A DNA stretch of 64,000 nucleotides from an uncultured Lentisphaeria bacterium (GTDB taxonomy: Bacteria; Fidelibacterota; UBA8477; JABMPR01): positions 54,872 through 118,871 of the forward strand of contig CAZOBQ010000002.1 in assembly GCA_964578155.1 (NCBI GenBank). The letters run 5' to 3'. Under the pieces are notes generated by a model. That model was not told where the DNA came from. It did no database searches and saw nothing but the letters and a program-made list of their open reading frames with translations. The translations under genes were made by a program, and so were the position numbers. Positions 1 to 64,000 of the stretch are shown one piece after another; within the stretch, counting starts at the first letter, position 1; the number at the start of each line of letters is the position of its first letter.

Positions 1-374
1 ACATTCATGAGAGTGTTTACTCGGCCTGTCTGGGCGAACGTCAAAAATGTGGAACAGAAGCTCTGGCTGTGATTGAAATGGCTACGGTTGCCGGGGTGCT
101 TCAAGGTGCTGATGCAGCGATGAAGGGCGCCAATGTTGAGCTGGTGGAATTACGTTTGGCTGATGATCTGGGTGGAAAATCAATCGCCATTTATGCCGGC
201 AAAGTTGAAGACGTTGAGATAGCGAACTCACTCTCTGAAGAAGCCCTGGAAAAACCAGAATTACTTCTATCACAGACCATTATTCCAAGAATTGATCCTG
301 AGCTGGCCAAGCAGATCGACGCCACAACCTATTTTTCCAAATCGGAACTGGCAAACCTGGCGCAGGGAGAATAA
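1..374 (+). CDS. BMC-domain microcompartment shell protein, 5'-truncated by the window edge
   Basis: The frame is open from nt 3, with no stop upstream of the listed GTG at 69. The translation ...ALAVIEMATVAGVLQGADAAMKGANVELV...SIAIYAGKVEDVE...TIIPRIDPEL fits the canonical BMC-domain pattern. The upstream residues (..SACLGERQKCGTE) suggest a preceding domain, so this may be a tandem BMC-T. Confidence 0.75.
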   Translation, partial: IHESVYSACLGERQKCGTEALAVIEMATVAGVLQGADAAMKGANVELVELRLADDLGGKSIAIYAGKVEDVEIANSLSEEALEKPELLLSQTIIPRIDPELAKQIDATTYFSKSELANLAQGE

Positions 375-652
375 TGCTGCTTGGTAAAGTTATCGGTACA
401 CTGACACCAGCTGTTGTGGCTGAAGGCCTGGAGGGCACACCCATGCTTATGGTGCAACCTCTGGATAAATACCAGAAGCCGGAAGGGGAGGCCGTTGTCG
501 CAGCAGACCCAACCCGCATGGCCGGTCCAGGTGAATTGATTTATTATGAAAGCTCTCGGGAAGCAGCTCTTTTATGCGACCCCTGGTTTGTTCCTGTGGA
601 TCATGCTGTCGTCGGGATTGTGGATGACATTCAGATCCAAAAAACACTATAG
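374..652 (+). CDS. EutN/CcmL-family BMC vertex (pentamer) protein
   Basis: 92 aa: MLLGKVIGTL...PMLMVQPL...AVVAADPTRMAGPGELIYYESSREAA...PVDHAVVGIVDDI. This is the typical EutN/CcmL/PduN layout. Its start overlaps the upstream stop (ATAATG). Confidence 0.8.
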   Translation: MLLGKVIGTLTPAVVAEGLEGTPMLMVQPLDKYQKPEGEAVVAADPTRMAGPGELIYYESSREAALLCDPWFVPVDHAVVGIVDDIQIQKTL

Positions 653-731
653 AAATGGTAATTAGCCACGGATGCCTGTATTGAGCAACGTCGAAATGAA
701 ACACTGATGAACAATAGAATATCTACTTTTA

Positions 732-808
732 GTCTTTGCGAGAAGCGTAGCGACGAAGCAATCTCGGACTTGAGATCGCCGCGCTCTTTTCAGTCGCTCG
801 CGAAGACC
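732..808. repeat. Imperfect palindromic repeat element (family R2)
   Basis: The ends gtctttgcgag (732-742) and ctcgcgaagac (798-808) are inverted complements at 10/11. The inner arms gcaatctc / gagatcgc are also complementary at 7/8. The 11-mer ctcgcaaagac recurs exactly at 6241-6251. It lies in the 220-nt spacer between the two EutN genes. Confidence 0.55.
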
Positions 809-872
809 AATCAAAAACCATCCATGAAAATCTGTGTAGATCAGTGGCTAAAGAAAGAAAAATGGTGAAATT

Positions 873-1148
873 GTGATCCTCGGTAAAGTTTGCGGAACCA
901 TCCACTCCACTATCAATCATCCCTTTTATGACGGGAAGCGCCTGCTGGTTGTTGATAAGCTGGATGCTTTTCAAAAACCTACTGGAAAATATTTGATCGC
1001 AATTGATAGCGTCGATGCTGGTGTGGGAGAAACGGTTCTCATGCTTGATGAGGGCAATGGTGCTCGTCAGATAGTTGGAGATTCCATGGCTCCGCTTCGT
1101 TCTGTCATCGTCGGAATTGTGGACGATGTTCATTTGTCACAAATTTAG
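873..1148 (+). CDS. EutN/CcmL-family BMC vertex protein (second paralog)
   Basis: 91 aa with a GTG start: MILGKVCGTIHSTINHP...KRLLVVDKL...IAIDSVDAGVGETVLMLDEGNGARQ...SVIVGIVDDV. Confidence 0.8.
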   Translation: MILGKVCGTIHSTINHPFYDGKRLLVVDKLDAFQKPTGKYLIAIDSVDAGVGETVLMLDEGNGARQIVGDSMAPLRSVIVGIVDDVHLSQI

Positions 1149-1178
1149 CAAATAATTCCATCACTCGTTATACTCAGT

Positions 1179-1203
1179 GCGTCATCCTGAGCCCGTCGAA
1201 GGA
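1179..1203. repeat. Dispersed repeat, family U (short form)
   Basis: gcgtcatcctgagcccgtcgaagga. The same core GTCAYSCTGAGCCYGTCGAAGG occurs at 7032-7057, 14483-14506, 22325-22348 and 58546-58569. Confidence 0.8.
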
Positions 1204-1217
1204 CAAAGCACGACGGT

Positions 1218-1511
1218 TCATTTCCGTTTACAGTATGCTGTAGATAAATCTGGCAACTGGTCATAGTTCTCGTTTATAAGGGCCATTTTCTTATCTCTAC
1301 GCCATCCCTTAACTTGTTTCTCGAGTACAATTGCATCTTGAATTACTAACTCATCCGAGATCCAAATCAATTTAAAGGGCCTTCGTTTAGACACATATGT
1401 GATTCCCTCATCCTCCTCGTGTTCGGCAAGCCGTCTTTCAATACTGTTTGTTATTCCTGTATAGAATGAACGATCAGAACATTCAAGGATATACACATAT
1501 CCTGTTTTCAT
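1218..1511 (-). CDS. GIY-YIG nuclease-domain protein (small, catalytic domain only; UPF0213/YhbQ-like)
   Basis: 97 aa: GYVYILECSDRSFYTGITNSIERRLAEH...LEKQVKGWRRDKK. The GIY and YIG elements and the conserved R/E positions are present. It is a paralog of the ORFs at 7902-8225 and 14032-14328. Confidence 0.85.
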   Translation of the reverse strand: MKTGYVYILECSDRSFYTGITNSIERRLAEHEEDEGITYVSKRRPFKLIWISDELVIQDAIVLEKQVKGWRRDKKMALINENYDQLPDLSTAYCKRK

Positions 1512-1581
1512 TATTGGACTCCAGATTTAGTAAATGGTTTCTGTAAAATAATTAACAAGCGTGTAATAGCAAGTTATGGAA

Positions 1582-1637
1582 GGTCGACCCTTCGACCTTT
1601 CGACTTCGCTCAAGACAGGCTTACTCAGGGTGACGAG
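1582..1637. repeat. Dispersed repeat, family U (long form, inverted relative to 1179-1203)
   Basis: ggtcgacccttcgacctttcgacttcgctcaagacaggcttactcagggtgacga. Its reverse complement starts tcgtcaccctgag and ends gtcgaaggg, which is the U core with an internal insertion of about 26 nt. A near-identical copy lies at 58489-58534. Confidence 0.8.
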
Positions 1638-1725
1638 ATACTTTTCACAACGAAAGATAGTGTACAAATCACCTTGGTGAAACTCCCTGAATAGTCTATC
1701 CTGTTACGGAAAATAAGGACCAAAT

Positions 1726-3141
1726 ATGAGTGATGTGATTAGAGGTGGTAAAGAAGGTTTAAAAAAGGGTCAGGATATTGAACTGACCATTGAAAGCCTA
1801 GCTTTTGGCGGTAAGGGAATGACCCATGTAGACGGCCTGGCTATTTTTGTTGAAAGAGTGATCCCCGGTCAAAAGGTCTTGGCTCGGATCGTTAAAAAGA
1901 AAAAGAGTTTTGCCGAAGCCTATCCTCTGGAAATCCTGGAAAAAGCTCCCAATGAGATCGAAGCAAAATGTCCTGCGTTTGGAACTTGTGGAGGCTGTCG
2001 TATCCAGAATCTGGAATATTCAGATCAGCTCAAGGAAAAAACCACCCAAGTTCGTGACCTGATCCAGCGAGTCGGTGGTTTTGAAGGTTTTGAAGTACCT
2101 GAAGCATTGCCATCACCATCAGAATTTCACTATCGTAATAAGATGGAATTCACCTTTACACCTAACCCATGGCGTAATCATCCTGATGATGAAGATGAAC
2201 CCATCGGTCTGGGACAACATATCCCAGGACGTTTTGATAAAGTCGTACATATCGAAACCTGTCATCTCCAAAAACCCATTATGAATGAGATCATGAATTT
2301 TGTGTTCGCTTTTGCCCAGGAACATGGCTGGGAAGCTTACAATAATAGAACCCATGTAGGTTGGGCACGTAACCTGGTGTTGCGTTATGGTGAACACACA
2401 GATGATATCATGGTTAACCTGGTTACCAAGACCTACGAAAAACAACACATGCAGGTTTTTAAAAAAGCCATTATGTCCCAATTTCCACAGATTAGCACGC
2501 TGATTAACAGCATTACCTCTAGGTTATCTGACGTCGCCATAGGTGAAACCGAGGTTTTCCTCCATGGACCAGGCAGCATCAGGGATCGCCTGGGCGAATC
2601 TGAATTTGAAATTTCTGCATCTTCTTTTTTCCAGACCAATACTCGCCAGGCAGAAGTGCTTTATGCCGAAGCTTTAAAGGGAACAGACCTAAAAGGTGGG
2701 GAAGTGGTCTATGATCTGTATTGCGGCACTGGCACCATTGCCTTGTTCCTCGCCAAACAAGCCAAAAAAGTGTATGGTTTTGAATTGATTGCCAGTTCTG
2801 TGAAGAATGCCCGCAGGAATGCCAAGGCACAGGGATTTGAAAATGTGGAGTTCATTCTGGGAGATCTCAAGGATGTCCTCTGGCAGAATGTGGACCGCAT
2901 TGAACCAGCTGATGTGATTGTGGTAGATCCACCTCGCGCAGGCTTACATCAGAAAGTGGTGGATGATATTCTGAATGTCGGACCCAAGAAGTTGGTCTAT
3001 GTCTCCTGTAACCCTTCAACTTTGGCTCGGGATCTTAAGTTATTTTGTGAAACCGATTATAAACTGTTGAGTGTTCAGCCGGTGGACATGTTTCCCCATA
3101 CAGCTCATATTGAAACGGTAGCACAGTTAGTTAAGCTTTAG
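1726..3141 (+). CDS. TRAM-domain, Fe-S-containing 23S rRNA (uracil-5)-methyltransferase, RumA/RlmD family
   Basis: 471 aa with an N-terminal TRAM-like segment. It carries the Cys cluster CPAFGTCGGCRIQN, the SAM-binding motif DLYCGTGTIAL, and VDPPRAG ... SCNPSTLARD. Confidence 0.85.
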   Translation: MSDVIRGGKEGLKKGQDIELTIESLAFGGKGMTHVDGLAIFVERVIPGQKVLARIVKKKKSFAEAYPLEILEKAPNEIEAKCPAFGTCGGCRIQNLEYSDQLKEKTTQVRDLIQRVGGFEGFEVPEALPSPSEFHYRNKMEFTFTPNPWRNHPDDEDEPIGLGQHIPGRFDKVVHIETCHLQKPIMNEIMNFVFAFAQEHGWEAYNNRTHVGWARNLVLRYGEHTDDIMVNLVTKTYEKQHMQVFKKAIMSQFPQISTLINSITSRLSDVAIGETEVFLHGPGSIRDRLGESEFEISASSFFQTNTRQAEVLYAEALKGTDLKGGEVVYDLYCGTGTIALFLAKQAKKVYGFELIASSVKNARRNAKAQGFENVEFILGDLKDVLWQNVDRIEPADVIVVDPPRAGLHQKVVDDILNVGPKKLVYVSCNPSTLARDLKLFCETDYKLLSVQPVDMFPHTAHIETVAQLVKL

Positions 3142-3146
3142 GCGAT

Positions 3147-3848
3147 TTGCATACAGAGACTAACAGATTGAGCCCAATTTCTTTTAAAGATTCATTTTTG
3201 GATCTGGCTCTCTACATCTCAGTCATGTTTTTGATTAGGGAAATATATTTTTCCAATGTCGGGTTTCTGACAAATGGTCTTTTTTGGTCATTATCCACTC
3301 TAGTGGTGGCAAGCTGGAGAATGAAAGTGCGAGGGGTGAGCTGGAAAGACTTGGGTTTACACAAACCTGAAAGTTATAAAAAAACACTGCTAATCTCAGG
3401 TGGGATTCTTGCCGTGACTCTAGTATCTATTGTCGTCTTCCATCTTATTAAGGATCAGATACCATTTTTGGTGGCTCCCGAATCCTCCCCAGAAGATAGT
3501 GGCTCTAAATTTGGCGACCTTAAAGGAAACTGGCTACTTTTCTTTTCAATAATTCCACTGGTTTTAGTCCAATCATTCTTGGAGGAACTCTTGGATAGAG
3601 GGTTCTTAATGAATTGGTTTGAACAGCTATTTTCAAAGACTTCTTTTGCCACAATCCTGGCCGTGTTAGTTCAGGCGGTGATTTTTGGTTTTAGGCATTC
3701 CCATGATCTATCAGAACGATCAATAACAGTCGCCCTTATTGGCTTAACGATGGGAACAGCCTATATGGTGTTTGGCCGAAATTTATGGCCATTAATTATC
3801 GCTCATGGTGTACTCAATACAATATCTATGGTTGGAAGAGTAAACTAA
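3147..3848 (+). CDS. CPBP-family intramembrane protease (CAAX/Abi type)
   Basis: Multi-TM protein with the three CPBP motifs: EELLDRGF, FGFRHSH and AHGVLN. The TTG start is uncertain. Confidence 0.7.
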   Translation: MHTETNRLSPISFKDSFLDLALYISVMFLIREIYFSNVGFLTNGLFWSLSTLVVASWRMKVRGVSWKDLGLHKPESYKKTLLISGGILAVTLVSIVVFHLIKDQIPFLVAPESSPEDSGSKFGDLKGNWLLFFSIIPLVLVQSFLEELLDRGFLMNWFEQLFSKTSFATILAVLVQAVIFGFRHSHDLSERSITVALIGLTMGTAYMVFGRNLWPLIIAHGVLNTISMVGRVN

Positions 3849-3929
3849 AAGTCCCAACGAATCTTACCTTTTGGCTCGTGATTTGTACCTCTAAAAGAGC
3901 TAGCAACTAAGACACTCAAAAAGGGGAAT

Positions 3930-4661
3930 ATGATGGACAATGAAATACTGATACTGATAGCAACAGCTGCTTCACTGGGCTTTTTTCACACCTTGTTAGG
4001 ACCAGATCATTATTTACCGTTTATCGTTTTGTCAAAGGCCAGAAAGTGGTCTACCGTAAAAACAATATGGATCACAGCCCTCTGCGGTTTGGGACACGTT
4101 GGCAGCACCGTGCTGTTGGGTTTGATTGGTGTTGGATTTGGTATCGGCTTAAAAAAGCTGGAAATTATTGAAACCTTTCGAGGAGACTGGGCAGCCTGGG
4201 GCTTTTTAATCTTTGGTGTAGCTTACCTCGTTTGGGCAATTTGGAAACTCAACAAAGGTACAGCCCATAAACACATTCATGCTCACGATCTTACGGTTCA
4301 CGTGCATCCTCATGACCATCACCATACAGCAGGGAGCATGTTGGAAACCAACCATACGCATCCTCACGAAGACAAATCCAAGAACATTACACCCTGGGTC
4401 TTATTTTTGATTTTTGTGCTGGGCCCTTGTGAGCCTCTCATTCCTGTGCTGGTTTATCCTGCTGCCCAGGAATCCATGGCTGGTCTCATTGCTGTAATAG
4501 CAACGTTTACCACTATCACCGTACTCACCATGGTGGGGATTGTGTTGGCAGTCAATTATGGGTTTTCGTTTATTAAAACCAGCAAGCTTGAAAAGTATGT
4601 ACATGTCATCGCTGGCGTAACCGTTATTCTTAGTGGAGCCTTGATTCTCCTGGGCCTTTAG
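3930..4661 (+). CDS. Putative Ni/Co-type metal transporter with a His-rich loop (HupE/UreJ- or RcnA-like signature)
   Basis: Six or seven predicted TM segments. The N-terminal GFFHTLLGPDH fits the H-x3-G-x-DH spacing. The central loop is HKHIHAHDLTVHVHPHDHHHTAGSMLETNHTHPHED. Confidence 0.4.
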   Translation: MMDNEILILIATAASLGFFHTLLGPDHYLPFIVLSKARKWSTVKTIWITALCGLGHVGSTVLLGLIGVGFGIGLKKLEIIETFRGDWAAWGFLIFGVAYLVWAIWKLNKGTAHKHIHAHDLTVHVHPHDHHHTAGSMLETNHTHPHEDKSKNITPWVLFLIFVLGPCEPLIPVLVYPAAQESMAGLIAVIATFTTITVLTMVGIVLAVNYGFSFIKTSKLEKYVHVIAGVTVILSGALILLGL

Positions 4662-4693
4662 ACAATAAATGGGTAAAGACTAAATAATCCTCG

Positions 4694-6073
4694 ATGTTCA
4701 TTAGCACACTAGAGCTATTTACTCTGGGAATTGGCCCCTCCAGCTCACACACCGTCGGACCAATGGTGGCTGCTGGTAGGTTTAGGGGGTTGTTAAAAGC
4801 AGAATTCACAAGCAGTAAAGCAGAAGAAAAACTACATCTTCAATGCACACTTAAAGGCTCCCTGTCCTACACGGGAAAGGGTCATGCGTCAGACAAGGCA
4901 ATTGCCCTGGGACTCCATGGTTTCACCCCGGAAAAATTACTAAATCAAAATGTAGATGACATTATCCAACAGCTCTGGACTCTTCCCGCCTTTAACGTTG
5001 GGGCTGACATTACAGTTAAGTTCTCACCTGAAAATGATATTCTATTTGATCGTGGTGAGCCATTACCTGAACATACCAACGGAATGATCTTTAGACTTGT
5101 AGATTCAACAGGAAAGATCATAAAAGAAGAGACCTATTTTTCCATTGGTGGTGGTTTTGTGCATACCCGGGTAAGAATAAATGCAATCGTAGCACCTCTA
5201 AAAATGGAATCTAGCAAAGGTACGCCCTATCCATTTGACTCGGCAAAACGGATGCTATCTCTGGCTAGGGAGAGCGGTTTTTCTATCGCAGCCATGAAGC
5301 GGGTCAACGAATTAGAATATATGTCGGAAGGAAAACTAAACCAGGGGCTTGATAGTATTTGGTCTGCCATGAAAGACTGTGTGGAAAGAGGTCTTAAGGC
5401 AGAAGGTGATCTCCCCGGGGGTTTGGGGCTCCAACGCCGAGCTGCTAAATTACACAAACAATTACTGGGCAATCCGGAGGATGGTAATGTCACCGACTGG
5501 CTCTGTGCCTACGCCATGGCTATTAGTGAGGAAAATGCTGCTGGTCATCCTGTCGTAACTGCTCCCACAAATGGAGCTGCTGGAGTGATACCCGCCATTT
5601 TGTATTACTGGACCGAGCATCGCAATGGAACCCTTGATCAGGTCCGTGATTTTCTATTATCTGCCGCTGCAATTGGTGGACTCATCAAGTTACGAAGTTC
5701 AATCTCCGGTGCTGAGGTGGGCTGTCAGGGGGAAGTTGGCTCTGCGTCATCAATGGCTGCGGCAGGCCTATGTGCCATACGCGGTGGAACACCAGAACAG
5801 GTTGAAAATGCTGCAGAGATCGCTCTGGAGCACCATCTTGGAGTCACTTGCGATCCTGTTAATGGACTGGTTCAGGTTCCCTGTATTGAGCGTAATGGTT
5901 TTGGCGCCATTAAAGCCTATACAGCAGCATCATTAGCTTTGCGGGGAACGGGACAACATTTTATGTCATTGGATAACTGTATTTCGGCCATGAAACAAAC
6001 AGGACTGGAAATGTCAGCAAAGTTTAAAGAGACCGCCCTTGGGGGCTTAGCGGTAAGCATTACCGAGTGTTAA
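4694..6073 (+). CDS. sdaA: L-serine ammonia-lyase (single-chain, iron-sulfur dependent)
   Basis: 459 aa with the hallmark N-terminus LFTLGIGPSSSHTVGPM and the later GAEVGCQGEVGSASSMAA motif. Confidence 0.9.
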   Translation: MFISTLELFTLGIGPSSSHTVGPMVAAGRFRGLLKAEFTSSKAEEKLHLQCTLKGSLSYTGKGHASDKAIALGLHGFTPEKLLNQNVDDIIQQLWTLPAFNVGADITVKFSPENDILFDRGEPLPEHTNGMIFRLVDSTGKIIKEETYFSIGGGFVHTRVRINAIVAPLKMESSKGTPYPFDSAKRMLSLARESGFSIAAMKRVNELEYMSEGKLNQGLDSIWSAMKDCVERGLKAEGDLPGGLGLQRRAAKLHKQLLGNPEDGNVTDWLCAYAMAISEENAAGHPVVTAPTNGAAGVIPAILYYWTEHRNGTLDQVRDFLLSAAAIGGLIKLRSSISGAEVGCQGEVGSASSMAAAGLCAIRGGTPEQVENAAEIALEHHLGVTCDPVNGLVQVPCIERNGFGAIKAYTAASLALRGTGQHFMSLDNCISAMKQTGLEMSAKFKETALGGLAVSITEC

Positions 6074-6239
6074 TTTCAACAAGTGGCTTGAACAAGGGTT
6101 AACCCTTTGTGAATAGCGCAGTTTTTCGGAACAAAGTCAAGTTTTCATCATATATTCTAACGATATTTATTAAGGTAAGGTCTGTTGGGACAGGTCGAAC
6201 CGGCGTGAATATCAATTGAAGAATGAAACGAATAAACCA

Positions 6240-6318
6240 TCTCGCAAAGACCGCAAAGGCAAATATTAATCAAAAAACACAAATGATTATACTCTGCATC
6301 TCTGCGCGCTCTGCGAGA
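6240..6318. repeat. Repeat element (family R2 copy)
   Basis: tctcgcaaag (6240-6249) and ctctgcgaga (6309-6318) are inverted complements at 9/10. ctcgcaaagac is the exact reverse complement of 732-742. Confidence 0.45.
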
Positions 6319-6351
6319 GAACACTTAAATATTTCCACAAGGAGTTAAATT

Positions 6352-6942
6352 GTGAAAAAGAGTACTATTGTAATTATTGCTATTGTGCTGGTGATCTTCT
6401 TAATGGTCAGTAATGCCATTGGAAAATACAACAGCATGGTCAGTCTCGAAGAAGGTGTAGACGCTGCCTGGTCTCAGGTCGAAAATGTCTATCAACGTCG
6501 TGCTGATCTTATTCCCAACTTGGTTGCCACAGTAAAAGGCTACGCTGAGCATGAACAAGAAACCTTTATCGCTGTTACTGAAGCCCGTTCCAAAGTTGGC
6601 AGTATCAACATGGAAGGTATGGCTGACAATCCTGCAGCTTTGCAGAAGTTTCAGGCCGCTCAGGGACAACTTACCAGTGCCTTGAGTCGACTTATGGTTG
6701 TGGTTGAAAAATATCCGGACCTGAAAGCCAATCAGAATTTTCTTAATCTCCAGACACAACTGGAAGGTACAGAAAACCGAATCTCAGTTGAGCGCAACCG
6801 GTTTAACAAAACGGCACAAGCATACAATACTGTGATCAGACGCTTCCCCGGATCAATGTACGCTGGCTTTTTTGGTTTTGATCGCAAAGCATACTTTGAA
6901 GCAGAGTCCGGAGCAGAAACAGCGCCCGAGGTTGAGTTTTAA
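6352..6942 (+). CDS. lemA: LemA family protein
   Basis: N-terminal TM segment followed by YNSMVSLEEGVDAAWSQVENVYQRRADLIPNLV. It has a GTG start preceded by AAGGAG. Confidence 0.85.
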   Translation: MKKSTIVIIAIVLVIFLMVSNAIGKYNSMVSLEEGVDAAWSQVENVYQRRADLIPNLVATVKGYAEHEQETFIAVTEARSKVGSINMEGMADNPAALQKFQAAQGQLTSALSRLMVVVEKYPDLKANQNFLNLQTQLEGTENRISVERNRFNKTAQAYNTVIRRFPGSMYAGFFGFDRKAYFEAESGAETAPEVEF

Positions 6943-6973
6943 TAAAAATTTGATAAGCAATGGTTCTGAGACA

Positions 6974-7057
6974 CTTCGACAGGCCTGTACTGAGCATGGT
7001 CGAAGTGCCCAGGGTGACAAGCTGCAAGAGTGCGTCATGCTGAGCCTGTCGAAGTAT
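6974..7057. repeat. Compound family-U repeat forming a long imperfect hairpin
   Basis: cttcgacagg (6974-6983) pairs perfectly with cctgtcgaag (7045-7054). ctgagcatg (6990-6998) pairs with catgctgag (7036-7044) at 8/9. An inverted U copy tcgaagtgcccagggtgac lies inside. Confidence 0.7.
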
Positions 7058-7102
7058 AGCACGGTCATTTATACAGATAACTGTTACAAAAAATGAGACA
7101 AA

Positions 7103-7837
7103 ATGAAATTAAATAAATACCTCCACCTTGCTTTGTTTTTATTCCTCACATCAAGCCTTATTGCTGATGGTATCTATCCCGACCGCATTAATAAGCATGT
7201 CAACGACTGGGCAGATATACTCTCTTCCAGCCAGGAAAGTCAAATTGAAAACGCTCTAAAGAAACACCAGGCCCAATCATCAAATCAGATCGTGGTAGCG
7301 ACGTTTCCATCCTTAGAGGGTGAAAGTCTTGAAGATGTTTCTGTGCGTATGTTTGAAGCCTGGAAGCTGGGTCAGTCAGGAAAAGATAATGGTGTATTGC
7401 TCAGCATTTTCAAGCAGGAACGAAAAATCCGAATTGAGGTTGGCTACGGTCTTGAAGGTGCCTTACCTGATATTACTGCCGGCAAAATCATTCGCAATGA
7501 GATCACTCCCCTTTTTAAGGAGGGTCAGTGGTATGGAGGTGTCGTTGCCGGGCTGAATGGAATTATTCAAGCAGTCCAAGGTGAATACACCGGCAGTGAC
7601 AGACCTCGTTCACAAAGACAAAAAGAAAAAAGTAGTCCCCTCGGCTTACTCTTTCCTCTAATCATTTTCTTACTTCTCGGTCGTGGTCGTATGGGTGGAC
7701 TTGGCGGCTTTTTTCTAGGATCCATGCTAGGCTCAGCCATGGGTGGCCGACACGGTGGTGGCGGTGGCTTCGGAGGAGGAGGATTCTCTGGCGGGGGTGG
7801 CTTTGGAGGAGGCGGAGGCGCTTCAGGCGGCTGGTAG
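7103..7837 (+). CDS. TPM-domain protein (YgcG-like) with a Gly-rich C-terminal tail
   Basis: Signal/TM N-terminus, then VNDWADILS...QIVVATFPSLEGESLED...GVLLSIFKQERKIRIEVGYGLEG. A TM segment and a GGGGFGGGG tail follow. This is the usual LemA-TPM pairing. Confidence 0.75.
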   Translation: MKLNKYLHLALFLFLTSSLIADGIYPDRINKHVNDWADILSSSQESQIENALKKHQAQSSNQIVVATFPSLEGESLEDVSVRMFEAWKLGQSGKDNGVLLSIFKQERKIRIEVGYGLEGALPDITAGKIIRNEITPLFKEGQWYGGVVAGLNGIIQAVQGEYTGSDRPRSQRQKEKSSPLGLLFPLIIFLLLGRGRMGGLGGFFLGSMLGSAMGGRHGGGGGFGGGGFSGGGGFGGGGGASGGW

Positions 7838-7844
7838 CAATCCC

Positions 7845-7869
7845 GGACATTGAGCTCGTCGAAATGTCC
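7845..7869. repeat. Hairpin repeat H1 (possible terminator of the TPM gene)
   Basis: ggacatt-gagctcgtcga-aatgtcc: a 7-bp stem with an 11-nt loop, 8 nt after the TPM stop codon. ttgagctcgtcgaaa (7850-7864) is the perfect reverse complement of 8194-8208. Confidence 0.7.
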
Positions 7870-7901
7870 AGTATTACATTATTAAGAAAAAGGAACGGCA
7901 A

Positions 7902-8225
7902 GTGTCAGTAGGGTATCTCTACATATTAGAGTGTTCTGATAGAACATTCTATACGGGCAGTACAAAAGATATCGAAATGAGAATGCAACAGCATCAAGCT
8001 GGAGAAGGCTCCATTTATACCAAAAAGAGATTGCCAGTAAAATTACTGTACGTAGAAGAATTTCCACGGATTGATGAGGCTTTCTATCGAGAGAAACAAG
8101 TTCAGGGGTGGAATAGGAAAAAGAAAGTTGCGTTGATGGAAGGTAAGGTGAAAGACTTGCCTGGCTTGTCTACCGCTTACTATAAAAAGGAGGTTTCGAC
8201 GAGCTCAACCTCCGGGTCTGGATAG
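7902..8225 (+). CDS. GIY-YIG nuclease-domain protein (paralog 2)
   Basis: 107 aa: GYLYILECSDRTFYTGSTKDIEMRMQQH...REKQVQGWNRKKK. The C-terminal ..EVSTSSTSGSG is encoded by repeat H2. Confidence 0.85.
   Translation: MSVGYLYILECSDRTFYTGSTKDIEMRMQQHQAGEGSIYTKKRLPVKLLYVEEFPRIDEAFYREKQVQGWNRKKKVALMEGKVKDLPGLSTAYYKKEVSTSSTSGSG
8189..8213. repeat. Hairpin repeat H2
   Basis: ggaggtt-tcgacgagctc-aacctcc: a 7-bp stem with an 11-nt loop. The loop is the reverse complement of the H1 loop. It overlaps the 3' ends of both the GIY-YIG gene and rseC. Confidence 0.7.
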
Positions 8226-8648
8226 CACTCTCACATTCAGATATTTTGAGGGGATCAGGTTTACCAATCTCTGGATCATATTTCGGGCAATAAAGAAGCT
8301 CGCACCCAACCCAAGCAATGCCACTATAAATGCGAGTAATTCTTTAGCTATGATGGTTTGGGGTATTATGTATCCAAAACCCAATCCTAACAAGAAAGCT
8401 ATCATAGGAATGCCAAATTGAATCAAAGCAAGATGAAGCTCTAGGTTTCCTATCTCTTCGATTTGAACCCTTTGGCCCACAGAATAATTCCCTCGAAAAG
8501 GGAGAGTTAATCTACGTTGGGAAGATTTCCCCGGGGCGCAGACCACCTTAAGACCACAAGTATCACAAGCGTCTTTTGTCTCAAAAGAAATAGCTATTTG
8601 GGTCTCTGTTATTTCTTGAATAACGCCACTTTCGCCGTTAAACAACAT
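8205..8648 (-). CDS. rseC: RseC/MucC-family protein (Rnf/SoxR-reducing-system associated)
   Basis: 147 aa. The N-terminal beta domain has CDTCGLKVVC, followed by two TM helices. It is the last gene of the rnf operon and overlaps the rnfB stop. Confidence 0.65.
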   Translation of the reverse strand: MLFNGESGVIQEITETQIAISFETKDACDTCGLKVVCAPGKSSQRRLTLPFRGNYSVGQRVQIEEIGNLELHLALIQFGIPMIAFLLGLGFGYIIPQTIIAKELLAFIVALLGLGASFFIARNMIQRLVNLIPSKYLNVRVLSRPGG

Positions 8649-9514
8649 CAGGCGCTGAGCACTTCTTCTTGAAAAACAGGTTCTACTTCAGTTTTGGGGA
8701 CAGACTCAATGAGAATAAGTGCATTTGTTGAGCACTTCTCTGTAGGCAATTCATGACCTTGGCCATAAAGCATGTAGTCAATACGTGCCAAATTATTTTC
8801 CAGGGTCATTAGCCCTTCATCCACACCTCTAACACACAAGGAGCATCCAACACAAGCCTTGATACAGACTTTACGAGAATCTTTTGGACTGTCCTCATTT
8901 TTACAGGCCACAAAAACAGTGTTGCTAACAGGATGCATTTCTATGATATGGCGAGGACAGGCTTCTGAGCAGTTACCACATCCCGTGCATTTTTCTTCAT
9001 CAACCACGGGTAGGCCATTATCGCTCATGCAAATGGCATCAAAAGGGCAAGAGTCAACACACTCACCGTAGCCCAGACAGCCATAGAGACAAAGCTTATC
9101 ACCTCCACTGGTAATATGTGCTGCAGTACATGTCTCAATACCCAGGTAGTTGCCCTTTTGAGCACTTTCATAGTCTCCACCCTGGCATAAGACTCGGGCA
9201 ACAATCTTTTCTCCCTTTTCTGCTTCAAGACCCATCACGCCGGCTATAGCTTCGCGAGCTTCATCATTACATACGGGACACCCACTGATTCCAATCTCAC
9301 CAGTAACAATATTTTGAGCAAAACTACTGCAACCGGGGAGGCCGCAACCACCACAATTAGCACCTGGGAGATTATCTTGTATTAATGCGATTCGGGGATC
9401 TTCTTCAACATGAAGCTTCTTGTTGGCAATAACGAGTCCAGAGGCAAAGAGTGCTCCGAGTCCACCCATACTTAGCATTGAAACAGCAATTGATGCCATA
9501 TCCATTTCAAACAT
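8648..9514 (-). CDS. rnfB: Rnf electron transport complex subunit B
   Basis: N-terminal TM segment, then NCGGCGLPGCSSFA, and multiple CxxCxxCxxxCP ferredoxin motifs. Confidence 0.85.
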   Translation of the reverse strand: MFEMDMASIAVSMLSMGGLGALFASGLVIANKKLHVEEDPRIALIQDNLPGANCGGCGLPGCSSFAQNIVTGEIGISGCPVCNDEAREAIAGVMGLEAEKGEKIVARVLCQGGDYESAQKGNYLGIETCTAAHITSGGDKLCLYGCLGYGECVDSCPFDAICMSDNGLPVVDEEKCTGCGNCSEACPRHIIEMHPVSNTVFVACKNEDSPKDSRKVCIKACVGCSLCVRGVDEGLMTLENNLARIDYMLYGQGHELPTEKCSTNALILIESVPKTEVEPVFQEEVLSA

Positions 9515-9524
9515 TCCTTATAGC

Positions 9525-10124
9525 TTAAATCATTCCAGCAAAACCCATGAAGGCGAGAGCTAAGGCTCCTGCAACGATCATGGTGATACCTGCTCCTTGA
9601 AAATACTTAGGTACGGGAGCCAACTCCAACTCCTCGCGAATTCCGGCCATAATTACCAGTGCGAGCGTAAAGCCAGCACCAGCACCCAGACCAAAGACGA
9701 CACTTTCAATAAAACCATAATCACGCAATACAGAGAAAAGGGCCAGACCGAGGATGGCGCAATTGGTTGTGATGAGTGGCAAATAAATGCCCAGCGTATC
9801 ATAAAGAGGTTTACTCACCTTGCGGATAAACATCTCGACCAACTGGACCAGAGATGCGATGACCAGAATAAAACTGACATACTCCAAGATCTCGACCTCA
9901 AAGGGCACCAGCAGTAAATGATAGATCAACCAGGTAACTACAGCAGTAATGAGCATAACAAATGTTACTGCCATTCCCATTGAGACAGCAGAGGAGACTT
10001 TTTTTGAAACCCCAACAAAAGGACATATTCCCAGGAAATAAGAAAGGACAAAATTGTTTACAATTGCAGCCGAAAAGAAAAGCAGGAAATAACTCACGAT
10101 GTGGCCCTCCAGTCGTTGTACCAA
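9525..10124 (-). CDS. rnfA: Rnf complex subunit A
   Basis: 199-aa polytopic membrane protein: NNFVLSYFLGICPF...LPLITTNCAILG. Confidence 0.9.
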   Translation of the reverse strand: MVQRLEGHIVSYFLLFFSAAIVNNFVLSYFLGICPFVGVSKKVSSAVSMGMAVTFVMLITAVVTWLIYHLLLVPFEVEILEYVSFILVIASLVQLVEMFIRKVSKPLYDTLGIYLPLITTNCAILGLALFSVLRDYGFIESVVFGLGAGAGFTLALVIMAGIREELELAPVPKYFQGAGITMIVAGALALAFMGFAGMI

Positions 10125-10705
10125 TTCGCTAGAGCGATCATCAATCCAAGCGTTAGAAAAGCACCCGGAGGAAGGATCATGATCATCCAGGGATTAAACC
10201 AATCTCCCATGACCGTAATTCCAAAAATAGATCCAGAGCCTAATACCTCACGAACGGACCCAAGGGCTACCAATACAAAAATAAACCCTAAACCCATCCC
10301 AAAGCTATCAACCAGAGAGCGTCCAATTCCATTTCGTGAAGAGAAGGCTTCCTGTCGGCCCAAGATGAGACAGTTGACTACGATTAGGGGAATATATGGT
10401 CCAAGTGTTGCGCTGATTTCAGGAAAGAAAGCAGCCAAAAAGCGATCTGCAACAGTCACAAAGGTGGCAATAATAACGATAAACCCGGCGATTCGAACTT
10501 GGTGGGGAATCACTTTTCGTAGCGCTGAGATCATGAGACTTGACATCACCAGAACAAAGGTTGTCGCCAAACCCATCGCTAAACCATTCATGGCGGCATT
10601 TGTAACTGCCAGGGTTGGGCAGAGACCCAACAGGCTGGCAATAACAGGGTTTTCCTTCCAGAGACCTTTGATGAACTCAGTCTTTAGCGGTACTGTTTTG
10701 CTCAT
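10094..10705 (-). CDS. rnfE: Rnf complex subunit E
   Basis: 203 aa: NPVIASLLGLCPTLAVT...IPLIVVNCLILGR. Confidence 0.9.
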   Translation of the reverse strand: MSKTVPLKTEFIKGLWKENPVIASLLGLCPTLAVTNAAMNGLAMGLATTFVLVMSSLMISALRKVIPHQVRIAGFIVIIATFVTVADRFLAAFFPEISATLGPYIPLIVVNCLILGRQEAFSSRNGIGRSLVDSFGMGLGFIFVLVALGSVREVLGSGSIFGITVMGDWFNPWMIMILPPGAFLTLGLMIALANWYNDWRATS

Positions 10706-11313
10706 GACTCCCGCCCTTCTGTGCTTGACAAGGTTTTTTGGACAGCCTTAATCTTGTCGTTAATGATTCGGGCAATCGCTTTGGAAGAAATGGTTGCACC
10801 TGTAATCCCTTGTACCTCATTATTTGCGCTTGGCTTTGCATTTTTCAGAACGACGATCTCAGGCGAAACGACAATCCCTTCAAACTGTTTTGGAAACCAA
10901 AAGGGGTCTTGTTTATTTGATGGGTCCACCACAATTTTAGTTCCCAGTCCAGGTGTTTCAATCTGTTCCAGAACCTTGATTCCGGTCAGCTTCATGAGAT
11001 CAGGTGTAAGTCCGACCATAATCCTGACCTCTCCCTGAAACCCACTTCCTATGGCCATAAATGCCACCCCGACAGGAGATTCAGCCAGGCTATCAGTTTT
11101 ACCAAAATAAAGAGTCCCCGTTTCCGTTTCTTGACTCTCATACATGCCATGGTCTGGTAGGACATGACCAATCGCCGCTTTCAGTGCTTGGAGACGATGG
11201 TAGGCAACCTTTGGCTTTGTATACATATCCCAACCGGCAAGTATGCCTCCGGATAAGACAGTTATAAGGGTCAACACCAGAATCATGCGTGTTGACAATG
11301 ATAAGTTGCTCAT
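10702..11313 (-). CDS. rnfG: Rnf complex subunit G (FMN-binding)
   Basis: N-terminal TM segment and an FMN-binding domain with the flavinylation motif GITGATISS. Confidence 0.8.
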   Translation of the reverse strand: MSNLSLSTRMILVLTLITVLSGGILAGWDMYTKPKVAYHRLQALKAAIGHVLPDHGMYESQETETGTLYFGKTDSLAESPVGVAFMAIGSGFQGEVRIMVGLTPDLMKLTGIKVLEQIETPGLGTKIVVDPSNKQDPFWFPKQFEGIVVSPEIVVLKNAKPSANNEVQGITGATISSKAIARIINDKIKAVQKTLSSTEGRES

Positions 11314-12356
11314 GCTCGCACCTCCCCAAAGAAAGCAGGACGGGTATAACGGTTAATAAGTGGTGTAAAGGCATTCATGAGCAGGATGGAATACATCACG
11401 CCTTCAGGTAATCCCCCAAACAGACGAATAATGACCAAAATAAAGCCACAGCCAATTCCAAAGATCCAGGAACCACGAGCAGTCACAGGGGAGGTTACCA
11501 TATCTGTTGCCATAAAAAAGGCTCCCAGCATTAATCCACCGCTAAATAGTTGAAATACAGGTGAAGGATACGACTCGGGAGAGGAGAGCCAGAACAAACC
11601 GCCAAACACAAAGACGGAAAGCAAGAAACTGAGTGGGATACGCCAATCTGCATATTTTCGAATCAAGAGATATAATCCGCCTATAAGAATCGCGATAGCA
11701 GATGTCTCTCCAAGGGACCCGCTAATATCTCCAGTTAGGAGAGCGGGTAATTCGCTGGTCACTTTTTCAAACTTGAACAATCCAAGAGGTGTTGCTGCAG
11801 TTATTCCGTCAATATCAGCATAACGCGTTGTTGAAGGCCAGGTCCAGGTAGTCATGGGAACTGGGAAGCTAGCCTGAAGAAAGGCACGCCCTAGGAGAGC
11901 GGGGTTAAAAATGTTATACCCTAGACCGCCAAAGACATGTTTTCCGATAACAATGGCAAAAACAGATCCCAGAACAGCTCCTCCTATAGAAAATGAAGGA
12001 GGTAGGGTCAGAGCTAACAATAGTCCGGTAATGGCGGCGGAGCCATCCGGTATGGTTAGTGATTCTCCTTTTATCCTGTTTACAATAGCTTCAGATGCGA
12101 GAGCGGCAAGCACTGAACTCAGAATAATTCCCACTGCAGCCCACTGAAAATAGATGCTAGCCATGACCACAGCTGGGACCAGGGCAAGAATCACATTCCA
12201 CATGATGCTTGGAACTGAATCCTTAGCATGGAAATGAGGAGATGAGGCTAGAACCAGAGGCTGATCAGGTATATATAATTTAGCCCGAGGATCTTTTTTC
12301 TTCTTTTCGGGTTTGGGTGCTGATTCAGGCTGAGATGATAAGTTATTATCCGTCAT
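11310..12356 (-). CDS. rnfD: Rnf complex subunit D
   Basis: 348-aa polytopic protein: SSPHFH...GYNIFNPALLGRAFL...FFMATDMVTSP. Confidence 0.9.
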   Translation of the reverse strand: MTDNNLSSQPESAPKPEKKKKDPRAKLYIPDQPLVLASSPHFHAKDSVPSIMWNVILALVPAVVMASIYFQWAAVGIILSSVLAALASEAIVNRIKGESLTIPDGSAAITGLLLALTLPPSFSIGGAVLGSVFAIVIGKHVFGGLGYNIFNPALLGRAFLQASFPVPMTTWTWPSTTRYADIDGITAATPLGLFKFEKVTSELPALLTGDISGSLGETSAIAILIGGLYLLIRKYADWRIPLSFLLSVFVFGGLFWLSSPESYPSPVFQLFSGGLMLGAFFMATDMVTSPVTARGSWIFGIGCGFILVIIRLFGGLPEGVMYSILLMNAFTPLINRYTRPAFFGEVRA

Positions 12357-12367
12357 AGATACTCCGA

Positions 12368-13729
12368 CTAGACCTGAGCTTTAAGTTTGTTTTGTTTTTC
12401 AGTCACCTTGACTTTGCCCACTCTAATCCATTGCACAAGTGGAATTCCAGATGGGCAGACAAAAGCACAGGAGCCACATTCAATACAGTTAAATACTCCC
12501 CACGCTTTACAGTCATCGTATTGAGCTGTCTCTGCTAATCGTGATATTCGAGTTGGTACCAGATTCATGGGACACACGCTCACACAGGTACCACACTGGA
12601 TACAAGGATATTGCCTGGATTTCTGAAGTTGAGTTGATTCAAGACATACAATTCCCGAGGTGGCTTTTAGCGTAGGGACATTGAGGTCATACTGGGCTAA
12701 ACCCATCATAGGTCCACCCATGAAAACTTGGGCTGTCTCACCCTTAAGTCCACCACAGGCATCCACACACACCTTGAAAGGAGTGCCAACTCGGGCGACA
12801 ATATTTCCAGGTTCATTGATGGCATCACCGGTGACAGTCAGCATTCTTTGAATAAGTGGTTTACCTTCTACGACAGCCTCATAAACAGCCAGTGCTGTGG
12901 CGATGTTGTTAACCACAACGCCAACATCCATAGGTAATCCACCTGCAGGGACTTTGCGACCTAGTGCAGCATCGATAAGCATTTTCTCCGCACCTTGTGG
13001 GTACTTTACCTTTAAGGGTTGGACTTTAAAATTAAGATTTAAAGCTGTACTTCGTGATTCCATTAGGGTGATGGCATCAAGTTTATTGCTTTCGATACCT
13101 ACAATGCCTTGGTCAACACCGAGAATCTTCATCATAATAGCCATTCCGTTAAGAATGCGATCCGTATCCTCCAGCATGTTGCGGTGATCACAAGTAAGGA
13201 AGGGCTCACATTCACAGCCATTTAAAATGAAAGTGTCAATGGGCTTCTCTTTTGGTGGAGCCATTTTGACATGAGTAGGGAAAGCTGCCCCTCCAAGACC
13301 TACGATTCCAGCCTCGCGAACGAATTGACGAAGTGTACTCGCCTCCGTAGTTTTCCAGTCATCCGGAGTGTCGAGTAACGCCCAGTTGTCTTCCTCTCCC
13401 TCTCGTTTGATGTGGATCATGGGAACTTTGCCACCAAGGGGATGAGGAAAAGATGCTACAGCATGTACCTTGCCTGTAATAGAAGCGTGAATTGGGCTAG
13501 AAACAAAAGCTTTGGTGTCAGCAATTTTTTGGCCGGTTTTTACAAAATCACCTTTTTCGACTAAAGCCTCACAAGGAGCCCCAATATGTTGCTGAAGGGG
13601 GATAAAGACCTCATCTGGCGCTGGTAAATCGCGTGATGCAATGTTACAGCTCAAGTTTTTAAATTCGTCAGGGTGAACACCACGACGAAAAGTGCTAACA
13701 GAGAGTGTGCTGGATTCAACCATAAGCAA
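12368..13729 (-). CDS. rnfC: Rnf complex subunit C
   Basis: 453 aa: GIVGLGGAAFPTHVK, NGCECEPFLT, and two 4Fe-4S motifs CIQCGTCVSVCP / CIECGSCAFVCP. The listed start is TTG. An in-frame ATG at 13723 is the alternative start. Confidence 0.9.
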   Translation of the reverse strand: MLMVESSTLSVSTFRRGVHPDEFKNLSCNIASRDLPAPDEVFIPLQQHIGAPCEALVEKGDFVKTGQKIADTKAFVSSPIHASITGKVHAVASFPHPLGGKVPMIHIKREGEEDNWALLDTPDDWKTTEASTLRQFVREAGIVGLGGAAFPTHVKMAPPKEKPIDTFILNGCECEPFLTCDHRNMLEDTDRILNGMAIMMKILGVDQGIVGIESNKLDAITLMESRSTALNLNFKVQPLKVKYPQGAEKMLIDAALGRKVPAGGLPMDVGVVVNNIATALAVYEAVVEGKPLIQRMLTVTGDAINEPGNIVARVGTPFKVCVDACGGLKGETAQVFMGGPMMGLAQYDLNVPTLKATSGIVCLESTQLQKSRQYPCIQCGTCVSVCPMNLVPTRISRLAETAQYDDCKAWGVFNCIECGSCAFVCPSGIPLVQWIRVGKVKVTEKQNKLKAQV

Positions 13730-13963
13730 ATTGCCCTTTTATAGATGGGTTGGAAACCATGATGCGAATTCTTCCACAAATCAGGATGTTCTTCATAGTG
13801 ATGGATTAGGGCAAAAATAAGACCAGTCGGACAGATTTATTGTTATTAGGGTAAGAAATTACTGATTAGTTAAAAGATTGTAAATAAAGCATGTAGGCGC
13901 ATAAATATTTACTAAATCAGTAGTTGACTATTGCAGGTATAATCAGATGAGTTAATCAAGTCC

Positions 13964-14025
13964 TCGTCATCCTGCCTGCCAAGTCGTAGTTCGATAGAAC
14001 GGAGACTGGAGGGAACTCGAAGGAT
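13964..14025. repeat. Degenerate family-U repeat
   Basis: tcgtcatcctgcctgccaagtcgtag...ggaactcgaaggat, immediately 3' of GIY-YIG paralog 3. Confidence 0.45.
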
Positions 14026-14031
14026 AATAAT

Positions 14032-14328
14032 TTAGACCTTTCTATCTCGGTATGGGATCGAAAGCTTCTTGAGTTTCTGAGTGTTACCAAAAATATAGGC
14101 CTCTTTTTTACCTCTACTCCACTCTTTGATCTGTTTCTCAAGAACAATTGCGTCTTGTATATCCATATCATCTGAATTCCAGATAAGCTTCACTGGACGA
14201 CGCGAATGCGTATATCCTCTAAAGTGACCACATTCATGCTGGAAAAGTCTTTGTTCAAGGTTGCTGGTTACCCCAGTGTAGAACGAACTATCTGAACATA
14301 TCAGTATATAAACAATACCTGTTTTCAT
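14032..14328 (-). CDS. GIY-YIG nuclease-domain protein (paralog 3)
   Basis: 98 aa: GIVYILICSDSSFYTGVTSNLEQRLFQH...LEKQIKEWSRGKK. Confidence 0.85.
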   Translation of the reverse strand: MKTGIVYILICSDSSFYTGVTSNLEQRLFQHECGHFRGYTHSRRPVKLIWNSDDMDIQDAIVLEKQIKEWSRGKKEAYIFGNTQKLKKLSIPYRDRKV

Positions 14329-14401
14329 ATTATCTCCAGTTGTGTTTTTGGTTGATTTAAAATGTATACAAAACTCACGAGAGACAAGAAATATTGTAGC
14401 A

Positions 14402-14439
14402 CTTCGAGATTTGAGCTTCGCTCAACCTCAGTGAGACGA
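14402..14439. repeat. Family-U repeat (long-form-like, degenerate)
   Basis: cttcgagatttgagcttcgctcaacctcagtgagacga aligns with 1591-1636 and 58489-58534. Confidence 0.5.
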
Positions 14440-14482
14440 AATGGGTGTATCTCTCAAGGTCGAGACGAGAGAATCAAAACCT

Positions 14483-14520
14483 CGTCATCCTGAGGTGTCC
14501 GAAGGACAGTCTCGAAGGAT
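14483..14520. repeat. Family-U repeat (short form) with duplicated tail
   Basis: cgtcatcctgaggtgtccgaagga followed by cagtctcgaaggat. Confidence 0.7.
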
Positions 14521-14540
14521 CAAGGTTTACAAAGAAGTAA

Positions 14541-14563
14541 GAGATTTCGGCGAGCTCAATCTC
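14541..14563. repeat. Hairpin repeat H3 (possible terminator of the DUF4139 gene)
   Basis: gagatt-tcggcgagctc-aatctc: a 6-bp stem, with a loop that differs from the H2 loop at one base. It lies 10 nt downstream of the stop codon of the 14574-15911 gene. Confidence 0.6.
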
Positions 14564-14573
14564 CAAATAAACA

Positions 14574-15911
14574 CTATCGCATAGAAGTGTAACTGGTAAA
14601 GGTCAGCACCTTCTCGGTATTGGCGGGAACTGAAACGGTGAATTTCACCCGATTTGCATCCAGTTTTTCAAAGGCTTCAGAGGGATTCTTTATTTTCCAG
14701 TTTCCATATCCAATTCGTTGGATTACATCCACGACAACAGCTTCATCCTTACGATTGGCCAGGGTGATTTTAATATCTTCCTCATGAAACTTGTTTTGCT
14801 TTGAGCGGCGATCAAGCACTTCCCGCTTGCCCTTGACATCAAACGCCTTTCCAACTTCGAAGGCTACAAGATCATCTTTGGAAGTATGCTTAATGCGATC
14901 TTCACCGACAAGCTCCAGCGCCCCATCTGTATCTTTTTTGAACAAACGAACAATTCCGGCAGGCAAGGCAACACCAGTACCTGAATTTTTATCATTCTTA
15001 AAGGTGATCTTAATTGGCAGATTACTAAAGCTGCTTCCACCACCTTCAAAGACAAACTGTTTAACTGTCTTTACGGTTGATGGGCTCAGCCACTGAATCT
15101 GCTTTTCCTCTCGATTATTTACGCTAACAGGGAACCCGATCTCATAAAGATGATATTCGAAGAACCCTCGCTCTGTGACCACCTGTGCGGCTGATTTTGC
15201 CATAAACGCTACTTCTGCTCGATCACGATATTCAGGTTGAGCGCGGTTTAAATCTCCGGCCACTAGTTTTAACTTGGTATCTTTATAGTTTTTACCAGAC
15301 TGATTATTCAGGTTGATCCAGGAGCTAAGATCCATTTCTGTGTCATCATCATTGATTACAGCAACATACTCTGCTCGCCATGAAACCACGCCGGCGAGAT
15401 AAGATAGATCCAGGTCATAATTTCCCGATTTTTCCGTATTTATTGTCCATGCCAGGGTGGGTCGAACATAGAGTCGTTCAGAGGGTGTTGGACATTTTAT
15501 AGATCCAACATAGTTGCGTTGAATTATGTCAGTTCCGGTTTTTGTCTTAAGGACCAGTGTACTGTTGTCATAACTAAGGAGTTGACCAGAGACCTTTTTA
15601 TCATTTTGAAGAACGACGGTAACGGGTGCCTCTAAGTATTTCTTCAGTAGCTTGTTTTGGTTTACCAGGTCATAACGATAATTCTGTTCTAAAACTTGAA
15701 GCCCGGAGTTTGAACTTAACTTTACAGAAGAGGGGTTCAGCGTCTCAGCAACTTTTTCAATCTCAAGTTCAGAGATCCCCGCCGTAAGTTTCCGAGAGAA
15801 TTTCTCTTTAACCAGGGCTTGACCATGATTGTATACTGTTAGTTGTGTTTGAGCTGTAAGCGTAAGCGTTAAAAGAGCGAGTGCACTGAACAGTTTAAAT
15901 TTTGGGTACAT
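14574..15911 (-). CDS. Secreted DUF4139/DUF4140-like (MuiA-family-like) protein
   Basis: 445 aa with a signal peptide (LTLTLTAQTQ) and a beta-rich sequence containing LKLVAGDLN. The family assignment is from memory of TIGR02231-like proteins. Confidence 0.45.
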   Translation of the reverse strand: MYPKFKLFSALALLTLTLTAQTQLTVYNHGQALVKEKFSRKLTAGISELEIEKVAETLNPSSVKLSSNSGLQVLEQNYRYDLVNQNKLLKKYLEAPVTVVLQNDKKVSGQLLSYDNSTLVLKTKTGTDIIQRNYVGSIKCPTPSERLYVRPTLAWTINTEKSGNYDLDLSYLAGVVSWRAEYVAVINDDDTEMDLSSWINLNNQSGKNYKDTKLKLVAGDLNRAQPEYRDRAEVAFMAKSAAQVVTERGFFEYHLYEIGFPVSVNNREEKQIQWLSPSTVKTVKQFVFEGGGSSFSNLPIKITFKNDKNSGTGVALPAGIVRLFKKDTDGALELVGEDRIKHTSKDDLVAFEVGKAFDVKGKREVLDRRSKQNKFHEEDIKITLANRKDEAVVVDVIQRIGYGNWKIKNPSEAFEKLDANRVKFTVSVPANTEKVLTFTSYTSMR

Positions 15912-15946
15912 ATTTATCTCCTGATTTATCTTTTCAAGCTAATGCG

Positions 15947-16684
15947 CTATGGCATAGAATGTTCTTGATTGTCTACAACTTGGAGAGCCTTCATTATCGC
16001 TGGCCTCGCGAATTTTTCCATCTCGAGGTATCCTGTTTTGTTCGGGTGTACACCATCGCGTGTAAACCTCTGCTTTAAACCACCCCGCCTGTTCACCATG
16101 GATGAATAATAATCGATATAAAGTAGACCACGTTTCCGCGCGTAACTTTTTATCAACTGATTAATCTCAAGAATTTTAAGGGCTGGCTTTAGTTCTGGTC
16201 TCCAGCTAAAGGATTCGGCAGGTAAAAGCGAGGTAAGGATACATGTAATACCGTTGGCTTCAGCCAGTTCCACCATAGAAATAATGTTTGCCAGAATCTG
16301 TTCCAGCGCGATAGGACCTGTGTTCTCGGCAATATCATTGGTACCTGCACTGATGATGACCACATCTGGTTTTAGATACACGCAATCCGATCTGAACCTT
16401 ACCAGCATTTGAGGGCTGGTTTGTCCACTGATTCCGCGGTTGATAAAGTCTTTCCCAGCGAAAAAGTCAGGGTTGATTTTTAACCACTCCTGAGTAATTG
16501 AGTTCCCCATAAAGACAACACGATGGTCTCCCTTCGTCGCTGGGCCAAGCTCAATATTAGCCTGTTTGTAATAGTCCAGCTTTGCCCAATCTTGGGTATA
16601 TGCAAGCGAAAGCAAGAGCAGGAAAAGAAGAGAAAGCTTAAAGTGTGTTTTTATTGATCTCATAGATTGGCAAAAGTTAAGCAT
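15947..16684 (-). CDS. SGNH/GDSL-family hydrolase (secreted)
   Basis: The four SGNH blocks are present: FMGNSIT, GISGQT, SAGTNDI and DGVHPN. The alternative ATG at 16663 gives a cleaner signal peptide. Confidence 0.75.
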   Translation of the reverse strand: MLNFCQSMRSIKTHFKLSLLFLLLLSLAYTQDWAKLDYYKQANIELGPATKGDHRVVFMGNSITQEWLKINPDFFAGKDFINRGISGQTSPQMLVRFRSDCVYLKPDVVIISAGTNDIAENTGPIALEQILANIISMVELAEANGITCILTSLLPAESFSWRPELKPALKILEINQLIKSYARKRGLLYIDYYSSMVNRRGGLKQRFTRDGVHPNKTGYLEMEKFARPAIMKALQVVDNQEHSMP

Positions 16685-16754
16685 GCAAAGGGTGAATGCT
16701 AAATGCTATTTGATTTAACTCAGCCAGATAGCTTGGAAAAGGAACTAAATTCTC

Positions 16755-16783
16755 TTGACAATGTTCTACCGTACTAGTACATT
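16755..16783 (+). promoter_or_regulatory. Putative sigma70-type promoter of the trp operon with an embedded palindrome
   Basis: TTGACA (16755-16760), a 17-nt spacer, then TACATT (16778-16783). The perfect palindrome GTACTAGTAC (16771-16780) overlaps the spacer and the -10 element. Confidence 0.35.
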
Positions 16784-16915
16784 ATGTAACAATGATAATG
16801 CTTACCCTATTTACACCCCTAAACGACGATGCCTGCTGGCGTTCCTCTTTGATTTGACTTTCAAAGAGCATTTACATTAACCCAATAATCCGCGATAAAA
16901 TAAAGAATTGAATTC

Positions 16916-18739
16916 ATGTTGAAACTTGATGATATAAAGAAACCAGCTCTCCTCGTAGAACAAAAGGGCTCCATCCAATTACTCACTGGAGAACTAAGAC
17001 GATACAGGTCCCTTGCAGACCTGGACAGGCTACAACAGACCCATTCCGGCGATATTGCTTTCGTTGCTCCTTTTTGTGCAGCTCGAGACAATGGTATGAA
17101 AGCTGTAGGCGATGAAGATCTGCTGGTTCTGCTATCCGAGGATAAACGTGAGATTCAAGCGGAGGAACTAGAAGCATTAACTCTAGGACAGGACTTGAAA
17201 TTCGAGAGCAATTTTCTTCCAGATCAGGACGATGATCATTTTGCAAAAGAAGTACAAAAAATTCAGGACGAAGAAATAGCCGGAGGAAATGCATGTCAGG
17301 TAATCTATTCCAGACGGTTCAAGGCCAAATTAGATGACATGTCTCCCATGGCACCCCTGGTCCTGTTTCAGCGATTGTTACAGCAGAAAGGGCAGTACCT
17401 GACCTTTTTATTTTCCGATGGTGAGGGTCACTATTTTGTAGGTGCTTCACCGGAACGACAACTTGAAATACATGATGAGATTGTAATCAAGAACCCAATT
17501 TCCGGAACTTTGCCCAAAGGGAATAGAGAAAACTTCAAAGCTGAACTGGACGCATTCCTTCAAGATCAAAAAGAGATCAATGAACTTTCCCAGATTTTGG
17601 ATGAAGAGCTAAAAATTATGGCTCAGATCTGTCCTCGTGGCGGGAAGATCACAGGCCCCTTTCTCAGAGAAACGGGATCCGTTATCCATACTGAATATCG
17701 CCTTGAGGGACACTCGAAGAAATCAGCGGTTCATGCTCTGACGCTCTCTCTTCATGCACCCACTCTGGTTGGCAGCCCCCTGGAAAGCGCTTTCAGGATT
17801 ATAGCCAAAAGAGAGACTTCATCTCGTCGCTATTATGGAGGAGAAATCGGTGTTATTCGTCCAAATGGTGATATGTATAGCGCCATTATGATCAGAACGG
17901 CCGAGATTTTTGCCAATGGAGAAATTGCGATTCAAGCCGGGGCAGGTATTGTTAAAGATTCTGATCCGTACAAAGAAGCTCGGGAGACTGAGGCAAAAGC
18001 CGCAGGGCTTATTGCTGCGCTAAGAGGGGATTCGGCCTCTGTTGAAACCTTTCTGACACCAGAGCTTAGAGATGAGATTAACCATTCTCTAAAACAACGA
18101 AACCAGACCTTCTCTTCATTTCACTTTGAAGATCAGATCGACCACCTGATCAAACATGATGCTTTCGATCGCAAGATAACCATCATTAATAATGAAGACA
18201 ATTTTGCCCACATCCTGAGTCACTTGACTCACCACATGGGTTATGACACTCGCGTGGTTGACACCTTTGACTATTCACAGGCAGAAGATGATTCCGATAT
18301 TGTTGTCATTGGACCAGGGCCAGGCGATATTAATGACCTAGGTAACGATCGGATGGTACGATTAAATAAAATCACAAACGAATTGCTGACTGCCAGGAGA
18401 CCCATTCTAGGCGTTTGTCTAGGACTACAGGCTATTGCAAAAGATTTAGGGATGCCAGTCGAGAAGCAGAGGGTCCCAAGCCAGGGCGTGCAAAAGGAGA
18501 TCGATCTTTTTGGTGCTATTGAGAAGGTAGGAATGTATAATTCATTCTCACCAATGGCGGACAATGTGCCAGAGGGTGTGGAGGTCAGCGTCGACAGTGA
18601 TCAGCGTATTATGGCCTTAAAACGTGAACACTTATTTGGGATGCAATTTCATGCTGAGTCTGCCATGACCCAAAATGGGTATCGGATTATATCGGAAATC
18701 CTCAGCCAACTACCAGTCAAGAAAGAAGCCCTCGTATGA
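16916..18739 (+). CDS. trpEG: Fused anthranilate synthase: chorismate-binding component I plus glutamine amidotransferase component II
   Basis: 607 aa. The N-terminal chorismate-utilising domain has PISGT, GGEIGVI and IQAGAGIV. The C-terminal class-I GATase has GVCLGLQ and GMQFHAES. It is the first gene of the trp operon. Confidence 0.8.
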   Translation: MLKLDDIKKPALLVEQKGSIQLLTGELRRYRSLADLDRLQQTHSGDIAFVAPFCAARDNGMKAVGDEDLLVLLSEDKREIQAEELEALTLGQDLKFESNFLPDQDDDHFAKEVQKIQDEEIAGGNACQVIYSRRFKAKLDDMSPMAPLVLFQRLLQQKGQYLTFLFSDGEGHYFVGASPERQLEIHDEIVIKNPISGTLPKGNRENFKAELDAFLQDQKEINELSQILDEELKIMAQICPRGGKITGPFLRETGSVIHTEYRLEGHSKKSAVHALTLSLHAPTLVGSPLESAFRIIAKRETSSRRYYGGEIGVIRPNGDMYSAIMIRTAEIFANGEIAIQAGAGIVKDSDPYKEARETEAKAAGLIAALRGDSASVETFLTPELRDEINHSLKQRNQTFSSFHFEDQIDHLIKHDAFDRKITIINNEDNFAHILSHLTHHMGYDTRVVDTFDYSQAEDDSDIVVIGPGPGDINDLGNDRMVRLNKITNELLTARRPILGVCLGLQAIAKDLGMPVEKQRVPSQGVQKEIDLFGAIEKVGMYNSFSPMADNVPEGVEVSVDSDQRIMALKREHLFGMQFHAESAMTQNGYRIISEILSQLPVKKEALV

Positions 18740-21057
18740 ATCTAGAGCAATTCATAAACAATAGCATCTCAGGAGAGCTGAGTCTTGATGAGCAAAAACA
18801 ATTTCTTCTGGAGTTGAATGACAAAGGCTTTACCGGAAAAGATATAGCAACCATGGTGAATCTTTTTTACAGTCAGATGCCACAGACCCTGGATCTCCCT
18901 GGAGCAATCGATCTCTGTGGTACCGGTGGTTCCGGCTTATCACGCATCAACACCTCAACCCTCAGCGCCATTGTCCTGGCTGCCTGTGGAGTTCCTGTAG
19001 CGAAACACGGCAATAAAGCTGCCAGTGGTCGTTTTGGGAGTTTTGATCTTCTGGAGGCACTTGGTATAAATATCATGGCGGACAAAAATCGCCTTGAAGA
19101 TCTATATAAGGAATTGGATTTAGCATTTATTTTCGCCAGGAGTTTTCACCCCGTATTTAAACACTTTGCCCAGGTGCGTCAGGAACTCAAAGTAAAAACT
19201 ATCTTTAATATTCTGGGTCCGCTGCTCAACCCGGCTAATACCCAATATCAGATCATTGGGACATCAAACCTGAAAGACATGCGTCTAATCGCAGACGCTG
19301 CGAAAGCCCTTGGGAAGAAACATGTACTCGTCCTCAATGGAAGTGATGGTCTTGACGAACTGACCTTAACAGGAGAAACAGCCGCTTTAGAACTGCGAGC
19401 CGGTGAAATAGAATCATACAGTCTAAAGCCAGAAGATTTTGGCTTTGAGGCTGTAGACTTTGAACAGATTGAAGGTGGAGATCAGGAGTTTAATGTAAAT
19501 ATTACAAATCAGATACTGGATGGTTCCTGTTCCACGCAACACATGAACCTCGTCCTGGCAAATACAGCCTTGGCCCTCAAGTTTATGGGTAAGGCCAGAA
19601 CATACATAGAGGGAGTAGAGATTGCCAGAGAGGTCATTACCGAAGGCACTGCAGAAGAACTTATTAAAAAATATAGCAGGCTGAGCAACACGGCTGACAT
19701 CCTCTTAGAAATTACGGCTCATAAACGGCAGGAGGTTGACACTTTAAAGAACCTATTGCCGATGACAAAGTTAAAGGGAAGCCTCAAAAAATCAGAGCGT
19801 GATTTTAAGGCAGCGATCGCCATGCCCCCAGCATTGAATCTTATAGCTGAGATTAAACGAAGCTCACCATCGGATAAACATATTTTTACCGGAGACTTCC
19901 AGGCAGACAAGATTGCAGCGGTTTATGAGTCCAGTGGTGCAGATGCAATATCGGTCCTGACTGATGAAAAGTTCTTTAACGGTAGCCTGGAGAACCTGCA
20001 GCTAGCACGTTCGGCAACAAAGAGCATCCCTTTGTTGATGAAGGACTTTATTATCGATGAGTATCAAATATATCTTGCTCGGCATTATGGTGCTGATGCC
20101 ATTCTGCTCATCGCAGCGATTTTATCAAGAGAGGAAATTGATCACTTCATAACTTTGGCAAGATCACTGGATATGGATGTGTTACTAGAAGTACACAACA
20201 AACAGGAGCTGGCAGTTGCCCAAAAAACGAGCGCAGACATCTTTGGAATAAACAATCGAGATTTACATACTTTCTCAATTGACCCAAAAACCTTCTTAAA
20301 ACTCTTTCATCGTATTCCTGGTGGAAATGTTATAGTGGCAGAAAGTGGGTATACAGCAAAGAATACACATACAATCCAAGGCCTGGCAAATGCCGCCCTC
20401 ATAGGTACGTCGATCATGAAAAGCAAAAACATGATCCAGGAAATCCGACACATTAAAACGATGAAGAAGAAGTTTAAAGCTTGTGGCATTCGATCGGTTG
20501 AGGCGGCTGAGTATTGTGAGGTGAATAAGATTGATATGGTTGGCGTTAATTTTGTTCCTGAGAGCAAAAGACGAGTTGATATTGACACAGCAAAAAGCAT
20601 TTGTGAGGTTTTAACAAACACCATCAGCGTGGGTATTTTTCAAGATGAATCTCTCGAAGAAGTTAATAGAATCGCAGAGGAGGTCGGATTGGATTTTGTT
20701 CAACTGTCTGGTATGGAAAGTGCAGCTTATTGTTCTGAAGTGATTCGACCCGTGATTAAAACCGTTAGCATTAACAACAGGAATGCCTTGGCAGAATATG
20801 CAGATGTGGTTTCCATGTTTATCATCGATGGGATTAAACCAGGTTCAGGTGAAGCCTATGATTATTCTGTGCTGAAAGAACTAAACCCAGGTAAACCATT
20901 TCTGGTTGCCGGCGGGGTTAATGAAACCAATGTAGAATCGATATTGACGGAACTGCCTCTAGCTATTGGCGTGGATACAGCCACCGGAATCGAATCTGAT
21001 GGTCAAGTTGATCTAGTCAAAATTGAAAAAATAGCTAGCATGGTTATGAGGTTTTAA
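18736..21057 (+). CDS. trpDCF: Trifunctional TrpD-TrpC-TrpF fusion: anthranilate phosphoribosyltransferase, indole-3-glycerol-phosphate synthase and PRA isomerase
   Basis: 773 aa. TrpD motifs are CGTGGSG and AKHGNKAASG. TrpC motifs are IAEIKRSSPS, ISVLTDEKFFNGS and LLMKDFIIDEYQI. TrpF motifs are KACGI, VGVNF, VQLSG and AGGV. It has an ATGA overlap with the upstream gene. Confidence 0.85.
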   Translation: MNLEQFINNSISGELSLDEQKQFLLELNDKGFTGKDIATMVNLFYSQMPQTLDLPGAIDLCGTGGSGLSRINTSTLSAIVLAACGVPVAKHGNKAASGRFGSFDLLEALGINIMADKNRLEDLYKELDLAFIFARSFHPVFKHFAQVRQELKVKTIFNILGPLLNPANTQYQIIGTSNLKDMRLIADAAKALGKKHVLVLNGSDGLDELTLTGETAALELRAGEIESYSLKPEDFGFEAVDFEQIEGGDQEFNVNITNQILDGSCSTQHMNLVLANTALALKFMGKARTYIEGVEIAREVITEGTAEELIKKYSRLSNTADILLEITAHKRQEVDTLKNLLPMTKLKGSLKKSERDFKAAIAMPPALNLIAEIKRSSPSDKHIFTGDFQADKIAAVYESSGADAISVLTDEKFFNGSLENLQLARSATKSIPLLMKDFIIDEYQIYLARHYGADAILLIAAILSREEIDHFITLARSLDMDVLLEVHNKQELAVAQKTSADIFGINNRDLHTFSIDPKTFLKLFHRIPGGNVIVAESGYTAKNTHTIQGLANAALIGTSIMKSKNMIQEIRHIKTMKKKFKACGIRSVEAAEYCEVNKIDMVGVNFVPESKRRVDIDTAKSICEVLTNTISVGIFQDESLEEVNRIAEEVGLDFVQLSGMESAAYCSEVIRPVIKTVSINNRNALAEYADVVSMFIIDGIKPGSGEAYDYSVLKELNPGKPFLVAGGVNETNVESILTELPLAIGVDTATGIESDGQVDLVKIEKIASMVMRF

Positions 21058-22293
21058 ATGAGCATTAAATCAACTCTGATAAACAAAGATGGTCACTTCG
21101 GTGAATTCGGGGGACGTTATGTTCCGGAAGTACTGGTGCCTATTATGGATGATCTCAGAGATGAGTTCTTCCGTGCTATTGACGATGAAGAATTTGTAAA
21201 AGAGCTACGCGGTCTTTTCCGCAATTATATAGGCAGACCAACACCACTCTATCATTGTGAAAATCTCTCAGCAAAGCTGGGTGGCGCACAAATCTATCTA
21301 AAAAATGAAGGATTACTTCATACGGGCGCCCATAAGATCAATCACTGTCTGGGACAGGCTTTGATAGCAAAACGAATGGGAAAAAAGAGGGTCATTGCAG
21401 AAACGGGAGCTGGTCAGCATGGCTTGGCCACTGCCACAGTCTGCGCAAAGTTTGGCTTGGAGTGCACGGTCTATATGGGGGCAAAAGATTACCAGAGACA
21501 ACGCCCAAATGTTTTCTGGATGGAGCGCCTGGGAGCTACCGTTATTCCTGTAGAAGAGGGCAGCCAGACTTTAAGAGATGCTATCAACGCCGCCTTGAGA
21601 GATCTTATTTCTCAGCCGGAAGAAACACATTATTTATTGGGTACTGTCTGTGGTCCAAATCCATACCCCTCCATGAATACCTATTTTCAGAAAGTGATAG
21701 GTGAAGAAGTTCGTGCTCAGACTATTGAGCAAACAGGAGCCTTACCTGATTATCTCGTAGCTTGTGTTGGAGGCGGGAGTAACGCTATGGGTTTGTTCTA
21801 TGATTTTATGGATGAAGACTCAGTTAAAATGATAGGCGTTGAAGCTGGCGGAAAGGGTGTCGAAGGGGATGAACATGCCGCTCGATTCGAAGGTGGTGCC
21901 GTCGGTGTGGTTGAGGGATTTAAATCTTATTTTTTGCAAAATGATGATGGCCAATTGTCGGACACTCACAGTATATCAGCTGGTCTTGATTATGCTGGAA
22001 TTGGACCCCAAATAGCCTACTTAAAAGAATCAGGACGAGTTAAGTTTTCTTACGCGAAAGATAAAGAGGTTCTGGAGGCTTATCAGCTTCTGGCAGAGAC
22101 AGAAGGAATATTTGCAGCAATGGAATCAAGTCACGCTGTTTGTGAAGTGTTAAAGCTTGCACCCACTCTAAACAAAGATCAAACAGTTGTCTTTAACTGC
22201 TCGGGCAGGGGAGACAAAGATCTGTTTATTGTCACAAAAGAGTTTAATGATGACACCTTTAACGAATTCTTGTCAGACCAGATAGAATCATGA
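21058..22293 (+). CDS. trpB: Tryptophan synthase beta chain
   Basis: 411 aa: FGEFGGRYVPE, HTGAHKINH, GGGSNAMG. Confidence 0.95.
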   Translation: MSIKSTLINKDGHFGEFGGRYVPEVLVPIMDDLRDEFFRAIDDEEFVKELRGLFRNYIGRPTPLYHCENLSAKLGGAQIYLKNEGLLHTGAHKINHCLGQALIAKRMGKKRVIAETGAGQHGLATATVCAKFGLECTVYMGAKDYQRQRPNVFWMERLGATVIPVEEGSQTLRDAINAALRDLISQPEETHYLLGTVCGPNPYPSMNTYFQKVIGEEVRAQTIEQTGALPDYLVACVGGGSNAMGLFYDFMDEDSVKMIGVEAGGKGVEGDEHAARFEGGAVGVVEGFKSYFLQNDDGQLSDTHSISAGLDYAGIGPQIAYLKESGRVKFSYAKDKEVLEAYQLLAETEGIFAAMESSHAVCEVLKLAPTLNKDQTVVFNCSGRGDKDLFIVTKEFNDDTFNEFLSDQIES

Positions 22294-22324
22294 TTAAGCT
22301 TTGTGAATATGAAATGCTATATAT

Positions 22325-22348
22325 CGTCACCCTGAGCCCGTCGAAGGG
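22325..22348. repeat. Family-U repeat (short form) in the trpB-trpA spacer
   Basis: cgtcaccctgagcccgtcgaaggg. Confidence 0.8.
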
Positions 22349-22390
22349 CCACAGCATCTTTTCTGATTAATGAAATAAAGAAATGTGGTT

Positions 22391-23182
22391 ATGAATAAAT
22401 TAAACATAAAACTAAACGAGATTAAAATATCTAGCAGGCCTGGATTCATGATGCACATCGTAGCCGGTTATCCAAACTTGGTTGACAGTGAATTGATTGC
22501 CCAGAAGATTCTGGCGAGTGGGGCTGATATCCTCGAGGTGCAAATTCCATTCTCTGATCCGGTAGCTGATGGTCCGGTGATCGCTTCTGCCAACGAGGCT
22601 GCCTTGCTTGATGGAGCTACGGTTCGAAAAAGTCTTGATATGATCCAACGTATTGCAGAATCAACTGACAAACCCATCCTGATCATGACCTATTTTAATG
22701 TTATTAATCACTACGGGGTGGAAGCTTTTTGTAAGAAAGCGCTGGCTATTGGTGTTCAAGGTCTCATCGTTCCTGACTATCCCTATGATGAGGATGAGGG
22801 AAATTCACTATTAAAGCATAGTGGAAATAATCACCTCGCTCTGATTCAGGTTATCGCATCCACCACCAGAGATAATCGCATGAAAGCTATTGCAGAAAAG
22901 GCAAGCGGTTTTGTGTATTGCATGGCTCGTACAGGAACTACTGGGAGCAAGACGACCATTGATAAAAACACAACTGACTACCTGGTCAATGTTCGCAAAC
23001 ACACCTCAATCCCAATGGCGGTAGGCTTTGGCTTGTCTGACAGATCTCAAGTTGAAGCACTGAATTCCTATGCTGATATCATGGTTGTGGGTAGTGCTTT
23101 GATCAAGGCCTATACTGATAAACCTCTGGAAGAAGGACTAGATTCGGTGAGACAGTTTATGGAATCCTTGTTGAGCTATTAG
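22391..23182 (+). CDS. trpA: Tryptophan synthase alpha chain
   Basis: LEVQIPFSDPVADGPVI ... GFVYCMARTGTTG ... VGFGL. The ORF track starts at GTG 22385. I prefer the ATG at 22391. Confidence 0.9.
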   Translation: MNKLNIKLNEIKISSRPGFMMHIVAGYPNLVDSELIAQKILASGADILEVQIPFSDPVADGPVIASANEAALLDGATVRKSLDMIQRIAESTDKPILIMTYFNVINHYGVEAFCKKALAIGVQGLIVPDYPYDEDEGNSLLKHSGNNHLALIQVIASTTRDNRMKAIAEKASGFVYCMARTGTTGSKTTIDKNTTDYLVNVRKHTSIPMAVGFGLSDRSQVEALNSYADIMVVGSALIKAYTDKPLEEGLDSVRQFMESLLSY

Positions 23183-23192
23183 AGTGCAGAAC

Positions 23193-23945
23193 TCAGTCTT
23201 TGTATTCCATTTTATAGTATACATTTTTCTCATGAAATGAGTTAGTAGAGATCAATATCTCGGTCTGATGGGTGCGGATTACATTGTCCTTCCCCCGTAA
23301 AAAATCCTCTGCTGAGTTTGGTAACGAATTGAAATCTTCTGTCTGATAGTGCATAGGTATAATAATACTACCATCACATAATTGAGAGACAATCGATTCG
23401 ACAACGCTGCGAGGAATCGTAAATTTACCCCCAACTGGAATAAGAAGAATATCTACACATCCGATTTTCACAACTTGTTCTGCAGATAATTCAGTGCCAA
23501 TATCCCCTAGATGGGCTATTCGTATGTTATCAATTTCCAGAACAAAGATGGAGTTTAGTCCATGATGACCGGGATCATGGTATGAAGCAACATTATATAT
23601 GTGAACACCATTCAATGTGGTGTCGATAAAATTGATCTTTTGATTTCCAGGTAGACAACCTCTTAGACTTGTGAAATCTGGTGCTATGGAACTGGTATTA
23701 TTGTGATCCATATGTTCATGTGAGATAGTTACGATATCTGCTTCTATTCCCACCGGCATTCTATATCCCTTGAACTCTGCCGGATCTGTGATGATTCGAG
23801 TACCTGATGATGTGGTAATAAGAAAAGCCGAATGTCCTAAATATCGCAATTTGACCGTATTGGCTTGTTCAGCACTATTTCCCTGGCTAAGAATAAGAAG
23901 GAGTGCCGTAATTGCGAATACATATTTTGAAGATCGTAGTTTCAT
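23193..23945 (-). CDS. Secreted MBL-fold metallo-hydrolase
   Basis: The HxHxDH motif is present (SHEHMDHN), with later His/Asp ligands. Starting at ATG 23945 gives a signal peptide (MKLRSSKYVFAITALLLILS). Confidence 0.7.
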   Translation of the reverse strand: MKLRSSKYVFAITALLLILSQGNSAEQANTVKLRYLGHSAFLITTSSGTRIITDPAEFKGYRMPVGIEADIVTISHEHMDHNNTSSIAPDFTSLRGCLPGNQKINFIDTTLNGVHIYNVASYHDPGHHGLNSIFVLEIDNIRIAHLGDIGTELSAEQVVKIGCVDILLIPVGGKFTIPRSVVESIVSQLCDGSIIIPMHYQTEDFNSLPNSAEDFLRGKDNVIRTHQTEILISTNSFHEKNVYYKMEYKD

Positions 23946-24043
23946 AAAACTTTTTGCGATACAGAATGTTGTTTCATTTGTTGGACACACTCTTCCGGTA
24001 TTACATAAAACGTACTAAGTCATTGTTGTGCACTTCACGGAAT

Positions 24044-25114
24044 CTATTCATCGTCAAGATCCTTTTTAGCTGACTTGATGAATCGACCAAAGTCGCGGTC
24101 CTTTTTGCGCTTTTCTGCATATGAGGACAGAGAATGCTCGGACTCTCGCCGCAGTTTCAAAAAGTTGGCATAATGCTCAGCATCAATATCGCCCCGCGCC
24201 AAGGCATCCAGCACAGCGCAACCGGGTTCATTGGTGTGTGTACAATCTCGGAACCTACACACCGACGCCAAATCTAAAATGTCTGAGTAGCTTGCTTCGA
24301 TTCCATCCTTCGCACCTATTACGCCGAATTCCCTCATGCCTGGATTGTCAATTACCATTGAGCCATTATCCAAGAGAATGAGTTCCCTCCGCACTGTGGC
24401 ATGTCGTCCTTCACCTGTGCTGCTTACTACTTTTGTCTGCAGCATATCTCGGCCCACAAAGCTATTGATAATGGTGCTCTTCCCAACCCCGGAGGATCCA
24501 ACAAAACAATAGGTCTTACCCGGAGAAAGATTCTTCTTGAGCTCCTCAATGCCTTCTTTTGTAACGTTGCTTATTGTTGCTACTGGCTCCGCAATACCGG
24601 TATTTTTGATTTGCGCAATTTGATCTGCCAAGACTTCCGGTGCAACGAGGTCGGTCTTTGTTAGAAGAATAAAAGGTTTCGCACCGCCATCCTTTACCAT
24701 GACTAAGTAGCGCTCTAGCCTCTTGAGATTAAAGTCATAGTGACATGATTGTACGATAATGACAAAATCGACATTCGCGGCAATCATCTGATATTCAACG
24801 ACCTCTCCTGCTGTCTTGCGGCGCAGATAAGACTTCCGGTCAAAAACCTTGTGAACAACTCCCACTTCATCGGACTCAGATTTTTCCACACAAACCCAAT
24901 CACCAACACACGGTAGCTCAGATGTCGACTTGGACTCATGTCTGTATTTACCGGATAGTTTTGCGCGAAATGAACCATTTTCACCTGCTAGAAGGAGCTG
25001 ATTACGATCAACCGAGACGACGCGGGCTACAGATTTATTTTCATCACAGAGCTTGCTAACTTGTCCCTCAAACCAGCTATCCCAACCAAATGTCTTAAGA
25101 GTCAAGTCTACCAT
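24044..25114 (-). CDS. rsgA: Ribosome small-subunit-dependent GTPase A
   Basis: Circularly permuted GTPase: LTKTDL, GSSGVGKSTIIN, and the zinc knuckle CRFRDCTHTNEPGCAV. Confidence 0.9.
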   Translation of the reverse strand: MVDLTLKTFGWDSWFEGQVSKLCDENKSVARVVSVDRNQLLLAGENGSFRAKLSGKYRHESKSTSELPCVGDWVCVEKSESDEVGVVHKVFDRKSYLRRKTAGEVVEYQMIAANVDFVIIVQSCHYDFNLKRLERYLVMVKDGGAKPFILLTKTDLVAPEVLADQIAQIKNTGIAEPVATISNVTKEGIEELKKNLSPGKTYCFVGSSGVGKSTIINSFVGRDMLQTKVVSSTGEGRHATVRRELILLDNGSMVIDNPGMREFGVIGAKDGIEASYSDILDLASVCRFRDCTHTNEPGCAVLDALARGDIDAEHYANFLKLRRESEHSLSSYAEKRKKDRDFGRFIKSAKKDLDDE

Positions 25115-25394
25115 GCTTTTTGCTCGCTTGTTGAATGCTCATTTACACACCATAGATTAAGAAGGTGCATAACTACGTGCGATGCACTTTTTTCGTAGAT
25201 AGTTCCATTGCCGATTTGTAGTACAGATGGAGAAGAATGGTGTAAGACTGCGAATATAGTTTCAAGCAAACTCCTTACTCATTTGTTAAACAGTGCTGGA
25301 AGGTAGGCATAGGAAATGAAAATAGAAAACTGAAAAATTGGGTTACAGGTATTGGATCGAGATTCATTGGTCTCCTTAGATTCTTGTTCCAGGC

Positions 25395-25490
25395 ACTTCG
25401 ACCCGCTTTCTTTTTCTGTCCTTCGAAAGGGCTTCGAGAACCTCAGCCACCACCTCTGGACGAGCTCCGCCATGGCAGGCAGGCTCAGCT
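25395..25490. repeat. Degenerate cluster of family-U and H-like repeat fragments
   Basis: cttcgacccgc...cttcgaaagggcttcgagaacctcag...tggacgagctccg...ggcaggctcagc. These fragments resemble parts of the U long form and the H loop. Confidence 0.4.
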
Positions 25491-25588
25491 TTCAGTATCG
25501 AAAACCCCAGAAACGCATTGAACTCAAAAACTCATTGAACTCATGAAACCCATTACCCTTTTCCATATTTAGGGTTAATTTTAAGACC

Positions 25589-26926
25589 ATGAATCTTTTC
25601 AATAATAGTGAGAACCCTAGAACCTTACCACCTCTGGCAGAACGGATGCGACCCAATACCCTGGAAGCTTTTTTAGGGCAACACCATCTGGTAGCAGGCG
25701 ACAGACTTTTAGCCAAAGCGCTTAAGTCGGAGCGGCTCTTCTCAATCATCCTCTGGGGACCTCCCGGTTGCGGGAAGACCACCCTGGCTAAGATCATTGC
25801 ACAACAAAGTAAGAGTCAGTATTTTGAACTTTCTGCTGTCTCCGCTGGTGTCAAAGATGTCCGTGAAGCACTGGCAAAAGCCAAGGCATCTAGAGAACTG
25901 GGCCAGTCCAGCCTTATGTTCATTGATGAAATTCATCGCTTTAATAAATCTCAACAGGATGCTCTATTACAGGCAGTGGAGAATGGTATCATCACCTTGA
26001 TCGGAGCCACCACTGAGAATCCAAGTTTTGAGGTGATCTCGCCTCTCTTAAGTCGTTGTCAGGTACTGAAGCTAGATCCACACTCCAAAGAAGATCTAGA
26101 GCAGATTATCAAACGCGCTATCAAGGAAGATCTCTTTCTTAGCACTCAGAAAATTCGATTCCAGAAAGCAGCCAAAGAGCTCCTGGTAGAATCCGTTTCC
26201 GGAGACGCGCGTCGATTGCTGAACGCCCTGGAAATCAGTGTCTCTGTAGCCACTCCTGACAAGGGAGAAGATCAAAGCATCAAGATCACTGAAGACCATA
26301 TAAAAGAGGCTCTGCAAAACAAACACCAACTTTATGATAAAACTGGGGATTATCACTACGATACAATTTCAGCCTTTATTAAAAGTGTCCGCGGCTCGGA
26401 TCCAGATGCTGCTCTTTACTGGTTATCCGTCATGTTGGAGGGGGGAGAGGATCCACTCTTCATCGCCAGGAGACTCATCATATCAGCTTCTGAGGATATT
26501 GGTAATGCTGACCCTCAAGCTTTAACATTGGCTACCTCAGGATTCCAGGCTGTCCATGCCATTGGATTACCGGAAGGTGCCATCGTTTTATCTCAGGTAA
26601 CCACCTATTTAGCCTCTACCTCAAAAAGTAATGCTAGCTATATGGCTTTAAGAAAAGCCCGTGAGTTTGTTAAAACAAAAGGATCTCAGGCAGTCCCTCT
26701 ACATCTCAGGAATGCGCCTACAAGCCTTATGAAAGATCAGGGCTACGGAAAAGGCTATGCCTATCCACATGCACACCCAAATCACTTCATAGTCCAAGAT
26801 TACTTTCCAAAAGAAGTCAGAGATGCTGGTTTTTATAAACCATCTACTGAAGGAATCGAGAAACGTATTTATGAACGTCTGGTAAAACTTTGGGGTTCTC
26901 GTTTTGAGGAACCTTCAGGGTCATAA
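25589..26926 (+). CDS. rarA: Replication-associated recombination protein A (AAA+ ATPase)
   Basis: LAERMRP, Walker A GPPGCGKTT, Walker B FIDEIHRFNK, and the MgsA C-terminal domain YHYDTISAFIKSVRGSDPDAALYWL. Confidence 0.9.
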   Translation: MNLFNNSENPRTLPPLAERMRPNTLEAFLGQHHLVAGDRLLAKALKSERLFSIILWGPPGCGKTTLAKIIAQQSKSQYFELSAVSAGVKDVREALAKAKASRELGQSSLMFIDEIHRFNKSQQDALLQAVENGIITLIGATTENPSFEVISPLLSRCQVLKLDPHSKEDLEQIIKRAIKEDLFLSTQKIRFQKAAKELLVESVSGDARRLLNALEISVSVATPDKGEDQSIKITEDHIKEALQNKHQLYDKTGDYHYDTISAFIKSVRGSDPDAALYWLSVMLEGGEDPLFIARRLIISASEDIGNADPQALTLATSGFQAVHAIGLPEGAIVLSQVTTYLASTSKSNASYMALRKAREFVKTKGSQAVPLHLRNAPTSLMKDQGYGKGYAYPHAHPNHFIVQDYFPKEVRDAGFYKPSTEGIEKRIYERLVKLWGSRFEEPSGS

Positions 26927-26941
26927 CTCATAGAATTCTAC

Positions 26942-29900
26942 ATGCCTTTCAATTCTAAATCGCACACCCCTTTGATTCTGGCTATCGTGTGGATCACTCT
27001 AGGTTTGTCATCAGCCTGGGCCGCTAGAGGTGAGAAGTTGGAGCTGATCAAAGCTGACAAGATCAGCGCCTTTACCCGAGGTGGTCAAGCCTATCGACGA
27101 CTGGTGGGAGATGTAAAACTCAGACGAGGGGATGCTATCCTTACTTGTGACCTGGCTGAGTTCATGGTGGACAAAGATGAAGCCCGACTTACGGGTCAAG
27201 TTACTATAACTACCAAAGAATCAAGGCTTAGCGGGAAAGTAGCCCATTATTATGGTGATCGGGAATATGTCGAATTGCTGGGAGATGCCCGCTTTGAAGA
27301 TGACCCCTATTTTGTGACAGCCGAAAAGCTGGCTTACTATATCGATCAGAAAAGGGTGCTGGCGACGGATAATCCAGCTCTAGTTGATAGTGGATCCACC
27401 CTCACGGCCGACACAATCTATTATTATGAGGACACCCAATTAGGTGATGCCAGGGGACAGGCGCTCATGCTTAATACATCTGATAGCCTCAGCGTCTTTG
27501 GCGATCAGCTATTATACTTTTCGGGAAAAGACTCTTTACTGAGCTATGGTGATGCCAAGTTCAAAAAATGGTCCAGTAAGGATACAAGCCTACAAATTGA
27601 CTCTGACAGTCTTAGTCTCGAAGATGGTTTCTTTTTCGCCTGGTCCGATGTAGAGCTACGCAATGGAGAAGCTCGAGGTACCTGCGGACAGGCAGTCTAT
27701 ATGCAGGACGATGAAGTTGCTGTCATGAGAGACAATCCCATTCTGAGAGAAGACGATTTTATCCTTACTGGTGATCTGTTCAATTTACACATGGAGAACG
27801 GTGGACTCTCTTCTGTCTATGTCCCGGAAAACCCACACTTTACCCAAGAGAAACGAATGGGGGATACCAGCTACACGGATTGGTTGGATGGAAAAGTGAT
27901 GGCTGTAGAATTTGAAAATGATCAACCACGTACCGTAACCCTGATAGAAATGGCGACTTCCTTTTTTAATGTTATCGAGGAAGATGAGTTTAAGGGCTCT
28001 AACAATGTGAGTGGTGATACCCTGGTGATTCTGCTCTCTGATTCCAGTATCTCAGATATTCGGGTGACTGGAGGAGCTCAGGGCAAGTTCAAACCTGCGG
28101 AAGGCAGTGCAGATATAGATTCACCCATTAATTATCAGGCTGAGATCATTGAATACAGCATGGCGAATGAAACCAGTTTATTGAGGCATAATTCACAAAT
28201 TAAATACGGCAACATGTCCATGTCAGCAGGACAAGTTGGTGTTTATTGGCGTAAGAATTTACTCCGAGCGCGCAGTCTCATCGACACACTGGGAGCAAGT
28301 GATTATCCTGTCTTAAGACAGACCGGCCAGGAAGATTTCCATGGTGAGACCATGATCTATGACCTTCAGACCCAGCGAGGAAAAGTTGCTGCCGGCCGAA
28401 CCAAGATGGAAGATGCAAACTATTTCGGGGAAGAGGTAACTCGGGTCAATAAAGATGTCTACCTCATGGAAGATGGTTATTACACGACCTGTGAGCTGGA
28501 AGAACATCCTCATTTCTATTTCTACAGCAAGCAGATGAAGCTCATTACAGACAAGCTTATCATTGCTAAACCCGTGGTTTTATATATTGCTGACATCCCA
28601 CTCCTAGCCCTACCCTACGCTATTTTCCCTCAGCAAAAAGGAAGATCATCTGGGTTTATCATGCCTTCCTATGATTATCGCCCGAGTAATGGAGGACGAG
28701 CCATCAAAGGTCTCGGGTATTATTGGGCCATGAGCGACTATTCCGATTTTAAAATGACGGGAGATTTCTGGGATGAACGCGAAGAGTTCAAGCTCAACAG
28801 TGTTTTACGCTACAAAAAGCGCTATCGCTATAACGGAGGGATCAAAGCCCAGATGGCTTCCAATCGAAGTACTCTCAATACGCCAGCAGTTTGGAGTTGG
28901 CAGGTCTCTTTCAATCATAGCCAGACCATTGATCCCAGTTTAAGCATTCGAGCGGACGGTAGAATCTCAGGTGATGCTAGCTTTGACAGAACGTATAGCC
29001 ACGAGCAGAGCGATCGCTTGAATACAAAATTACACTCCGGAATTTCTGTAAATAAAAAGTTCAGCTCCATTAGCAGTAGCCTTTCATTGAATGGTACATA
29101 CGATGAAAATTTACAGGTTACTCGTAGGGTGGAGGAGTCACCGGAATCCGCCGATATCAAGCTCTCTGGACCGACTTTAGCTCTGCCATCGTTGAGATTC
29201 AACCGATCATCTTCAGCACTGATTCCAGCGAAAGGGAATGAGCTACGCTGGTATAACAGTTTCCGCTGGGGCTATAACAACACCTTTAGCAACAAGCGTA
29301 GATGGAGTTACTTATCCTACGAAAACCCAGACACACTAAGTGGTGACAGTCTTTTATGGGATGAAGATGTTGTCGATACAAGAACCTGGAATCATAACAC
29401 TAGTATTTCGGGCGATACACAGATTATGAAGGTATTGAAACTTGTGGGGTCCATCAGTTACCGGGATGCTTGGGGATTTAGATACCTTGACCCGGTACTC
29501 ACTGACGATGAATCGGTTATTATCGATAGCGCCTCAGGAGCGATTCGAACTCAGGAGGTAGATGGGTTTATCAGGCGAGGTACTTTTAGTACCAGTGCCA
29601 GCTTGAACACAAAACTTTACGGTATGATTCCTGTGAGACTTGGCCCGCTTCGTGCCATTCGCCATACGCTGACACCCAAAGTCTCTGTTAGTTATACACC
29701 AGACTTTTCAACAGATTTCTGGGGATATACGGAAACGTTAACAGACGGCACAGGTGAAACACACACATTTGACCGCTTTGCAGGAAGTGATCTGGGTGCC
29801 ACGCCATCCAGTGAGGCCTTGAGATTGAACTATAGCCTGAATAACGTCTTTGACTATAAACTGTTTAACGGGGATGTGGAGACCAAAGCTCAATTCTTTA

Positions 29901-30562
29901 CCTGGACCTTTAATGGATCCTACAATTTTAAAGCAGACTCGCTGAAGGCATCTGATATCAGCAATAGTTTTAAGCTTAACTTTGGCAAAACCTTCCGGTT
30001 GAGCCCCCGTGCGACATTTGAAATTTACGAGCGTGACTCAACGGGAACTAAAAAAATTAATGTATATAGATCACCACGTATGACCCGCGCAGGCTTCAGT
30101 TTCGGATTTAGACTTCAGGGAGATAGTCCCGGTGGGTTGAGATCAATGGTAGAAAAGAGTGCAGCAGAAGACACTACGAAAAGTGATCTTGATGATGATG
30201 AGTTTATTCCCTCCGAGAAACCTAAGAGGGGTGGCCCTGCCTGGTCAGCAAACTTTAATTTTTCTTATTCCTTCAGTCACCAGAATCCTCTGGAATTAGC
30301 TAAACAGACATTTAATCTAAACACCACTTTAAAATTCAATCTTTCTGAAAACTGGGGTTTGACCTATAGTCCAAGATTTAACCTAATTGACAGAAAATTA
30401 GTGAGTGGGTCGGTTGGTGTGACTCGAGATCTACATTGCTGGAAATTAAATTTAAGCTGGACCCCGATGGGTCGATGGGGTGGACTAAATCTTACCATAA
30501 GACCTAAAGCACAACAGCTTCAAGATCTCAAACTCGAACACACGGCGAACAGACGATATTGA
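26942..30562 (+). CDS. lptD: Large LptD/OstA-family LPS-assembly outer-membrane protein
   Basis: 1206 aa with a signal peptide. It has repeated OstA-like N-terminal segments, the motif GRSSGFIMPSYDYRPSNGGRAIKGLGYYWAMSDYSD, and a long beta-rich C-terminus. Confidence 0.7.
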   Translation: MPFNSKSHTPLILAIVWITLGLSSAWAARGEKLELIKADKISAFTRGGQAYRRLVGDVKLRRGDAILTCDLAEFMVDKDEARLTGQVTITTKESRLSGKVAHYYGDREYVELLGDARFEDDPYFVTAEKLAYYIDQKRVLATDNPALVDSGSTLTADTIYYYEDTQLGDARGQALMLNTSDSLSVFGDQLLYFSGKDSLLSYGDAKFKKWSSKDTSLQIDSDSLSLEDGFFFAWSDVELRNGEARGTCGQAVYMQDDEVAVMRDNPILREDDFILTGDLFNLHMENGGLSSVYVPENPHFTQEKRMGDTSYTDWLDGKVMAVEFENDQPRTVTLIEMATSFFNVIEEDEFKGSNNVSGDTLVILLSDSSISDIRVTGGAQGKFKPAEGSADIDSPINYQAEIIEYSMANETSLLRHNSQIKYGNMSMSAGQVGVYWRKNLLRARSLIDTLGASDYPVLRQTGQEDFHGETMIYDLQTQRGKVAAGRTKMEDANYFGEEVTRVNKDVYLMEDGYYTTCELEEHPHFYFYSKQMKLITDKLIIAKPVVLYIADIPLLALPYAIFPQQKGRSSGFIMPSYDYRPSNGGRAIKGLGYYWAMSDYSDFKMTGDFWDEREEFKLNSVLRYKKRYRYNGGIKAQMASNRSTLNTPAVWSWQVSFNHSQTIDPSLSIRADGRISGDASFDRTYSHEQSDRLNTKLHSGISVNKKFSSISSSLSLNGTYDENLQVTRRVEESPESADIKLSGPTLALPSLRFNRSSSALIPAKGNELRWYNSFRWGYNNTFSNKRRWSYLSYENPDTLSGDSLLWDEDVVDTRTWNHNTSISGDTQIMKVLKLVGSISYRDAWGFRYLDPVLTDDESVIIDSASGAIRTQEVDGFIRRGTFSTSASLNTKLYGMIPVRLGPLRAIRHTLTPKVSVSYTPDFSTDFWGYTETLTDGTGETHTFDRFAGSDLGATPSSEALRLNYSLNNVFDYKLFNGDVETKAQFFTWTFNGSYNFKADSLKASDISNSFKLNFGKTFRLSPRATFEIYERDSTGTKKINVYRSPRMTRAGFSFGFRLQGDSPGGLRSMVEKSAAEDTTKSDLDDDEFIPSEKPKRGGPAWSANFNFSYSFSHQNPLELAKQTFNLNTTLKFNLSENWGLTYSPRFNLIDRKLVSGSVGVTRDLHCWKLNLSWTPMGRWGGLNLTIRPKAQQLQDLKLEHTANRRY

Positions 30563-30690
30563 TAATTTACAGTTAGATAAGTATACAAATCTCAGAATTA
30601 AAGCATTTATCCAGCAATAAGAATAGACGTAGACTTTTTTGGGTTCATGGTTACTTTTAGTACAAGCTGTTCAAAACCATAAGTTCGGAG

Positions 30691-31326
30691 ATGCTGTTGT
30701 CCCAAGTAACGGAGTTGAAATCTTATCCTCTAGTCTCACACAACTTGGCTATTCTCAGGAATAGAGATACCAACAGTCATGAATTTAGAGAAGCAGCTAA
30801 ACGCCTGAGCACTATGGTTTTAGTCGCAGCAACTGAGTCCTTAAGCACACTTGAGCAATCTGTAGAAACACCCTTGAAAAAAACAAATGAGCAGGTTTTG
30901 GCTGAAGAGATCTGGTTTATTCCAATTTTTCGTGCTGGCCTCGCTATGCTTGATGTTGGCCTGACCCTAATACCCGAGGCACATACAGGTTTTATAGGTC
31001 TTTTCCGCGACGAAAAAACATTATTGCCCCAACATTATTATAAAAACCTTCCCGACTTTTCGAAATCAGCAAACCATTGTTTTATCATGGATCCCATGCT
31101 GGCTACTGGCGGGAGCTCTGTCGCTGCCATTGATCTCTTGCAGAGTCATGGAGCTTCACAAATCAGTCTATTGACATTAATCTCGGCCCCTGAAGGAATA
31201 AAAGAAGTCTTTGCAAAACATCCGAATATTTCCATTTTTACAGCCTCTGTTGATGAACGTTTAGATGAAATTGGATATATTGTTCCTGGCCTTGGGGATG
31301 CCGGTGATAGATATTTTGGTACCTGA
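30691..31326 (+). CDS. upp: Uracil phosphoribosyltransferase
   Basis: DPMLATGGS and YIVPGLGDAGDRYFGT. Confidence 0.9.
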   Translation: MLLSQVTELKSYPLVSHNLAILRNRDTNSHEFREAAKRLSTMVLVAATESLSTLEQSVETPLKKTNEQVLAEEIWFIPIFRAGLAMLDVGLTLIPEAHTGFIGLFRDEKTLLPQHYYKNLPDFSKSANHCFIMDPMLATGGSSVAAIDLLQSHGASQISLLTLISAPEGIKEVFAKHPNISIFTASVDERLDEIGYIVPGLGDAGDRYFGT

Positions 31327-31351
31327 GCCTTAGGTTCAGCCCAAAAACAGC

Positions 31352-31387
31352 GGAGGGAAGGACAGTCCGGGCGGACGCCTTCCCTCC
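31352..31387 (-). terminator. Rho-independent terminator of the motA-motB-fliF-like-fliG-like operon
   Basis: 10-bp GC-rich stem ggagggaagg/ccttccctcc with a 16-nt loop. On the minus strand it is followed by gctgttttt. It lies between convergent upp and the fliG-like gene. Confidence 0.65.
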
Positions 31388-31433
31388 CATCTCGCTAGTG
31401 CAGGACAGCGGAGATATCTTTGTCAGTAATTAA

Positions 31434-32363
31434 CTACTCGATATAGTCGGCCTCAGCAAACTCTTCGATACTGAATTCATTATTTGGGTCAGCGTCCATT
31501 TGGAGTATAAACTCAACAACTTTCTTTTGCGCTGCCTCTACCTGCTTACGAGAAACGGGTCCATCTTTCGGTTCATACATAGCCTGCTTTTTCTGGGGCA
31601 GACTCTCGAGAACACGATCGGTTAACTCCTGCTCCTGTCCTTTAAGGGCGAGAGCGACATCATCCAGATCCAGACTATTAAAAACGTCTCGGAGTAAACC
31701 ATCCGAAAGCATGGAAACATTATCAAAAGTGAAGTGATGCTTCTTCACCTCTTTTGCCAGTTCGGGATCCTCTTCGCCTAGATAGTCCAGAAACTGCCTC
31801 TGTTCCTTAGCGTCCATAGTTGCCAGAAGACCAGCCATGGCTTTACCGCCACCTTCTTGATATTCTGCATGGGATGGAATTTGCTTTGCTTTTTCTCTAT
31901 ATTCGGAAGCGACCTCCAGGACAGCCTGAAGCGGAACATCTTTGATCTTACCTAGATCAATCATAGCCTCAGTCCGAATCTCTGTTGGCAATCTCTGAAG
32001 TAATTTACCCTGCATTTCCAAAGGAAGTTGGGCCAATAAAATGGAGATCGATCTTGTAGGTTCAGATCTTATAAGATAAGCAAGTTGAACCTCAGACATG
32101 CCTTCAAGAAAGGCGAATGGTTGTGAGGTGGCTTCTTTGGATTCATCTGAAAATTTCTTAGACATAAAGGAAAAATAAAATTCCTCCAGAATCGATTTTT
32201 TTGAGTCAAAGGAAACATTCTGAACCTGAGGAATACGCTGACGAACAGCAACGATCTCTTCATTGCTTAGATTGGGGAAAAGCTGTCCCGCCAATCGAGC
32301 GCCTAATATGTCAAAGAGGACGGCGGCCTTATCAATTCCGGCCAATTTTTTTTGATCAGCCAT
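31434..32363 (-). CDS. fliG: FliG-like rotor/switch protein (divergent)
   Basis: 309 aa. The N-terminus GIDKAAVLFDILG...LSNEEIVAV is FliG_N-like. The middle region ...ILLAQLPLEMQGKLLQRLPTEIR is FliG_M-like. A GGG linker leads to HFTFDNV (the MFxF position), then ALALKG...LESLPQKK...GPVSRKQVEAAQKKVV, which is FliG_C-like. It has a 1-nt overlap with the upstream gene. Confidence 0.7.
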   Translation of the reverse strand: MADQKKLAGIDKAAVLFDILGARLAGQLFPNLSNEEIVAVRQRIPQVQNVSFDSKKSILEEFYFSFMSKKFSDESKEATSQPFAFLEGMSEVQLAYLIRSEPTRSISILLAQLPLEMQGKLLQRLPTEIRTEAMIDLGKIKDVPLQAVLEVASEYREKAKQIPSHAEYQEGGGKAMAGLLATMDAKEQRQFLDYLGEEDPELAKEVKKHHFTFDNVSMLSDGLLRDVFNSLDLDDVALALKGQEQELTDRVLESLPQKKQAMYEPKDGPVSRKQVEAAQKKVVEFILQMDADPNNEFSIEEFAEADYIE

Positions 32364-34225
32364 TATTTCTTCCCCTTCTTTTTGTTTTTACCATTTGACT
32401 CTTCTTCCTCGGCTTCTTCTTCAACTTCTTCAGCTTCACCAGTATCCTGAAGCCATTCTTTCACAATGTTTGAGGCAGACCCTGGTTTGCTTACTGCAAG
32501 TGAAACTACGGATTTCTTAATACTATCAACTTCACCAATTAATTCATGATCAATCTCAGCTTCTTCTTCAACAGCCACAGGCTCAGATGTTGTCTCGGGA
32601 ACAGGTTCAGAAAAGCCATCACCATCACTTGGAATACCTGCTAACTCTGGACCACGGCGACGACCACCCATCATAGCTCCTAGTAGAATTGCCAGCGCAA
32701 CCAACACTGCAGCACCAATGAGCATGAGAGGAAAGAGATTACCATCATCTTCAGGTATTACAGAAGCCTGGAGTCTTTGACTTTCCAGTTCATCCATCTG
32801 TTGCTTAAGCTTGTCTTCTCTATCACGGATTGCAGACTTTTCTGCTTCTCTTCGTTTTTGCTCGAGCTCCAGTTTGAGTCTCTGTTCCTCTTCCAGGTCT
32901 ACAGCAGACAACTGGTTTTTCAAGTCATCTAACTGCTCTGTTAGGAGAGTCAAGCGAAGAGAGTCTTCACGTAAACGTTCTTTCGCTTGCTGCTGCTGAG
33001 CATCAAACATTTGCTGGCGTTCTTCAGTCAGCCGTTCTTGTTCTTGTTGACGTAGATCAGTTAATTCTTGTTCCCGCTGACGGATACGATCTTCTTCTCG
33101 CTGGCGAATAGAGGCAAGTTCTTCCTCGTGGGCTTTTTGCTTTTCTAGTTCTTGCTCTCGCAAGCGAGCCATCTCTGCATCCTGAGTTTCTTTGTTAACT
33201 TGCTCCTGACGCATGCGTTCTTGCTCGCCTTCAAGTTCTTTAATCCGCTGGTTTTCAGTTTCTTCCTTCTGGCGAGCTTCGATGGCTGTCATTTTTTCAG
33301 CAATCGATTTTAGCAGAATCTGTTCAGTGTCCGGCTTGACATCTTTTGCTCCCTGAAAATCAGCAGTCATAACTTGTAATTTATCACCCCGTTCTCTATT
33401 GAAGTGGGAGGCAACCATAGTGATGGTTCGAATGTTTTCAATTATTTTTGGAGAAATTGGATCTTCTAAGATAACCGTCAGTTCCATTTTCTTTACGCGT
33501 AAGGATGGGCCAGTACTGCTGGCGACAGTATGTCTTGCTAAGCTTGGAGATTCTGCTTCAGCATATTCAATGAGTGCCTGGCTCTTATTAGCGTTAGTCT
33601 CAGACTCTAAAGCTTCTTCGGTGATAACTTCATTTTCATCCAAGGAAAGAATAGCTTCAGCTGCAACGGAGGTATCAATTTCGCCATCCATTGGAGCAAC
33701 ACGGTCAAGCTCTTCAGCGGCTGCGTAGATCACATCATTGCTTGACTCTTCCTCTGCAAGCACCTCTTCTTCATACATTTCGAATCCCGGTGATTGTATT
33801 CCAGGAAAACCGGGGATGTCAGAAGGCATGCTGGATTTAATAGGTCGTTTCTTGAGGACAGTCTTTGTCTTTCTATTTCCAGTACTTATGCCGGTAGGTG
33901 AGCTTGATCCAGTCATGCTTGCTTGCGGTGAATATATATTATCCCCAAGCTCTTGCTGGGCCTGTGCGCCAGGTGTTTCATAGATTGTAGTGTATTTCTG
34001 GGCTGGCGTTGCTTCCATAATGACATTAACATTTACGATAAAGTTTTCATGACGTAGAATGCGATAGACAGCATCACTTACACGCTGATTTATCGTATTT
34101 TCCAACAGAATTTTCTGCGAGATTAATTCTCTATTCGTGTCGGGAAGGGCAAACACCTGTGATATTAGCATCAGGGAGGTAATTACGGTTCCTGTCATGA
34201 TGTGTTTTAATGTTGGATACTTCAT
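32363..34225 (-). CDS. FliF-like (MS-ring-like) bitopic membrane protein with a long charged helical insertion
   Basis: N-terminal hydrophobic segment. VKKMELTVILEDP...IENIRTITMVASHFNRERGDKLQVMTADF resembles the end of the FliF periplasmic ring domain. About 185 aa of E/R/K/Q-rich helix follow, then a TM segment (LFPLMLIGAAVLVALAILLGAMMGG). The acidic tail with SLAVSKPGSASNIVKEWLQD resembles the FliG-binding C-terminus of FliF. I prefer ATG 34225, which has GAGGAG 6 nt upstream, over the listed GTG 34258. Confidence 0.45.
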   Translation of the reverse strand: MKYPTLKHIMTGTVITSLMLISQVFALPDTNRELISQKILLENTINQRVSDAVYRILRHENFIVNVNVIMEATPAQKYTTIYETPGAQAQQELGDNIYSPQASMTGSSSPTGISTGNRKTKTVLKKRPIKSSMPSDIPGFPGIQSPGFEMYEEEVLAEEESSNDVIYAAAEELDRVAPMDGEIDTSVAAEAILSLDENEVITEEALESETNANKSQALIEYAEAESPSLARHTVASSTGPSLRVKKMELTVILEDPISPKIIENIRTITMVASHFNRERGDKLQVMTADFQGAKDVKPDTEQILLKSIAEKMTAIEARQKEETENQRIKELEGEQERMRQEQVNKETQDAEMARLREQELEKQKAHEEELASIRQREEDRIRQREQELTDLRQQEQERLTEERQQMFDAQQQQAKERLREDSLRLTLLTEQLDDLKNQLSAVDLEEEQRLKLELEQKRREAEKSAIRDREDKLKQQMDELESQRLQASVIPEDDGNLFPLMLIGAAVLVALAILLGAMMGGRRRGPELAGIPSDGDGFSEPVPETTSEPVAVEEEAEIDHELIGEVDSIKKSVVSLAVSKPGSASNIVKEWLQDTGEAEEVEEEAEEEESNGKNKKKGKK

Positions 34226-34257
34226 AAGCTTCTCCTCGACTCCAGCGATGGTTTTCA

Positions 34258-34902
34258 CTAACCCATCGTTAGAAATGTTATGTCAACGCGTCTGTTTTTT
34301 GCGCGATTCTCTGCTGTGTCATTCGCAACTTTAGGAACGGTATCTCCAAAGCCAATTGCTCTGAACTTATCAGGCGCAATACCCTGCGATGTCAGGTAAG
34401 TTATTACAGCACTTGCTCGAGAGGCTGATAGCTCCCAGTTTGATGGAAACTGCACAGACCGCATGGGGACATTGTCCGTGTGTCCTTCCACAGCAATAGC
34501 GTAGGTAGCTTTTTCCATTGTGCTAACCAGCTTTACCAAAAATTGTTTGATTGAGTAGGATAAATCTGCGCTACCCACACTGAAGGCCAGATCACTGGCA
34601 ATCTCAAGGGTAACCCCTCGTGCATCCATGCGCACCTTAACCTGTTGATCAAGTTGCTGTTCTTTAACCAGCTTTTTAACCTCTTGATTAATCTGGCTCA
34701 GAGATACTTTTTTTGACTTTTTCCTGGAGCCCTGGTGTTCGCCCATAGACTGACCGAATTGTTCCAGTTTCACGGGGTCAATAGTAGACATAGCGAATAG
34801 CAACACAAAGAAAGTCATGAGTAAGGTCATCATATCAGCGAAAGTGGTAAGCCATCCGCCCTCTTCTGACTGTTTTTCTTTTTTCTTTGGTGCTACAGGC
34901 AT
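34258..34902 (-). CDS. motB: MotB/PomB-type stator protein with an OmpA-like peptidoglycan-binding domain
   Basis: WLTTFADMMTLLMTFFVLLFAMS contains the conserved TM Asp. The C-terminus is VEGHTDNVP...NWELSASRASAV...NRRVDI. Confidence 0.85.
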   Translation of the reverse strand: MPVAPKKKEKQSEEGGWLTTFADMMTLLMTFFVLLFAMSTIDPVKLEQFGQSMGEHQGSRKKSKKVSLSQINQEVKKLVKEQQLDQQVKVRMDARGVTLEIASDLAFSVGSADLSYSIKQFLVKLVSTMEKATYAIAVEGHTDNVPMRSVQFPSNWELSASRASAVITYLTSQGIAPDKFRAIGFGDTVPKVANDTAENRAKNRRVDITFLTMG

Positions 34903-34907
34903 ACTTT

Positions 34908-35711
34908 TTAGTCCTCGTAAACCCTATCGCGTGGTGCCAGATAAGAGTTGAGAAATTCACGCACTAAAATGGGATGCTTTTTAACCTTAAGCATGACAAT
35001 CCCATCAATAATCATATTCTGAGTTATATTTCTTTTATCAATTCGCGAGCGCAGCTTAGCTGCTACAGGAAGAAAGAATAAATTAGCAAACAAAGCCCCA
35101 TAAAAAGTTGTGATCAAGGCAACACCCATAGCTTGTCCAAGTTTCGCAGCAGGATCCGAATCTCCTCCATCCCCAGGACCAGCCCCCATTGCAAACAACA
35201 TGGCAACAAGACCTACTAAGGTTCCAACCATACCAAAAGCAGGAGAGAAGACACCCATGGTTTTGAATACGTTGGCTTCAGCATCTTCCCTCAATTCACG
35301 ATTGACAACCCGGGTTTCCATAATGCTTCGAATGTCTTCTTCAGGAAGTCCATCAACGATCATCTGGACGCCATCCTTTAAGAACCAATCATTAATACCA
35401 CCAACCGCTTTTTCCAGATCCGCGGTTCCTTTACGTGCTACAGTGGCTAACTCTACTAATTCTCGCAAGGTGTCTGCGTCTTCATGGTTTTCACCTTTGA
35501 AGACAGCCCACAAATTTGTATAGAGCGATAATACCTCTTTCACAGGGAATGCCATGGCAGTGGCTGCAATCGTACCACCTAACACGATCATAAGTGATTG
35601 TGCGTCAACAAAAGTCATAACTCCGTTAGGCAGGGCGGAAGAAACTCCAAATACTGCATACCCAATCAAACCTGACCCGAACAATAATCCTATAATGGTT
35701 GCAAAATCCAT
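34908..35711 (-). CDS. motA: MotA/PomA-type stator proton-channel protein (4 TM)
   Basis: MDFATIIGLL..., LMIVLGGTIAA, a cytoplasmic loop of about 100 aa, PAFGMVGTLVGLV, ALITTFYGALFANLFFLPVAAKL, and a C-terminal IIDGIVMLKVKKHPILVREFLNSYL. Confidence 0.85.
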   Translation of the reverse strand: MDFATIIGLLFGSGLIGYAVFGVSSALPNGVMTFVDAQSLMIVLGGTIAATAMAFPVKEVLSLYTNLWAVFKGENHEDADTLRELVELATVARKGTADLEKAVGGINDWFLKDGVQMIVDGLPEEDIRSIMETRVVNRELREDAEANVFKTMGVFSPAFGMVGTLVGLVAMLFAMGAGPGDGGDSDPAAKLGQAMGVALITTFYGALFANLFFLPVAAKLRSRIDKRNITQNMIIDGIVMLKVKKHPILVREFLNSYLAPRDRVYED

Positions 35712-35728
35712 AAGTAAGTCCTTTTATT

Positions 35729-37102
35729 CTATTCCTTTATAGAAACTGCCGAGCGCAGTCGGTTTTCATTCAAAGCCCTGAGAATATTTCGTACCTCATC
35801 ATAACTAGGATCGATCTGTAGGGCAATATTCCAGTTGATCGTCGCGCGATCAATTTGATTCAATTTATAATAGATGGACCCTCTACGGGCATAAGCCAGC
35901 GCCAGGTTGGGATTAAACTCTAAGGCCTGGTTAATCTCGCTGAGAGCATCTTCATATTCTTCATTGTAAAACAAGCGTAGAGAGCGTGAAAGGTGCTTCA
36001 GGGCTTGATTAATCTGTGCATCTGATACATGACGAGCAAGCTGCAGTGCAGCAACAGAGTCTTCAACCACCTGGTTGCGTTGTTCAAGCTGCTCCACCAT
36101 ACGATTCAAGTGTTCTATCTCAGTAGCCGACATTCTCAAGGAATCTCTTAAGACTAGTAATTGTTGTTCCTGCGCTTTATGCCAGCTGGAATCAATAACA
36201 GTACGCATGGGAACGCCATCTTCAGTAACGACGCCGGCTATTTTGATACCACCACGTTGTTTACTGGCTGAAGATTTCACCCGTGGTAAGTAGTAATCCA
36301 GACCAATTCCAACTCCTGCAGGATTCTCACGATCCTCTCCTAAGTAAGGTAGGTTTTGGATATTTGAAAAGCCGAGAGTAATCTTGTATTCTTGGGTTAA
36401 TGGAATTTTAATACCGGTATTGATCCCTGTTCCATCAAACTCCAGAATAAAATCCATACCGCCACGATCGGCAAAAATGTTTGTATTCAAAAGCAAGCCA
36501 AGGAAGAAGCCCATACTGTTATCCTTGGCGGTCTTAACTGTATCGAATGGTGTTGTTGTACTGTCTACAGTCAGGTCATATTTACCAAAGTTTGAACCAT
36601 ATCTACCTGAACCTACCCCGAGGTAAGTCTTTAGGCTATATCCGGAAAAACTATTCTCACGGGTAAGCAATATGTAGTAAGATAGATTTCGAACGCGTTC
36701 TTCGATATCCGTTGTGTCCGAGGTGCCTGTTGTAAAGCTGATATCATTCACACCAATACCGACTGCAGTTTCACCATAGGTCAGCAGACGATTTTGGATA
36801 TGCAGCGCCAACTCAGCTTCATTATTATTTGAACCTGATTGAATGGCTGACATTCCCAGTCGAAAATCACGAGTAATATCAGTCTCTAGAAAGGCTCCCT
36901 TATTAAAGAATTCACTCTCTAAAGCTCCACGAGTCGACTGTCCTGCGACACCAATCCTCAGCAGATACGGTTCACTGTAAAGACTGGATGTTGGAATGTG
37001 CATCATGGGACCGGGACGTGAATAATTCAATGCTGTCTGAGCATTGACAGCCAGTCCACTTGCCGCAATAATTAGTATCAATAATAGTCTAATAGTTTTC
37101 AT
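35729..37102 (-). CDS. Secreted beta-rich (YjbH/DUF940-like?) protein with a C-terminal coiled coil and TPR repeats
   Basis: Signal peptide. The N-terminal ~270 aa are beta-rich (GPMMHIPTSSL..., AVGIGVNDISF, YLGVGSGRYG). A heptad-rich segment follows, then TPR (YEDALSEINQALEFNPNLALAYARRGSIYYKLNQIDRA). Confidence 0.4.
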   Translation of the reverse strand: MKTIRLLLILIIAASGLAVNAQTALNYSRPGPMMHIPTSSLYSEPYLLRIGVAGQSTRGALESEFFNKGAFLETDITRDFRLGMSAIQSGSNNNEAELALHIQNRLLTYGETAVGIGVNDISFTTGTSDTTDIEERVRNLSYYILLTRENSFSGYSLKTYLGVGSGRYGSNFGKYDLTVDSTTTPFDTVKTAKDNSMGFFLGLLLNTNIFADRGGMDFILEFDGTGINTGIKIPLTQEYKITLGFSNIQNLPYLGEDRENPAGVGIGLDYYLPRVKSSASKQRGGIKIAGVVTEDGVPMRTVIDSSWHKAQEQQLLVLRDSLRMSATEIEHLNRMVEQLEQRNQVVEDSVAALQLARHVSDAQINQALKHLSRSLRLFYNEEYEDALSEINQALEFNPNLALAYARRGSIYYKLNQIDRATINWNIALQIDPSYDEVRNILRALNENRLRSAVSIKE

Positions 37103-37136
37103 TTGATGATCTCCGGGATCAGCCTTTCATCTCACT

Positions 37137-38012
37137 TTATTCCTGCACAAAACGCTTAGCCAGGGTTAAATACTCACTACCAGGATGTCTGGAAACCAGC
37201 TCTTGAAAGGCTAGTTTTGCTTCTGGAAGACGATCTTTGTTCTTAAATGCCAAACCAATCATGACTAAGGCGTCATCAAGCTTATCTGAATGCTGATAGC
37301 GTTGTACTTGCTCCAGTGTACTAATTGCCTGATCATACAAACCTTTTTCAAAATAACAGCGACCAACCCAATACTGGGCATTTGCTTGAAGGGTGACATC
37401 CGTACTTCTATTAACGATGGTGTTAAACTCATCAATCGCCTGATAATAATATTGCTGATGAAACTTGGTCAAGCCTGTTCTATAGGCAGCCTGCTCTTCA
37501 GCGGTAGATAATTTTGGTTCAGTTTGCACTTGAGCTAATGGTTGAGTAGTAACAGTTGTGTTTTTCCAGGGTGTATGTAATTCAGCAAAAACACTATCTG
37601 AACTTGCTGGCCTGGAAGGGTCAAATTGTGTGGCAGCTTGTGCTGGCTTGGACTGTTGATCCACTAAATTAGTGATTCGGGTAGATAAGAGTGCCTTATC
37701 CGTTTCCCCGGCTGCTTTGATTTGAGTAATCTCAGTTTGCAAGCTATCAATGACCATGGTTTGGTGTCTTAAACGAATCTCAGTTTCAACCAGTTTATGT
37801 TGATAGCGGTCCAGTTCTTCTTCCAACTCTAATTGTTCCTGTGACAATGCACCTTGAAGGGTGTTTACCTGCAGGGTGTCTAGAGCAGTTTTATTGGTAT
37901 CTTCGATTACCAGTCCAATATCATAAAACAAACCACTATTGCCTGTTTGTCCAAGGAGCAAGGTCCCGGAGAACAGAAGAATAAAGGCCAATGTGGTTTT
38001 ATGAGTCAGCAT
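37137..38012 (-). CDS. Periplasmic coiled-coil plus CpoB/YbgF-like TPR protein
   Basis: Signal peptide and a coiled-coil N-terminal half. The C-terminus is AYRTGLTKFHQQYYYQAIDEFNTIV...ANAQYWVGRCYFEKGLYDQAI...DDALVMIGLAF, which is a CpoB-type pattern. Confidence 0.55.
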   Translation of the reverse strand: MLTHKTTLAFILLFSGTLLLGQTGNSGLFYDIGLVIEDTNKTALDTLQVNTLQGALSQEQLELEEELDRYQHKLVETEIRLRHQTMVIDSLQTEITQIKAAGETDKALLSTRITNLVDQQSKPAQAATQFDPSRPASSDSVFAELHTPWKNTTVTTQPLAQVQTEPKLSTAEEQAAYRTGLTKFHQQYYYQAIDEFNTIVNRSTDVTLQANAQYWVGRCYFEKGLYDQAISTLEQVQRYQHSDKLDDALVMIGLAFKNKDRLPEAKLAFQELVSRHPGSEYLTLAKRFVQE

Positions 38013-38014
38013 GT

Positions 38015-38980
38015 CTATTTCCGTTGATTCCCTTTTAAGAAATCATGGGCTTGTAAAATCAGTTCGCTCTCTGGATAATCCAGGATAAAGCGATTCATTG
38101 TTTCTCTCGCTTTCAGGTAGCGTCCGATCTGCTGATAACTAATAGCAATTTTAAATAATGCATGATCACTTTTGTTGTTTTCCGCAAAAGCAAAAACCTT
38201 TTCAAATTCTCGTATGGCAGACTCAAAATCCTCGAGTGAGTAAAAACATTCACCAATCCAATATTGAGCATTGTCAGCATAGGCGCCTTGTGGCTCACGT
38301 TCTATGAGCACCCGGAAGTCCTGTATGGATTCGAGATACTCATTATTAAAATATTGATTTAAGGCATCATTATAAGCCATGCGGTAGTCTGCATTAAAGG
38401 CATATCCGTGGGCGACAGGTGGGGCCGCCATTTGAGGTTCTTCAGTCAAAACGGGGTCGTCTTTTTTAACTGGTAGCTCAACAAGAGGCTCTGGTTGGCG
38501 GGAAGCAGCTGGCTTTTCTTCAGCCATTTCTACTAACTTAACTTCTGTATTTGCTATTATAGCAAGTTGTTCGATCTGCATTTCCAATGAATCATTAAGC
38601 AGCAACAGGTCTTTCATGCCAACCTTTAAAGAATCGATCTCGCGAATAAGGACGTAGATGTTTCCACGTAGATTGATGATATCCGGGTCTCTGGGAGCAG
38701 ACACAACTTCGATGACTGGCTCCTCAGCTTTCTCTTCAAGCCGAGCTTGATAGACAACAATCTGAGAATCCATGACAGCAATGCTGGTTTTCAACTGTTC
38801 CACTTCTAGCCTGGATTCACGCAGCTTAACAACTTCAGCGGAAAGCGCTTTCATTTGGGACTGCATTTTCATCTGCTCGATATTCGCAGCAGGAGTCGCA
38901 GCTTCTTTTGGGGTACAAGCCGTGAGACCCCACAGAGCAATAGCTAGGATAGAAACTTTTGCTGTGTTTTTAAATATCAT
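38015..38980 (-). CDS. Lipoprotein with a coiled coil plus CpoB/YbgF-like TPR domain
   Basis: Starting at ATG 38980 gives MIFKNTAKVSILAIALWGLTAC with a lipobox. A coiled coil follows. The C-terminus is DNAQYWIGECFYSLEDFESAIREFEKV...HALFKIAISY. It overlaps the upstream gene by 11 nt. Confidence 0.55.
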   Translation of the reverse strand: MIFKNTAKVSILAIALWGLTACTPKEAATPAANIEQMKMQSQMKALSAEVVKLRESRLEVEQLKTSIAVMDSQIVVYQARLEEKAEEPVIEVVSAPRDPDIINLRGNIYVLIREIDSLKVGMKDLLLLNDSLEMQIEQLAIIANTEVKLVEMAEEKPAASRQPEPLVELPVKKDDPVLTEEPQMAAPPVAHGYAFNADYRMAYNDALNQYFNNEYLESIQDFRVLIEREPQGAYADNAQYWIGECFYSLEDFESAIREFEKVFAFAENNKSDHALFKIAISYQQIGRYLKARETMNRFILDYPESELILQAHDFLKGNQRK

Positions 38981-39962
38981 GCTCTTCCCAGTCAATGGAA
39001 TAAGAATAACCAATGAATGAACCAAAAGATTTAGGAATGTAGAGTTCAAACTCGCCAGATGCTCCAGGAAATAAGGAGGTGTCTGTATTGACACCGCTGG
39101 AAAAGACGTGATGTGAGCCCTTGACAAAAGCAGTCAGCTCGCGGGTGTCACCACTCCAATTGATCCTGAATAGAAAATTTACTTTAACAAAATCAGCGCG
39201 ACGACCACCAATGTTCTTTACTACACCAGAAAGAATGGTGTTACCACTTCTATCTTTGCGCTCTCTAATGCTACCGGAAAGAACCACATTGCCCGTATAT
39301 TTATTCTGCTGAGAGGCTCCCTTAACATCCTGAGTCCCGGACATGCCAGCTCTTGAGTTGTTAACATTCATAGGAGCACCGCCACCTGCCCTACTTGGCT
39401 CGCTGACAGCAGGAGCATTAGGATCAGTGGGAACATTGTCTACAATTCGAAGAACTTGATCACGAGACACAGTGAGTACACCGATCAATGTTTTAATCTG
39501 GATATTCTTTTTATCCTGATCAATCACATCACCAAATATTTTTGTGCCGTTCTCTAAATGTACTTCTTTACTATATATACTTAAGGGATTTGTCCAAACT
39601 TCACTTTGAGTCTGAAGCTCGGTTAATTTTTTCTTGACGTACTTTAATTCAGCTGCCATTCGCTTGATCTCATAATTGATCTCGCTAGCAACAAATTCTG
39701 AAGATCCACTTTGATCCGCAGCTTTGTTTTTGAGCTGATCTAGATTATAGATCAGGTTGTCAGCTTGTTCTCCACTTTGCCAGGCTGATTCATCTGAGGT
39801 ATTAGCTTCTACCCCTGCTGTCTCAGCACGATCTACAGAGTCCGTTTTTGTGGCAGAATCTTCCCAGGATTCTTCAGGGGATGACTTTCCGCCAAACATT
39901 GAACACTGTACAATAGTCAAGGTTAGAGCCAATAACAGTACTTGTATGCCATATTGCTTCAT
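38970..39962 (-). CDS. Lipoprotein of unknown function (first gene of the motor-like operon)
   Basis: Starting at ATG 39962 gives MKQYGIQVLLLALTLTIVQC with a lipobox. It has an acidic linker, a short coiled coil, and a C-terminal beta-sandwich-like domain (..VVKNIGGRRADFVKVNF...GASGEFELYIP). The FELYIP motif is reminiscent of FxLYD domains, from memory only. Confidence 0.4.
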   Translation of the reverse strand: MKQYGIQVLLLALTLTIVQCSMFGGKSSPEESWEDSATKTDSVDRAETAGVEANTSDESAWQSGEQADNLIYNLDQLKNKAADQSGSSEFVASEINYEIKRMAAELKYVKKKLTELQTQSEVWTNPLSIYSKEVHLENGTKIFGDVIDQDKKNIQIKTLIGVLTVSRDQVLRIVDNVPTDPNAPAVSEPSRAGGGAPMNVNNSRAGMSGTQDVKGASQQNKYTGNVVLSGSIRERKDRSGNTILSGVVKNIGGRRADFVKVNFLFRINWSGDTRELTAFVKGSHHVFSSGVNTDTSLFPGASGEFELYIPKSFGSFIGYSYSIDWEEHDI

Positions 39963-40038
39963 ACGCAGCCTCTTCCGACTTAACATCGCTTCCAGTTTTA
40001 ATACGGTTATGTATCTGTCCTGCACCGTATTCGTCTAG

Positions 40039-40067
40039 AATTTAGGGGCTTTTTAAAATCTTGTCAA
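40039..40067 (-). promoter_or_regulatory. Putative sigma70-type promoter of the 8-gene motor-like operon
   Basis: On the minus strand: TTGACA (40067-40062), a 17-nt spacer, then TAAATT (40044-40039). It lies about 70 nt upstream of ATG 39962. Confidence 0.35.
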
Positions 40068-40218
40068 GAAAATACAGCTGTTTTTTAGGGACTTATGGGG
40101 AATACTTAAGAAAATGCTTTAAGTAACACCATATATTGTGGTTTCTATTTAAGGTGAATCTGTATCTTGTATAAAAAAAGGGCATAAAAAGTCATTTTTG
40201 GATAAAAAAATCAATGAT

Positions 40219-40689
40219 TTAAGCAGTTTTTTCATTTTTTAAGGAAATTTGTGCCAGGGCGAGGGCAGGCGACGAGGTGAGTAATTTTGGAATAGCAGCC
40301 AGGGCTTTGCGATAAGGTTCCCATGAAACGAGAGCCACAGCCTCTTCAAGTGGAACCCATTGAAATTTATCATGTTCATGACTGAGAGTAGGATCTTTAA
40401 AGTTTACTTCGGCAATGAACACCGGGACGTGAATGGTTTCATTTGAGGCATGGAGATAATAGATCGAGACATGATCAAGGGCATAGAAATTCAGAGGATT
40501 CAAATTGGTTTCTTCTTGAAGCTCACGGATACCTGCCTGCCAAGCTGTCTCACCGCCTTTGACTTTTCCCGCCACTGCCTGCCAGATATTTGGGTAAGTA
40601 TTGTCCGGAGATCGCCTCATGAGCAGAAATCTCAGCCCATCCTCAGTTTTGGCAAAAGGGAAAACATCGATGTATTGCATGGGTGTCAT
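40219..40689 (-). CDS. NUDIX hydrolase
   Basis: The NUDIX box is present: GKVKGGETAWQAGIRELQEETNL. Confidence 0.85.
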   Translation of the reverse strand: MTPMQYIDVFPFAKTEDGLRFLLMRRSPDNTYPNIWQAVAGKVKGGETAWQAGIRELQEETNLNPLNFYALDHVSIYYLHASNETIHVPVFIAEVNFKDPTLSHEHDKFQWVPLEEAVALVSWEPYRKALAAIPKLLTSSPALALAQISLKNEKTA

Positions 40690-40714
40690 GCTATAAGATA
40701 TGTGGATTGGTGAG

Positions 40715-40743
40715 CCTTGCGAAGGTTTAAAACCTTCGCAAGG
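40715..40743. repeat. Perfect 14-bp-arm palindrome (possible terminator or protein site)
   Basis: ccttgcgaaggttt-a-aaaccttcgcaagg, 16 nt downstream of the methyltransferase gene. It has no flanking T-run. Confidence 0.45.
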
Positions 40744-40758
40744 TTACTTTACTAAACC

Positions 40759-41409
40759 TTAACTTTTCTGAAAGAGAACCACGGTTTTGCCTACAAATTC
40801 AAGCTTCGCCCCCCAGCGTTCTGCAAGCCAGGCAAAGGTCTTGAGCGAAAAGAAGATTACGTGTGTCTCATCGAGAATGTAGTGCCAGGACGAAAAGTCG
40901 GATTCAGGGAGACGGATGCCGGTCATGATTCCCAGTGTTCCAGACGGTTTAAGACATGACCAGAGTCGATCCAGCTCTTCCAGTGGGTGATGCAGATGTT
41001 CAACAACTTCAGTACTGGTAATAAAATCATACTGAAGTTGGAAAACAGATTCATCTCGGGCATAGTAGGCATCATAAATCGCCATCTTGTGACCCTGCTC
41101 CTCAAACATCATCTTGAGTAAAGGACCTGGTCCAGACCCAAAATCCAGACCTGCGGACTTTCCAGGGATATGCTGGATCATAGGCTTGTATAGCTTTTCA
41201 AGAAAGGAGCGATACCCACCATCTTCCGGATTATTCTCATGGAGCTCATAGCGTTTGAATTCTTCTTCACGACTGAGATAAGAATCGGGATGAGCAAAGA
41301 CCAAATCACATTCTGGACAGAAAAGATATCTTCTTAACTGATCCTCATGAAATAATTGAGGCTCGGGACTGGAACAAAGCGGGCAAGGATTAGAAATATA
41401 TTTAGACAT
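40759..41409 (-). CDS. Class I SAM-dependent methyltransferase with an N-terminal CxxC...CxxC zinc ribbon
   Basis: CPLCSS...CPECDL, then GLDFGSGPGPLL. I prefer ATG 41409 because the listed start lies inside the ssb terminator hairpin. Confidence 0.75.
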   Translation of the reverse strand: MSKYISNPCPLCSSPEPQLFHEDQLRRYLFCPECDLVFAHPDSYLSREEEFKRYELHENNPEDGGYRSFLEKLYKPMIQHIPGKSAGLDFGSGPGPLLKMMFEEQGHKMAIYDAYYARDESVFQLQYDFITSTEVVEHLHHPLEELDRLWSCLKPSGTLGIMTGIRLPESDFSSWHYILDETHVIFFSLKTFAWLAERWGAKLEFVGKTVVLFQKS

Positions 41410-41420
41410 GATGATAAATA

Positions 41421-41450
41421 ACAAAGCGGGGAACTCACTCCCCGCTTTGT
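41421..41450 (-). terminator. Hairpin terminator downstream of ssb
   Basis: acaaagcgggga-actcac-tccccgctttgt: a 12-bp stem, followed on the minus strand by a T-rich tatttat. Confidence 0.55.
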
Positions 41451-41473
41451 TGAATCAAAGTGTAGTCTTATAC

Positions 41474-41941
41474 CTAGAAAGGTAAGGGTTCGTCATCCTC
41501 GCCACCACCAAAGGGAGCACCACCAGGGGCAGAACCACCAGAAGGGGTGCCACCACTAAAGCCACCGCTATTTTCTTGACTGCGTGCACCACCCTGTGAT
41601 CCGCCACCGCTACCAAGCGGGGTAACAGTTAGGGCGACAATCTCCGTTGTATACTTTTTAACGCCATCTCTGTCTTCCCAGGAACGGGTTTGAAGACGAC
41701 CATCAATATAGATTAAAGAGCCTTTGTCTAGATAATTGGCTACAAACTCTGCAGTTTTACCAAAGACAACCACTCGGTGCCACTCAGTTGAGTCGATATT
41801 ATTACCGCTAGCATCCTTACGAGTTTCGTTGGTGGCTATGGTGATATTGGTAACTGCCGTTTGTGCTGGTGTATATTTCAGTTCAGGCTTTTGACCCATA
41901 CGACCTACAATTATTGCTTTATTAACACTATTCTTTTGCAT
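41474..41941 (-). CDS. ssb: Single-stranded DNA-binding protein
   Basis: An OB fold (NKAIIVGRMGQKPELKYT...TEWHRVVVFGK), a Gly-rich linker, and the acidic tip DDEPLPF. Confidence 0.95.
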   Translation of the reverse strand: MQKNSVNKAIIVGRMGQKPELKYTPAQTAVTNITIATNETRKDASGNNIDSTEWHRVVVFGKTAEFVANYLDKGSLIYIDGRLQTRSWEDRDGVKKYTTEIVALTVTPLGSGGGSQGGARSQENSGGFSGGTPSGGSAPGGAPFGGGEDDEPLPF

Positions 41942-41987
41942 GATTCCTCCAGTTGACCTCAGTAGGTCGTTTAAAAAGAGCTGTAAT

Positions 41988-42470
41988 TTAATTCAATTCA
42001 GGGTATTCACTGATCCATTTTTCGAGATCTGAAATAAGCCAGGCTCGAAGACTGAATCCAATATTTTTCAAGGCAATGGCCTCCCAAATGCCTGCTGTAA
42101 CATGAGCCCAGGACTCATCAAACTGATTTAGATCTTCATCCTCACCAAAAACGGCCACAATACCTTCCTTGTCCTCATAAACGTTTGACATATCCGGGAA
42201 GCGAGCGATGCTGGCAGTTGTCGTTGGCCCTATTAAGGGATTTTCGGGTGAGAGATTAATGTGATCTTTTACGAATCTATTTGTTGACTGCATTTCAACA
42301 GGCTGATATAGAAATATGGCAGATCGTTCTTGTGATCCCTCAAGTTGTGTAATGCTTTGACGGCAATCATCCACTTTTGATGAGAAAGGGTAAATTGTTG
42401 TATCAGGAAATGCGGTCTTAAGCATTTTGAGAAAGTCAGGAGCACAAAATATGATCGATGCAGAACTCAC
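41988..42470 (-). CDS. Hypothetical protein with a truncated purine-nucleoside-phosphorylase-like segment
   Basis: 160 aa. NLSPENPLIGPTTTASIARFPDMSNVYE resembles the NPLxGpN...RFpdMs..Y block of PNP-family enzymes. The N-terminal phosphate-binding region is missing. Confidence 0.3.
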   Translation of the reverse strand: MSSASIIFCAPDFLKMLKTAFPDTTIYPFSSKVDDCRQSITQLEGSQERSAIFLYQPVEMQSTNRFVKDHINLSPENPLIGPTTTASIARFPDMSNVYEDKEGIVAVFGEDEDLNQFDESWAHVTAGIWEAIALKNIGFSLRAWLISDLEKWISEYPELN

Positions 42471-43090
42471 GCTTCGTTAAAGTCCTCTGGCTCACTAAAA
42501 AAGACATCGTCCTGTTCCTTCGCTGGCTCTTCAGGCTCTTCAGGTGGCAGGTCTTCAACAGCAAGATCAGCCTGGGAAAAATCTACGATACGCTCTGGTC
42601 CAAAGTCTGAACTCTCCACATCTAGAGGGCTTGACTTATCTCCTTCAAATGATGCTTCTAAGACGTCGAGGTTAGAACGGAGGATACTTTTCAGTTTAGC
42701 CAGCATGGCATCTCTTTCGTTCCTAAGATTACGAACCTCAGCTTGTACTTCAGCAAGGTTCTCCTTGGCCGAGAAGAGGAGTGCATCTTTCTCAGTCTGG
42801 GTCTTACGCAATATGGTATCCGCCTCGTTACGAGCATTTTGTAAAACCTCTCTAGAGGTCTCTTTAGCCTGGTTTAAAGTCTCTTTGAGGCTCTCCTCCA
42901 CATTTGAATAGGTTTGGAGGGCTAATCGAGCTTCTTTATTCTCCTGATGGATTTCATTAAGCTCGCGGGTAAGAGTTTCCATCTCATCAGCGACTTCATC
43001 AAGAAATTGATTTACCTGTTCTTTATTAAAGCCCAAAGCGCCTTGCTTAAATTCTAACTCTCGAATCTCTTGTGGAGTTAATCGTCCCAT
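42467..43090 (-). CDS. divIVA: DivIVA-domain protein
   Basis: LTPQEIRELEFKQGALGFNKEQVNQFLDEV followed by a coiled coil. Confidence 0.85.
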   Translation of the reverse strand: MGRLTPQEIRELEFKQGALGFNKEQVNQFLDEVADEMETLTRELNEIHQENKEARLALQTYSNVEESLKETLNQAKETSREVLQNARNEADTILRKTQTEKDALLFSAKENLAEVQAEVRNLRNERDAMLAKLKSILRSNLDVLEASFEGDKSSPLDVESSDFGPERIVDFSQADLAVEDLPPEEPEEPAKEQDDVFFSEPEDFNEA

Positions 43091-43100
43091 AACCTACTCC

Positions 43101-43802
43101 TTAGTATGTTCTAGCACCAAAAATGGCTGTTCCTACGCGAATATGCGTAGCGCCTTCTTCAATGGCGATCTCAAAGTCACTGGACATCCCCATAGAAAGC
43201 ATGGCCTTAGTTTCATCCAAACCGATCTGTTGTTTGACCTCATCGCTGAGCGCTTTCATTTTTCGAAATGCGTGCCGTATCCGATCCTCGTCACTGGTAA
43301 GCGGACCTATCGTCATCAAACCCATGAAGTCAAGCTGGGGTTTCTCCGCGCAATAAGCCGCTAAAGCTAATGCCTCCTGTGGTTCCACGCCTTCTTTATT
43401 GGCTTCTCCGCTTATGTTTACCTCTACCAGGATCGGGATGGTAATATCTTGAGCACCAAATCGTTGATCAATTGCATCTGCAATTTTAGTTGAGTCCACG
43501 GTATGGATAATATCGACTCGACCAGGTAGATACTTCACCTTATTCGACTGTAGGTGGCCAATAAAATGTCTGGTTATACCTTCTTGAGAAAAAGCAGGAA
43601 ATTTATCTCGAACCTCCTGGGCTCTGTTCTCACCAAAATGTCTTAGTCCAGCATCATAAGCGAACTGCATTGCTTCAATGGGTTTTCGTTTACTGACACC
43701 TATGAGTGTAATGTCATCAGGATTGCGCCCAACCCTGTTGGCAGCCTGAGCCACACGATCCAGAATATGGTACAGGCGCAGTGAATAATAGGATTTATTC
43801 AT
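43101..43802 (-). CDS. yggS: YggS-family PLP-binding (PLP homeostasis) protein
   Basis: LIGVSKRKP, HFIGHLQSNK, LSMGMSSDFEIAIEEGATHIRVGTAIFG. Confidence 0.9.
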   Translation of the reverse strand: MNKSYYSLRLYHILDRVAQAANRVGRNPDDITLIGVSKRKPIEAMQFAYDAGLRHFGENRAQEVRDKFPAFSQEGITRHFIGHLQSNKVKYLPGRVDIIHTVDSTKIADAIDQRFGAQDITIPILVEVNISGEANKEGVEPQEALALAAYCAEKPQLDFMGLMTIGPLTSDEDRIRHAFRKMKALSDEVKQQIGLDETKAMLSMGMSSDFEIAIEEGATHIRVGTAIFGARTY

Positions 43803-43817
43803 GGATCTACTCCTATA

Positions 43818-46337
43818 TCAGCTTCCTGATGTGTCTTCCTCTCCATCAAAGATGTCTTTTTGCTCAACTGTAACAGGATCATCATCTGCAGGACCTGATT
43901 CTGCAGGATCTTTTTCTTCCTGGACTCTAGTCACGGCTGCAATAGAATCACCTTCATCCAGTCTGATCAGTTTGACTCCCTGAGTATTTCGACCAATGCT
44001 GCGAATAGAAGCAACAGGTTGACGAATAAGAACACCACGACTGGTGATGATCATTAGGTCGTCACTATCTACAACTTCTAGCAATGAAACCATCTTACCA
44101 ACCTTTGGTGTGGTTTTGATGGTGATAATTCCTTTACCAGCGCGGTTCTGAACGCGATAGTTGATCACCTCGGTACGTTTGCCATAACCATGCTCTGAAA
44201 CGGCTAGAACGGTACCTTCACGTCGCACAACGATCATACCTACAACCTGGTCATCATCTCCCTTCAGCTCGATACCTTTAACACCCATTGTCTTGCGACC
44301 TGTTGGGCGGATATTGGTTTCGCTAAAGCGAATGGACATTCCGTTATGTGTACCCAGAATTATGTCATTTTCACCATTGGTGATCTGAGCATCGATGAGA
44401 TAATCATCGTCACGAATATCGATGGCAAAAATGCCACCCTTCATCGGTCTGCTGTATGCAGTGAGTACTGTTTTCTTGACCAGACCTTTAGCTGTGGCCA
44501 TGGTTATAAATAGATCCTCTGCGTAATCCCGAACAGCAATATAAGCCTGAACATTCTCTCCCTGGTCTACCTGTAAGAGGTTGATCAGAGCACGACCACG
44601 AGTGGCTTTACCAGCCTGAGGAATCTCATGTACACGTAACCAGTGGCACTTACCGCGATCAGTGAAGAACAAGATATAATCATGGGTAGAAGCCGTGAAG
44701 AGATGTTCAATAAAGTCTTCATCGCGAGCTTTTGCTCCAGCAGATCCTCGACCTCCCCGGTTCTGGCGACGGTATCCGCTCACAGGATATCGCTTAATGA
44801 AGCCATTGTGGGTAATCGTGATCACCATTTCTTCCTCAGCGATCATATCTTCAATTGTAAAGTCCTTGGCATCGGGGATGATTTCAGTACGTCTTTCATC
44901 GCCATACCGTTCCTGAACTTCTCGCAATTCAGTTTTGATGATGTCCATTCTGAGGCCACGATTATTAAGAATCTCATTCAAGCGAGCAATTACCTTGAGG
45001 ACTTCAGTGTATTCATCAATAATTTTTTGACGTTCAAGCCCGGTTAACTTTTGTAGACGCATATCCAAGATGGCTTGAGATTGAATCTCGCTCAATTCGA
45101 ATTTGGAGATTAAGGCTGCTTTAGCTTCTTTGGGGTTTTTTGAACCTCGAATAGTCTTGATAATAGCATCCAGATTATCCAGCGCAATTTTTAAGCCTTC
45201 TAAAATATGAGCACGAGCCTCAGCTTCTTTTAATTCAAACTGAGTCCGCTTAACCACAACCTCATGCCGGAATTTAATGAATTCAGCAATGACCTCTTTT
45301 AGGGTCAGTACTTTGGGTAAGCCGTCAACTAGTGCCAGCATGATGACCCCAAAGGTGTCCTGCATCTGGGTGTGTTTGTAAAGTAGATTAAGAACAACCT
45401 CCGGTACCACATCCCGTTTTAGCTCAATGACCAGACGGATTCCATCTTTGTCTGATTCGTCACGAATATCGGATATGCCTTCGACTTTTTTGGCGCGAAC
45501 CAGCATGACGATCTTCTCGATGAGAGACGATTTGTTGACCTGATAAGGAATCTCAGTAATAATGAGGCTGAAGCGACCATTCTTGCGTTCTTCAATATTA
45601 GCGCGGGCGCGAACCGTGATTTTTCCACGACCGGTCTCATAAGCTTCTTTAATACCTGCAGCGCCGTAGATAACAGCAGCAGTAGGGAAGTCAGGACCTT
45701 TAACATGTTGCATGAGTTCAGCAACTTCCACTTCAGGATTATCGATCTGAGTCACGATAGCATCAATCACCTCATTCATATTGTGAGGTGGGATATTGGT
45801 TGCCATTCCAACAGCAATACCGCTGGAACCATTAAGTAGAAGGTTTGGGATTACAGCCGCCAGAACTGAAGGCTCCATAAGGCTTTCATCAAAGTTAGGC
45901 GTGAATTTTACGGTCTCTTTTTCAAGATCTTTTAACATCTCGCTTGAGATACGTTTCATACGGGCTTCTGTATAACGCATGGCAGCAGCACTATCACCAT
46001 CGATGGATCCGAAGTTACCCTGGCCATCAACAAGGGGATAGCGTAGCGAAAATTCCTGGGTCATACGCACCATTGAATCGTAAACGGCAGAATCACCGTG
46101 AGGGTGATACTTACCCATGACATCTCCAACAATACGGGCGCTTTTACGATAAGATCTGTTATAGCCCACACCCAGTTCCATCATTCCATAAAGAATGCGA
46201 CGATGAACAGGTTTAAGTCCATCTCGTACATCAGGCAGGGCACGTGAAACAATAACCGACATGGAATAATCCATGTACGATTTTTTCATTTCCTCTTCGA
46301 TGGAGGTGTTTAGAATATTCTGTCTCTGTATTTCCAA
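43818..46337 (-). CDS. gyrA: DNA gyrase subunit A
   Basis: [27 protein letters not shown], and C-terminal beta-pinwheel repeats. Confidence 0.97.
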
Positions 46338-46384
46338 CTCAGTACCTCTTTATTCTATCTAAATTTTCAATAATTCTATTATCT

Positions 46385-48595
<2,211 letters not shown>

Positions 48596-48603
<8 letters not shown>

Positions 48604-49714
48604 CGACTTGTATCTTTCCTGCATCGATGATCTGGAGGGTGTCCCCCTCAATATTGAGGCCATGGTTTCGAAGGTCTGCCAGATCAGTTGCGGTAATAAA
48701 TATTTGGTGATCGCCCTGTAAACTTTCCACGATCATCATACTCCGTTTAACATCCAGTTCGGCAAAGAGATCATCCAGTAAGAAGACGGGCGGTTCATTT
48801 AGAAAGTTTTCTAAAAAGCGTCCTTCAGCAAATTTTATAGCAACCAGCACCAGCTTGTGCTCTCCTTGAGAGCCGAATTTACGCAGGTCTTTTGTGTCGA
48901 GAAAAAAGGTGAAGAGGTCTCGATGAGGACCTCGCGTGGTGGTGCCTTTGCGCATATCTTCTGCAAGAGAATCCTGGTAAGCTTGCCGATAGAGGTGCTC
49001 TGCATTTCCAGTAGTTACCCTCACGTTGGAGATGAAGGCCATCTTGAGAGATTTATCCTGTTCCAGCTCTGTATAAGCTTCATAAAGGATCTTTTTAAAC
49101 TCAGTGAGATGTTTGCTCCGTGCCTCATGCAGCCGGGCAGAAACGGAAGCTCGTTGATCATCAAGAGTTGACAGGAGAATTCTGTCTATGGCAACACCAT
49201 CATTGGCATGAGCTTGCAGCATGGCATTACGCTGTTTGAGAATCCGTGCATAGATCTGGAGCTTTTCCAGATAGGCAGGGTCAATTTGTGACAGGAGCTT
49301 ATTGAAGAACAGGCGTCTGATCTCAGGTGAACCAAAAGTGAGCGTACTGTCTTCAGGCGTTAGAGAAACCAGGGGAAACTTCCCAATGATCTGAGCCCGA
49401 CTATTCAGGTTTTTATTGTTAACACTCAACAGTTTCTTGCGAGAAGATTCAACCTTGAGCCTTACTTCATGATCAAGTCCGGTATGATCCGAAAAGAGTC
49501 CTTTAAGCTGATAGCCTGCTTGGCCATGTCGTGTCAGGTCGGAATCAAGTCGGGTTTTAAAGCTACGGGTGTAGCCCAAACTATGAATGGCCTCTAAAAG
49601 AGTGGTCTTTCCGGCACCATTTTCCCCGTGGAGAATATTGGTGTGCTGGCCAAAACTCATGGAAACCTGCTCGTATTTACGAAAGTTGATCATGGTAAGG
49701 GATTTAATCAGCAT
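48596..49714 (-). CDS. recF: DNA replication/repair protein RecF
   Basis: NFRKYE..., Walker A GENGAGKTTLLEAI, the signature SQGEHK and LLDDLFAELD. Confidence 0.95.
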
Positions 49715-49853
49715 GCCTGATGTGTGGATGGTTTTTTATTGTTTATCATACCGTATCTTTTAATAAATCATTTATACAAGCACACTTGCCTGTATCTATA
49801 TCCCGAGCTGTTGGAATTAGCTTAACGATCGGCTGTCCTGCAAAGAACTCCGA

Positions 49854-50969
49854 CTATCCTTGAAGCCTGATAGGCATCAAGAGCATTACTAATTCTTCCT
49901 TCTCTGCCTGAACTTCCGGCAAGATCAGTCCAGGACCGATCTCTGAGCCCAGCCTGAAGACCACACGATCAGTTTCTACATTCTTGAGCATGTCTTTCAG
50001 GTAAATAGAATTATATCCAAGCGTCAACTCTTCACCATCATATTCTGCCAGAACCTGCTCTTTAGCGCTTGTGCTAGCTTCAGGGTCTTCGGTAAATACT
50101 TCCAGATAACCAGGGTGAAGTTTCAGAGCAACTTGATGCGTTGTGCGGTTAGAGAAGATGGAAACACGTTTCACCGTAGTAACCAGATCAGCACTGGAAA
50201 GTGTGACTGTCTTATCATTAGTGGAGGGGATTACACTCCCATAATCTGGGTATTGTTCGTCAATTAGACGACTGAAAATCGTTGCGTTCTCAGTAGAGAT
50301 GCTAATATATTTTTCACCAACGGCCAAGTTGATGCTATCTCCATCATCTAGAAAAGACTGGATGAGGGATAAAAATTTTGGAGGAACAATGATGTTTGCC
50401 TCAAAGTCAGGTGAGGAGAAATCGCGGTTGCTATACTTCACCAATCGGTGACCATCAGTAGCAACGGCACGAATCATGTCTTTCTTTAGTTCAAAGAGAA
50501 CACCAAGCAGTGCTGGTTTGAGTTCATCTTTTGAAACAGCAAAGACAGTTTTTTCAACAGTTCTTTTTAGAACACTGGATTTGATTTCTAAACTACTGGC
50601 AGGACCGAGTTCAGGTGCTTCAGGGAAATCCAGAGCCGGACGACCAACGATCTTATAGGTTCCACCGGATGTAGACAGAGTAACGCGATTATCTTCAGTC
50701 CAGGCAAAGGTTAATTCTGTATCTGGTAGCTCATTCGTGATTTCCTGGAGTAAGCGAACCGGAAGTGCAACAGCTCCATCTTCATCACCGTTGACATCAA
50801 GCTTTAAGGTATAGGTAATTTCAATATCAGTGCTGCGCATGGAAAGAATGTTTCCCTGCACCGAAAAGAGAATGTGATTAAGTATGGGCATGGTGGAACG
50901 AGTTGGGCTAACGCGCGCAACTTTTTGCAAGCCGTGTAAAAGTGTTGATGAATCAACGGTAAATTGCAT
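49854..50969 (-). CDS. dnaN: DNA polymerase III beta sliding clamp
   Basis: 371 aa with the three-domain clamp pattern and a C-terminal LLMPIRL. Confidence 0.95.
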   Translation of the reverse strand: MQFTVDSSTLLHGLQKVARVSPTRSTMPILNHILFSVQGNILSMRSTDIEITYTLKLDVNGDEDGAVALPVRLLQEITNELPDTELTFAWTEDNRVTLSTSGGTYKIVGRPALDFPEAPELGPASSLEIKSSVLKRTVEKTVFAVSKDELKPALLGVLFELKKDMIRAVATDGHRLVKYSNRDFSSPDFEANIIVPPKFLSLIQSFLDDGDSINLAVGEKYISISTENATIFSRLIDEQYPDYGSVIPSTNDKTVTLSSADLVTTVKRVSIFSNRTTHQVALKLHPGYLEVFTEDPEASTSAKEQVLAEYDGEELTLGYNSIYLKDMLKNVETDRVVFRLGSEIGPGLILPEVQAEKEELVMLLMPIRLQG

Positions 50970-51217
50970 GGTTTTGATCTCCGAATGTCAGGTTATTCTC
51001 TGTCCTTAAAATAGCAAACCAAGCTAAACTTTGACAAGGGCAAATCAAAGCTTGAACCTGTCCTCTTTTAGCAATAAATACAACTTTTCGTCCAAAACAC
51101 CCCCTTAAACGCCATGAAATGATCCGAGGCAGGGGTAAGCAAGGGTAAAACAGGCAGATAATGTTAAAAAAATCGAGAATCTTAATCCACGAATAAACCC
51201 TTCTCTTATTCCCTCTT

Positions 51218-51679
51218 TTGAAATATTTTCATATACTAATGAATTATCTGAAAATAGCGCTGATCAACTTTGTGATCGAAAAGCCAATCATGTTCAAAGT
51301 AGGTTTGATCCTGGCTGGTATTCTGGCCGGTTTAACCGACAGTTGGTTTTTAACGAAGGATACCATGCCACTGTCAAAACTTGGTGTGGGAATACTGATA
51401 ATAACATCAACGCTGATCTATGCCTTTATATTGACCCTTTATCGAATCATTCAACGTGTTTTTAAATTTGGTAGAAGTCTTCCTGAACATATCAGTAAGT
51501 TTGATGAGCGAGAAATTGTGAAGTTGATTGGCCTTTATGGCTTAATTCCCTTCGGTTTAACCATGCTCGGTGTGACATCTTCCACTTCCGCGGACATTAT
51601 AAATCTTGGAGTCATTTTAATCATCCAGGGGGTCTCTCTTTTCCTAGGAAGTTGGTTTTCGCAAAGAATAAAAAAGTAG
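51218..51679 (+). CDS. Hypothetical small membrane protein
   Basis: Four predicted hydrophobic segments and no recognisable motif. The TTG start is uncertain, and ATG 51239 is an alternative. Confidence 0.3.
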   Translation: MKYFHILMNYLKIALINFVIEKPIMFKVGLILAGILAGLTDSWFLTKDTMPLSKLGVGILIITSTLIYAFILTLYRIIQRVFKFGRSLPEHISKFDEREIVKLIGLYGLIPFGLTMLGVTSSTSADIINLGVILIIQGVSLFLGSWFSQRIKK

Positions 51680-51690
51680 TAAAGAAAACA

Positions 51691-51720
51691 GGGAAGAGAA
51701 AAATAAATTTTTCTCTTCCC
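51691..51720. terminator. Bidirectional hairpin terminator between convergent genes
   Basis: gggaagagaaaaat/atttttctcttccc: 14-nt perfectly complementary arms with T-rich flanks on both strands. Confidence 0.55.
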
Positions 51721-51746
51721 TGTAAATATATAGGAGTCTTAAGCGT

Positions 51747-52685
51747 TTAGCTTTGTATGTATTCTATGGCTGAAAGGGCTGCAATCGTTCCATCTGACAC
51801 AGCAGTCGTGATTTGACGATATCGTTTCTCGCGAACATCCCCAGCTACAAAAATGCCGTCAATATTGGTAGCCATCGTTTCATCTGCGATGACCTCGTTT
51901 CTGGCATTCAAAGCTAATGAATCAGGCAAAGAGGCAGTATTGGCGATGTAACCAATTAAAACAAAAATACCGTTGGTAGATACAATTGACCGTTCCTTTG
52001 TTTTCATGTTCATGATCTCTACACCAGTGATGGCTTGATCACCGAGAACCCTTTGAATTTCTGATTCCAGAATGAAGGAGATCTTATCATTCTCCTGAGC
52101 CATTCTAACAGCATGTTCGGTGGCTTGAAAATGATCAAACTGATGCACAACAGTAACCTTGCTGGCAAACTGAGTCAGCGAGACAGCTTCTTCTAAAGCA
52201 GAATTTCCGCCGCCCACAACAATGATCTTTTTATCTGTAAAAAAATCACCATCGCAAGTTGCACAATATGAAACTCCGGAGCCCTTGAACTTATTTTCAC
52301 CCTCTACGCCCATGGGTCTTGGTGTTCCACCAGTCGCTATGATAACAGACTTTGCTGAGAAGACTTCATCCTCGTCAATTTCTACCAGCTTCTGGTCTCC
52401 AGAAAGATCAATCCCAGTGACTTCTACATTGGATTCAATTTTACAGCCAAACGCTTTTGCCTGGGCCTTCATATCAAGGCTTAAGTCCCGGCCTGAAATA
52501 TCAACTTTAGCACCAGGATAATTAGCAATAGCGTGAGTAAGTACCATTTGACCACCAACCGAGCCCTCATTGATGATCAAGGTTTTCAGTTTAGCTCGTC
52601 CAAGATAGATCCCGGCGGTCAAGCCGGCAGGACCACCCCCTAAAACGATAACATCAAATGATTCTGTTATCTGGTTTGGGTTCAT
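51747..52685 (-). CDS. trxB: Thioredoxin-disulfide reductase
   Basis: VIVLGGGPAGLTAG, the redox-active CATCDG, and GGGNSALEEA. Confidence 0.92.
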   Translation of the reverse strand: MNPNQITESFDVIVLGGGPAGLTAGIYLGRAKLKTLIINEGSVGGQMVLTHAIANYPGAKVDISGRDLSLDMKAQAKAFGCKIESNVEVTGIDLSGDQKLVEIDEDEVFSAKSVIIATGGTPRPMGVEGENKFKGSGVSYCATCDGDFFTDKKIIVVGGGNSALEEAVSLTQFASKVTVVHQFDHFQATEHAVRMAQENDKISFILESEIQRVLGDQAITGVEIMNMKTKERSIVSTNGIFVLIGYIANTASLPDSLALNARNEVIADETMATNIDGIFVAGDVREKRYRQITTAVSDGTIAALSAIEYIQS

Positions 52686-53023
52686 GCGAAGTGAATGTCC
52701 AAAATATCTTTGACCTGCTTTTTGGACTGGATCGAAGAGGTTGCTTCGACAGCTTCACCATTTTTAAAGTAGTATGTGAAGGGAAGACCCATGAATCCTG
52801 CAGATTTTGGATGGTTACGAATGACATGTGCGTGGGGTGAATCAAATGCCATATCATAAAAAGTAACATTCTCGTATTTTTCCTCAAGATTTTCCATGAT
52901 ATCATAGACGGGAAGACACATCGGTCCCATGCGACCACAGCAGATCATAACATTCTCATTGTTAGCAATAGCCTGGCTGAACTCATTTTCAGTTGTGATA
53001 TGTTTCAGGTTGGTTTGTAACAT
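52682..53023 (-). CDS. Thioredoxin-fold protein with a non-canonical Cys motif
   Basis: From ATG 53023, with AGGAG 7 nt upstream. NVMICCGRMGPMCLPVYD sits where WCGPC is expected. It has an ATGA overlap with trxB. Confidence 0.6.
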   Translation of the reverse strand: MLQTNLKHITTENEFSQAIANNENVMICCGRMGPMCLPVYDIMENLEEKYENVTFYDMAFDSPHAHVIRNHPKSAGFMGLPFTYYFKNGEAVEATSSIQSKKQVKDILDIHFA

Positions 53024-53243
53024 TTTATAACTCCTAGTATATTCGTTATTCAAATTGGTTCTCTAAGTCAGAAAGTTTGATAGGCTTTTGTTTGGGGGGT
53101 TACAAAAAGACAAGGATTATAGTTTTTATTATATTTAGAAAGACTCTTCTTTCTAATTGTCCGGTAGAACTTTACTTTACCTTCAGCAAACCACCTGCCT
53201 GAATAACACTTCATTTTTCGCATAGGAGCATTCATTTTATAAG

Positions 53244-55658
53244 ATGGACAAACCGCAATTTGTAGAGATCGTTTTCCCTTTAAGTCTGGAACAGGCTTTT
53301 ACCTATACTGTCCCTGAAGAATTGAATGATGTGGTTCAGGTCGGTCAACGGGTGATTGCCTCTCTAGGTCGCAGGAAACAGCAAGGGATGATCATCAAGG
53401 TCAAGTCTGATCCACCGGAAAACTTTACCGGCAAGCTTAAGAGCTTTGATAATCTCATTGATCCGGTACCCGTCTTTAATGAACCATTGATCAATCTGCT
53501 GAAATGGATGAGCCGCTATTATTTTACCCCACTAGGTAAAGTTATTCAGTCTGCCATCCCGTCTGATGCCAGATTAAAAAAAGACATCATAATCACAGCC
53601 AGTCCTTTGCTTCAAGGGAGTGATGATTTTACCAGTTATCTGGCTCATGTTGTCACGACCAAACTTTATATATTAAAGCGTAAATTTGGCTCCGAACTCA
53701 CCCTGATCAAATTGGCCCGTCTCCAGAGACAGGGTCTGGTTGAGCTGGAAAATGAGTTTGGCTTTAAAAGTAGTCGTAAAAAGGAATTCTTAATTATACC
53801 GGATCTTGGGAGAGAATCAGAGATTCCTGATAGAGCCCATGCCCAACAAAAGGCATTCGAAGTGCTCAATGACTATCCGGAGGGGATATCTATGGCTAAG
53901 CTCAAAGAAGAGTTTGAGATAGCCACAGATGTGATCAAAAAATTAGAATTAAAGGGCCTGGTGACTGTTCAAGAACTAGAGCCAGACATTGATCCCCTCA
54001 AAGATTATCATCGGCCTCCACCCAAGGAGATTAAGCTAAATCAAGAACAGGTCGTTGCTTTCGGTGAGATCAAGCGTTCCCTTGATGACCGTGTCTTTGC
54101 ACCCTATCTGTTATTTGGTGTGGCCGGAAGTGGTAAGACGGAGGTTTATCTGGAAGCAGCAGCGCATGCTCTGGAACAAGGAAGATCCGTCATTATCCTT
54201 GTCCCGGAAATCGCTCTGGCTCCTCAGATCGCTTACCGTTTTCAGGCCAGGTTTGGGAATATTGTCGCGCTTTGGCATTCAGGCTTAAAGGGAGCTGAGC
54301 GCGTATGGACCTGGCAGCAAATCCAGAAGGATCATTTTAAGATTGTCGTGGGAGCCCGATCTGCTGTATTAACGCCCATTCGTGACCTTGGCCTGATCAT
54401 TGTGGATGAGGAGCAAGAGAACAGCTATAAACAGCAGGATAGTGAACCTCGATATCACGCCCGTGATGTCGCCTTGGTAAGGGGAAGAGAAGAGAAAGCT
54501 GTGGTGTTACTGGGTTCGGCCACACCTGCCCTGGAAACTTATTTCAATCTGAGTACGAATCGATATAAGGGCTTACATCTGACTAAGCGCTGGGAAAAGG
54601 CTAAACCTCCTCTTGTCGATCTTATTGATATGGGTAAAGAAAGAGAAGAAACCAAAGATTATACAAACCCCTTTTCACAAAAACTAGTGGAAGCTATCAA
54701 AGAGACAGTGGCGGCTGGAAAACAGGTTATTCTCTTTCAAAATCGACGAGGCTATGCTCCCATCATTACGTGTAAAGAATGTAGCTGGACCATGTCTTGT
54801 CCCAATGATGACCTTTCACTGACATACCACAAAATTGGCAACAAAATGAGCTGTCACTTTTGTGACTATCAGGCACCACCCCCTCAAAACTGTCCAGAAT
54901 GTCACTCCACTGAGTTAAAATTTGGTGGTATGGGAACCCAGATGATCGAGGAAGCGCTTGAAACTCAGTTCCCAGATGTCCCTGTTTGCAGAATGGATAT
55001 GGATACCACCCGAGGAAAGGGTTCGCATACAAAATTGCTGGGTGATTTTGCCAGAGGTAAGTATAAAATTCTTTTAGGGACCCAGATGATCGCCAAAGGC
55101 CTTGACTTTGAGAATGTGACTCTGGTTGGCGTGATAAACGCTGACTCTGGTCTGCATTTCCCTGATTTTCGAGCCCGGGAACGAACTTTTCAATTGGTTT
55201 ATCAAGTGTCTGGTCGCTCTGGTCGAGGTGAATTTCCTGGTCGAGTAGTTGTTCAAAGCTGGATGCCGGATGACATTTCAATTCAATGCGCCACCCGCCA
55301 TGATGTAAAACTTTTTTACAACACTGAACTCAACGACCGAAATCAACTGAGTTATCCGCCGTTTTCTCGTATGATTGCCTTTAGCTTTCAGGGAAAATCA
55401 AGAGATGAGGTCATGCAGTTGTCAGAGCATTCAGTCCAAGAATTAAAAGGACAAAAAGGGCTCGACATTTTAGGACCTGCTCCAGCAATGATTGAAAAAA
55501 GTCATATGGGATATAACTGGAAAGTAGTTCTCAAGAGCAGCAAGGAAAATGATCCCAAGGGGACGGCTCTAAGAAAGGCAGCTGGCCAGGTATTTCAAAG
55601 AACTCGCGTACGCAATGTCAGGGTCTCTGTGGATGTGGATCCATATCAGATATTGTAA
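53244..55658 (+). CDS. priA: Primosomal protein N' (replication restart helicase)
   Basis: GVAGSGKTEVY, DEEQE, the Cys-rich zinc region CKECSWTMSCP...CHFCDY...CPEC, and GTQMIAKG. Confidence 0.93.
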   Translation: MDKPQFVEIVFPLSLEQAFTYTVPEELNDVVQVGQRVIASLGRRKQQGMIIKVKSDPPENFTGKLKSFDNLIDPVPVFNEPLINLLKWMSRYYFTPLGKVIQSAIPSDARLKKDIIITASPLLQGSDDFTSYLAHVVTTKLYILKRKFGSELTLIKLARLQRQGLVELENEFGFKSSRKKEFLIIPDLGRESEIPDRAHAQQKAFEVLNDYPEGISMAKLKEEFEIATDVIKKLELKGLVTVQELEPDIDPLKDYHRPPPKEIKLNQEQVVAFGEIKRSLDDRVFAPYLLFGVAGSGKTEVYLEAAAHALEQGRSVIILVPEIALAPQIAYRFQARFGNIVALWHSGLKGAERVWTWQQIQKDHFKIVVGARSAVLTPIRDLGLIIVDEEQENSYKQQDSEPRYHARDVALVRGREEKAVVLLGSATPALETYFNLSTNRYKGLHLTKRWEKAKPPLVDLIDMGKEREETKDYTNPFSQKLVEAIKETVAAGKQVILFQNRRGYAPIITCKECSWTMSCPNDDLSLTYHKIGNKMSCHFCDYQAPPPQNCPECHSTELKFGGMGTQMIEEALETQFPDVPVCRMDMDTTRGKGSHTKLLGDFARGKYKILLGTQMIAKGLDFENVTLVGVINADSGLHFPDFRARERTFQLVYQVSGRSGRGEFPGRVVVQSWMPDDISIQCATRHDVKLFYNTELNDRNQLSYPPFSRMIAFSFQGKSRDEVMQLSEHSVQELKGQKGLDILGPAPAMIEKSHMGYNWKVVLKSSKENDPKGTALRKAAGQVFQRTRVRNVRVSVDVDPYQIL

Positions 55659-55676
55659 TTACGTCATAAAAGTTTG

Positions 55677-56543
55677 ATGGAACGAATTAAATCAATATTA
55701 CTCCTCATTCTTTCATTAGCAGTATTTCTTAATGCTGATGCACTACGGCTTACATCTGGGAATATTCAGTTAAATAGCGATCGTGGAGACTCTACACTCT
55801 TACGACAAGCAGTTTATATCATCCAGAAAGAGAAGAAAATATATCCGAACAAATTTGGTCTGACATTAGACAAACCCTTGAAAATCTATTTTTATTACGA
55901 CCAGGATGCCATGGGTCAACATCTGCATGCAGTACCCTATTGGAGTGGCGGAATTGCTCGATCAGGAACTGAAATTCACATTTATGGTAGCAACCGAAAT
56001 CAATGGTTGTCAACTTTGAGTCACGAACTGTTTCATGCTCTATTGGGGCAGAATGATATTAAAATCCCTGTTTGGCTGAATGAAGGTTTGGCTCAGTGGC
56101 AATCTGGGCAGTCTGACTGGGGTCATTTCATGGAACTTGGAACAGCAACTGCCAGAGAACAGTTGATTCCTTTAGTTGATCTAGATGTAATTTTGAGTTT
56201 TAACCATAAACGAGCTAGCCTGGCCTATGGACAGGCATTAGATGCCACGCGCTACTTAATCAAGACACAAGGGGAGTCAATCCTTCCATTTCTACTGAGA
56301 AATGATGATCTGAGCTTTCGAGAAAGATTCAAAATTGAGACGAAAGGCGATCTCATAGACTTTGAAATTGACTGGCGGAAAGACCTGGAGACTCGATTGT
56401 GGTTTTTTAAGATATCACAAATTCCACCTATGCTATGGGCTTTTTCGCCATTACTTGTCATTCTGGCCTGGTTTATAAAGTATCGACGGGGAAAAGAAAA
56501 GCTCCAAGAATGGGAATTGGAAGAACGGGAAGATTTAAACTAG
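55677..56543 (+). CDS. Putative HEXXH zinc metalloprotease with a C-terminal membrane anchor
   Basis: Signal peptide, then LSHELFHALLG (HEXXH) followed by NEGLAQW. The C-terminal TM segment is PPMLWAFSPLLVILAWFI. Confidence 0.5.
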   Translation: MERIKSILLLILSLAVFLNADALRLTSGNIQLNSDRGDSTLLRQAVYIIQKEKKIYPNKFGLTLDKPLKIYFYYDQDAMGQHLHAVPYWSGGIARSGTEIHIYGSNRNQWLSTLSHELFHALLGQNDIKIPVWLNEGLAQWQSGQSDWGHFMELGTATAREQLIPLVDLDVILSFNHKRASLAYGQALDATRYLIKTQGESILPFLLRNDDLSFRERFKIETKGDLIDFEIDWRKDLETRLWFFKISQIPPMLWAFSPLLVILAWFIKYRRGKEKLQEWELEEREDLN

Positions 56544-56795
56544 AACAGCTTATCAACACCCTAAATACACCAAAATGATCTAGAACACACCGCTCCAGAG
56601 ATGTGACCCCAAACATAGCTAGAACCAATTAATTCATCATCTTTATTGTTAAGGGTGAGGGAGCTGTTGTGGTTCCAAAGGTGGTTGAGGGAAAAGGCGG
56701 GGGACGAAGGAAGGGAGAGCTGGAATATGAAAGAAAATAAAGGCGCAGGCATTCAGATCTTTGTTCTAATTGCTGCAGTCCTTCTTCTGGTCACC

Positions 56796-57602
56796 TTAGC
56801 GCGGGCTGGAACGCTCTTTTGAGTTTATTATTATCTGTGTCAATGCCAGGAAATCAGTGGGACTTAACTGCTCGGGTCTAAGATTCAAATCAAATCGGTC
56901 TTCCACGAAATCCTTGTTATCCAGGAGGGTCTTTATGCTATTCCGTAAGGTCTTTCGTCTCTGGTTGAAGGCGGTTCGAACCACCTTTCTTAGATGGGGT
57001 TCCAACTCAGCTGAGATTTGACGCTCGCCATCAAAACTAAATCGAACAAAACAAGAATCCACATCAGGTATTGGGTGGAAAATGTTACGACTGATATCGA
57101 AAAGGTATTCAGTTTTAGCAAAGAGAGCGGCGTAAACTGATAGAATACCATATTTTTTTGAGCCATGTGGAGCAACCAGACGTTTCCCGACTTCTTTCTG
57201 CATAAGAAAATGTACATCTGTGATGCGTTCATGATGTTCAAAGGCTTGAATGATCAAGGCAGAGGTGATATAGTAGGGGATATTTCCGATTAGCCTGAAG
57301 GTTCCCAGGTCAGCGGGGGGAGACCACTTGAGGAAATCGGAGAATTCGTAAGTAAATGTGTCCGTGTCTCCTTGAACGGGCTCCAAAAACTCATCCATGC
57401 GGGGATCGATCTCCACAGCATGTAGCCGTTTGACTTGTGGAGCGAACAAGCGCGTGAGAGCTCCTGAACCTGGTCCAATTTCAACCATGATATCATTTTC
57501 TTGAGGGTCTACTGTGCGAACCAATTTCGCTAAAAATGAGGGGTCGGTAATAAAGTTTTGCCCCCACTTTTTGAAGGCCCTCAGGTCGGGTCTTAAACCC
57601 AT
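56796..57602 (-). CDS. rsmA: 16S rRNA (adenine1518/1519-N6)-dimethyltransferase
   Basis: KKWGQNFITD, EIGPGSGALT, GNIPYYITS. Confidence 0.92.
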   Translation of the reverse strand: MGLRPDLRAFKKWGQNFITDPSFLAKLVRTVDPQENDIMVEIGPGSGALTRLFAPQVKRLHAVEIDPRMDEFLEPVQGDTDTFTYEFSDFLKWSPPADLGTFRLIGNIPYYITSALIIQAFEHHERITDVHFLMQKEVGKRLVAPHGSKKYGILSVYAALFAKTEYLFDISRNIFHPIPDVDSCFVRFSFDGERQISAELEPHLRKVVRTAFNQRRKTLRNSIKTLLDNKDFVEDRFDLNLRPEQLSPTDFLALTQIIINSKERSSPR

Positions 57603-57686
57603 AGAGGCTCAGTTAATAAGTTAGTGTGGTAGTATGGAGGGGACGCAAAATGTTGCGTCCGAACTTCGGCAAATGAAAGAATGAGA

Positions 57687-58457
57687 TTAACCAAGGTCAT
57701 TCAAGCCAAAGAATAGATTTGCATTATTTGTCGTAGTCTGGGTTACATCTTCAATTGAAACACCCCTTAGCTCAGCAATCTTCTCCGCGATGTGAGATAG
57801 GTATTTTGGTTCGTTGGGACGTTTTCCACGATGGGGAACAGGTGTTAGAAAGGGGCTGTCCGTTTCCAGCATAAGCCGATCCAGCGGCATCCTTGTAGCC
57901 ACGTCTTGTACAGGCAGGTTTTTCTTAAATGTAACCGTCCCCGTGAAAGAGATATGGTAACCTTTGTCTAAAAGTGGCTTAGCAATATCCCATCCGCTTG
58001 GCCAGCAGTGAAAGACCCCACGGGTATTTCCGTGTTCCAGAACCTGCTGCATAATATCTTGGTCAGCATCTCGGTTATGAATAACTGCAGGTTTTCCTGT
58101 TGCTAAAGCAAGGTCAAGATGGTCTCTAAAGAAAACCTTTTGCAGGTCTGCTGGTGAGTCATCCCAGTAGTAATCCAGGCCGGTCTCTCCAACTGCCACA
58201 ACATCAGGATGGTCAAGCATATCCAGGATATGTTTTTCCCAGTTATCTGGAGCTTTGGCACAGTCATTGGGATGAATACCCACAGCTGCATAAACCTGGG
58301 GATATTTTTCAGCCAACATGACTGCTTTTTCTGAGGTAGAAATATCAATTCCAATAACCACCATTTTGTCCACTCCTTGTTCTAGAGCAGAATCAATCAC
58401 TTCACCCGCTCTGTCTAGAAGAGGATCAATATTTAAATGGCAATGGGTATCAATCAT
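57687..58457 (-). CDS. tatD: TatD-family metal-dependent hydrolase
   Basis: MIDTHCHL, GETGLDYY, FHCW, ETDSPFL. Confidence 0.9.
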   Translation of the reverse strand: MIDTHCHLNIDPLLDRAGEVIDSALEQGVDKMVVIGIDISTSEKAVMLAEKYPQVYAAVGIHPNDCAKAPDNWEKHILDMLDHPDVVAVGETGLDYYWDDSPADLQKVFFRDHLDLALATGKPAVIHNRDADQDIMQQVLEHGNTRGVFHCWPSGWDIAKPLLDKGYHISFTGTVTFKKNLPVQDVATRMPLDRLMLETDSPFLTPVPHRGKRPNEPKYLSHIAEKIAELRGVSIEDVTQTTTNNANLFFGLNDLG

Positions 58458-58488
58458 GGGTTTTGATCTCGATTCAACGGTTGAGATG

Positions 58489-58569
58489 CTTCGACCTTTC
58501 GGCTTCGCTCAAGACAGGCTTGCTCAGCATGACGCATCATAAGCTTGTCTCCCTGAGCCTGTCGAAGGG
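58489..58569. repeat. Family-U repeat pair (long form plus short form)
   Basis: cttcgacctttcggcttcgctcaagacaggcttgctcagcatgacg (58489-58534) is near-identical to 1591-1636. tgtctccctgagcctgtcgaaggg occupies 58546-58569. Confidence 0.8.
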
Positions 58570-58593
58570 TCTAGAGACAAATTATTAAGTAAG

Positions 58594-60471
58594 TTATCGT
58601 ACTTTTGATCCGGCATCTACATCTTTCAGGGGGATAAGCGGGGAAACATTAGTGCCATCATCAGCCGCCAGGATCATTCCTTGAGAAACTTCTCCACGGA
58701 TTTTTGCTGGTTTTAAATTGGCAATAATTGAAACAGATTTTCCCACAAGATCATCAGGGGCATAATGTTCAGCAATCCCGGCAATCACTTGCCGTTGTTC
58801 AGCCCCAAGATCAACTTGAAGCTTTAATAATTTATCAGCATTGGGATGTTTTTCTGCCTTAATGATCTTGGCAACCCGAATATCCATCTTTCCAAAATCC
58901 TCAAAAGATATTTCTGGTTTTAGATCGAGTTTTTCAGTTTCCACCTCTACTGGCTCCTTGACTTCAATTCGGGGGAATAGACCATCGGTCTTTCCAAGTT
59001 TTGTACCGGGCTTATTGTGACCCCATTCAAACCAGTCTGGTTCATTTAGCCTTGCCTCAATAGAGGTTCCCATAACCTCAAGTAGGCTGGCAATCTTCTC
59101 CGGCATGACAGGGTAAAGATGAACAGCACTGAGTCTCAAGGCTTCAGCTGCATTGTAGAGGACCGCTCCACCACGAGCTTTGTCTGTTTTCATCAATTTC
59201 CAGGGAGCAGTGTCTTCCAGATAGCGATTGATTTCGCGAAGCACATCAAAAACATGAGTAATGGCGTAATTCACACGCATTTGGTCAAGTTCATCACTTA
59301 CTTTTTGAGGGAGTCCCAACACATGTTGATTGAGATCTGCATCTTCTGGAGCTGCTTCACCGGGATCAGGTAATTCATAGTCGAAATTCCTGCCGATGAG
59401 CTTGGTAATGCGATTCACCAGATTACCAAGGTCGTTTGCCAGATCTGAATTGTAGCGTGTAATAAAAGCATCCATGGTAAAATTAGCATCTTGTCCAGGA
59501 GTCATTTCCCGCATGAGAAAATATCTTAGAGCGTCTACGCCAAATTCATTTGCTAGGTCAAGAGGCCTAACCACATTCCCCAGTGATTTAGACATTTTGG
59601 TATCGCCCATTAACCACCAGCCGTGGGCGAAAATGGTTTTTGGCAAGGGAAGTTCTGCCGCCATCAACATGGTTGGCCAATACACAGCGTGAGTAGTGAG
59701 AATATCTTTACCAATGAGATGGGTGTCAACAGGCCACCATTTCTTAAACTCATCCTCTTTATCTGGATAACCAATGGCAGAGATATAGTTGGTCAAGGCA
59801 TCAAACCAAACGTAGGTGACATAGTCGCTGTCAAAAGGTAGCTCAATACCCCAGTTAAGACGAGCTTTGGGTCGCGAGATGCACAAATCACCTAATTTCT
59901 GTCGAAGAAAACCGAGCACTTCATTTTTGCGAAAGGCTGGTTGGATAAAATCAGGATTGTCGTGGATATAATTAATTAGATCTTCCTGATAGGCAGACAT
60001 TTTGAACCAGTAATTAGTCTCGGAGAGCTGTTTTACGTCCCTCCATTCACCTTCTTCATATTCTTTATCTGTGAGAAATCTTTCTTCGGCTACAGAATAC
60101 CAGCCTTCATAGGTGTCTTTGTAGATGAGACCTTTATCCCAGAGTTTTTGGAGTAGATGGCTAACTACGGATTTATGGTTTTCCTGAGTTGTGCGAATAA
60201 ACTGATCATAGTTAATATTTAAGGCGTCCCACTTCTCTTGAAAGCGAAGCACATATTCATCCACATGTTGTTGAGGGTCAACGTTTCTTTTCTCTGCTGC
60301 CTGTTGAACTTTTTGGCCATGTTCATCTGTGCCGGTTAGGAAATAAGTGTCATCGCCAAGAGCGCGGTGAAAACGGGCTAAAACATCAGCTAAGATCGTA
60401 GTATAGGCATGTCCAATATGTGGCTCATCATTAACATAATAAATAGGTGTGGTTACATAATAACGTGACAT
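58594..60471 (-). CDS. metG: Methionine--tRNA ligase with a C-terminal tRNA-binding domain
   Basis: The HIGH motif (EPHIGHAYT), KMSKS, and a C-terminal EMAP-like KHPNADKLLKLQVDLG. Confidence 0.96.
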   Translation of the reverse strand: MSRYYVTTPIYYVNDEPHIGHAYTTILADVLARFHRALGDDTYFLTGTDEHGQKVQQAAEKRNVDPQQHVDEYVLRFQEKWDALNINYDQFIRTTQENHKSVVSHLLQKLWDKGLIYKDTYEGWYSVAEERFLTDKEYEEGEWRDVKQLSETNYWFKMSAYQEDLINYIHDNPDFIQPAFRKNEVLGFLRQKLGDLCISRPKARLNWGIELPFDSDYVTYVWFDALTNYISAIGYPDKEDEFKKWWPVDTHLIGKDILTTHAVYWPTMLMAAELPLPKTIFAHGWWLMGDTKMSKSLGNVVRPLDLANEFGVDALRYFLMREMTPGQDANFTMDAFITRYNSDLANDLGNLVNRITKLIGRNFDYELPDPGEAAPEDADLNQHVLGLPQKVSDELDQMRVNYAITHVFDVLREINRYLEDTAPWKLMKTDKARGGAVLYNAAEALRLSAVHLYPVMPEKIASLLEVMGTSIEARLNEPDWFEWGHNKPGTKLGKTDGLFPRIEVKEPVEVETEKLDLKPEISFEDFGKMDIRVAKIIKAEKHPNADKLLKLQVDLGAEQRQVIAGIAEHYAPDDLVGKSVSIIANLKPAKIRGEVSQGMILAADDGTNVSPLIPLKDVDAGSKVR

Positions 60472-60478
60472 ATGTGGT

Positions 60479-61408
60479 TTAGTTCTTTCTCTCTTTATAA
60501 TCGGAGTCCATTTTCTTTAACGCTTTTTGGATAAGGTCCAGGTCATAGACCTCCGTTCCAGATTCTTCAAAGTAGACGGTACAGCGTCGATTCAAAATGT
60601 CATTGGAAACCAGTGTTCCCACACCATCTGCTGTTTCTACAGGAATTCCAGTCGAGGGAAAATCTTTTAGGGATTCATTATAAAAATCCCACTCAAAACG
60701 CAAACAACACTTCAGTTTTCCACAAGCACCACTGAGTTTACTAGGATTAATTGGAAGATTTTGATCCTTGGCATATTGGGTGGTGACAGGCTCAAACCCA
60801 TCCATAAAACGGGAGCAACACAGCTGTTGTCCGCAAGGGCCCTGTCCGTCTAGTCGGCGGGCATAATCTCTAACACCAATCTGGCGCATTTCAATACGTG
60901 TTCTAAAAACATAAGCCAGGTCTTTTACCAATTGGCGAAAATCTACCCGTTCCTCGGCAGTATAGAAGAAGGTCATTTTTCGTTTATCAAGCTGGTATTC
61001 AACATCAACCAGTTTCATGTTCAGTTTGTTTTTCTTAATTAGCTCCAGCCCCTTTTCAAAAGCTATGGGCTCATCCCGACGGTTGCTGTGATACAGGTTT
61101 ATCTCTTTTTCATTGGCTTTGCGGAGGAGTTTGCGAATAGACTCGCCGTTCTTACGATTGTTGAATTCTGGTTCTTTGCTGGGACAACGATTACAACCTT
61201 CAGTCTTATTACAGATAGGTGTAATAATGCCAATATCCTCGCCGAGCTCAGATTCAACAATAACGAACTCACCAGATTTAAGGATCAAATTTTCAGGATT
61301 GAGATAGGTTTCACGACGATTGCCCTTGAAACTCACCTTAAAGTAGCGTTGTTGCTTCGTTTCATGAGGCTCAACGCGATCAGTATTGTGCTGCATATAG
61401 TGTGTCAT
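60479..61408 (-). CDS. PSP1-domain protein (RicT/YaaT-like)
   Basis: PSP1 C-terminal-domain pattern with CGQQLCCSRF and CGKLKCCLRFE. It is adjacent to holB, as in many bacteria. Confidence 0.8.
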   Translation of the reverse strand: MTHYMQHNTDRVEPHETKQQRYFKVSFKGNRRETYLNPENLILKSGEFVIVESELGEDIGIITPICNKTEGCNRCPSKEPEFNNRKNGESIRKLLRKANEKEINLYHSNRRDEPIAFEKGLELIKKNKLNMKLVDVEYQLDKRKMTFFYTAEERVDFRQLVKDLAYVFRTRIEMRQIGVRDYARRLDGQGPCGQQLCCSRFMDGFEPVTTQYAKDQNLPINPSKLSGACGKLKCCLRFEWDFYNESLKDFPSTGIPVETADGVGTLVSNDILNRRCTVYFEESGTEVYDLDLIQKALKKMDSDYKERKN

Positions 61409-61465
61409 GGTTTTTATTTCCTGACCGAGAACAATTCAGTTAACGGTTCTTATATATATTCATAT

Positions 61466-62590
61466 TTACGGTTTTCCACGTAGATATTTTCGTAATTCGA
61501 AAAATAAGGCTGTAAGAGCTAGCTGCAAATGAACTTTACGCTCAAGAGCATCCTTTGTTTTTTCGATAGTTTGGATAGCACTTCGGCTATCACACTCGGG
61601 AAAAAGCTTGTTTATTTGCTGAACCTGGGCTGCCCATAAACTGGTTTCCACCTCTGTTGCACGAAGGGCCACGTCTCTGAAGAGGAGAATCAACAGGGAC
61701 AAGAATTGTTGTCTCGTGTCATCATTTTGCAGTTCTTTGTCATTCATAATTAAGACCTGTCGATGGATAGAAGCAAAATCATTAGCGGCCAAACTATTCA
61801 AGGTGGCTCGAATTCGGTCTAGCCAGAAGGTGTTATCTTGCTCGGCATAAATATGAGCTGTGGCCAGATCTCCCATAGACATTCTGGCACAGATTTCAGA
61901 CTGCATTGGATCACTCCCCTTCTTTTCAATAAGGGTGTCCTTGATCAGCTGCCAGCTCAAGTCAGGAACATGGTGAAGGGCGCAGCGTGAACGAACCGTA
62001 TCGGGTAACCTGTCTGGAAATTCTGTGGTAAGCAGAAAGACCGTGTTCGAGGGTGGTTCCTCCAGGATCTTTAATAGGGCGTTGGCTGCCTCAACATTCA
62101 TTTTATGTGCACGTAGAATAATAACAACGCGGGTGGTTCCAGGATCATTTGCCAGGTAAATGTTTTTCCGTAATTGACGAATTCCAGAGATGCGAATATC
62201 GTTGGCGCCTTCAATCTGGAGGTGATAGTAGGGCCACTTTACCTTTTTCGAAAGCTCGTTATTGATCTCTGTCATCTCTGCCTCCTTTATTCCGGCAAAG
62301 GGATCTGTTTGGCTTGCTGAACGGCGGGGCAGAGCAAAGATCAAATGTAGAGCAGGGTGTTCCAGATTCAGGAACTGTCGACAGGACTGGCAAACGCCAC
62401 AGGCTTTTCGTTTTCCTGTTTTGCAATTCAAACTTGCAGCCACGTAGAAGGCGAGTGCATCTTTTCCAACACCTGAGTGACCACTTAAAATATGGGCATG
62501 ACCAAACCGACCTGAATTGAGCAGGGTCTCCCAGCTCTGGATAGTGGCTTCCTGACCAACTATTTGAAAAGAGTTTAGCGCTTCAGCCAT
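61466..62590 (-). CDS. holB: DNA polymerase III delta' subunit
   Basis: HAHILSGHSGVGKDALA, the zinc module CGVCQSC, and the clamp-loader SRC motif TVRSRC. Confidence 0.85.
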   Translation of the reverse strand: MAEALNSFQIVGQEATIQSWETLLNSGRFGHAHILSGHSGVGKDALAFYVAASLNCKTGKRKACGVCQSCRQFLNLEHPALHLIFALPRRSASQTDPFAGIKEAEMTEINNELSKKVKWPYYHLQIEGANDIRISGIRQLRKNIYLANDPGTTRVVIILRAHKMNVEAANALLKILEEPPSNTVFLLTTEFPDRLPDTVRSRCALHHVPDLSWQLIKDTLIEKKGSDPMQSEICARMSMGDLATAHIYAEQDNTFWLDRIRATLNSLAANDFASIHRQVLIMNDKELQNDDTRQQFLSLLILLFRDVALRATEVETSLWAAQVQQINKLFPECDSRSAIQTIEKTKDALERKVHLQLALTALFFELRKYLRGKP

Positions 62591-63771
62591 TTTAAAGGAT
62601 CAACCTTATCTTTTCCACGCCAGACTTCAAAATGTAATCTTGCGCCATCCAGGCTCCCAATATCGCTGACTTGTGCTACGGTTTGACCACGGATTATATA
62701 GTCATCGAGATTAACCTGTATGTTATCGATATGCGCATAAACCGTATAGTAATCACCATGACCTACGATAATGGTATTCCCATATCCCGGTATCCAGGTG
62801 ATTGCCAAAACGATTCCATCCATCACCACATGGACATCCCTACCTTTTGGAGCAGCAATATCAATACCTGGGTTAGTTGTTACAGTGCCGAGTTTTTCAT
62901 GTTTATGAGGCCCAAAACGACTGACCAATTTACCCTGAACTGGCCAGAGGAGTTTACCTTTGTGTTTGGCAAATTCACCTTTCACTTGTTCCAGGGTTCT
63001 ACCGCTTTGCTGGGCAAGCTTTCTTAAAACTTCCTGCTTCTTTTTTTCCAGATCGTCAATTTTGCTTTTAACCTCTTTTGCGGCTGCCTCTTTAGATCTC
63101 TTCTGATTTTCCCAACTTTTTTTATTCTTCCTGACCTTCTTAAGGTGAGACTCTTTTTTTTGTTGCTGTGAAGCTTTCTTTAGGCTGGCCCGCTTTTGTT
63201 CATCAATATTTCGTTTCACTTCGCCCAGTGCACGAGCAAGGTTGTTTTGACTGCTTTTATTTTTTGATATCATGGAATGGAGTTCATTAAGGGTTTGGCG
63301 TTCAGCTTTATTGATAGCAGAAAGATACATGGACCTTCTTAAAGCCTGGTTAATATCCCCGGAAGTAAGTAGTAGATCAATATCCCGATTATGGCCAAGT
63401 TTGTAGGCTCGCACTACTCGTCTTGCTGCCCTCTCCTTCATGACACTGATCTTTTCATCTGTGGTCGAAATGGTTTCTTGTATTACCCCAATTTGTCGTT
63501 CTTTCAGCTTTCGTTCGATCTGAAGCCCGCGTTTCAATTCTGTTATCATGGACATTTGTTTATCAAGCTGTTGGATTTGCTTTATGGTAGCCTTCTCATC
63601 TTTTTGTGATCGACTGATCTTTGAATTTAGACGATCGATCTCCTTGCGAATTTCTTTTAGTTTCTTTGAATGAGAGTTTATGTCTTTATCCAATTTTTCC
63701 GTTTGAGCCAAAGCAAATAGCGGAATGAACAGAACAAGAATCAGTATGGAGAACAAATTTTTCATCAGCAT
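62575..63771 (-). CDS. EnvC-like murein hydrolase activator (coiled coil plus M23/LytM domain)
   Basis: Signal peptide from ATG 63771/63765 and a long coiled coil. The C-terminus is GIDIAAPKGRDVHVVMDGIV...GYGNTIIVGHGDYYTVYAHI. Confidence 0.8.
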   Translation of the reverse strand: MLMKNLFSILILVLFIPLFALAQTEKLDKDINSHSKKLKEIRKEIDRLNSKISRSQKDEKATIKQIQQLDKQMSMITELKRGLQIERKLKERQIGVIQETISTTDEKISVMKERAARRVVRAYKLGHNRDIDLLLTSGDINQALRRSMYLSAINKAERQTLNELHSMISKNKSSQNNLARALGEVKRNIDEQKRASLKKASQQQKKESHLKKVRKNKKSWENQKRSKEAAAKEVKSKIDDLEKKKQEVLRKLAQQSGRTLEQVKGEFAKHKGKLLWPVQGKLVSRFGPHKHEKLGTVTTNPGIDIAAPKGRDVHVVMDGIVLAITWIPGYGNTIIVGHGDYYTVYAHIDNIQVNLDDYIIRGQTVAQVSDIGSLDGARLHFEVWRGKDKVDPLKWLKR

Positions 63772-64000
63772 CCAAGTTAAGTAAAAACTAAAGAACACCA
63801 TACATCAAAAACATCCGATTCTGAATCGAGATCTTGTATAAATGAGTGCATTTCAAGTACTCGCTTCATAGTAAATGATTGTTTGCTTTTAGGTTTAAGT
63901 GTACAATATTCAGTGGTATAGTCAGGATAGTCCGATATGGATATGAAATTCTTTTAGCTGTGTTTGCTGGAAGAAGCCTGATAAGTAGAAAGCCACCTTA

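Follow-up and report, generated by a model that had tools for sequence, protein, structure and literature searches.

The window, by which we mean the whole 64,000-nucleotide stretch of DNA analysed here, from an uncultured marine bacterium, holds three small genes, P1, P2 and P3, in each of which GIY-YIG (PF01541) is the only domain matched in a Pfam search:

1218..1511, minus strand: P1, single-domain GIY-YIG gene, 97 aa (open reading frame; PF01541, E 8.8e-15; PDB 1zg2, UPF0213, E 8e-12)
7902..8225, plus strand: P2, GIY-YIG gene, 107 aa (open reading frame; PF01541, E 1.5e-17)
14032..14328, minus strand: P3, GIY-YIG gene, 98 aa (open reading frame; PF01541, E 2e-15)

The initial annotation had read these open reading frames as three paralogs of 97-107 aa made of the GIY-YIG domain only, a description borne out by the Pfam matches (E 1e-15 to 1e-17). 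Given their pairwise identity of 42-58%, P1-P3 are old paralogs, and five residues of catalytic type (Y7, Y17, R27, H31 and E64 in P1 numbering) are invariant across them. Y7, Y17 and E64 correspond to Y6, Y17 and E64 of SsnA, the 94-aa GIY-YIG enzyme of the Ssn system, in which mutation of these residues abolishes cleavage (Chenal et al., Nat Commun 2025; PMC11893778). Domain identity is established at the sequence level, and we regard P1-P3 as putative endonucleases consisting of the catalytic domain only. Their best matches among solved structures are PDB 1zg2 (E 8e-12) and 1ywl (E 5e-8), both UPF0213/YhbQ/YazA proteins; a search of 2.9 M viral contigs returned only one distant relative, and no PHROG matched. 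P2 begins with GTG and its ortholog at locus L092 with ATG, while the final ~11 codons of P2 are encoded by the hairpin on its right. The whole window contains no further GIY-YIG gene.

Hairpin units in the window

Each of the three genes is bracketed by inverted copies of a hairpin, and every repeat reported in the initial annotation was recovered at its position:

679..698, plus strand: solo unit TATT GAGCAACGTCGA AATG, between two EutN/CcmL genes
1180..1203, plus strand: P1 terminal hairpin, short form, CGTCA tag and TCCT GAGCCCGTCGA AGGA, 15 bp past the P1 stop codon
1588..1635, minus strand: P1 terminal hairpin, long form, CGTCA CCCT GAG(..nested unit CTT GAGCGAAGTCGA AAG..)TCGA AGGG, ~75-125 bp upstream of the P1 start
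6973..7057, plus strand: solo cluster in the lemA / TPM gene interval, with units at 6987-7008 and 7033-7057 (CGTCA-tagged) and a partial inverted copy at 6973-6984
7842..7869, plus strand: P2 left terminal hairpin, CCC GGACATT GAGCTCGTCGA AATGTCC, 7-bp stem
8189..8216, minus strand: P2 right terminal hairpin, CCC GGAGGTT GAGCTCGTCGA AACCTCC, its stem showing compensatory changes relative to the left copy
13964..14031, plus strand: P3 terminal hairpin, CGTCA TCCT G(41-nt insert)CTCGA AGGA TAA, directly past the P3 stop codon
14400..14439, minus strand: P3 upstream terminal hairpin, CGTCT CACT GAG(gt TGAGC gaa GCTCA aatc)TCGA AGTG, inner stem extended
14483..14520, plus strand: extra CGTCA-tagged unit(s), TCCT GAGGTGTCCGA AGGA (+CAGTCTCGAAGGA), forming a [-][+] doublet with 14400-14439
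14540..14564, minus strand: P2-type hairpin GGAGATT GAGCTCGCCGA AATCTC(T), beside P3
22325..22348, plus strand: solo CGTCA-tagged unit CCCT GAGCCCGTCGA AGGG, intergenic
25430..25448, minus strand: solo unit with a G..C inner pair, GGCT GAGGTTCTCGA AGCC, intergenic, inside the degenerate repeat patch 25395-25490
58487..58569, both strands: solo doublet of a long-form unit at 58487-58534 (minus) and a short one at 58546-58569 (plus), intergenic

The patch at 25395-25490, originally listed as a solo copy, contains a clean unit only at 25430-25448, the remainder being weak. The unit at 679-698 is additional to the repeats listed earlier. Positions 58489-58534 are a 91%-identical copy of the P1 long-form hairpin, the GGACATT stem of the P2 left hairpin recurs at many loci in relatives, and the P3 hairpin at 13964..14031 has an end matching the L009-type terminal inverted repeat (TIR) and a replaced inner loop. 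Fourteen of the 15 window units are intergenic, though intergenic DNA makes up 8.7% of the window. A GIY-YIG gene is no more than 300 bp away from eight of the 15, for which the binomial probability is 5e-8 with the whole window as background and 1.1e-3 with its intergenic DNA as the only background. Allowing up to 3 mismatches, we found GTCAYCCTGAGNNNGTCGAAGG five times in the window, where 0.01 occurrences are expected.

Hairpin structure and its association with GIY-YIG genes

The repeats had been assigned to two families, 'U' and 'H', which we merge into one hairpin class: a core, T-GAG-[S-N2-3-S']-TCGA-A, sits inside a covarying stem of 4-8 bp, often with a CGTCA tag on its 5' side, such that the GAG/TCGA internal loop and tiny inner stem-loop are conserved and the outer stem varies. 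Covariation supports this structure. Among 355 units detected by loop sequence only, 91-95% have a base pair at stem positions 1-4, whereas shifted controls reach 17-48%. Each of these positions shows several kinds of Watson-Crick pair, and the inner pair covaries as well (CG 157, GC 153, remaining pairs rare). The perfect 15-bp inverted repeat noted earlier around P2 (7850-7864 / 8194-8208) is confirmed; with compensatory changes in the stem taken into account, it reaches 28 nt. Units with a 4-bp stem have folding energies thermodynamically indistinguishable from those of shuffles; folded as ssDNA, the cluster at 6973..7057 forms a single long hairpin (-18.8 kcal/mol, z -2.8), and the two arms of the doublet at 58487..58569 pair together (-18.1 kcal/mol, z -3.2).

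Action at the RNA level, in which the hairpins would regulate the GIY-YIG gene and adjacent genes from within the mRNA, as attenuators, terminators or structures of the 5' or 3' UTR, strikes us as very improbable. Intergenic positions, often at operon ends, would suit such a role, as would those units that lie ~10 nt before a start codon with GAGG as a possible ribosome-binding site; however, solo copies occur in both orientations, the flanking copies lie on opposite strands so that only one can be in sense RNA, no T-run accompanies the hairpins, and no Rfam family was matched even with a threshold of E<=1. Inner loops of two bases or of the form C-GNA-G are, moreover, typical of DNA mini-hairpins. 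SsnA, for its part, does not bind RNA (PMC11893778).

Across 79 genome loci from several phyla, totalling 1.12 Mb, we counted 379 exact hairpins, compared with none in shuffled sequence. Their density is 4.51/kb within 150 bp of GIY-YIG genes and 0.152/kb elsewhere, a 30-fold enrichment that becomes 15-fold when only intergenic DNA is counted, and at least one flanking hairpin is present at 67 of 71 scorable genes. The most frequent arrangement, [+]gene[-] (28 genes), is identical after reverse complementation and hence uninformative on gene orientation. Protein type is matched to hairpin type: proteins sharing a loop type have an identity of 0.67 and those of different loop types one of 0.53, a difference reached in 0 of 2000 permutations, and among the Sphingomonadaceae a type-B protein (L102) is found with GAG/TCGA hairpins, while canonical homologs (L106 and L108) have SRMs (Ssn-related motifs) of the published pattern at both sides. 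The analogy with REP elements and RAYT transposases drawn in the initial annotation thus holds for architecture and for association, the co-localisation extending across phyla.

The same data bear on the idea that these are generic REP-like hairpins with a terminator or structural role, kept up by the host or some other enzyme, with the GIY-YIG genes as passengers or homing-type endonuclease genes favouring hairpin-rich operon ends. In line with it, relatives have plain terminators where solo hairpins or doublets sit, intergenic DNA far from any GIY-YIG gene still holds 0.39 hairpins/kb, and CGTC-tagged REPs have been described with no dedicated enzyme (PMC3733652). We nonetheless find it improbable in view of the 15- to 30-fold enrichment across phyla, the match of protein and hairpin type even inside one bacterial family, the lack of any other conserved gene associated with the hairpins, and their coincidence with the cassette boundaries described below.

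Polymorphic cassettes in Marinimicrobia relatives

Among syntenic Marinimicrobia relatives, the P1, P2 and P3 sites are each presence/absence polymorphic, showing that the cassettes are not fixed. Four homologous cassettes of 362-386 bp, from two MAGs, lie at unrelated loci with unrelated flanks; from CGTCATCCCGAGCGGAGTCGAGGGATAA through to its inverse they share 70-80% identity, similarity is confined to that interval, and their ends are perfect, CGTCA-tagged 28-bp TIRs, in one of which the inner loop is replaced by a nested unit. Gene-less hairpin doublets of ~70 bp elsewhere carry the same ends, and the P1 site of L084 is occupied by a gene-less element matching the P2 cassette of the window at both ends, over 26/28 nt at one and 22/24 nt at the other. 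'Empty' sites have a terminator in the cassette position and so look replaced, not simply interrupted, and no target-site duplication was seen at the cassette copies. Three lineages have P1 in a syntenic position. The trmA tree lacks the strength to separate gains from losses.

This comparison suggests that, in related genomes, the unit of gene plus hairpins behaves as a miniature mobile element would, with gains, losses and copying. Polymorphism, TIR-delimited copies and gene-less doublets speak for the earlier suggestion that the cassettes are mobile; as to its companion, that the GIY-YIG proteins generate or mobilise the repeats, we infer that the nuclease itself may drive the movement. The age of P1-P3, the synteny of P1 and the lack of target-site duplication weigh against this, and strand transfer is not a known activity of GIY-YIG enzymes.

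We lean towards reading P1-P3 and their flanking hairpins as Ssn-like nuclease/hairpin cassettes that are copied or lost as units, in which the hairpin family, single-stranded or extruded, is likely the GIY-YIG substrate. SsnA binds the hairpin repeats beside its gene only in ssDNA form, and its cut falls a few nucleotides 5' of them (PMC11893778). A P1-P3-type enzyme would, by analogy, bind the folded hairpin of just one strand and introduce its nick 5' of the tag, at a distance of a few nucleotides. Since the flanking hairpins are inverted, two nicks are predicted on opposite strands just outside the cassette, exactly where similarity between cassette copies stops. A gene with its two hairpins would therefore be a discrete unit of at least ~360 bp, open to copying or loss, and its non-autonomous relatives would be the solo hairpins and the gene-less doublets.

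A domesticated host function without self-mobilisation is the less likely but still credible reading. As in Neisseria, the nuclease would defend the cell or control recombination by cutting ssDNA marked with hairpins, whether this enters by transformation or conjugation or arises as an intermediate of replication or repair. The hairpins would spread otherwise, for example by recombination of dispersed copies, and the gene would owe its place between two copies to regulation or descent. Such a function is the sole experimentally demonstrated role of the related family, where the activity is site-specific ssDNA cleavage restricting transforming DNA and mobility is a hypothesis only (PMC11893778). 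It also fits the 17 of 79 homologous loci that lie within type I restriction-modification operons, adjoining hsdM, the vertical inheritance of P1 in three lineages, the age of the paralogs, and the dispersed [+]..[-] doublets, which could serve recombinational copying as landing pads. Against it, perfect TIRs bound the copy units exactly at unrelated loci, both cassette ends are present on gene-less derivatives, insertions are nested, and a PADLOC search gave no hits; TIRs, gene-less derivatives and nesting are more typical of selfish elements, though compatible with a host role.

Comparison with known systems

Free-standing GIY-YIG homing endonucleases (I-TevI, Seg) likewise present a GIY-YIG nuclease as a selfish mobile gene but, unlike P1-P3, have DNA-binding domains, cut dsDNA at the cognate allele, lack TIRs and are phage- or intron-borne. 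UPF0213/YhbQ/YazA proteins (bacterial Slx1-like, stand-alone GIY-YIG) share the minimal domain and size; we know of no flanking hairpins at their genes, and none were seen around a Legionella YhbQ-like gene (L107). IS200/IS605 elements (TnpA Y1, 'peel and paste') resemble the cassettes in subterminal hairpins recognised as ssDNA (predicted here) and in lacking target-site duplication, whereas their hairpins lie on the same strand with ends not inverted, and their chemistry uses a covalent tyrosine intermediate rather than the hydrolytic nick of GIY-YIG enzymes.

REP/REPIN-RAYT systems likewise have short palindromes, each with an unpaired tag, scattered between genes, doublets whose folding gives longer hairpins, and a single- or few-copy enzyme gene between inverted repeat copies; RAYT, however, is an HUH Y1 tyrosine transposase with a GTAG tag, in contrast to a GIY-YIG nuclease, a CGTC-like tag and several diverged paralogs per genome here. 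CGTC-tagged REPs (Di Nocera et al. 2013), described without an associated transposase, combine a stem of 8-9 bp with a loop of 4-5 nt and have CCA as their tail (PMC3733652). The 5' CGTC (also CCTC/TGTC) tag followed by A, the C-rich 5' arm and head-to-head dimers are common to both, whereas the present stems of 4-8 bp surround a conserved core of 11-12 nt or longer.

The kind of system is already known from Ssn: the nuclease/hairpin-repeat idea was previously published for the related Ssn/SRM system, as was the NTS-ssnA-NTS architecture, with its likeness to IS and REP-RAYT elements (PMC11893778). The present case is a variant with a different hairpin and diverged proteins. In both, the GIY-YIG protein has one domain, measures ~95 aa and has its catalytic Tyr/Tyr/Glu residues at the same positions; the gene lies between inverted hairpin repeats that are also dispersed intergenically, often as doublets; and a 5' CGTC-type tag orients the hairpin (here in Marinimicrobia and alphaproteobacterial copies). 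In the Ssn NTS the 8-bp stem is conserved and the loop of 4-5 nt dispensable, SsnA depending on the sequence of the stem and not on that of the loop (PMC11893778); here the GAG/TCGA internal loop and inner mini stem-loop are conserved and the stem is variable, so recognition must differ, and the published SRM search pattern matches none of the P1-P3-type hairpins. The proteins form a separate clade: their identity to a canonical SRM-flanked homolog is only 33-37%, and they are about equally close to UPF0213. A genome has several paralogs, and each of these goes with a hairpin subtype of its own. Mobility was only hypothesised for Ssn, and the Marinimicrobia comparison adds comparative support for gain, loss and copying.

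Single-domain nuclease genes and the hairpins that bracket them

The window carries three small GIY-YIG genes, each at the position and on the strand that the initial annotation had assigned to it:

1218-1511, minus strand: P1, GIY-YIG gene, 97 aa; PF01541, E 8.8e-15
7902-8225, plus strand: P2, GIY-YIG gene, 107 aa; PF01541, E 1.5e-17
14032-14328, minus strand: P3, GIY-YIG gene, 98 aa; PF01541, E 2e-15

In all three proteins, the GIY-YIG catalytic domain (PF01541) is the sole Pfam match, spanning residues 4-75 with no auxiliary domain. Their proposed paralogy is borne out by pairwise identities of 42-58% and by a shared set of catalytic-type residues (Y7, Y17, R27, H31, and E64 in P1 numbering) that is invariant across P1-P3. 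The closest solved structures are the stand-alone UPF0213 proteins BH0048 (1zg2, E 8e-12) and EF2693 (1ywl). The source is a genome of an uncultured Candidatus Neomarinimicrobiota (SAR406) bacterium; contigs identical to it are present in metagenomes at ENA and JGI, and among named genomes a Neomarinimicrobiota MAG matches most closely. A tblastn search of the whole window finds no further GIY-YIG copy, proteins of this type have no meaningful match in NCBIfam, PADLOC, or PHROGs, and a search of viral contigs returns just one, distant relative.

The repeats quoted in the initial annotation are all present at their positions, far beyond chance (one pattern has 5 matches versus 0.01 expected, another 2 versus 0), and what had been read as two separate families, U and H, collapses in a structural scan into a single motif, in which a variable stem closing on T·A surrounds the core GAG-N4-5-TCGA. 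In the wider data set, this core generalises to T-GAG-[S-N2-3-S']-TCGA-A, and the inner S..S' pair covaries (CG 157, GC 153, TA 9; each non-complementary combination at most 3). Because stem-based detection would make a test of pairing circular, hairpin copies (units) were detected by core alone, and stem pairing was scored on the resulting 355 unique units: positions 1-4 are paired in 91-95% of them, versus 17-48% in a shifted control, positions 5-6 in 77-79%, and position 9 onward is at background, with more than one Watson-Crick pair type at every stem position. The hairpins flanking P2, CCCGGAcaTTGAGCTCGTCGAAatgTCC and CCCGGAggTTGAGCTCGTCGAAaccTCC, differ from each other in a compensatory manner, and the P2 inverted repeat extends over 28 nt with 86% complementarity.

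Folded as ssDNA, units with a 7-bp stem adopt the expected structure (-4.8 and -5.3 kcal/mol, with z-scores of -2.3 and -1.7), and the solo doublets, which are pairs of units lacking a gene, form long hairpins (-18 kcal/mol, z about -3). Units with a 4-bp stem do not separate from shuffled sequence, and the hairpin structure therefore rests on covariation. Rfam returns no family at gathering thresholds over the whole window and none at E<=1 over 600-15000; CUGAG..GUCGAA was weighed as a hammerhead-like and as a tRNA T-arm-like element, and both readings were dropped, as the core fits neither. The core strings were not found in the literature searched. The inner C-GNA-G and C-YT-G loops are reminiscent of mini-hairpins known to be stable in DNA.

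Several units are long forms, with the inner loop swapped for a longer insert that is in several cases another complete unit:

1588-1635: long-form hairpin
13964-14031: long-form hairpin
14400-14439: long-form hairpin
58487-58534: long-form hairpin

Such forms, among them the first, second, and fourth of these and a unit at 3178-3209 of L011, a locus from another genome, arise where the 2-5-nt inner loop of one unit has given way to another unit or a longer insert. Filled and unfilled inner loops are directly comparable among the cassettes (a GIY-YIG gene with its flanking inverted hairpins) of L009, L010, and L011, which points to the apical loop as an insertion target in its own right.

Hairpins and genes are tightly associated. 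Fourteen of the 15 window units are intergenic, although intergenic DNA makes up 8.7% of the window, and 8 of them are no more than 300 bp from a GIY-YIG gene (binomial probability 5e-8, or 1.1e-3 counting intergenic DNA only). The 8 are counted out of all 15 units. P1, P2, and P3 are all flanked on both sides by hairpin-forming inverted repeats (counted at 20-50 nt) that are also dispersed in the genome, and each is bracketed in the order [+hairpin]-gene-[-hairpin], the CGTCA tags lying at the outer ends. Reverse complementation leaves this order as it is, which makes it silent on gene orientation, for which reason we rejected an early reading that a sense hairpin upstream and an antisense hairpin downstream inform on it. 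The solo doublets at 58487-58569 and 14400-14520 are arranged [-][+], the opposite of the gene-bracketing order.

The association extends to 79 loci from a species-representative genome collection, each centred on a homolog 45-81% identical, which span Bacteroidota, Marinimicrobia, Lentisphaeria, Ignavibacteria, Planctomycetota, Spirochaetota, Leptospiraceae, one CPR bacterium, and one Cardiobacteriales MAG. These contain 379 exact hairpin matches in 1.12 Mb, versus 0 in shuffled sequence, at a density of 4.51/kb within 150 bp of the genes versus 0.152/kb elsewhere (30-fold), or 5.9 versus 0.39 per kb in intergenic DNA only (15-fold). At least one flanking hairpin accompanies 67 of the 71 scorable homologs, most commonly as [+]gene[-] (28 genes). 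The repeats are thus far from equally frequent away from the genes; equal frequency is what the initial annotation had named as speaking against its idea. The conserved unit of Bacteroidales is larger than that of Marinimicrobia (L020 9830-10420, L080 860-1450, L056 620-1200, L041 9830-10420): the gene lies between two copies of one [-H][+H] doublet (stems GGTGGCT and TGCCT), so that the flanks are at once direct doublet repeats and inverted single-hairpin repeats.

Protein type and hairpin type go together. The Sphingomonadaceae provide a taxonomy-independent test: L102 encodes a window-type protein (40-48% identical to P1-P3) flanked by CGTTC-tagged GAGCGAAGTCGA hairpins, and the canonical-type homologs L106 and L108 carry CGTCACCCCGGGCTTGACCCGGGGTCCCG on both flanks. 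Among Marinimicrobia, P2 orthologs (window, L092) retain a GGACATT-stem hairpin and P1 orthologs retain GTCAYSCT-type hairpins. Shared descent of whole cassettes contributes to the higher protein identity within a loop type than between types (0.67 versus 0.53), a difference reached in 0 of 2000 permutations.

Gain, loss, and copying of cassettes

Presence and absence of the cassettes were compared over 19 metagenome loci syntenic with window 1-17,800.

Table. Occupancy of the three cassette sites in the window and in syntenic loci
P1 site (between EutN and trmA), cassette present: window, L004/L090/L091, L005/L098 (orthologs 71-81% identical; neighbours 88-92%)
P1 site, plain terminator hairpin: L083, L088, L099
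P1 site, gene-less hairpin pair: L084/L085, L087
P2 site (between TPM and RseC), cassette present: window, L092
P3 site (between RnfC and g445), cassette present: window only
P3 site, plain terminator hairpin: L087, L088, L090, L092
P3 site, gene-less hairpin pair: L083, L084, L089

Occupancy varies among syntenic loci, and the cassettes are accordingly not fixed and syntenic in the way that had been named as the second argument against mobility. In L084, the P1 site holds a gene-less element whose two ends match those of the window's P2 cassette (26/28 and 22/24 nt), even in the stems that vary elsewhere, and only 22 bp lie between its ends; doublets of ~70 bp with a GGACATT left end recur at several further loci in related genomes.

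The evidence is clearest in two MAGs, where four P3-like cassettes (one each in L009 and L010, two in L011) occupy four unrelated positions. These cassettes are 70-80% identical from CGTCATCCCGAGCGGAGTCGAGGGATAA to TTATCCCTCGACTCCGCTCGGGATGACG and lie in unrelated flanking DNA. The two bounding sequences are perfect 28-bp terminal inverted repeats (TIRs), and the units that they enclose measure 362-386 bp. The right repeat of one copy has a 29-nt nested unit in place of its 5-nt inner loop, and window P3 shares the terminal-repeat end of the L009-type cassettes, with a 41-nt insert. No target-site duplication or direct repeat is found at the cassette flanks in L009, L010, and L011.

A neighbour-joining tree of trmA, built for polarising gain versus loss at the P1 site, has bootstrap values of 6-69% at its key nodes and, with support this weak, does not separate gains from losses. 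Filled and empty sites among the window's relatives show no clean junction and no target-site duplication, and since the 'empty' sites hold a terminator in the cassette's place, they look replaced rather than cleanly interrupted. Of the interpretation first offered, that these nucleases generate or mobilise the repeats or that the cassettes are themselves mobile, it is the mobility of the cassettes that gains comparative evidence, in the form of gain, loss, and copying; this evidence is limited by the replaced look of the empty sites, the lack of duplications, and the age of the window's three paralogs, which are old.

A proposed mechanism and the genomic contexts of the cassettes

The sequences establish that the genes encode a minimal GIY-YIG domain, that the repeats form hairpins, that genes and hairpins are paired, and that copy units are bounded by TIRs. 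By analogy with SsnA, a GIY-YIG nuclease of Neisseria meningitidis, we propose that each enzyme would bind its own hairpin in single-stranded DNA (in replication, in transcription-driven extrusion, or on DNA uptake) and that the nick would fall just 5' of the CGTC-type tag. As the flanking hairpins are inverted, the predicted nicks lie immediately outside the cassette, on opposite strands. The points where cassette copies lose similarity match these predicted positions: copy boundaries fall where the CGTCA tag has its 5' edge, which is indirect support for the predicted site-specific cleavage of ssDNA 5' of the hairpin. No strand-transfer activity is known for GIY-YIG enzymes; re-insertion might proceed through host repair or copy-choice, through annealing at other hairpins, or through recombination into existing [+]..[-] doublets.

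The main rival is a domesticated role as in Neisseria, where SsnA reduces transformation by NTS-bearing DNA (NTS being its hairpin repeat; PMC11893778). In its favour, 17 of the 79 homologous loci adjoin hsdM inside type I restriction-modification (R-M) operons, with the homolog of this methylase gene within 3 kb of the GIY-YIG gene and always on the same strand:

L012, L018, L021, L026, L031, L035, L038, L040, L041, L052, L053, L055, L072, L073, L080, L081, L082: hsdM-linked loci; GIY-YIG gene at ~10001-10280 in full-length loci

In six loci of different phyla, Pfam matches bear out an upstream HsdM, a downstream HsdS, or both. In L012, the GIY-YIG ORF continues in frame into hsdS via a hairpin-encoded linker. 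None of the window's three copies is in an hsdM context.

Returning to mobility, we put forward its full form as a tentative and rather doubtful possibility: the gene and its two hairpins (down to 362 bp) might represent a new class of autonomous transposable element, which a hydrolytic GIY-YIG nuclease would mobilise via ssDNA; solo hairpins and ~70-bp doublets would be non-autonomous derivatives of it. Such an element would supply the long-missing type of 'dedicated enzyme' for CGTC-tagged palindromic repeats and would have spread through Bacteroidota, Marinimicrobia, Alphaproteobacteria, Planctomycetota, Spirochaetota, and CPR bacteria, in many cases as part of type I R-M operons.

GIY-YIG ORFs often read through the downstream hairpin or hairpin array (window 8189-8225; L055 10001-10489; L024, L032, L012, L014), which yields low-complexity tails such as ..EVSTSSTSGSG in P2 and ..LSHPEVSLPEALEGKALEG.. 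in L055. These C-terminal tails, like the apparent in-frame 'fusions' with whatever gene follows, are probably products of annotation and not real domains, and hairpin read-through accounts for the odd tails (..PEALEG.., ..STSSTSG..) and 'fusions' annotated on many such proteins.

Three further features of the window deserve mention. Its start (69-1148) lies inside a bacterial microcompartment locus with two EutN/CcmL genes, which continues on the source contig (L001 10364-16461) with BMC shell proteins, an aldehyde dehydrogenase, and a DeoC/RpiB-type protein, and which contains one hairpin:

679-698: hairpin unit between the two EutN genes

The non-coding leader of lemA (gene 6352-6942, leader ~6110-6351) contains blocks conserved in a dozen Marinimicrobia loci despite differing upstream genes, including ..cgttttcacggaacaa.., ..catcatatattc.., ..aggcaagatcaattgggatagatcgaac.., and ..catttccacaaggagttgaatgtg; it has no Rfam match at E<=1 and is possibly an unrecognised cis-regulatory element. 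A family of short direct repeats, CTTCTTC-rich 31-mers at 32399-32585, lies inside a coding region and probably encodes a low-complexity acidic or lysine-rich protein segment unrelated to the hairpins.

Significance and comparison with known systems

Chenal et al. (2025, PMC11893778) already describe exactly this kind of system, so that the overall idea of the initial annotation, sound and partly supported as it is, was largely anticipated; the hairpin class and the protein clade are distinct, and the comparative evidence for cassette mobility is new. The Ssn nuclease/hairpin principle is extended to a second protein clade with a structurally different cognate hairpin, marked by a conserved GAG/TCGA internal loop. 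The published pattern misses such hairpins, and the reach of nuclease-repeat pairs has consequently been underestimated, including in most Bacteroidota and SAR406. In our literature search, no paper dealt with such cassettes as mobile units or with miniature forms derived from them; the comparisons made here are the first evidence we found for discrete TIR-bounded cassettes that are gained, lost, copied, and miniaturised, and they make it directly testable whether the cassettes are mobile and who moves CGTC-type REPs. Each paralog/hairpin pair is also a candidate sequence- and structure-specific ssDNA endonuclease for biotechnology.

Four known systems invite comparison:

(i) Ssn. SsnA is a 94-aa single-domain GIY-YIG protein (CDD cd10448) whose gene lies between inverted copies of a hairpin repeat, the NTS (CGTCATTCCCGCGMAVGCGGGAATCYRG), which has been generalised to the 'SRM'. 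It binds the NTS hairpin solely as ssDNA and on one strand, cuts a few nucleotides upstream, is inactive on dsDNA and RNA, and loses cutting upon Y6A, Y17A, or E64A substitution. Its authors liken Ssn to IS and REP-RAYT elements, with mobility as a hypothesis only, and define members by cd10448 (GIY-YIG_unchar_3) as top CDD hit and blastp E<1e-10 to SsnA CAX49033.1 (PMC11893778). P1-P3 share the size range of the family (97, 107, and 98 aa, within ~90-110), its single domain, flanking dispersed hairpins, and Tyr/Tyr/Glu positions (Y7, Y17, and E64 for Y6, Y17, and E64). NTS recognition is stem-based with a dispensable loop (PMC11893778), whereas window-type hairpins keep the core and vary the stem with compensation. 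The published Ssn-related pattern, HGTCWYN(0-2)YYVSBRHN(0-5)WNVSBRGN(0-2)RNCYNB (PMC11893778), matches on each side of the gene in the Sphingobium homologs L106 and L108. Across about 100 loci, none of its matches is close to a GIY-YIG gene, and its one chance match in the window (26447-26475) is likewise far from all of them. Window-type proteins are 33-37% identical (40-57 bits) to a canonical SRM-flanked Sphingobium homolog that stands in for SsnA; they score 53-67 bits to UPF0213 BH0048 and 71-88 bits to alphaproteobacterial proteins with the same hairpins, and the clade profile scores both outgroups, canonical SRM-flanked and UPF0213, about equally.

(ii) REP-RAYT. These pair an HUH Y1 (IS200-like) transposase with a GTAG tag, whereas the window pairs a GIY-YIG protein with a CGTCA tag.

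(iii) CGTC-tagged REPs. Catalogued by Di Nocera et al. (2013, PMC3733652), who stress the absence of a dedicated transposase, they consist of the CGTC tag, an 8-9-bp stem, a 4-5-nt loop, and a CCA tail. The window units have the tag in common, but their stems are 4-8 bp, their core is longer (11-12 nt or more), and they have no CCA tail.

(iv) Classical IS/MITE (DDE-type) elements. The cassettes resemble these in their terminal inverted repeats, perfect over 28 bp in L009, L010, and L011, but differ in having no target-site duplication and no recognised transposase, their sole ORF being the GIY-YIG nuclease.

Follow-up and report, generated by a model that had tools for sequence, protein, structure and literature searches.

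The DNA analysed here, hereafter the window, is a 64-kb stretch from a member of Marinimicrobia/SAR406, a phylum abundant in the ocean. It encodes eight co-directional, tightly packed open reading frames (31434-39962, minus strand), which we number G1 to G8 from the 5' end and list below together with the two candidate signals that flank them:

40039..40067, minus strand: candidate sigma-70-type promoter, TTGACA-17-TAAATT, 77 nt 5' of the G1 start
38970..39962, minus strand: G1, lipoprotein, 330 aa, signal peptide plus Cys, lineage-specific
38015..38980, minus strand: G2, lipoprotein, 321 aa, coiled coil and C-terminal CpoB/YbgF-like TPR (profiles)
37137..38012, minus strand: G3, secreted protein, 291 aa, coiled coil and CpoB/YbgF-like TPR (signal peptide, profiles)
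35729..37102, minus strand: G4, predicted beta-barrel/TPR protein, 457 aa (AF2, Foldseek, TPR profiles)
34908..35711, minus strand: G5, MotA/PomA-type stator A subunit, 267 aa, 4 TM (PF01618, E = 1.5e-25)
34258..34902, minus strand: G6, MotB-type stator B subunit, 214 aa (MotB_plug, E = 3.6e-20; OmpA, E = 1.9e-19)
32363..34258, minus strand: G7, reduced FliF, 631 aa, or 620 aa with ATG 34225 as the start (PF08345 in orthologues)
31434..32363, minus strand: G8, FliG, 309 aa, N, M and C domains (FliG_N/M/C above Pfam cut-offs)
31343..31388, minus strand: intrinsic-terminator-like hairpin and T-run, between the convergent G8 and upp

The initial annotation had described eight packed minus-strand genes, and its coordinates and junctions are confirmed: G1 and G2 overlap by 11 nt, gaps of 2, 34, 17 and 5 nt separate G2/G3, G3/G4, G4/G5 and G5/G6, respectively, and G6/G7 and G7/G8 each overlap by 1 nt, the first of these overlaps becoming a 32-nt gap if G7 begins at ATG 34225, the start that gene callers chose. 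The TTGACA-17-TAAATT site that had been proposed as the promoter exists and matches 10 of 12 positions of a sigma-70-type consensus that may not be the phylum's own. The match alone carries no weight, because promoter-like sites in the region do not exceed the level of shuffled sequence (18 against 17.0 expected), and position is the only argument for this candidate. The closing hairpin and T-run, also part of that description, are real: the arms GGGAGGGAAGG and CCTTCCCTCC, followed by GCUGUUUUU, fold at -30.2 kcal/mol (z = -2.46), and a terminator scan probably overlooked them because it takes nothing but simple hairpins with a loop of 3-8 nt.

In a comparison with species 82-87% identical in FliG, dS is saturated and dN is 0.04-0.25 for all eight open reading frames, which are therefore real genes and are under strong purifying selection. 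A synteny check in relatives, suggested at the outset, returned an identical gene order in 59/59 sufficiently covered loci of other species, and residues at functional and interface sites are invariant across clades only ~40% identical. These data contradict the notion of a decaying, functionless relic of a lost flagellum, which the reduced component set and the truncated FliF might otherwise suggest; four non-flagellar partner genes are moreover conserved alongside the motor genes, and we find this reading scarcely credible. The genes flanking the operon vary between loci across the phylum and their contexts are housekeeping, as is the rest of the window, in line with the flanks first described; the operon lies near dnaN, recF, gyrB and gyrA. 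It is a self-contained unit amid changing housekeeping contexts.

Profile HMM and structure checks reproduced every gene assignment of the initial annotation, beginning with the four-TM MotA and the MotB with TM Asp and OmpA-like domain. G5 retains a full-length cytoplasmic torque loop and aligns end-to-end with Clostridium sporogenes MotA (E = 7e-42) and Vibrio PomA (E = 3e-36); its R93, K94 and E100 are invariant in 69/69 orthologues, and we take R93 and E100 to correspond to E. coli R90 and E98. G6 consists of a TM helix with Asp23 (invariant in 72/72), a plug and an OmpA-like peptidoglycan-binding domain, and it matches the MotB chain 6ysf_A at E = 3e-35 with the Asp aligned. By homology, G5 and G6 are a flagellar-type, PomAB-like stator with channel Asp, plug and peptidoglycan anchor.

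The nature of the stator bears on an alternative in which the operon encodes a Tol-Pal-type transducer instead of a freely rotating motor. Its MotAB would turn ion flow into conformational work that passes via the CpoB/YbgF-like proteins to the peptidoglycan and outer membrane, serving envelope integrity or division, while the FliF/FliG ring would be a docking platform. Tol-Pal likewise has an ion-driven 5:2-type inner-membrane motor tied to the outer membrane, and both systems include a peptidoglycan-binding OmpA-like domain, but the stator here is of MotAB/PomAB rather than TolQR type: its profile scores are E about 0.03 for TolQ and ExbB, against 3e-51 for PomA. The MotA R93/E100 pair is kept, as are the FliG torque-helix charges described next, as expected at a rotor-stator interface.

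G8 carries all three FliG domains, which upholds its earlier description as FliG-like, and matches Thermotoga FliG at E = 4e-25. It is nonetheless divergent, scoring 137 bits against TIGR00207 (cut-off 226.7), with just 12 representative clusters related at E <= 1e-30 and ordinary FliGs following from about 1e-25. Its torque helix reads LPQKKQAMYEP, with E264 kept in 81/81 orthologues and K258/K259 in 68/81, and EPTR stands where the FliM-binding EHPQ is expected, a motif not conserved across the orthologues. G8 is a rotor protein of three domains in which charged residues of the torque helix are conserved; the helix is shortened and contains Pro, and therefore the rotor interface may work differently.

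The FliF-like call, which the initial annotation had made for a bitopic protein, is weak on G7 alone (PF08345, E = 0.005; Vibrio FliF, E = 4, with the RGD motif and C-terminal tail aligned to their FliF counterparts) and solid with orthologues: PF08345 is matched by 16/17 family members (best E = 1.1e-14), and a search of the PDB with the family profile finds five distinct FliF sequences, aligned in their RBM3 region (E = 1.8e-4 to 1e-2). A low-confidence AF2 model of the domain (pLDDT 57.7) points the same way, with FliF as 8/9 top Foldseek matches, at weak E-values (best 0.018, probability 0.96). The protein begins with a signal peptide or TM1 (20-38), followed by an RBM3/S-ring-type domain (~45-305) that is interrupted by a variable insert and ends in RGDKLQVMTADF, an unbroken helical stretch (310-501), a TM segment (508-526) and a Pro-rich cytoplasmic linker that leads to a FliF-type FliG-binding tail, KKSVVSLAVSKPGSASNIVKEWLQD, with an acidic and poly-Lys end. 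None of the 17 orthologues matches PF01514, and RBM1 and RBM2, the part of FliF that houses the export gate, are missing. G7 is a FliF cut down to the ring-forming RBM3, one membrane anchor and the FliG-binding tail.

Where the ring sits would depend on the N-terminus of G7, which may be either a signal peptide that is cleaved or a TM helix.

The outer partners are predicted to reside in the periplasm and outer membrane. In both G1 and G2 the signal peptide is immediately followed by Cys, which makes them lipoproteins, as originally annotated. In G1, a helical segment and a small beta domain (~125-182) precede a beta-rich C-terminal domain that is conserved, with no Pfam family in a Pfam profile search and no PDB profile match; the protein weakly resembles the N-terminal domain of Leptospira LA_0442/LA_0875 (E = 1.7e-7, under cut-off), and in 8/16 orthologues, which belong to other clades, a CarboxypepD_reg domain is added at the N-terminus. 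G2 (lipobox LTAC) and G3 are paralogues, and YbgF-like TPR profiles match both, in agreement with the coiled-coil, CpoB/YbgF-like TPR architecture assigned to them: TIGR02795 gives E = 2.6e-20 and 73 bits for G2 (cut-off 90), which also has TPR_6 and TPR_2 over the Pfam cut-off, and E = 5.4e-20 and 72 bits, below the cut-off, for G3, which matches CpoB at E = 8.7e-14. At least one YbgF-like gene is present in each of the 59 complete loci, with two in 24 and one in 35. G4, annotated as beta-rich with a coiled coil and TPR, is predicted to form an outer-membrane beta-barrel (~46-273) after its signal peptide; a periplasmic helix of 75 residues (305-379) follows, and profiles place at the C-terminus a TPR in which the motif ARRGSIYYK is invariant. 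The barrel is predicted from an AF2 model (mean pLDDT 70.8) and its Foldseek matches in the PDB to FapF, NanC, OmpG and autotransporter barrels (E about 2e-6, probability 1.00).

These partners, too, bear on the Tol-Pal-type transducer. Tol-Pal has a YbgF-type coiled-coil and TPR protein, the operon has two CpoB/YbgF-like ones, and the G2 coiled coil weakly matches TolA_bind_tri; the housekeeping context, the presence of the operon at all loci with adequate coverage in a phylum that is largely planktonic, and a non-motile cultured relative would also suit such a role. The YbgF matches are, however, under the equivalog cut-off, TolA, TolB and Pal are absent from the operon, Tol-Pal does not share the FliF/FliG ring, and YbgF-like genes are absent from the related modules of other phyla. 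On balance, we regard this transducer as unlikely.

A conventional flagellum, whose regulon would lie elsewhere and whose periplasmic stator scaffolds would be the TPR and barrel proteins, has in its favor that MotA, MotB and FliG all belong to the flagellar families. Periplasmic stator scaffolds such as MotX/MotY/FlgT of Vibrio and PflA/PflB of Campylobacter and Helicobacter surround a basal body that is complete, rod and P/L-rings included; they resemble the present system in combining TPR or Sel1-type proteins and OmpA-like domains with MotAB-type stators, but we detected no sequence relationship of G1-G4 to them. TPR scaffolds are known from complex flagellar motors (PMC12054838, PMC12222027). 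Against this stand the loss of RBM1/RBM2 in 17/17 G7 orthologues and a FliG without EHPQ that falls far under the equivalog cut-off. As first noted, the records for the genes of the 64-kb window list no further flagellar family. In a table of 10 incomplete Marinisomatota MAGs (53-85% complete), whose flagellar genes covered are fliG, fliM and fliN, fliG occurs in 6/10 and fliM, fliNY and cheA/B/R in 0/10 (PMC10359470, supplementary file 4). The same paper describes Marinisomatota-dominated nrfA and narG communities as primarily non-motile (PMC10359470), and the sole cultured isolate of the phylum is non-motile (PMC11652737). A homologous module also forms a separate small operon in a gammaproteobacterial MAG. 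An unusual flagellar stator-scaffold island is unlikely, and motor genes of a conventional flagellum strike us as distinctly improbable.

In other phyla, FliF-RBM3 and FliG are fused in one polypeptide, encoded in small clusters whose hosts include that gammaproteobacterial MAG. A G4-type TPR protein adjoins every fusion examined (E = 1e-6 to 1e-18), MotAB and outer-membrane barrels occur in several clusters, and no flagellar neighbours lie beside the fusions in the clusters examined; G1 has no homologue in these modules. The Chlamydiaceae fusion similarly joins a shortened FliF to FliG in bacteria thought to be non-flagellated (Bergeron 2016, PMC4768692), but it is the opposite of G7 in keeping an RBM2-like domain and lacking RBM3 (SpoIIIAG-like), and it has only the M region of FliG; that paper names no chlamydial flagellar genes beyond FliF, FliL and FlhA and suggests an injectisome connection (PMC4768692).

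Taken together, these observations support the original proposal of a stand-alone, ion-driven, envelope-spanning module that does not serve a conventional flagellum: G7 lacks RBM1/RBM2 and FliG lacks EHPQ, and the self-contained operon, the 10 MAGs without fliM, fliN or che genes and the modules of other phyla all back it. We consider it likely that the eight genes specify a non-flagellar machine that spans the envelope and has a flagellar rotor-stator engine as its basis. It shares with the flagellar motor core the stator families, with their plug, TM Asp, OmpA-like anchor and MotA Arg/Glu pair, a three-domain FliG, and FliF RBM3 with a C-terminal FliG-binding tail. It differs in its reduced FliF, in which a helical insert of 100-190 residues separates RBM3 from the membrane anchor, its FliG with a shortened torque helix and no EHPQ, the lack of FliM/FliN, export, rod, hook and filament genes nearby, and its partners, namely a novel lipoprotein, the CpoB-like proteins and an outer-membrane protein with barrel and TPR.

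In the mechanism that we propose, G7 would build an S-ring-like ring whose cytoplasmic tails hold a FliG ring, and H+ or Na+ flow via peptidoglycan-anchored MotA5B2 would rotate MotA against FliG and hence the ring; rotation, ring formation and G7-G8 contact we infer from homology and the gene fusions. Without a FliM/FliN switch, the motor would operate outside chemotactic control, and without RBM1/RBM2, export gate, rod, hook and filament, torque would be confined to the envelope. The periplasmic helical stalk of G7 (100-190 residues) would relay torque to G2, G3, G4 and G1.

Ion-driven inner-membrane motors that act across the periplasm on outer-membrane or surface proteins, with the involvement of TPR lipoproteins and outer-membrane barrels, are found in GldLM/PorLM (T9SS, gliding) and AglRQS-Glt. 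To our knowledge, these have no FliG/FliF rotor; conversely, GldL/GldM and TolQR-like subunits are missing here, and the NCBIfam profiles for PorW, PorE and GltC match weakly, in the TPR region alone and at scores far under the family cut-offs. Giant adhesin-like proteins are encoded at two related loci and a PorP/SprF barrel lies beside MotB at one, a link to adhesins or gliding that comes from neighbours in 3/6 other-phylum loci and not from the Marinimicrobia operon. Our best guess for the output is movement or remodelling of a structure at the surface or in the outer membrane, comparable to adhesin transport or gliding-type systems; a housekeeping role in envelope integrity in planktonic, non-motile cells is nearly as likely. 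The literature searched contains no description of such a system, and a conserved operon that pairs a stator with a stripped-down rotor, without the parts of a flagellum, points to an undescribed envelope machine.

The initial annotation placed eight tightly packed, co-directional genes on the minus strand, and this arrangement holds at the following coordinates:

38970-39962, minus strand: ORF G1, a lipoprotein
38015-38980, minus strand: ORF G2, a CpoB/YbgF-like coiled-coil/TPR protein
37137-38012, minus strand: ORF G3, a second CpoB/YbgF-like coiled-coil/TPR protein
35729-37102, minus strand: ORF G4, a predicted outer-membrane barrel with a coiled coil and TPR
34908-35711, minus strand: ORF G5, MotA
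34258-34902, minus strand: ORF G6, MotB
32363-34258, minus strand: ORF G7, a reduced FliF-like protein
31434-32363, minus strand: ORF G8, FliG

G1 and G2 overlap by 11 nt, the next four junctions leave 2, 34, 17, and 5 nt between genes, and each of the last two is a 1-nt overlap. Two signals had been proposed to bracket the set:

40067-40039, minus strand: promoter candidate TTGACA-17-TAAATT, a sigma-70-like match
31388-31343, minus strand: GC-rich hairpin followed by a T-run, -30.2 kcal/mol, z = -2.46

The closing hairpin is real. The promoter-like site is present as described, but the match carries little meaning, as shuffled sequence holds such sites as often as the region does (17 expected, 18 found).

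G5 and G6 constitute a stator of the flagellar type, in keeping with their first assignment as MotA and MotB. G5 matches PF01618 at E = 1.5e-25 (Pfam) and the PomA model at E = 3e-51 (NCBIfam), and its alignments to Clostridium MotA (E = 7e-42) and Vibrio PomA (E = 3e-36) span the full length. G6 combines a MotB plug, a transmembrane Asp, and an OmpA-like, peptidoglycan-binding domain, so that the channel Asp, plug, and peptidoglycan anchor that define a flagellar stator are all found in the pair. The LITTFYG motif resembles that of PomA. Across the 69-81 orthologues used for the interface comparison, whose FliG proteins extend down to ~38% identity with the one in the window, MotB D23 and MotA R93, K94, and E100 are all invariant. 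By our own numbering, these MotA residues correspond to R90/E98 in E. coli.

The rotor side is represented by G8, where FliG_N, FliG_M, and FliG_C each score above the Pfam cut-off, bearing out its designation as FliG-like. The protein matches Thermotoga FliG at E = 4e-25 and scores 137 bits against the FliG equivalog TIGR00207, whose cut-off is 226.7. Residues E264, Q260, L255, and P256 are invariant in 81 sequences, and 68 of them have LPQKKQAMYEP as the torque helix; in one Marinimicrobia clade (13/81) the helix is LPKRTQIILED, which is nearer canonical FliG. The FliM-docking EHPQ(R) position aligns with EPTR in G8, and the EHPQR motif is not conserved in the 81 orthologues, Glu alone being invariant.

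The FliF-like protein, G7, called for a family-level analysis, because its single-sequence matches were too weak: E = 0.005 to PF08345 in Pfam and E = 4 to Vibrio FliF in the PDB (phmmer). Orthologues from other species were therefore collected and aligned, and 17 family members were scanned. PF08345 (YscJ_FliF_C, the third ring-building motif, RBM3) was matched by 16 of the 17, with a best E of 1.1e-14, while PF01514 (the SctJ-like RBM1-RBM2 region that lies around the export gate) was matched by none at E <= 0.01. Searched against the PDB, the family profile retrieved five distinct FliF sequences over the RBM3 region (E = 1.8e-4 to 1e-2), including Vibrio FliF at E = 7.7e-4, a match carried by RBM3. 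Together, the PF08345 and PDB profile matches uphold the original FliF-like call. Within G7 itself, RGDKLQVMTADF aligns with the end of RBM3 in Vibrio FliF (single-sequence E = 4, not significant alone), and the tail KKSVVSLAVSKPGSASNIVKEWLQD aligns with the C-terminal FliG-binding segment of Vibrio FliF, a tail match likewise not significant alone. The G7 family thus displays the RBM3 and C-terminal FliG-binding tail of FliF. As supporting evidence only, we count an AlphaFold2 model of residues 36-310, of low confidence (pLDDT 57.7), with which Foldseek returned FliF as eight of the top nine matches (best E = 0.018, not significant alone).

G7 is predicted to consist of a signal peptide or first transmembrane (TM) segment, RBM3 with a variable insert, a long helical stretch, a TM segment, and a linker with the FliG-binding tail. 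RBM3 begins no more than ~10 residues after the N-terminal hydrophobic segment, and, judged by its sequence, the protein lacks the FliF region found around the export gate. Two of its elements lie as follows:

residues 310-501 (window 32760-33329), minus strand: uninterrupted helical stretch of ~190 residues, without Pro or Gly
residues 508-526, minus strand: TM segment, followed by a cytoplasmic linker and the FliG-binding tail

The helix between RBM3 and the TM segment measures ~190 residues in this clade and ~100-130 in other Marinimicrobia, and it is nearly missing from fusion proteins of other phyla, so lineages seem to differ in how far the ring stands from the membrane, or in how large a hairpin is.

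The remaining four proteins point to the periplasm and the outer membrane. A Cys directly follows the signal peptide in G1 and G2, as expected from their earlier description as lipoproteins, whereas G3 and G4 carry ordinary signal peptides. G2 and G3 are paralogues (E = 2e-17), each combining a coiled-coil region with a CpoB/YbgF-like TPR; their matches to TIGR02795 (YbgF) reach E ~1e-20, at 72-73 bits below the cut-off of 90.1. In the AlphaFold2 model of G4 (pLDDT 70.8), ~14 strands are accompanied by a helix of 75 residues and a TPR, and the strand region matches the outer-membrane barrels FapF, NanC, OmpG, and autotransporters in Foldseek (E ~2e-6, probability 1.00), which favors the suggestion that this beta-rich protein resides in the outer membrane. 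For G1, neither Pfam nor the PDB profiles gave a match, and no homologue was found outside the phylum in the related modules of other phyla.

Is this, then, a flagellum? The window has no genes for FliM/FliN, the export apparatus, rod, hook, or filament, as had been noted at the outset. The operon system differs from a flagellum in three tested features, namely RBM1/RBM2, the EHPQ motif, and FliM/FliN (the last in the window and the MAGs below), and it shares with the flagellar motor core, by homology, a probable way of working. The Marinimicrobia (SAR406; also Neomarinimicrobiota, Fidelibacterota, or Marinisomatota) appear to be a non-flagellated phylum. Among the rows for 10 Marinisomatota MAGs from an oxygen-deficient zone (ODZ; 53-85% complete) in supplementary file 4 of PMC10359470, fliG is recorded in 6/10, and fliM, fliNY, and cheA/B/R in 0/10; the same source terms Marinisomatota-dominated narG and nrfA communities primarily non-motile (PMC10359470). 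At the level of the phylum, the only isolate, Fidelibacter multiformis, is non-motile (PMC11652737). The full-text literature searched for stand-alone FliG/FliF/MotAB, Marinimicrobia flagella or motility, and FliG-like proteins contains no account of such a module. Of published anomalies, the chlamydial FliF-FliG fusion comes closest; it keeps RBM2 and is without RBM3, the reverse of G7 (PMC4768692).

We also reject membership in the Tol-Pal, GldLM/T9SS, and Agl-Glt systems because the motor subunits belong to another family. A TolQ/TolR-type motor is not what G5 resembles (TolQ E = 0.029 and ExbB E = 0.032 vs 3e-51 for PomA), and where Tol-Pal uses an ExbD-type B subunit, G6 instead shows an OmpA domain together with the plug of MotB. 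None of the eight proteins matched TolA, TolB, or Pal in Pfam or NCBIfam, and none matched GldL/GldM (PorL/PorM) in the same databases, which returned weak TPR matches to PorW and PorE. The latest MotAB phylogeny names the clade bearing a plug and an OmpA domain "flagellar ion transporters" (PMC12505986).

The closest proteins come from MAGs labelled Candidatus Marinimicrobia, Neomarinimicrobiota, or Fidelibacterota, and the identical locus is present on metagenome contigs of up to 721 kb. With each GTDB species represented by a single genome, a scan found the FliG-like protein encoded in 196 genomes; the best 80 of these 196 are mostly labelled Marinimicrobia/Neomarinimicrobiota/Fidelibacterota MAGs, and the remainder of the 80 uncultured bacterium, FCB group, or Lentisphaeria, the last of which is probably a mis-assignment. 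Marinimicrobia-type FliG copies are also filed under Anaerolineales, Lentisphaeria, and Candidatus Woesearchaeota (proteins P0019, P0041, and P0459; loci L005, L010, and L016), and the Woesearchaeales MAG Fu_MAG_26 is entered with fliG = 1 in the ODZ table (PMC10359470); such off-taxon copies are likely mis-binned Marinimicrobia contigs.

Among loci that extend 7.2 kb or more upstream of the gene for the FliG-like protein, the colinear gene set is identical in 59/59, with two YbgF-like genes in 24 and one in 35, so the eight-gene synteny put forward for checking in related genomes recurs with that single variation. The genes flanking the set vary by clade (NUDIX hydrolase, methyltransferase, M32 peptidase, CoaBC, amidohydrolase) and the set itself is constant, which identifies the operon as a self-contained unit. 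In comparisons with species whose FliG is 82-87% identical, all eight genes show saturated dS and a dN of 0.04-0.25; on selection, residue conservation, and intact gene order, we reject a decaying relic.

The housekeeping character first ascribed to the flanks is confirmed: Rnf, trp genes, LptD, RarA, and upp occupy one side of the window, and NUDIX, ssb, DivIVA, gyrA/B, recF, dnaN, priA, and metG the other. A gyrA-gyrB-DciA-recF-dnaN block lies ~4-12 kb from the operon (window 43818-50969), and this closeness places the operon probably near the replication origin. A complete Rnf cluster (rnfCDGEAB), ~20 kb away (window 8205-13729), would be consistent with energetics based on sodium or protons. 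GIY-YIG nuclease domains (PF01541) occur in three small genes, scattered within 13 kb among the housekeeping genes, that may be mobile, homing-endonuclease-like elements (approximate window positions, derived from the coordinates of L084):

~1310-1511: GIY-YIG gene
7902-8225: GIY-YIG gene
14032-14328: GIY-YIG gene

Relatives of the rotor exist beyond the phylum. When 1.84 billion representative proteins were searched exhaustively with G8 (HMMER), just 12 clusters reached E <= 1e-30, ordinary FliGs (~335 aa) beginning near 1e-25. Interspersed with these, 32 of the best 150 matches are proteins of 600-680 residues with a FliG C-terminal half. PF08345 was found in the N-terminal half of 6 of the 15 long proteins scanned (E <= 0.02), two of them above the Pfam cut-off (P0349, 2.8e-8; P0383, 7.2e-8), and the G7 RBM3 profile matched 11 of the 32 at E < 0.01 within a set of 149 sequences. 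The fusions (P0320, P0323, P0328, P0330, P0345-P0349, P0358-P0365, P0383, P0410, and others) begin with a signal peptide, followed by an RBM3 that bears LPGxP and RGD motifs, a single TM segment, and FliG. An RBM3-only FliF piece, with LPG(x)P, RGD, and a single C-terminal TM segment, is thus found joined or next to FliG, and these natural fusions support a physical association of G7 and G8.

Six fusion contexts from other lineages (L086-L091, GC 31-69%) were examined, one from a MAG of the gammaproteobacterial Saccharospirillaceae. A G4-type TPR protein adjoins the fusion in 6/6 (E = 1e-6 to 1e-18 with the G4 family profile). MotA and MotB are adjacent in 3/6 (L087, L090, and L091); the other three contigs (L086, L088, and L089) are short and do not show them. 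On L088 (2030-3813), an ExbB-ExbD-ExbD set lies ~2 kb upstream of the TPR/FliF-FliG pair. No flagellar genes neighbor the fusion in any of the six. Outer-membrane barrels adjoin several (OprF-like, one PorP/SprF, and unnamed ones ending in aromatic residues), and giant adhesin-like proteins adjoin two (one >3521 aa; the other 1798 aa, with PKD, cadherin, Big_1, and DUF285 domains). The C-terminal TPR of P0349, the L086 fusion, was dropped as evidence of contact between a G4-type TPR and the rotor, because no TM segment separates it from FliG_C and it would be cytoplasmic.

From the component identities, conserved residues, predicted envelope locations, and fusions described here, we infer that the motor assembles a ring and rotates, and we propose the following sequence of events. 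(i) G7 would form an S-ring-like ring carrying FliG. (ii) Peptidoglycan-anchored MotA5B2 units would drive its rotation by H+ or Na+. (iii) With the C-ring absent, chemotactic switching would be absent too. (iv) With RBM1/RBM2 missing, the ring would hold neither export gate nor rod. (v) Given both absences, torque would be handed on within the envelope, probably from the G7 helical stalk to G2/G3 and on to the outer-membrane proteins G4 and G1. As for the output, neighbors in other phyla hint at T9SS-type cargo or surface adhesins. Hints of envelope maintenance instead come from the CpoB-like proteins, from the housekeeping context, and from the universality of the operon among planktonic genomes.

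We judge, with somewhat better than even confidence, that the operon represents an unrecognized class of envelope machine: a MotAB-driven FliG/FliF(RBM3) rotor without export apparatus or axial structure that delivers torque to periplasmic and outer-membrane partners, universal in Marinimicrobia/SAR406 and with fusion forms elsewhere, either an exaptation of the flagellar engine to a new purpose or a surviving relative of the rotor-stator module as it was before its union with the export apparatus. The flagellar rotor-stator pair, with FliG on the MS-ring and driven by MotAB, has been treated as confined to flagella, and the operon challenges that treatment by pairing a flagellar-type stator (plug, OmpA-like domain, PomA-like MotA) with a minimal rotor in a seemingly non-flagellated phylum. 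It is a naturally occurring rotor-stator module that is not coupled to the type III export apparatus, its proteins can be expressed and imaged, and the RBM3-only FliF, FliF-FliG fusions, and absent C-ring are intermediates of the kind that scenarios for the origin of the flagellum need. Matches to fliG, motA, or motB in Marinimicrobia MAGs should not be taken as evidence of motility. If the module does rotate, the flagellar engine would have been put to a new use, perhaps a common one in the ocean interior, in which SAR406 is an abundant group.
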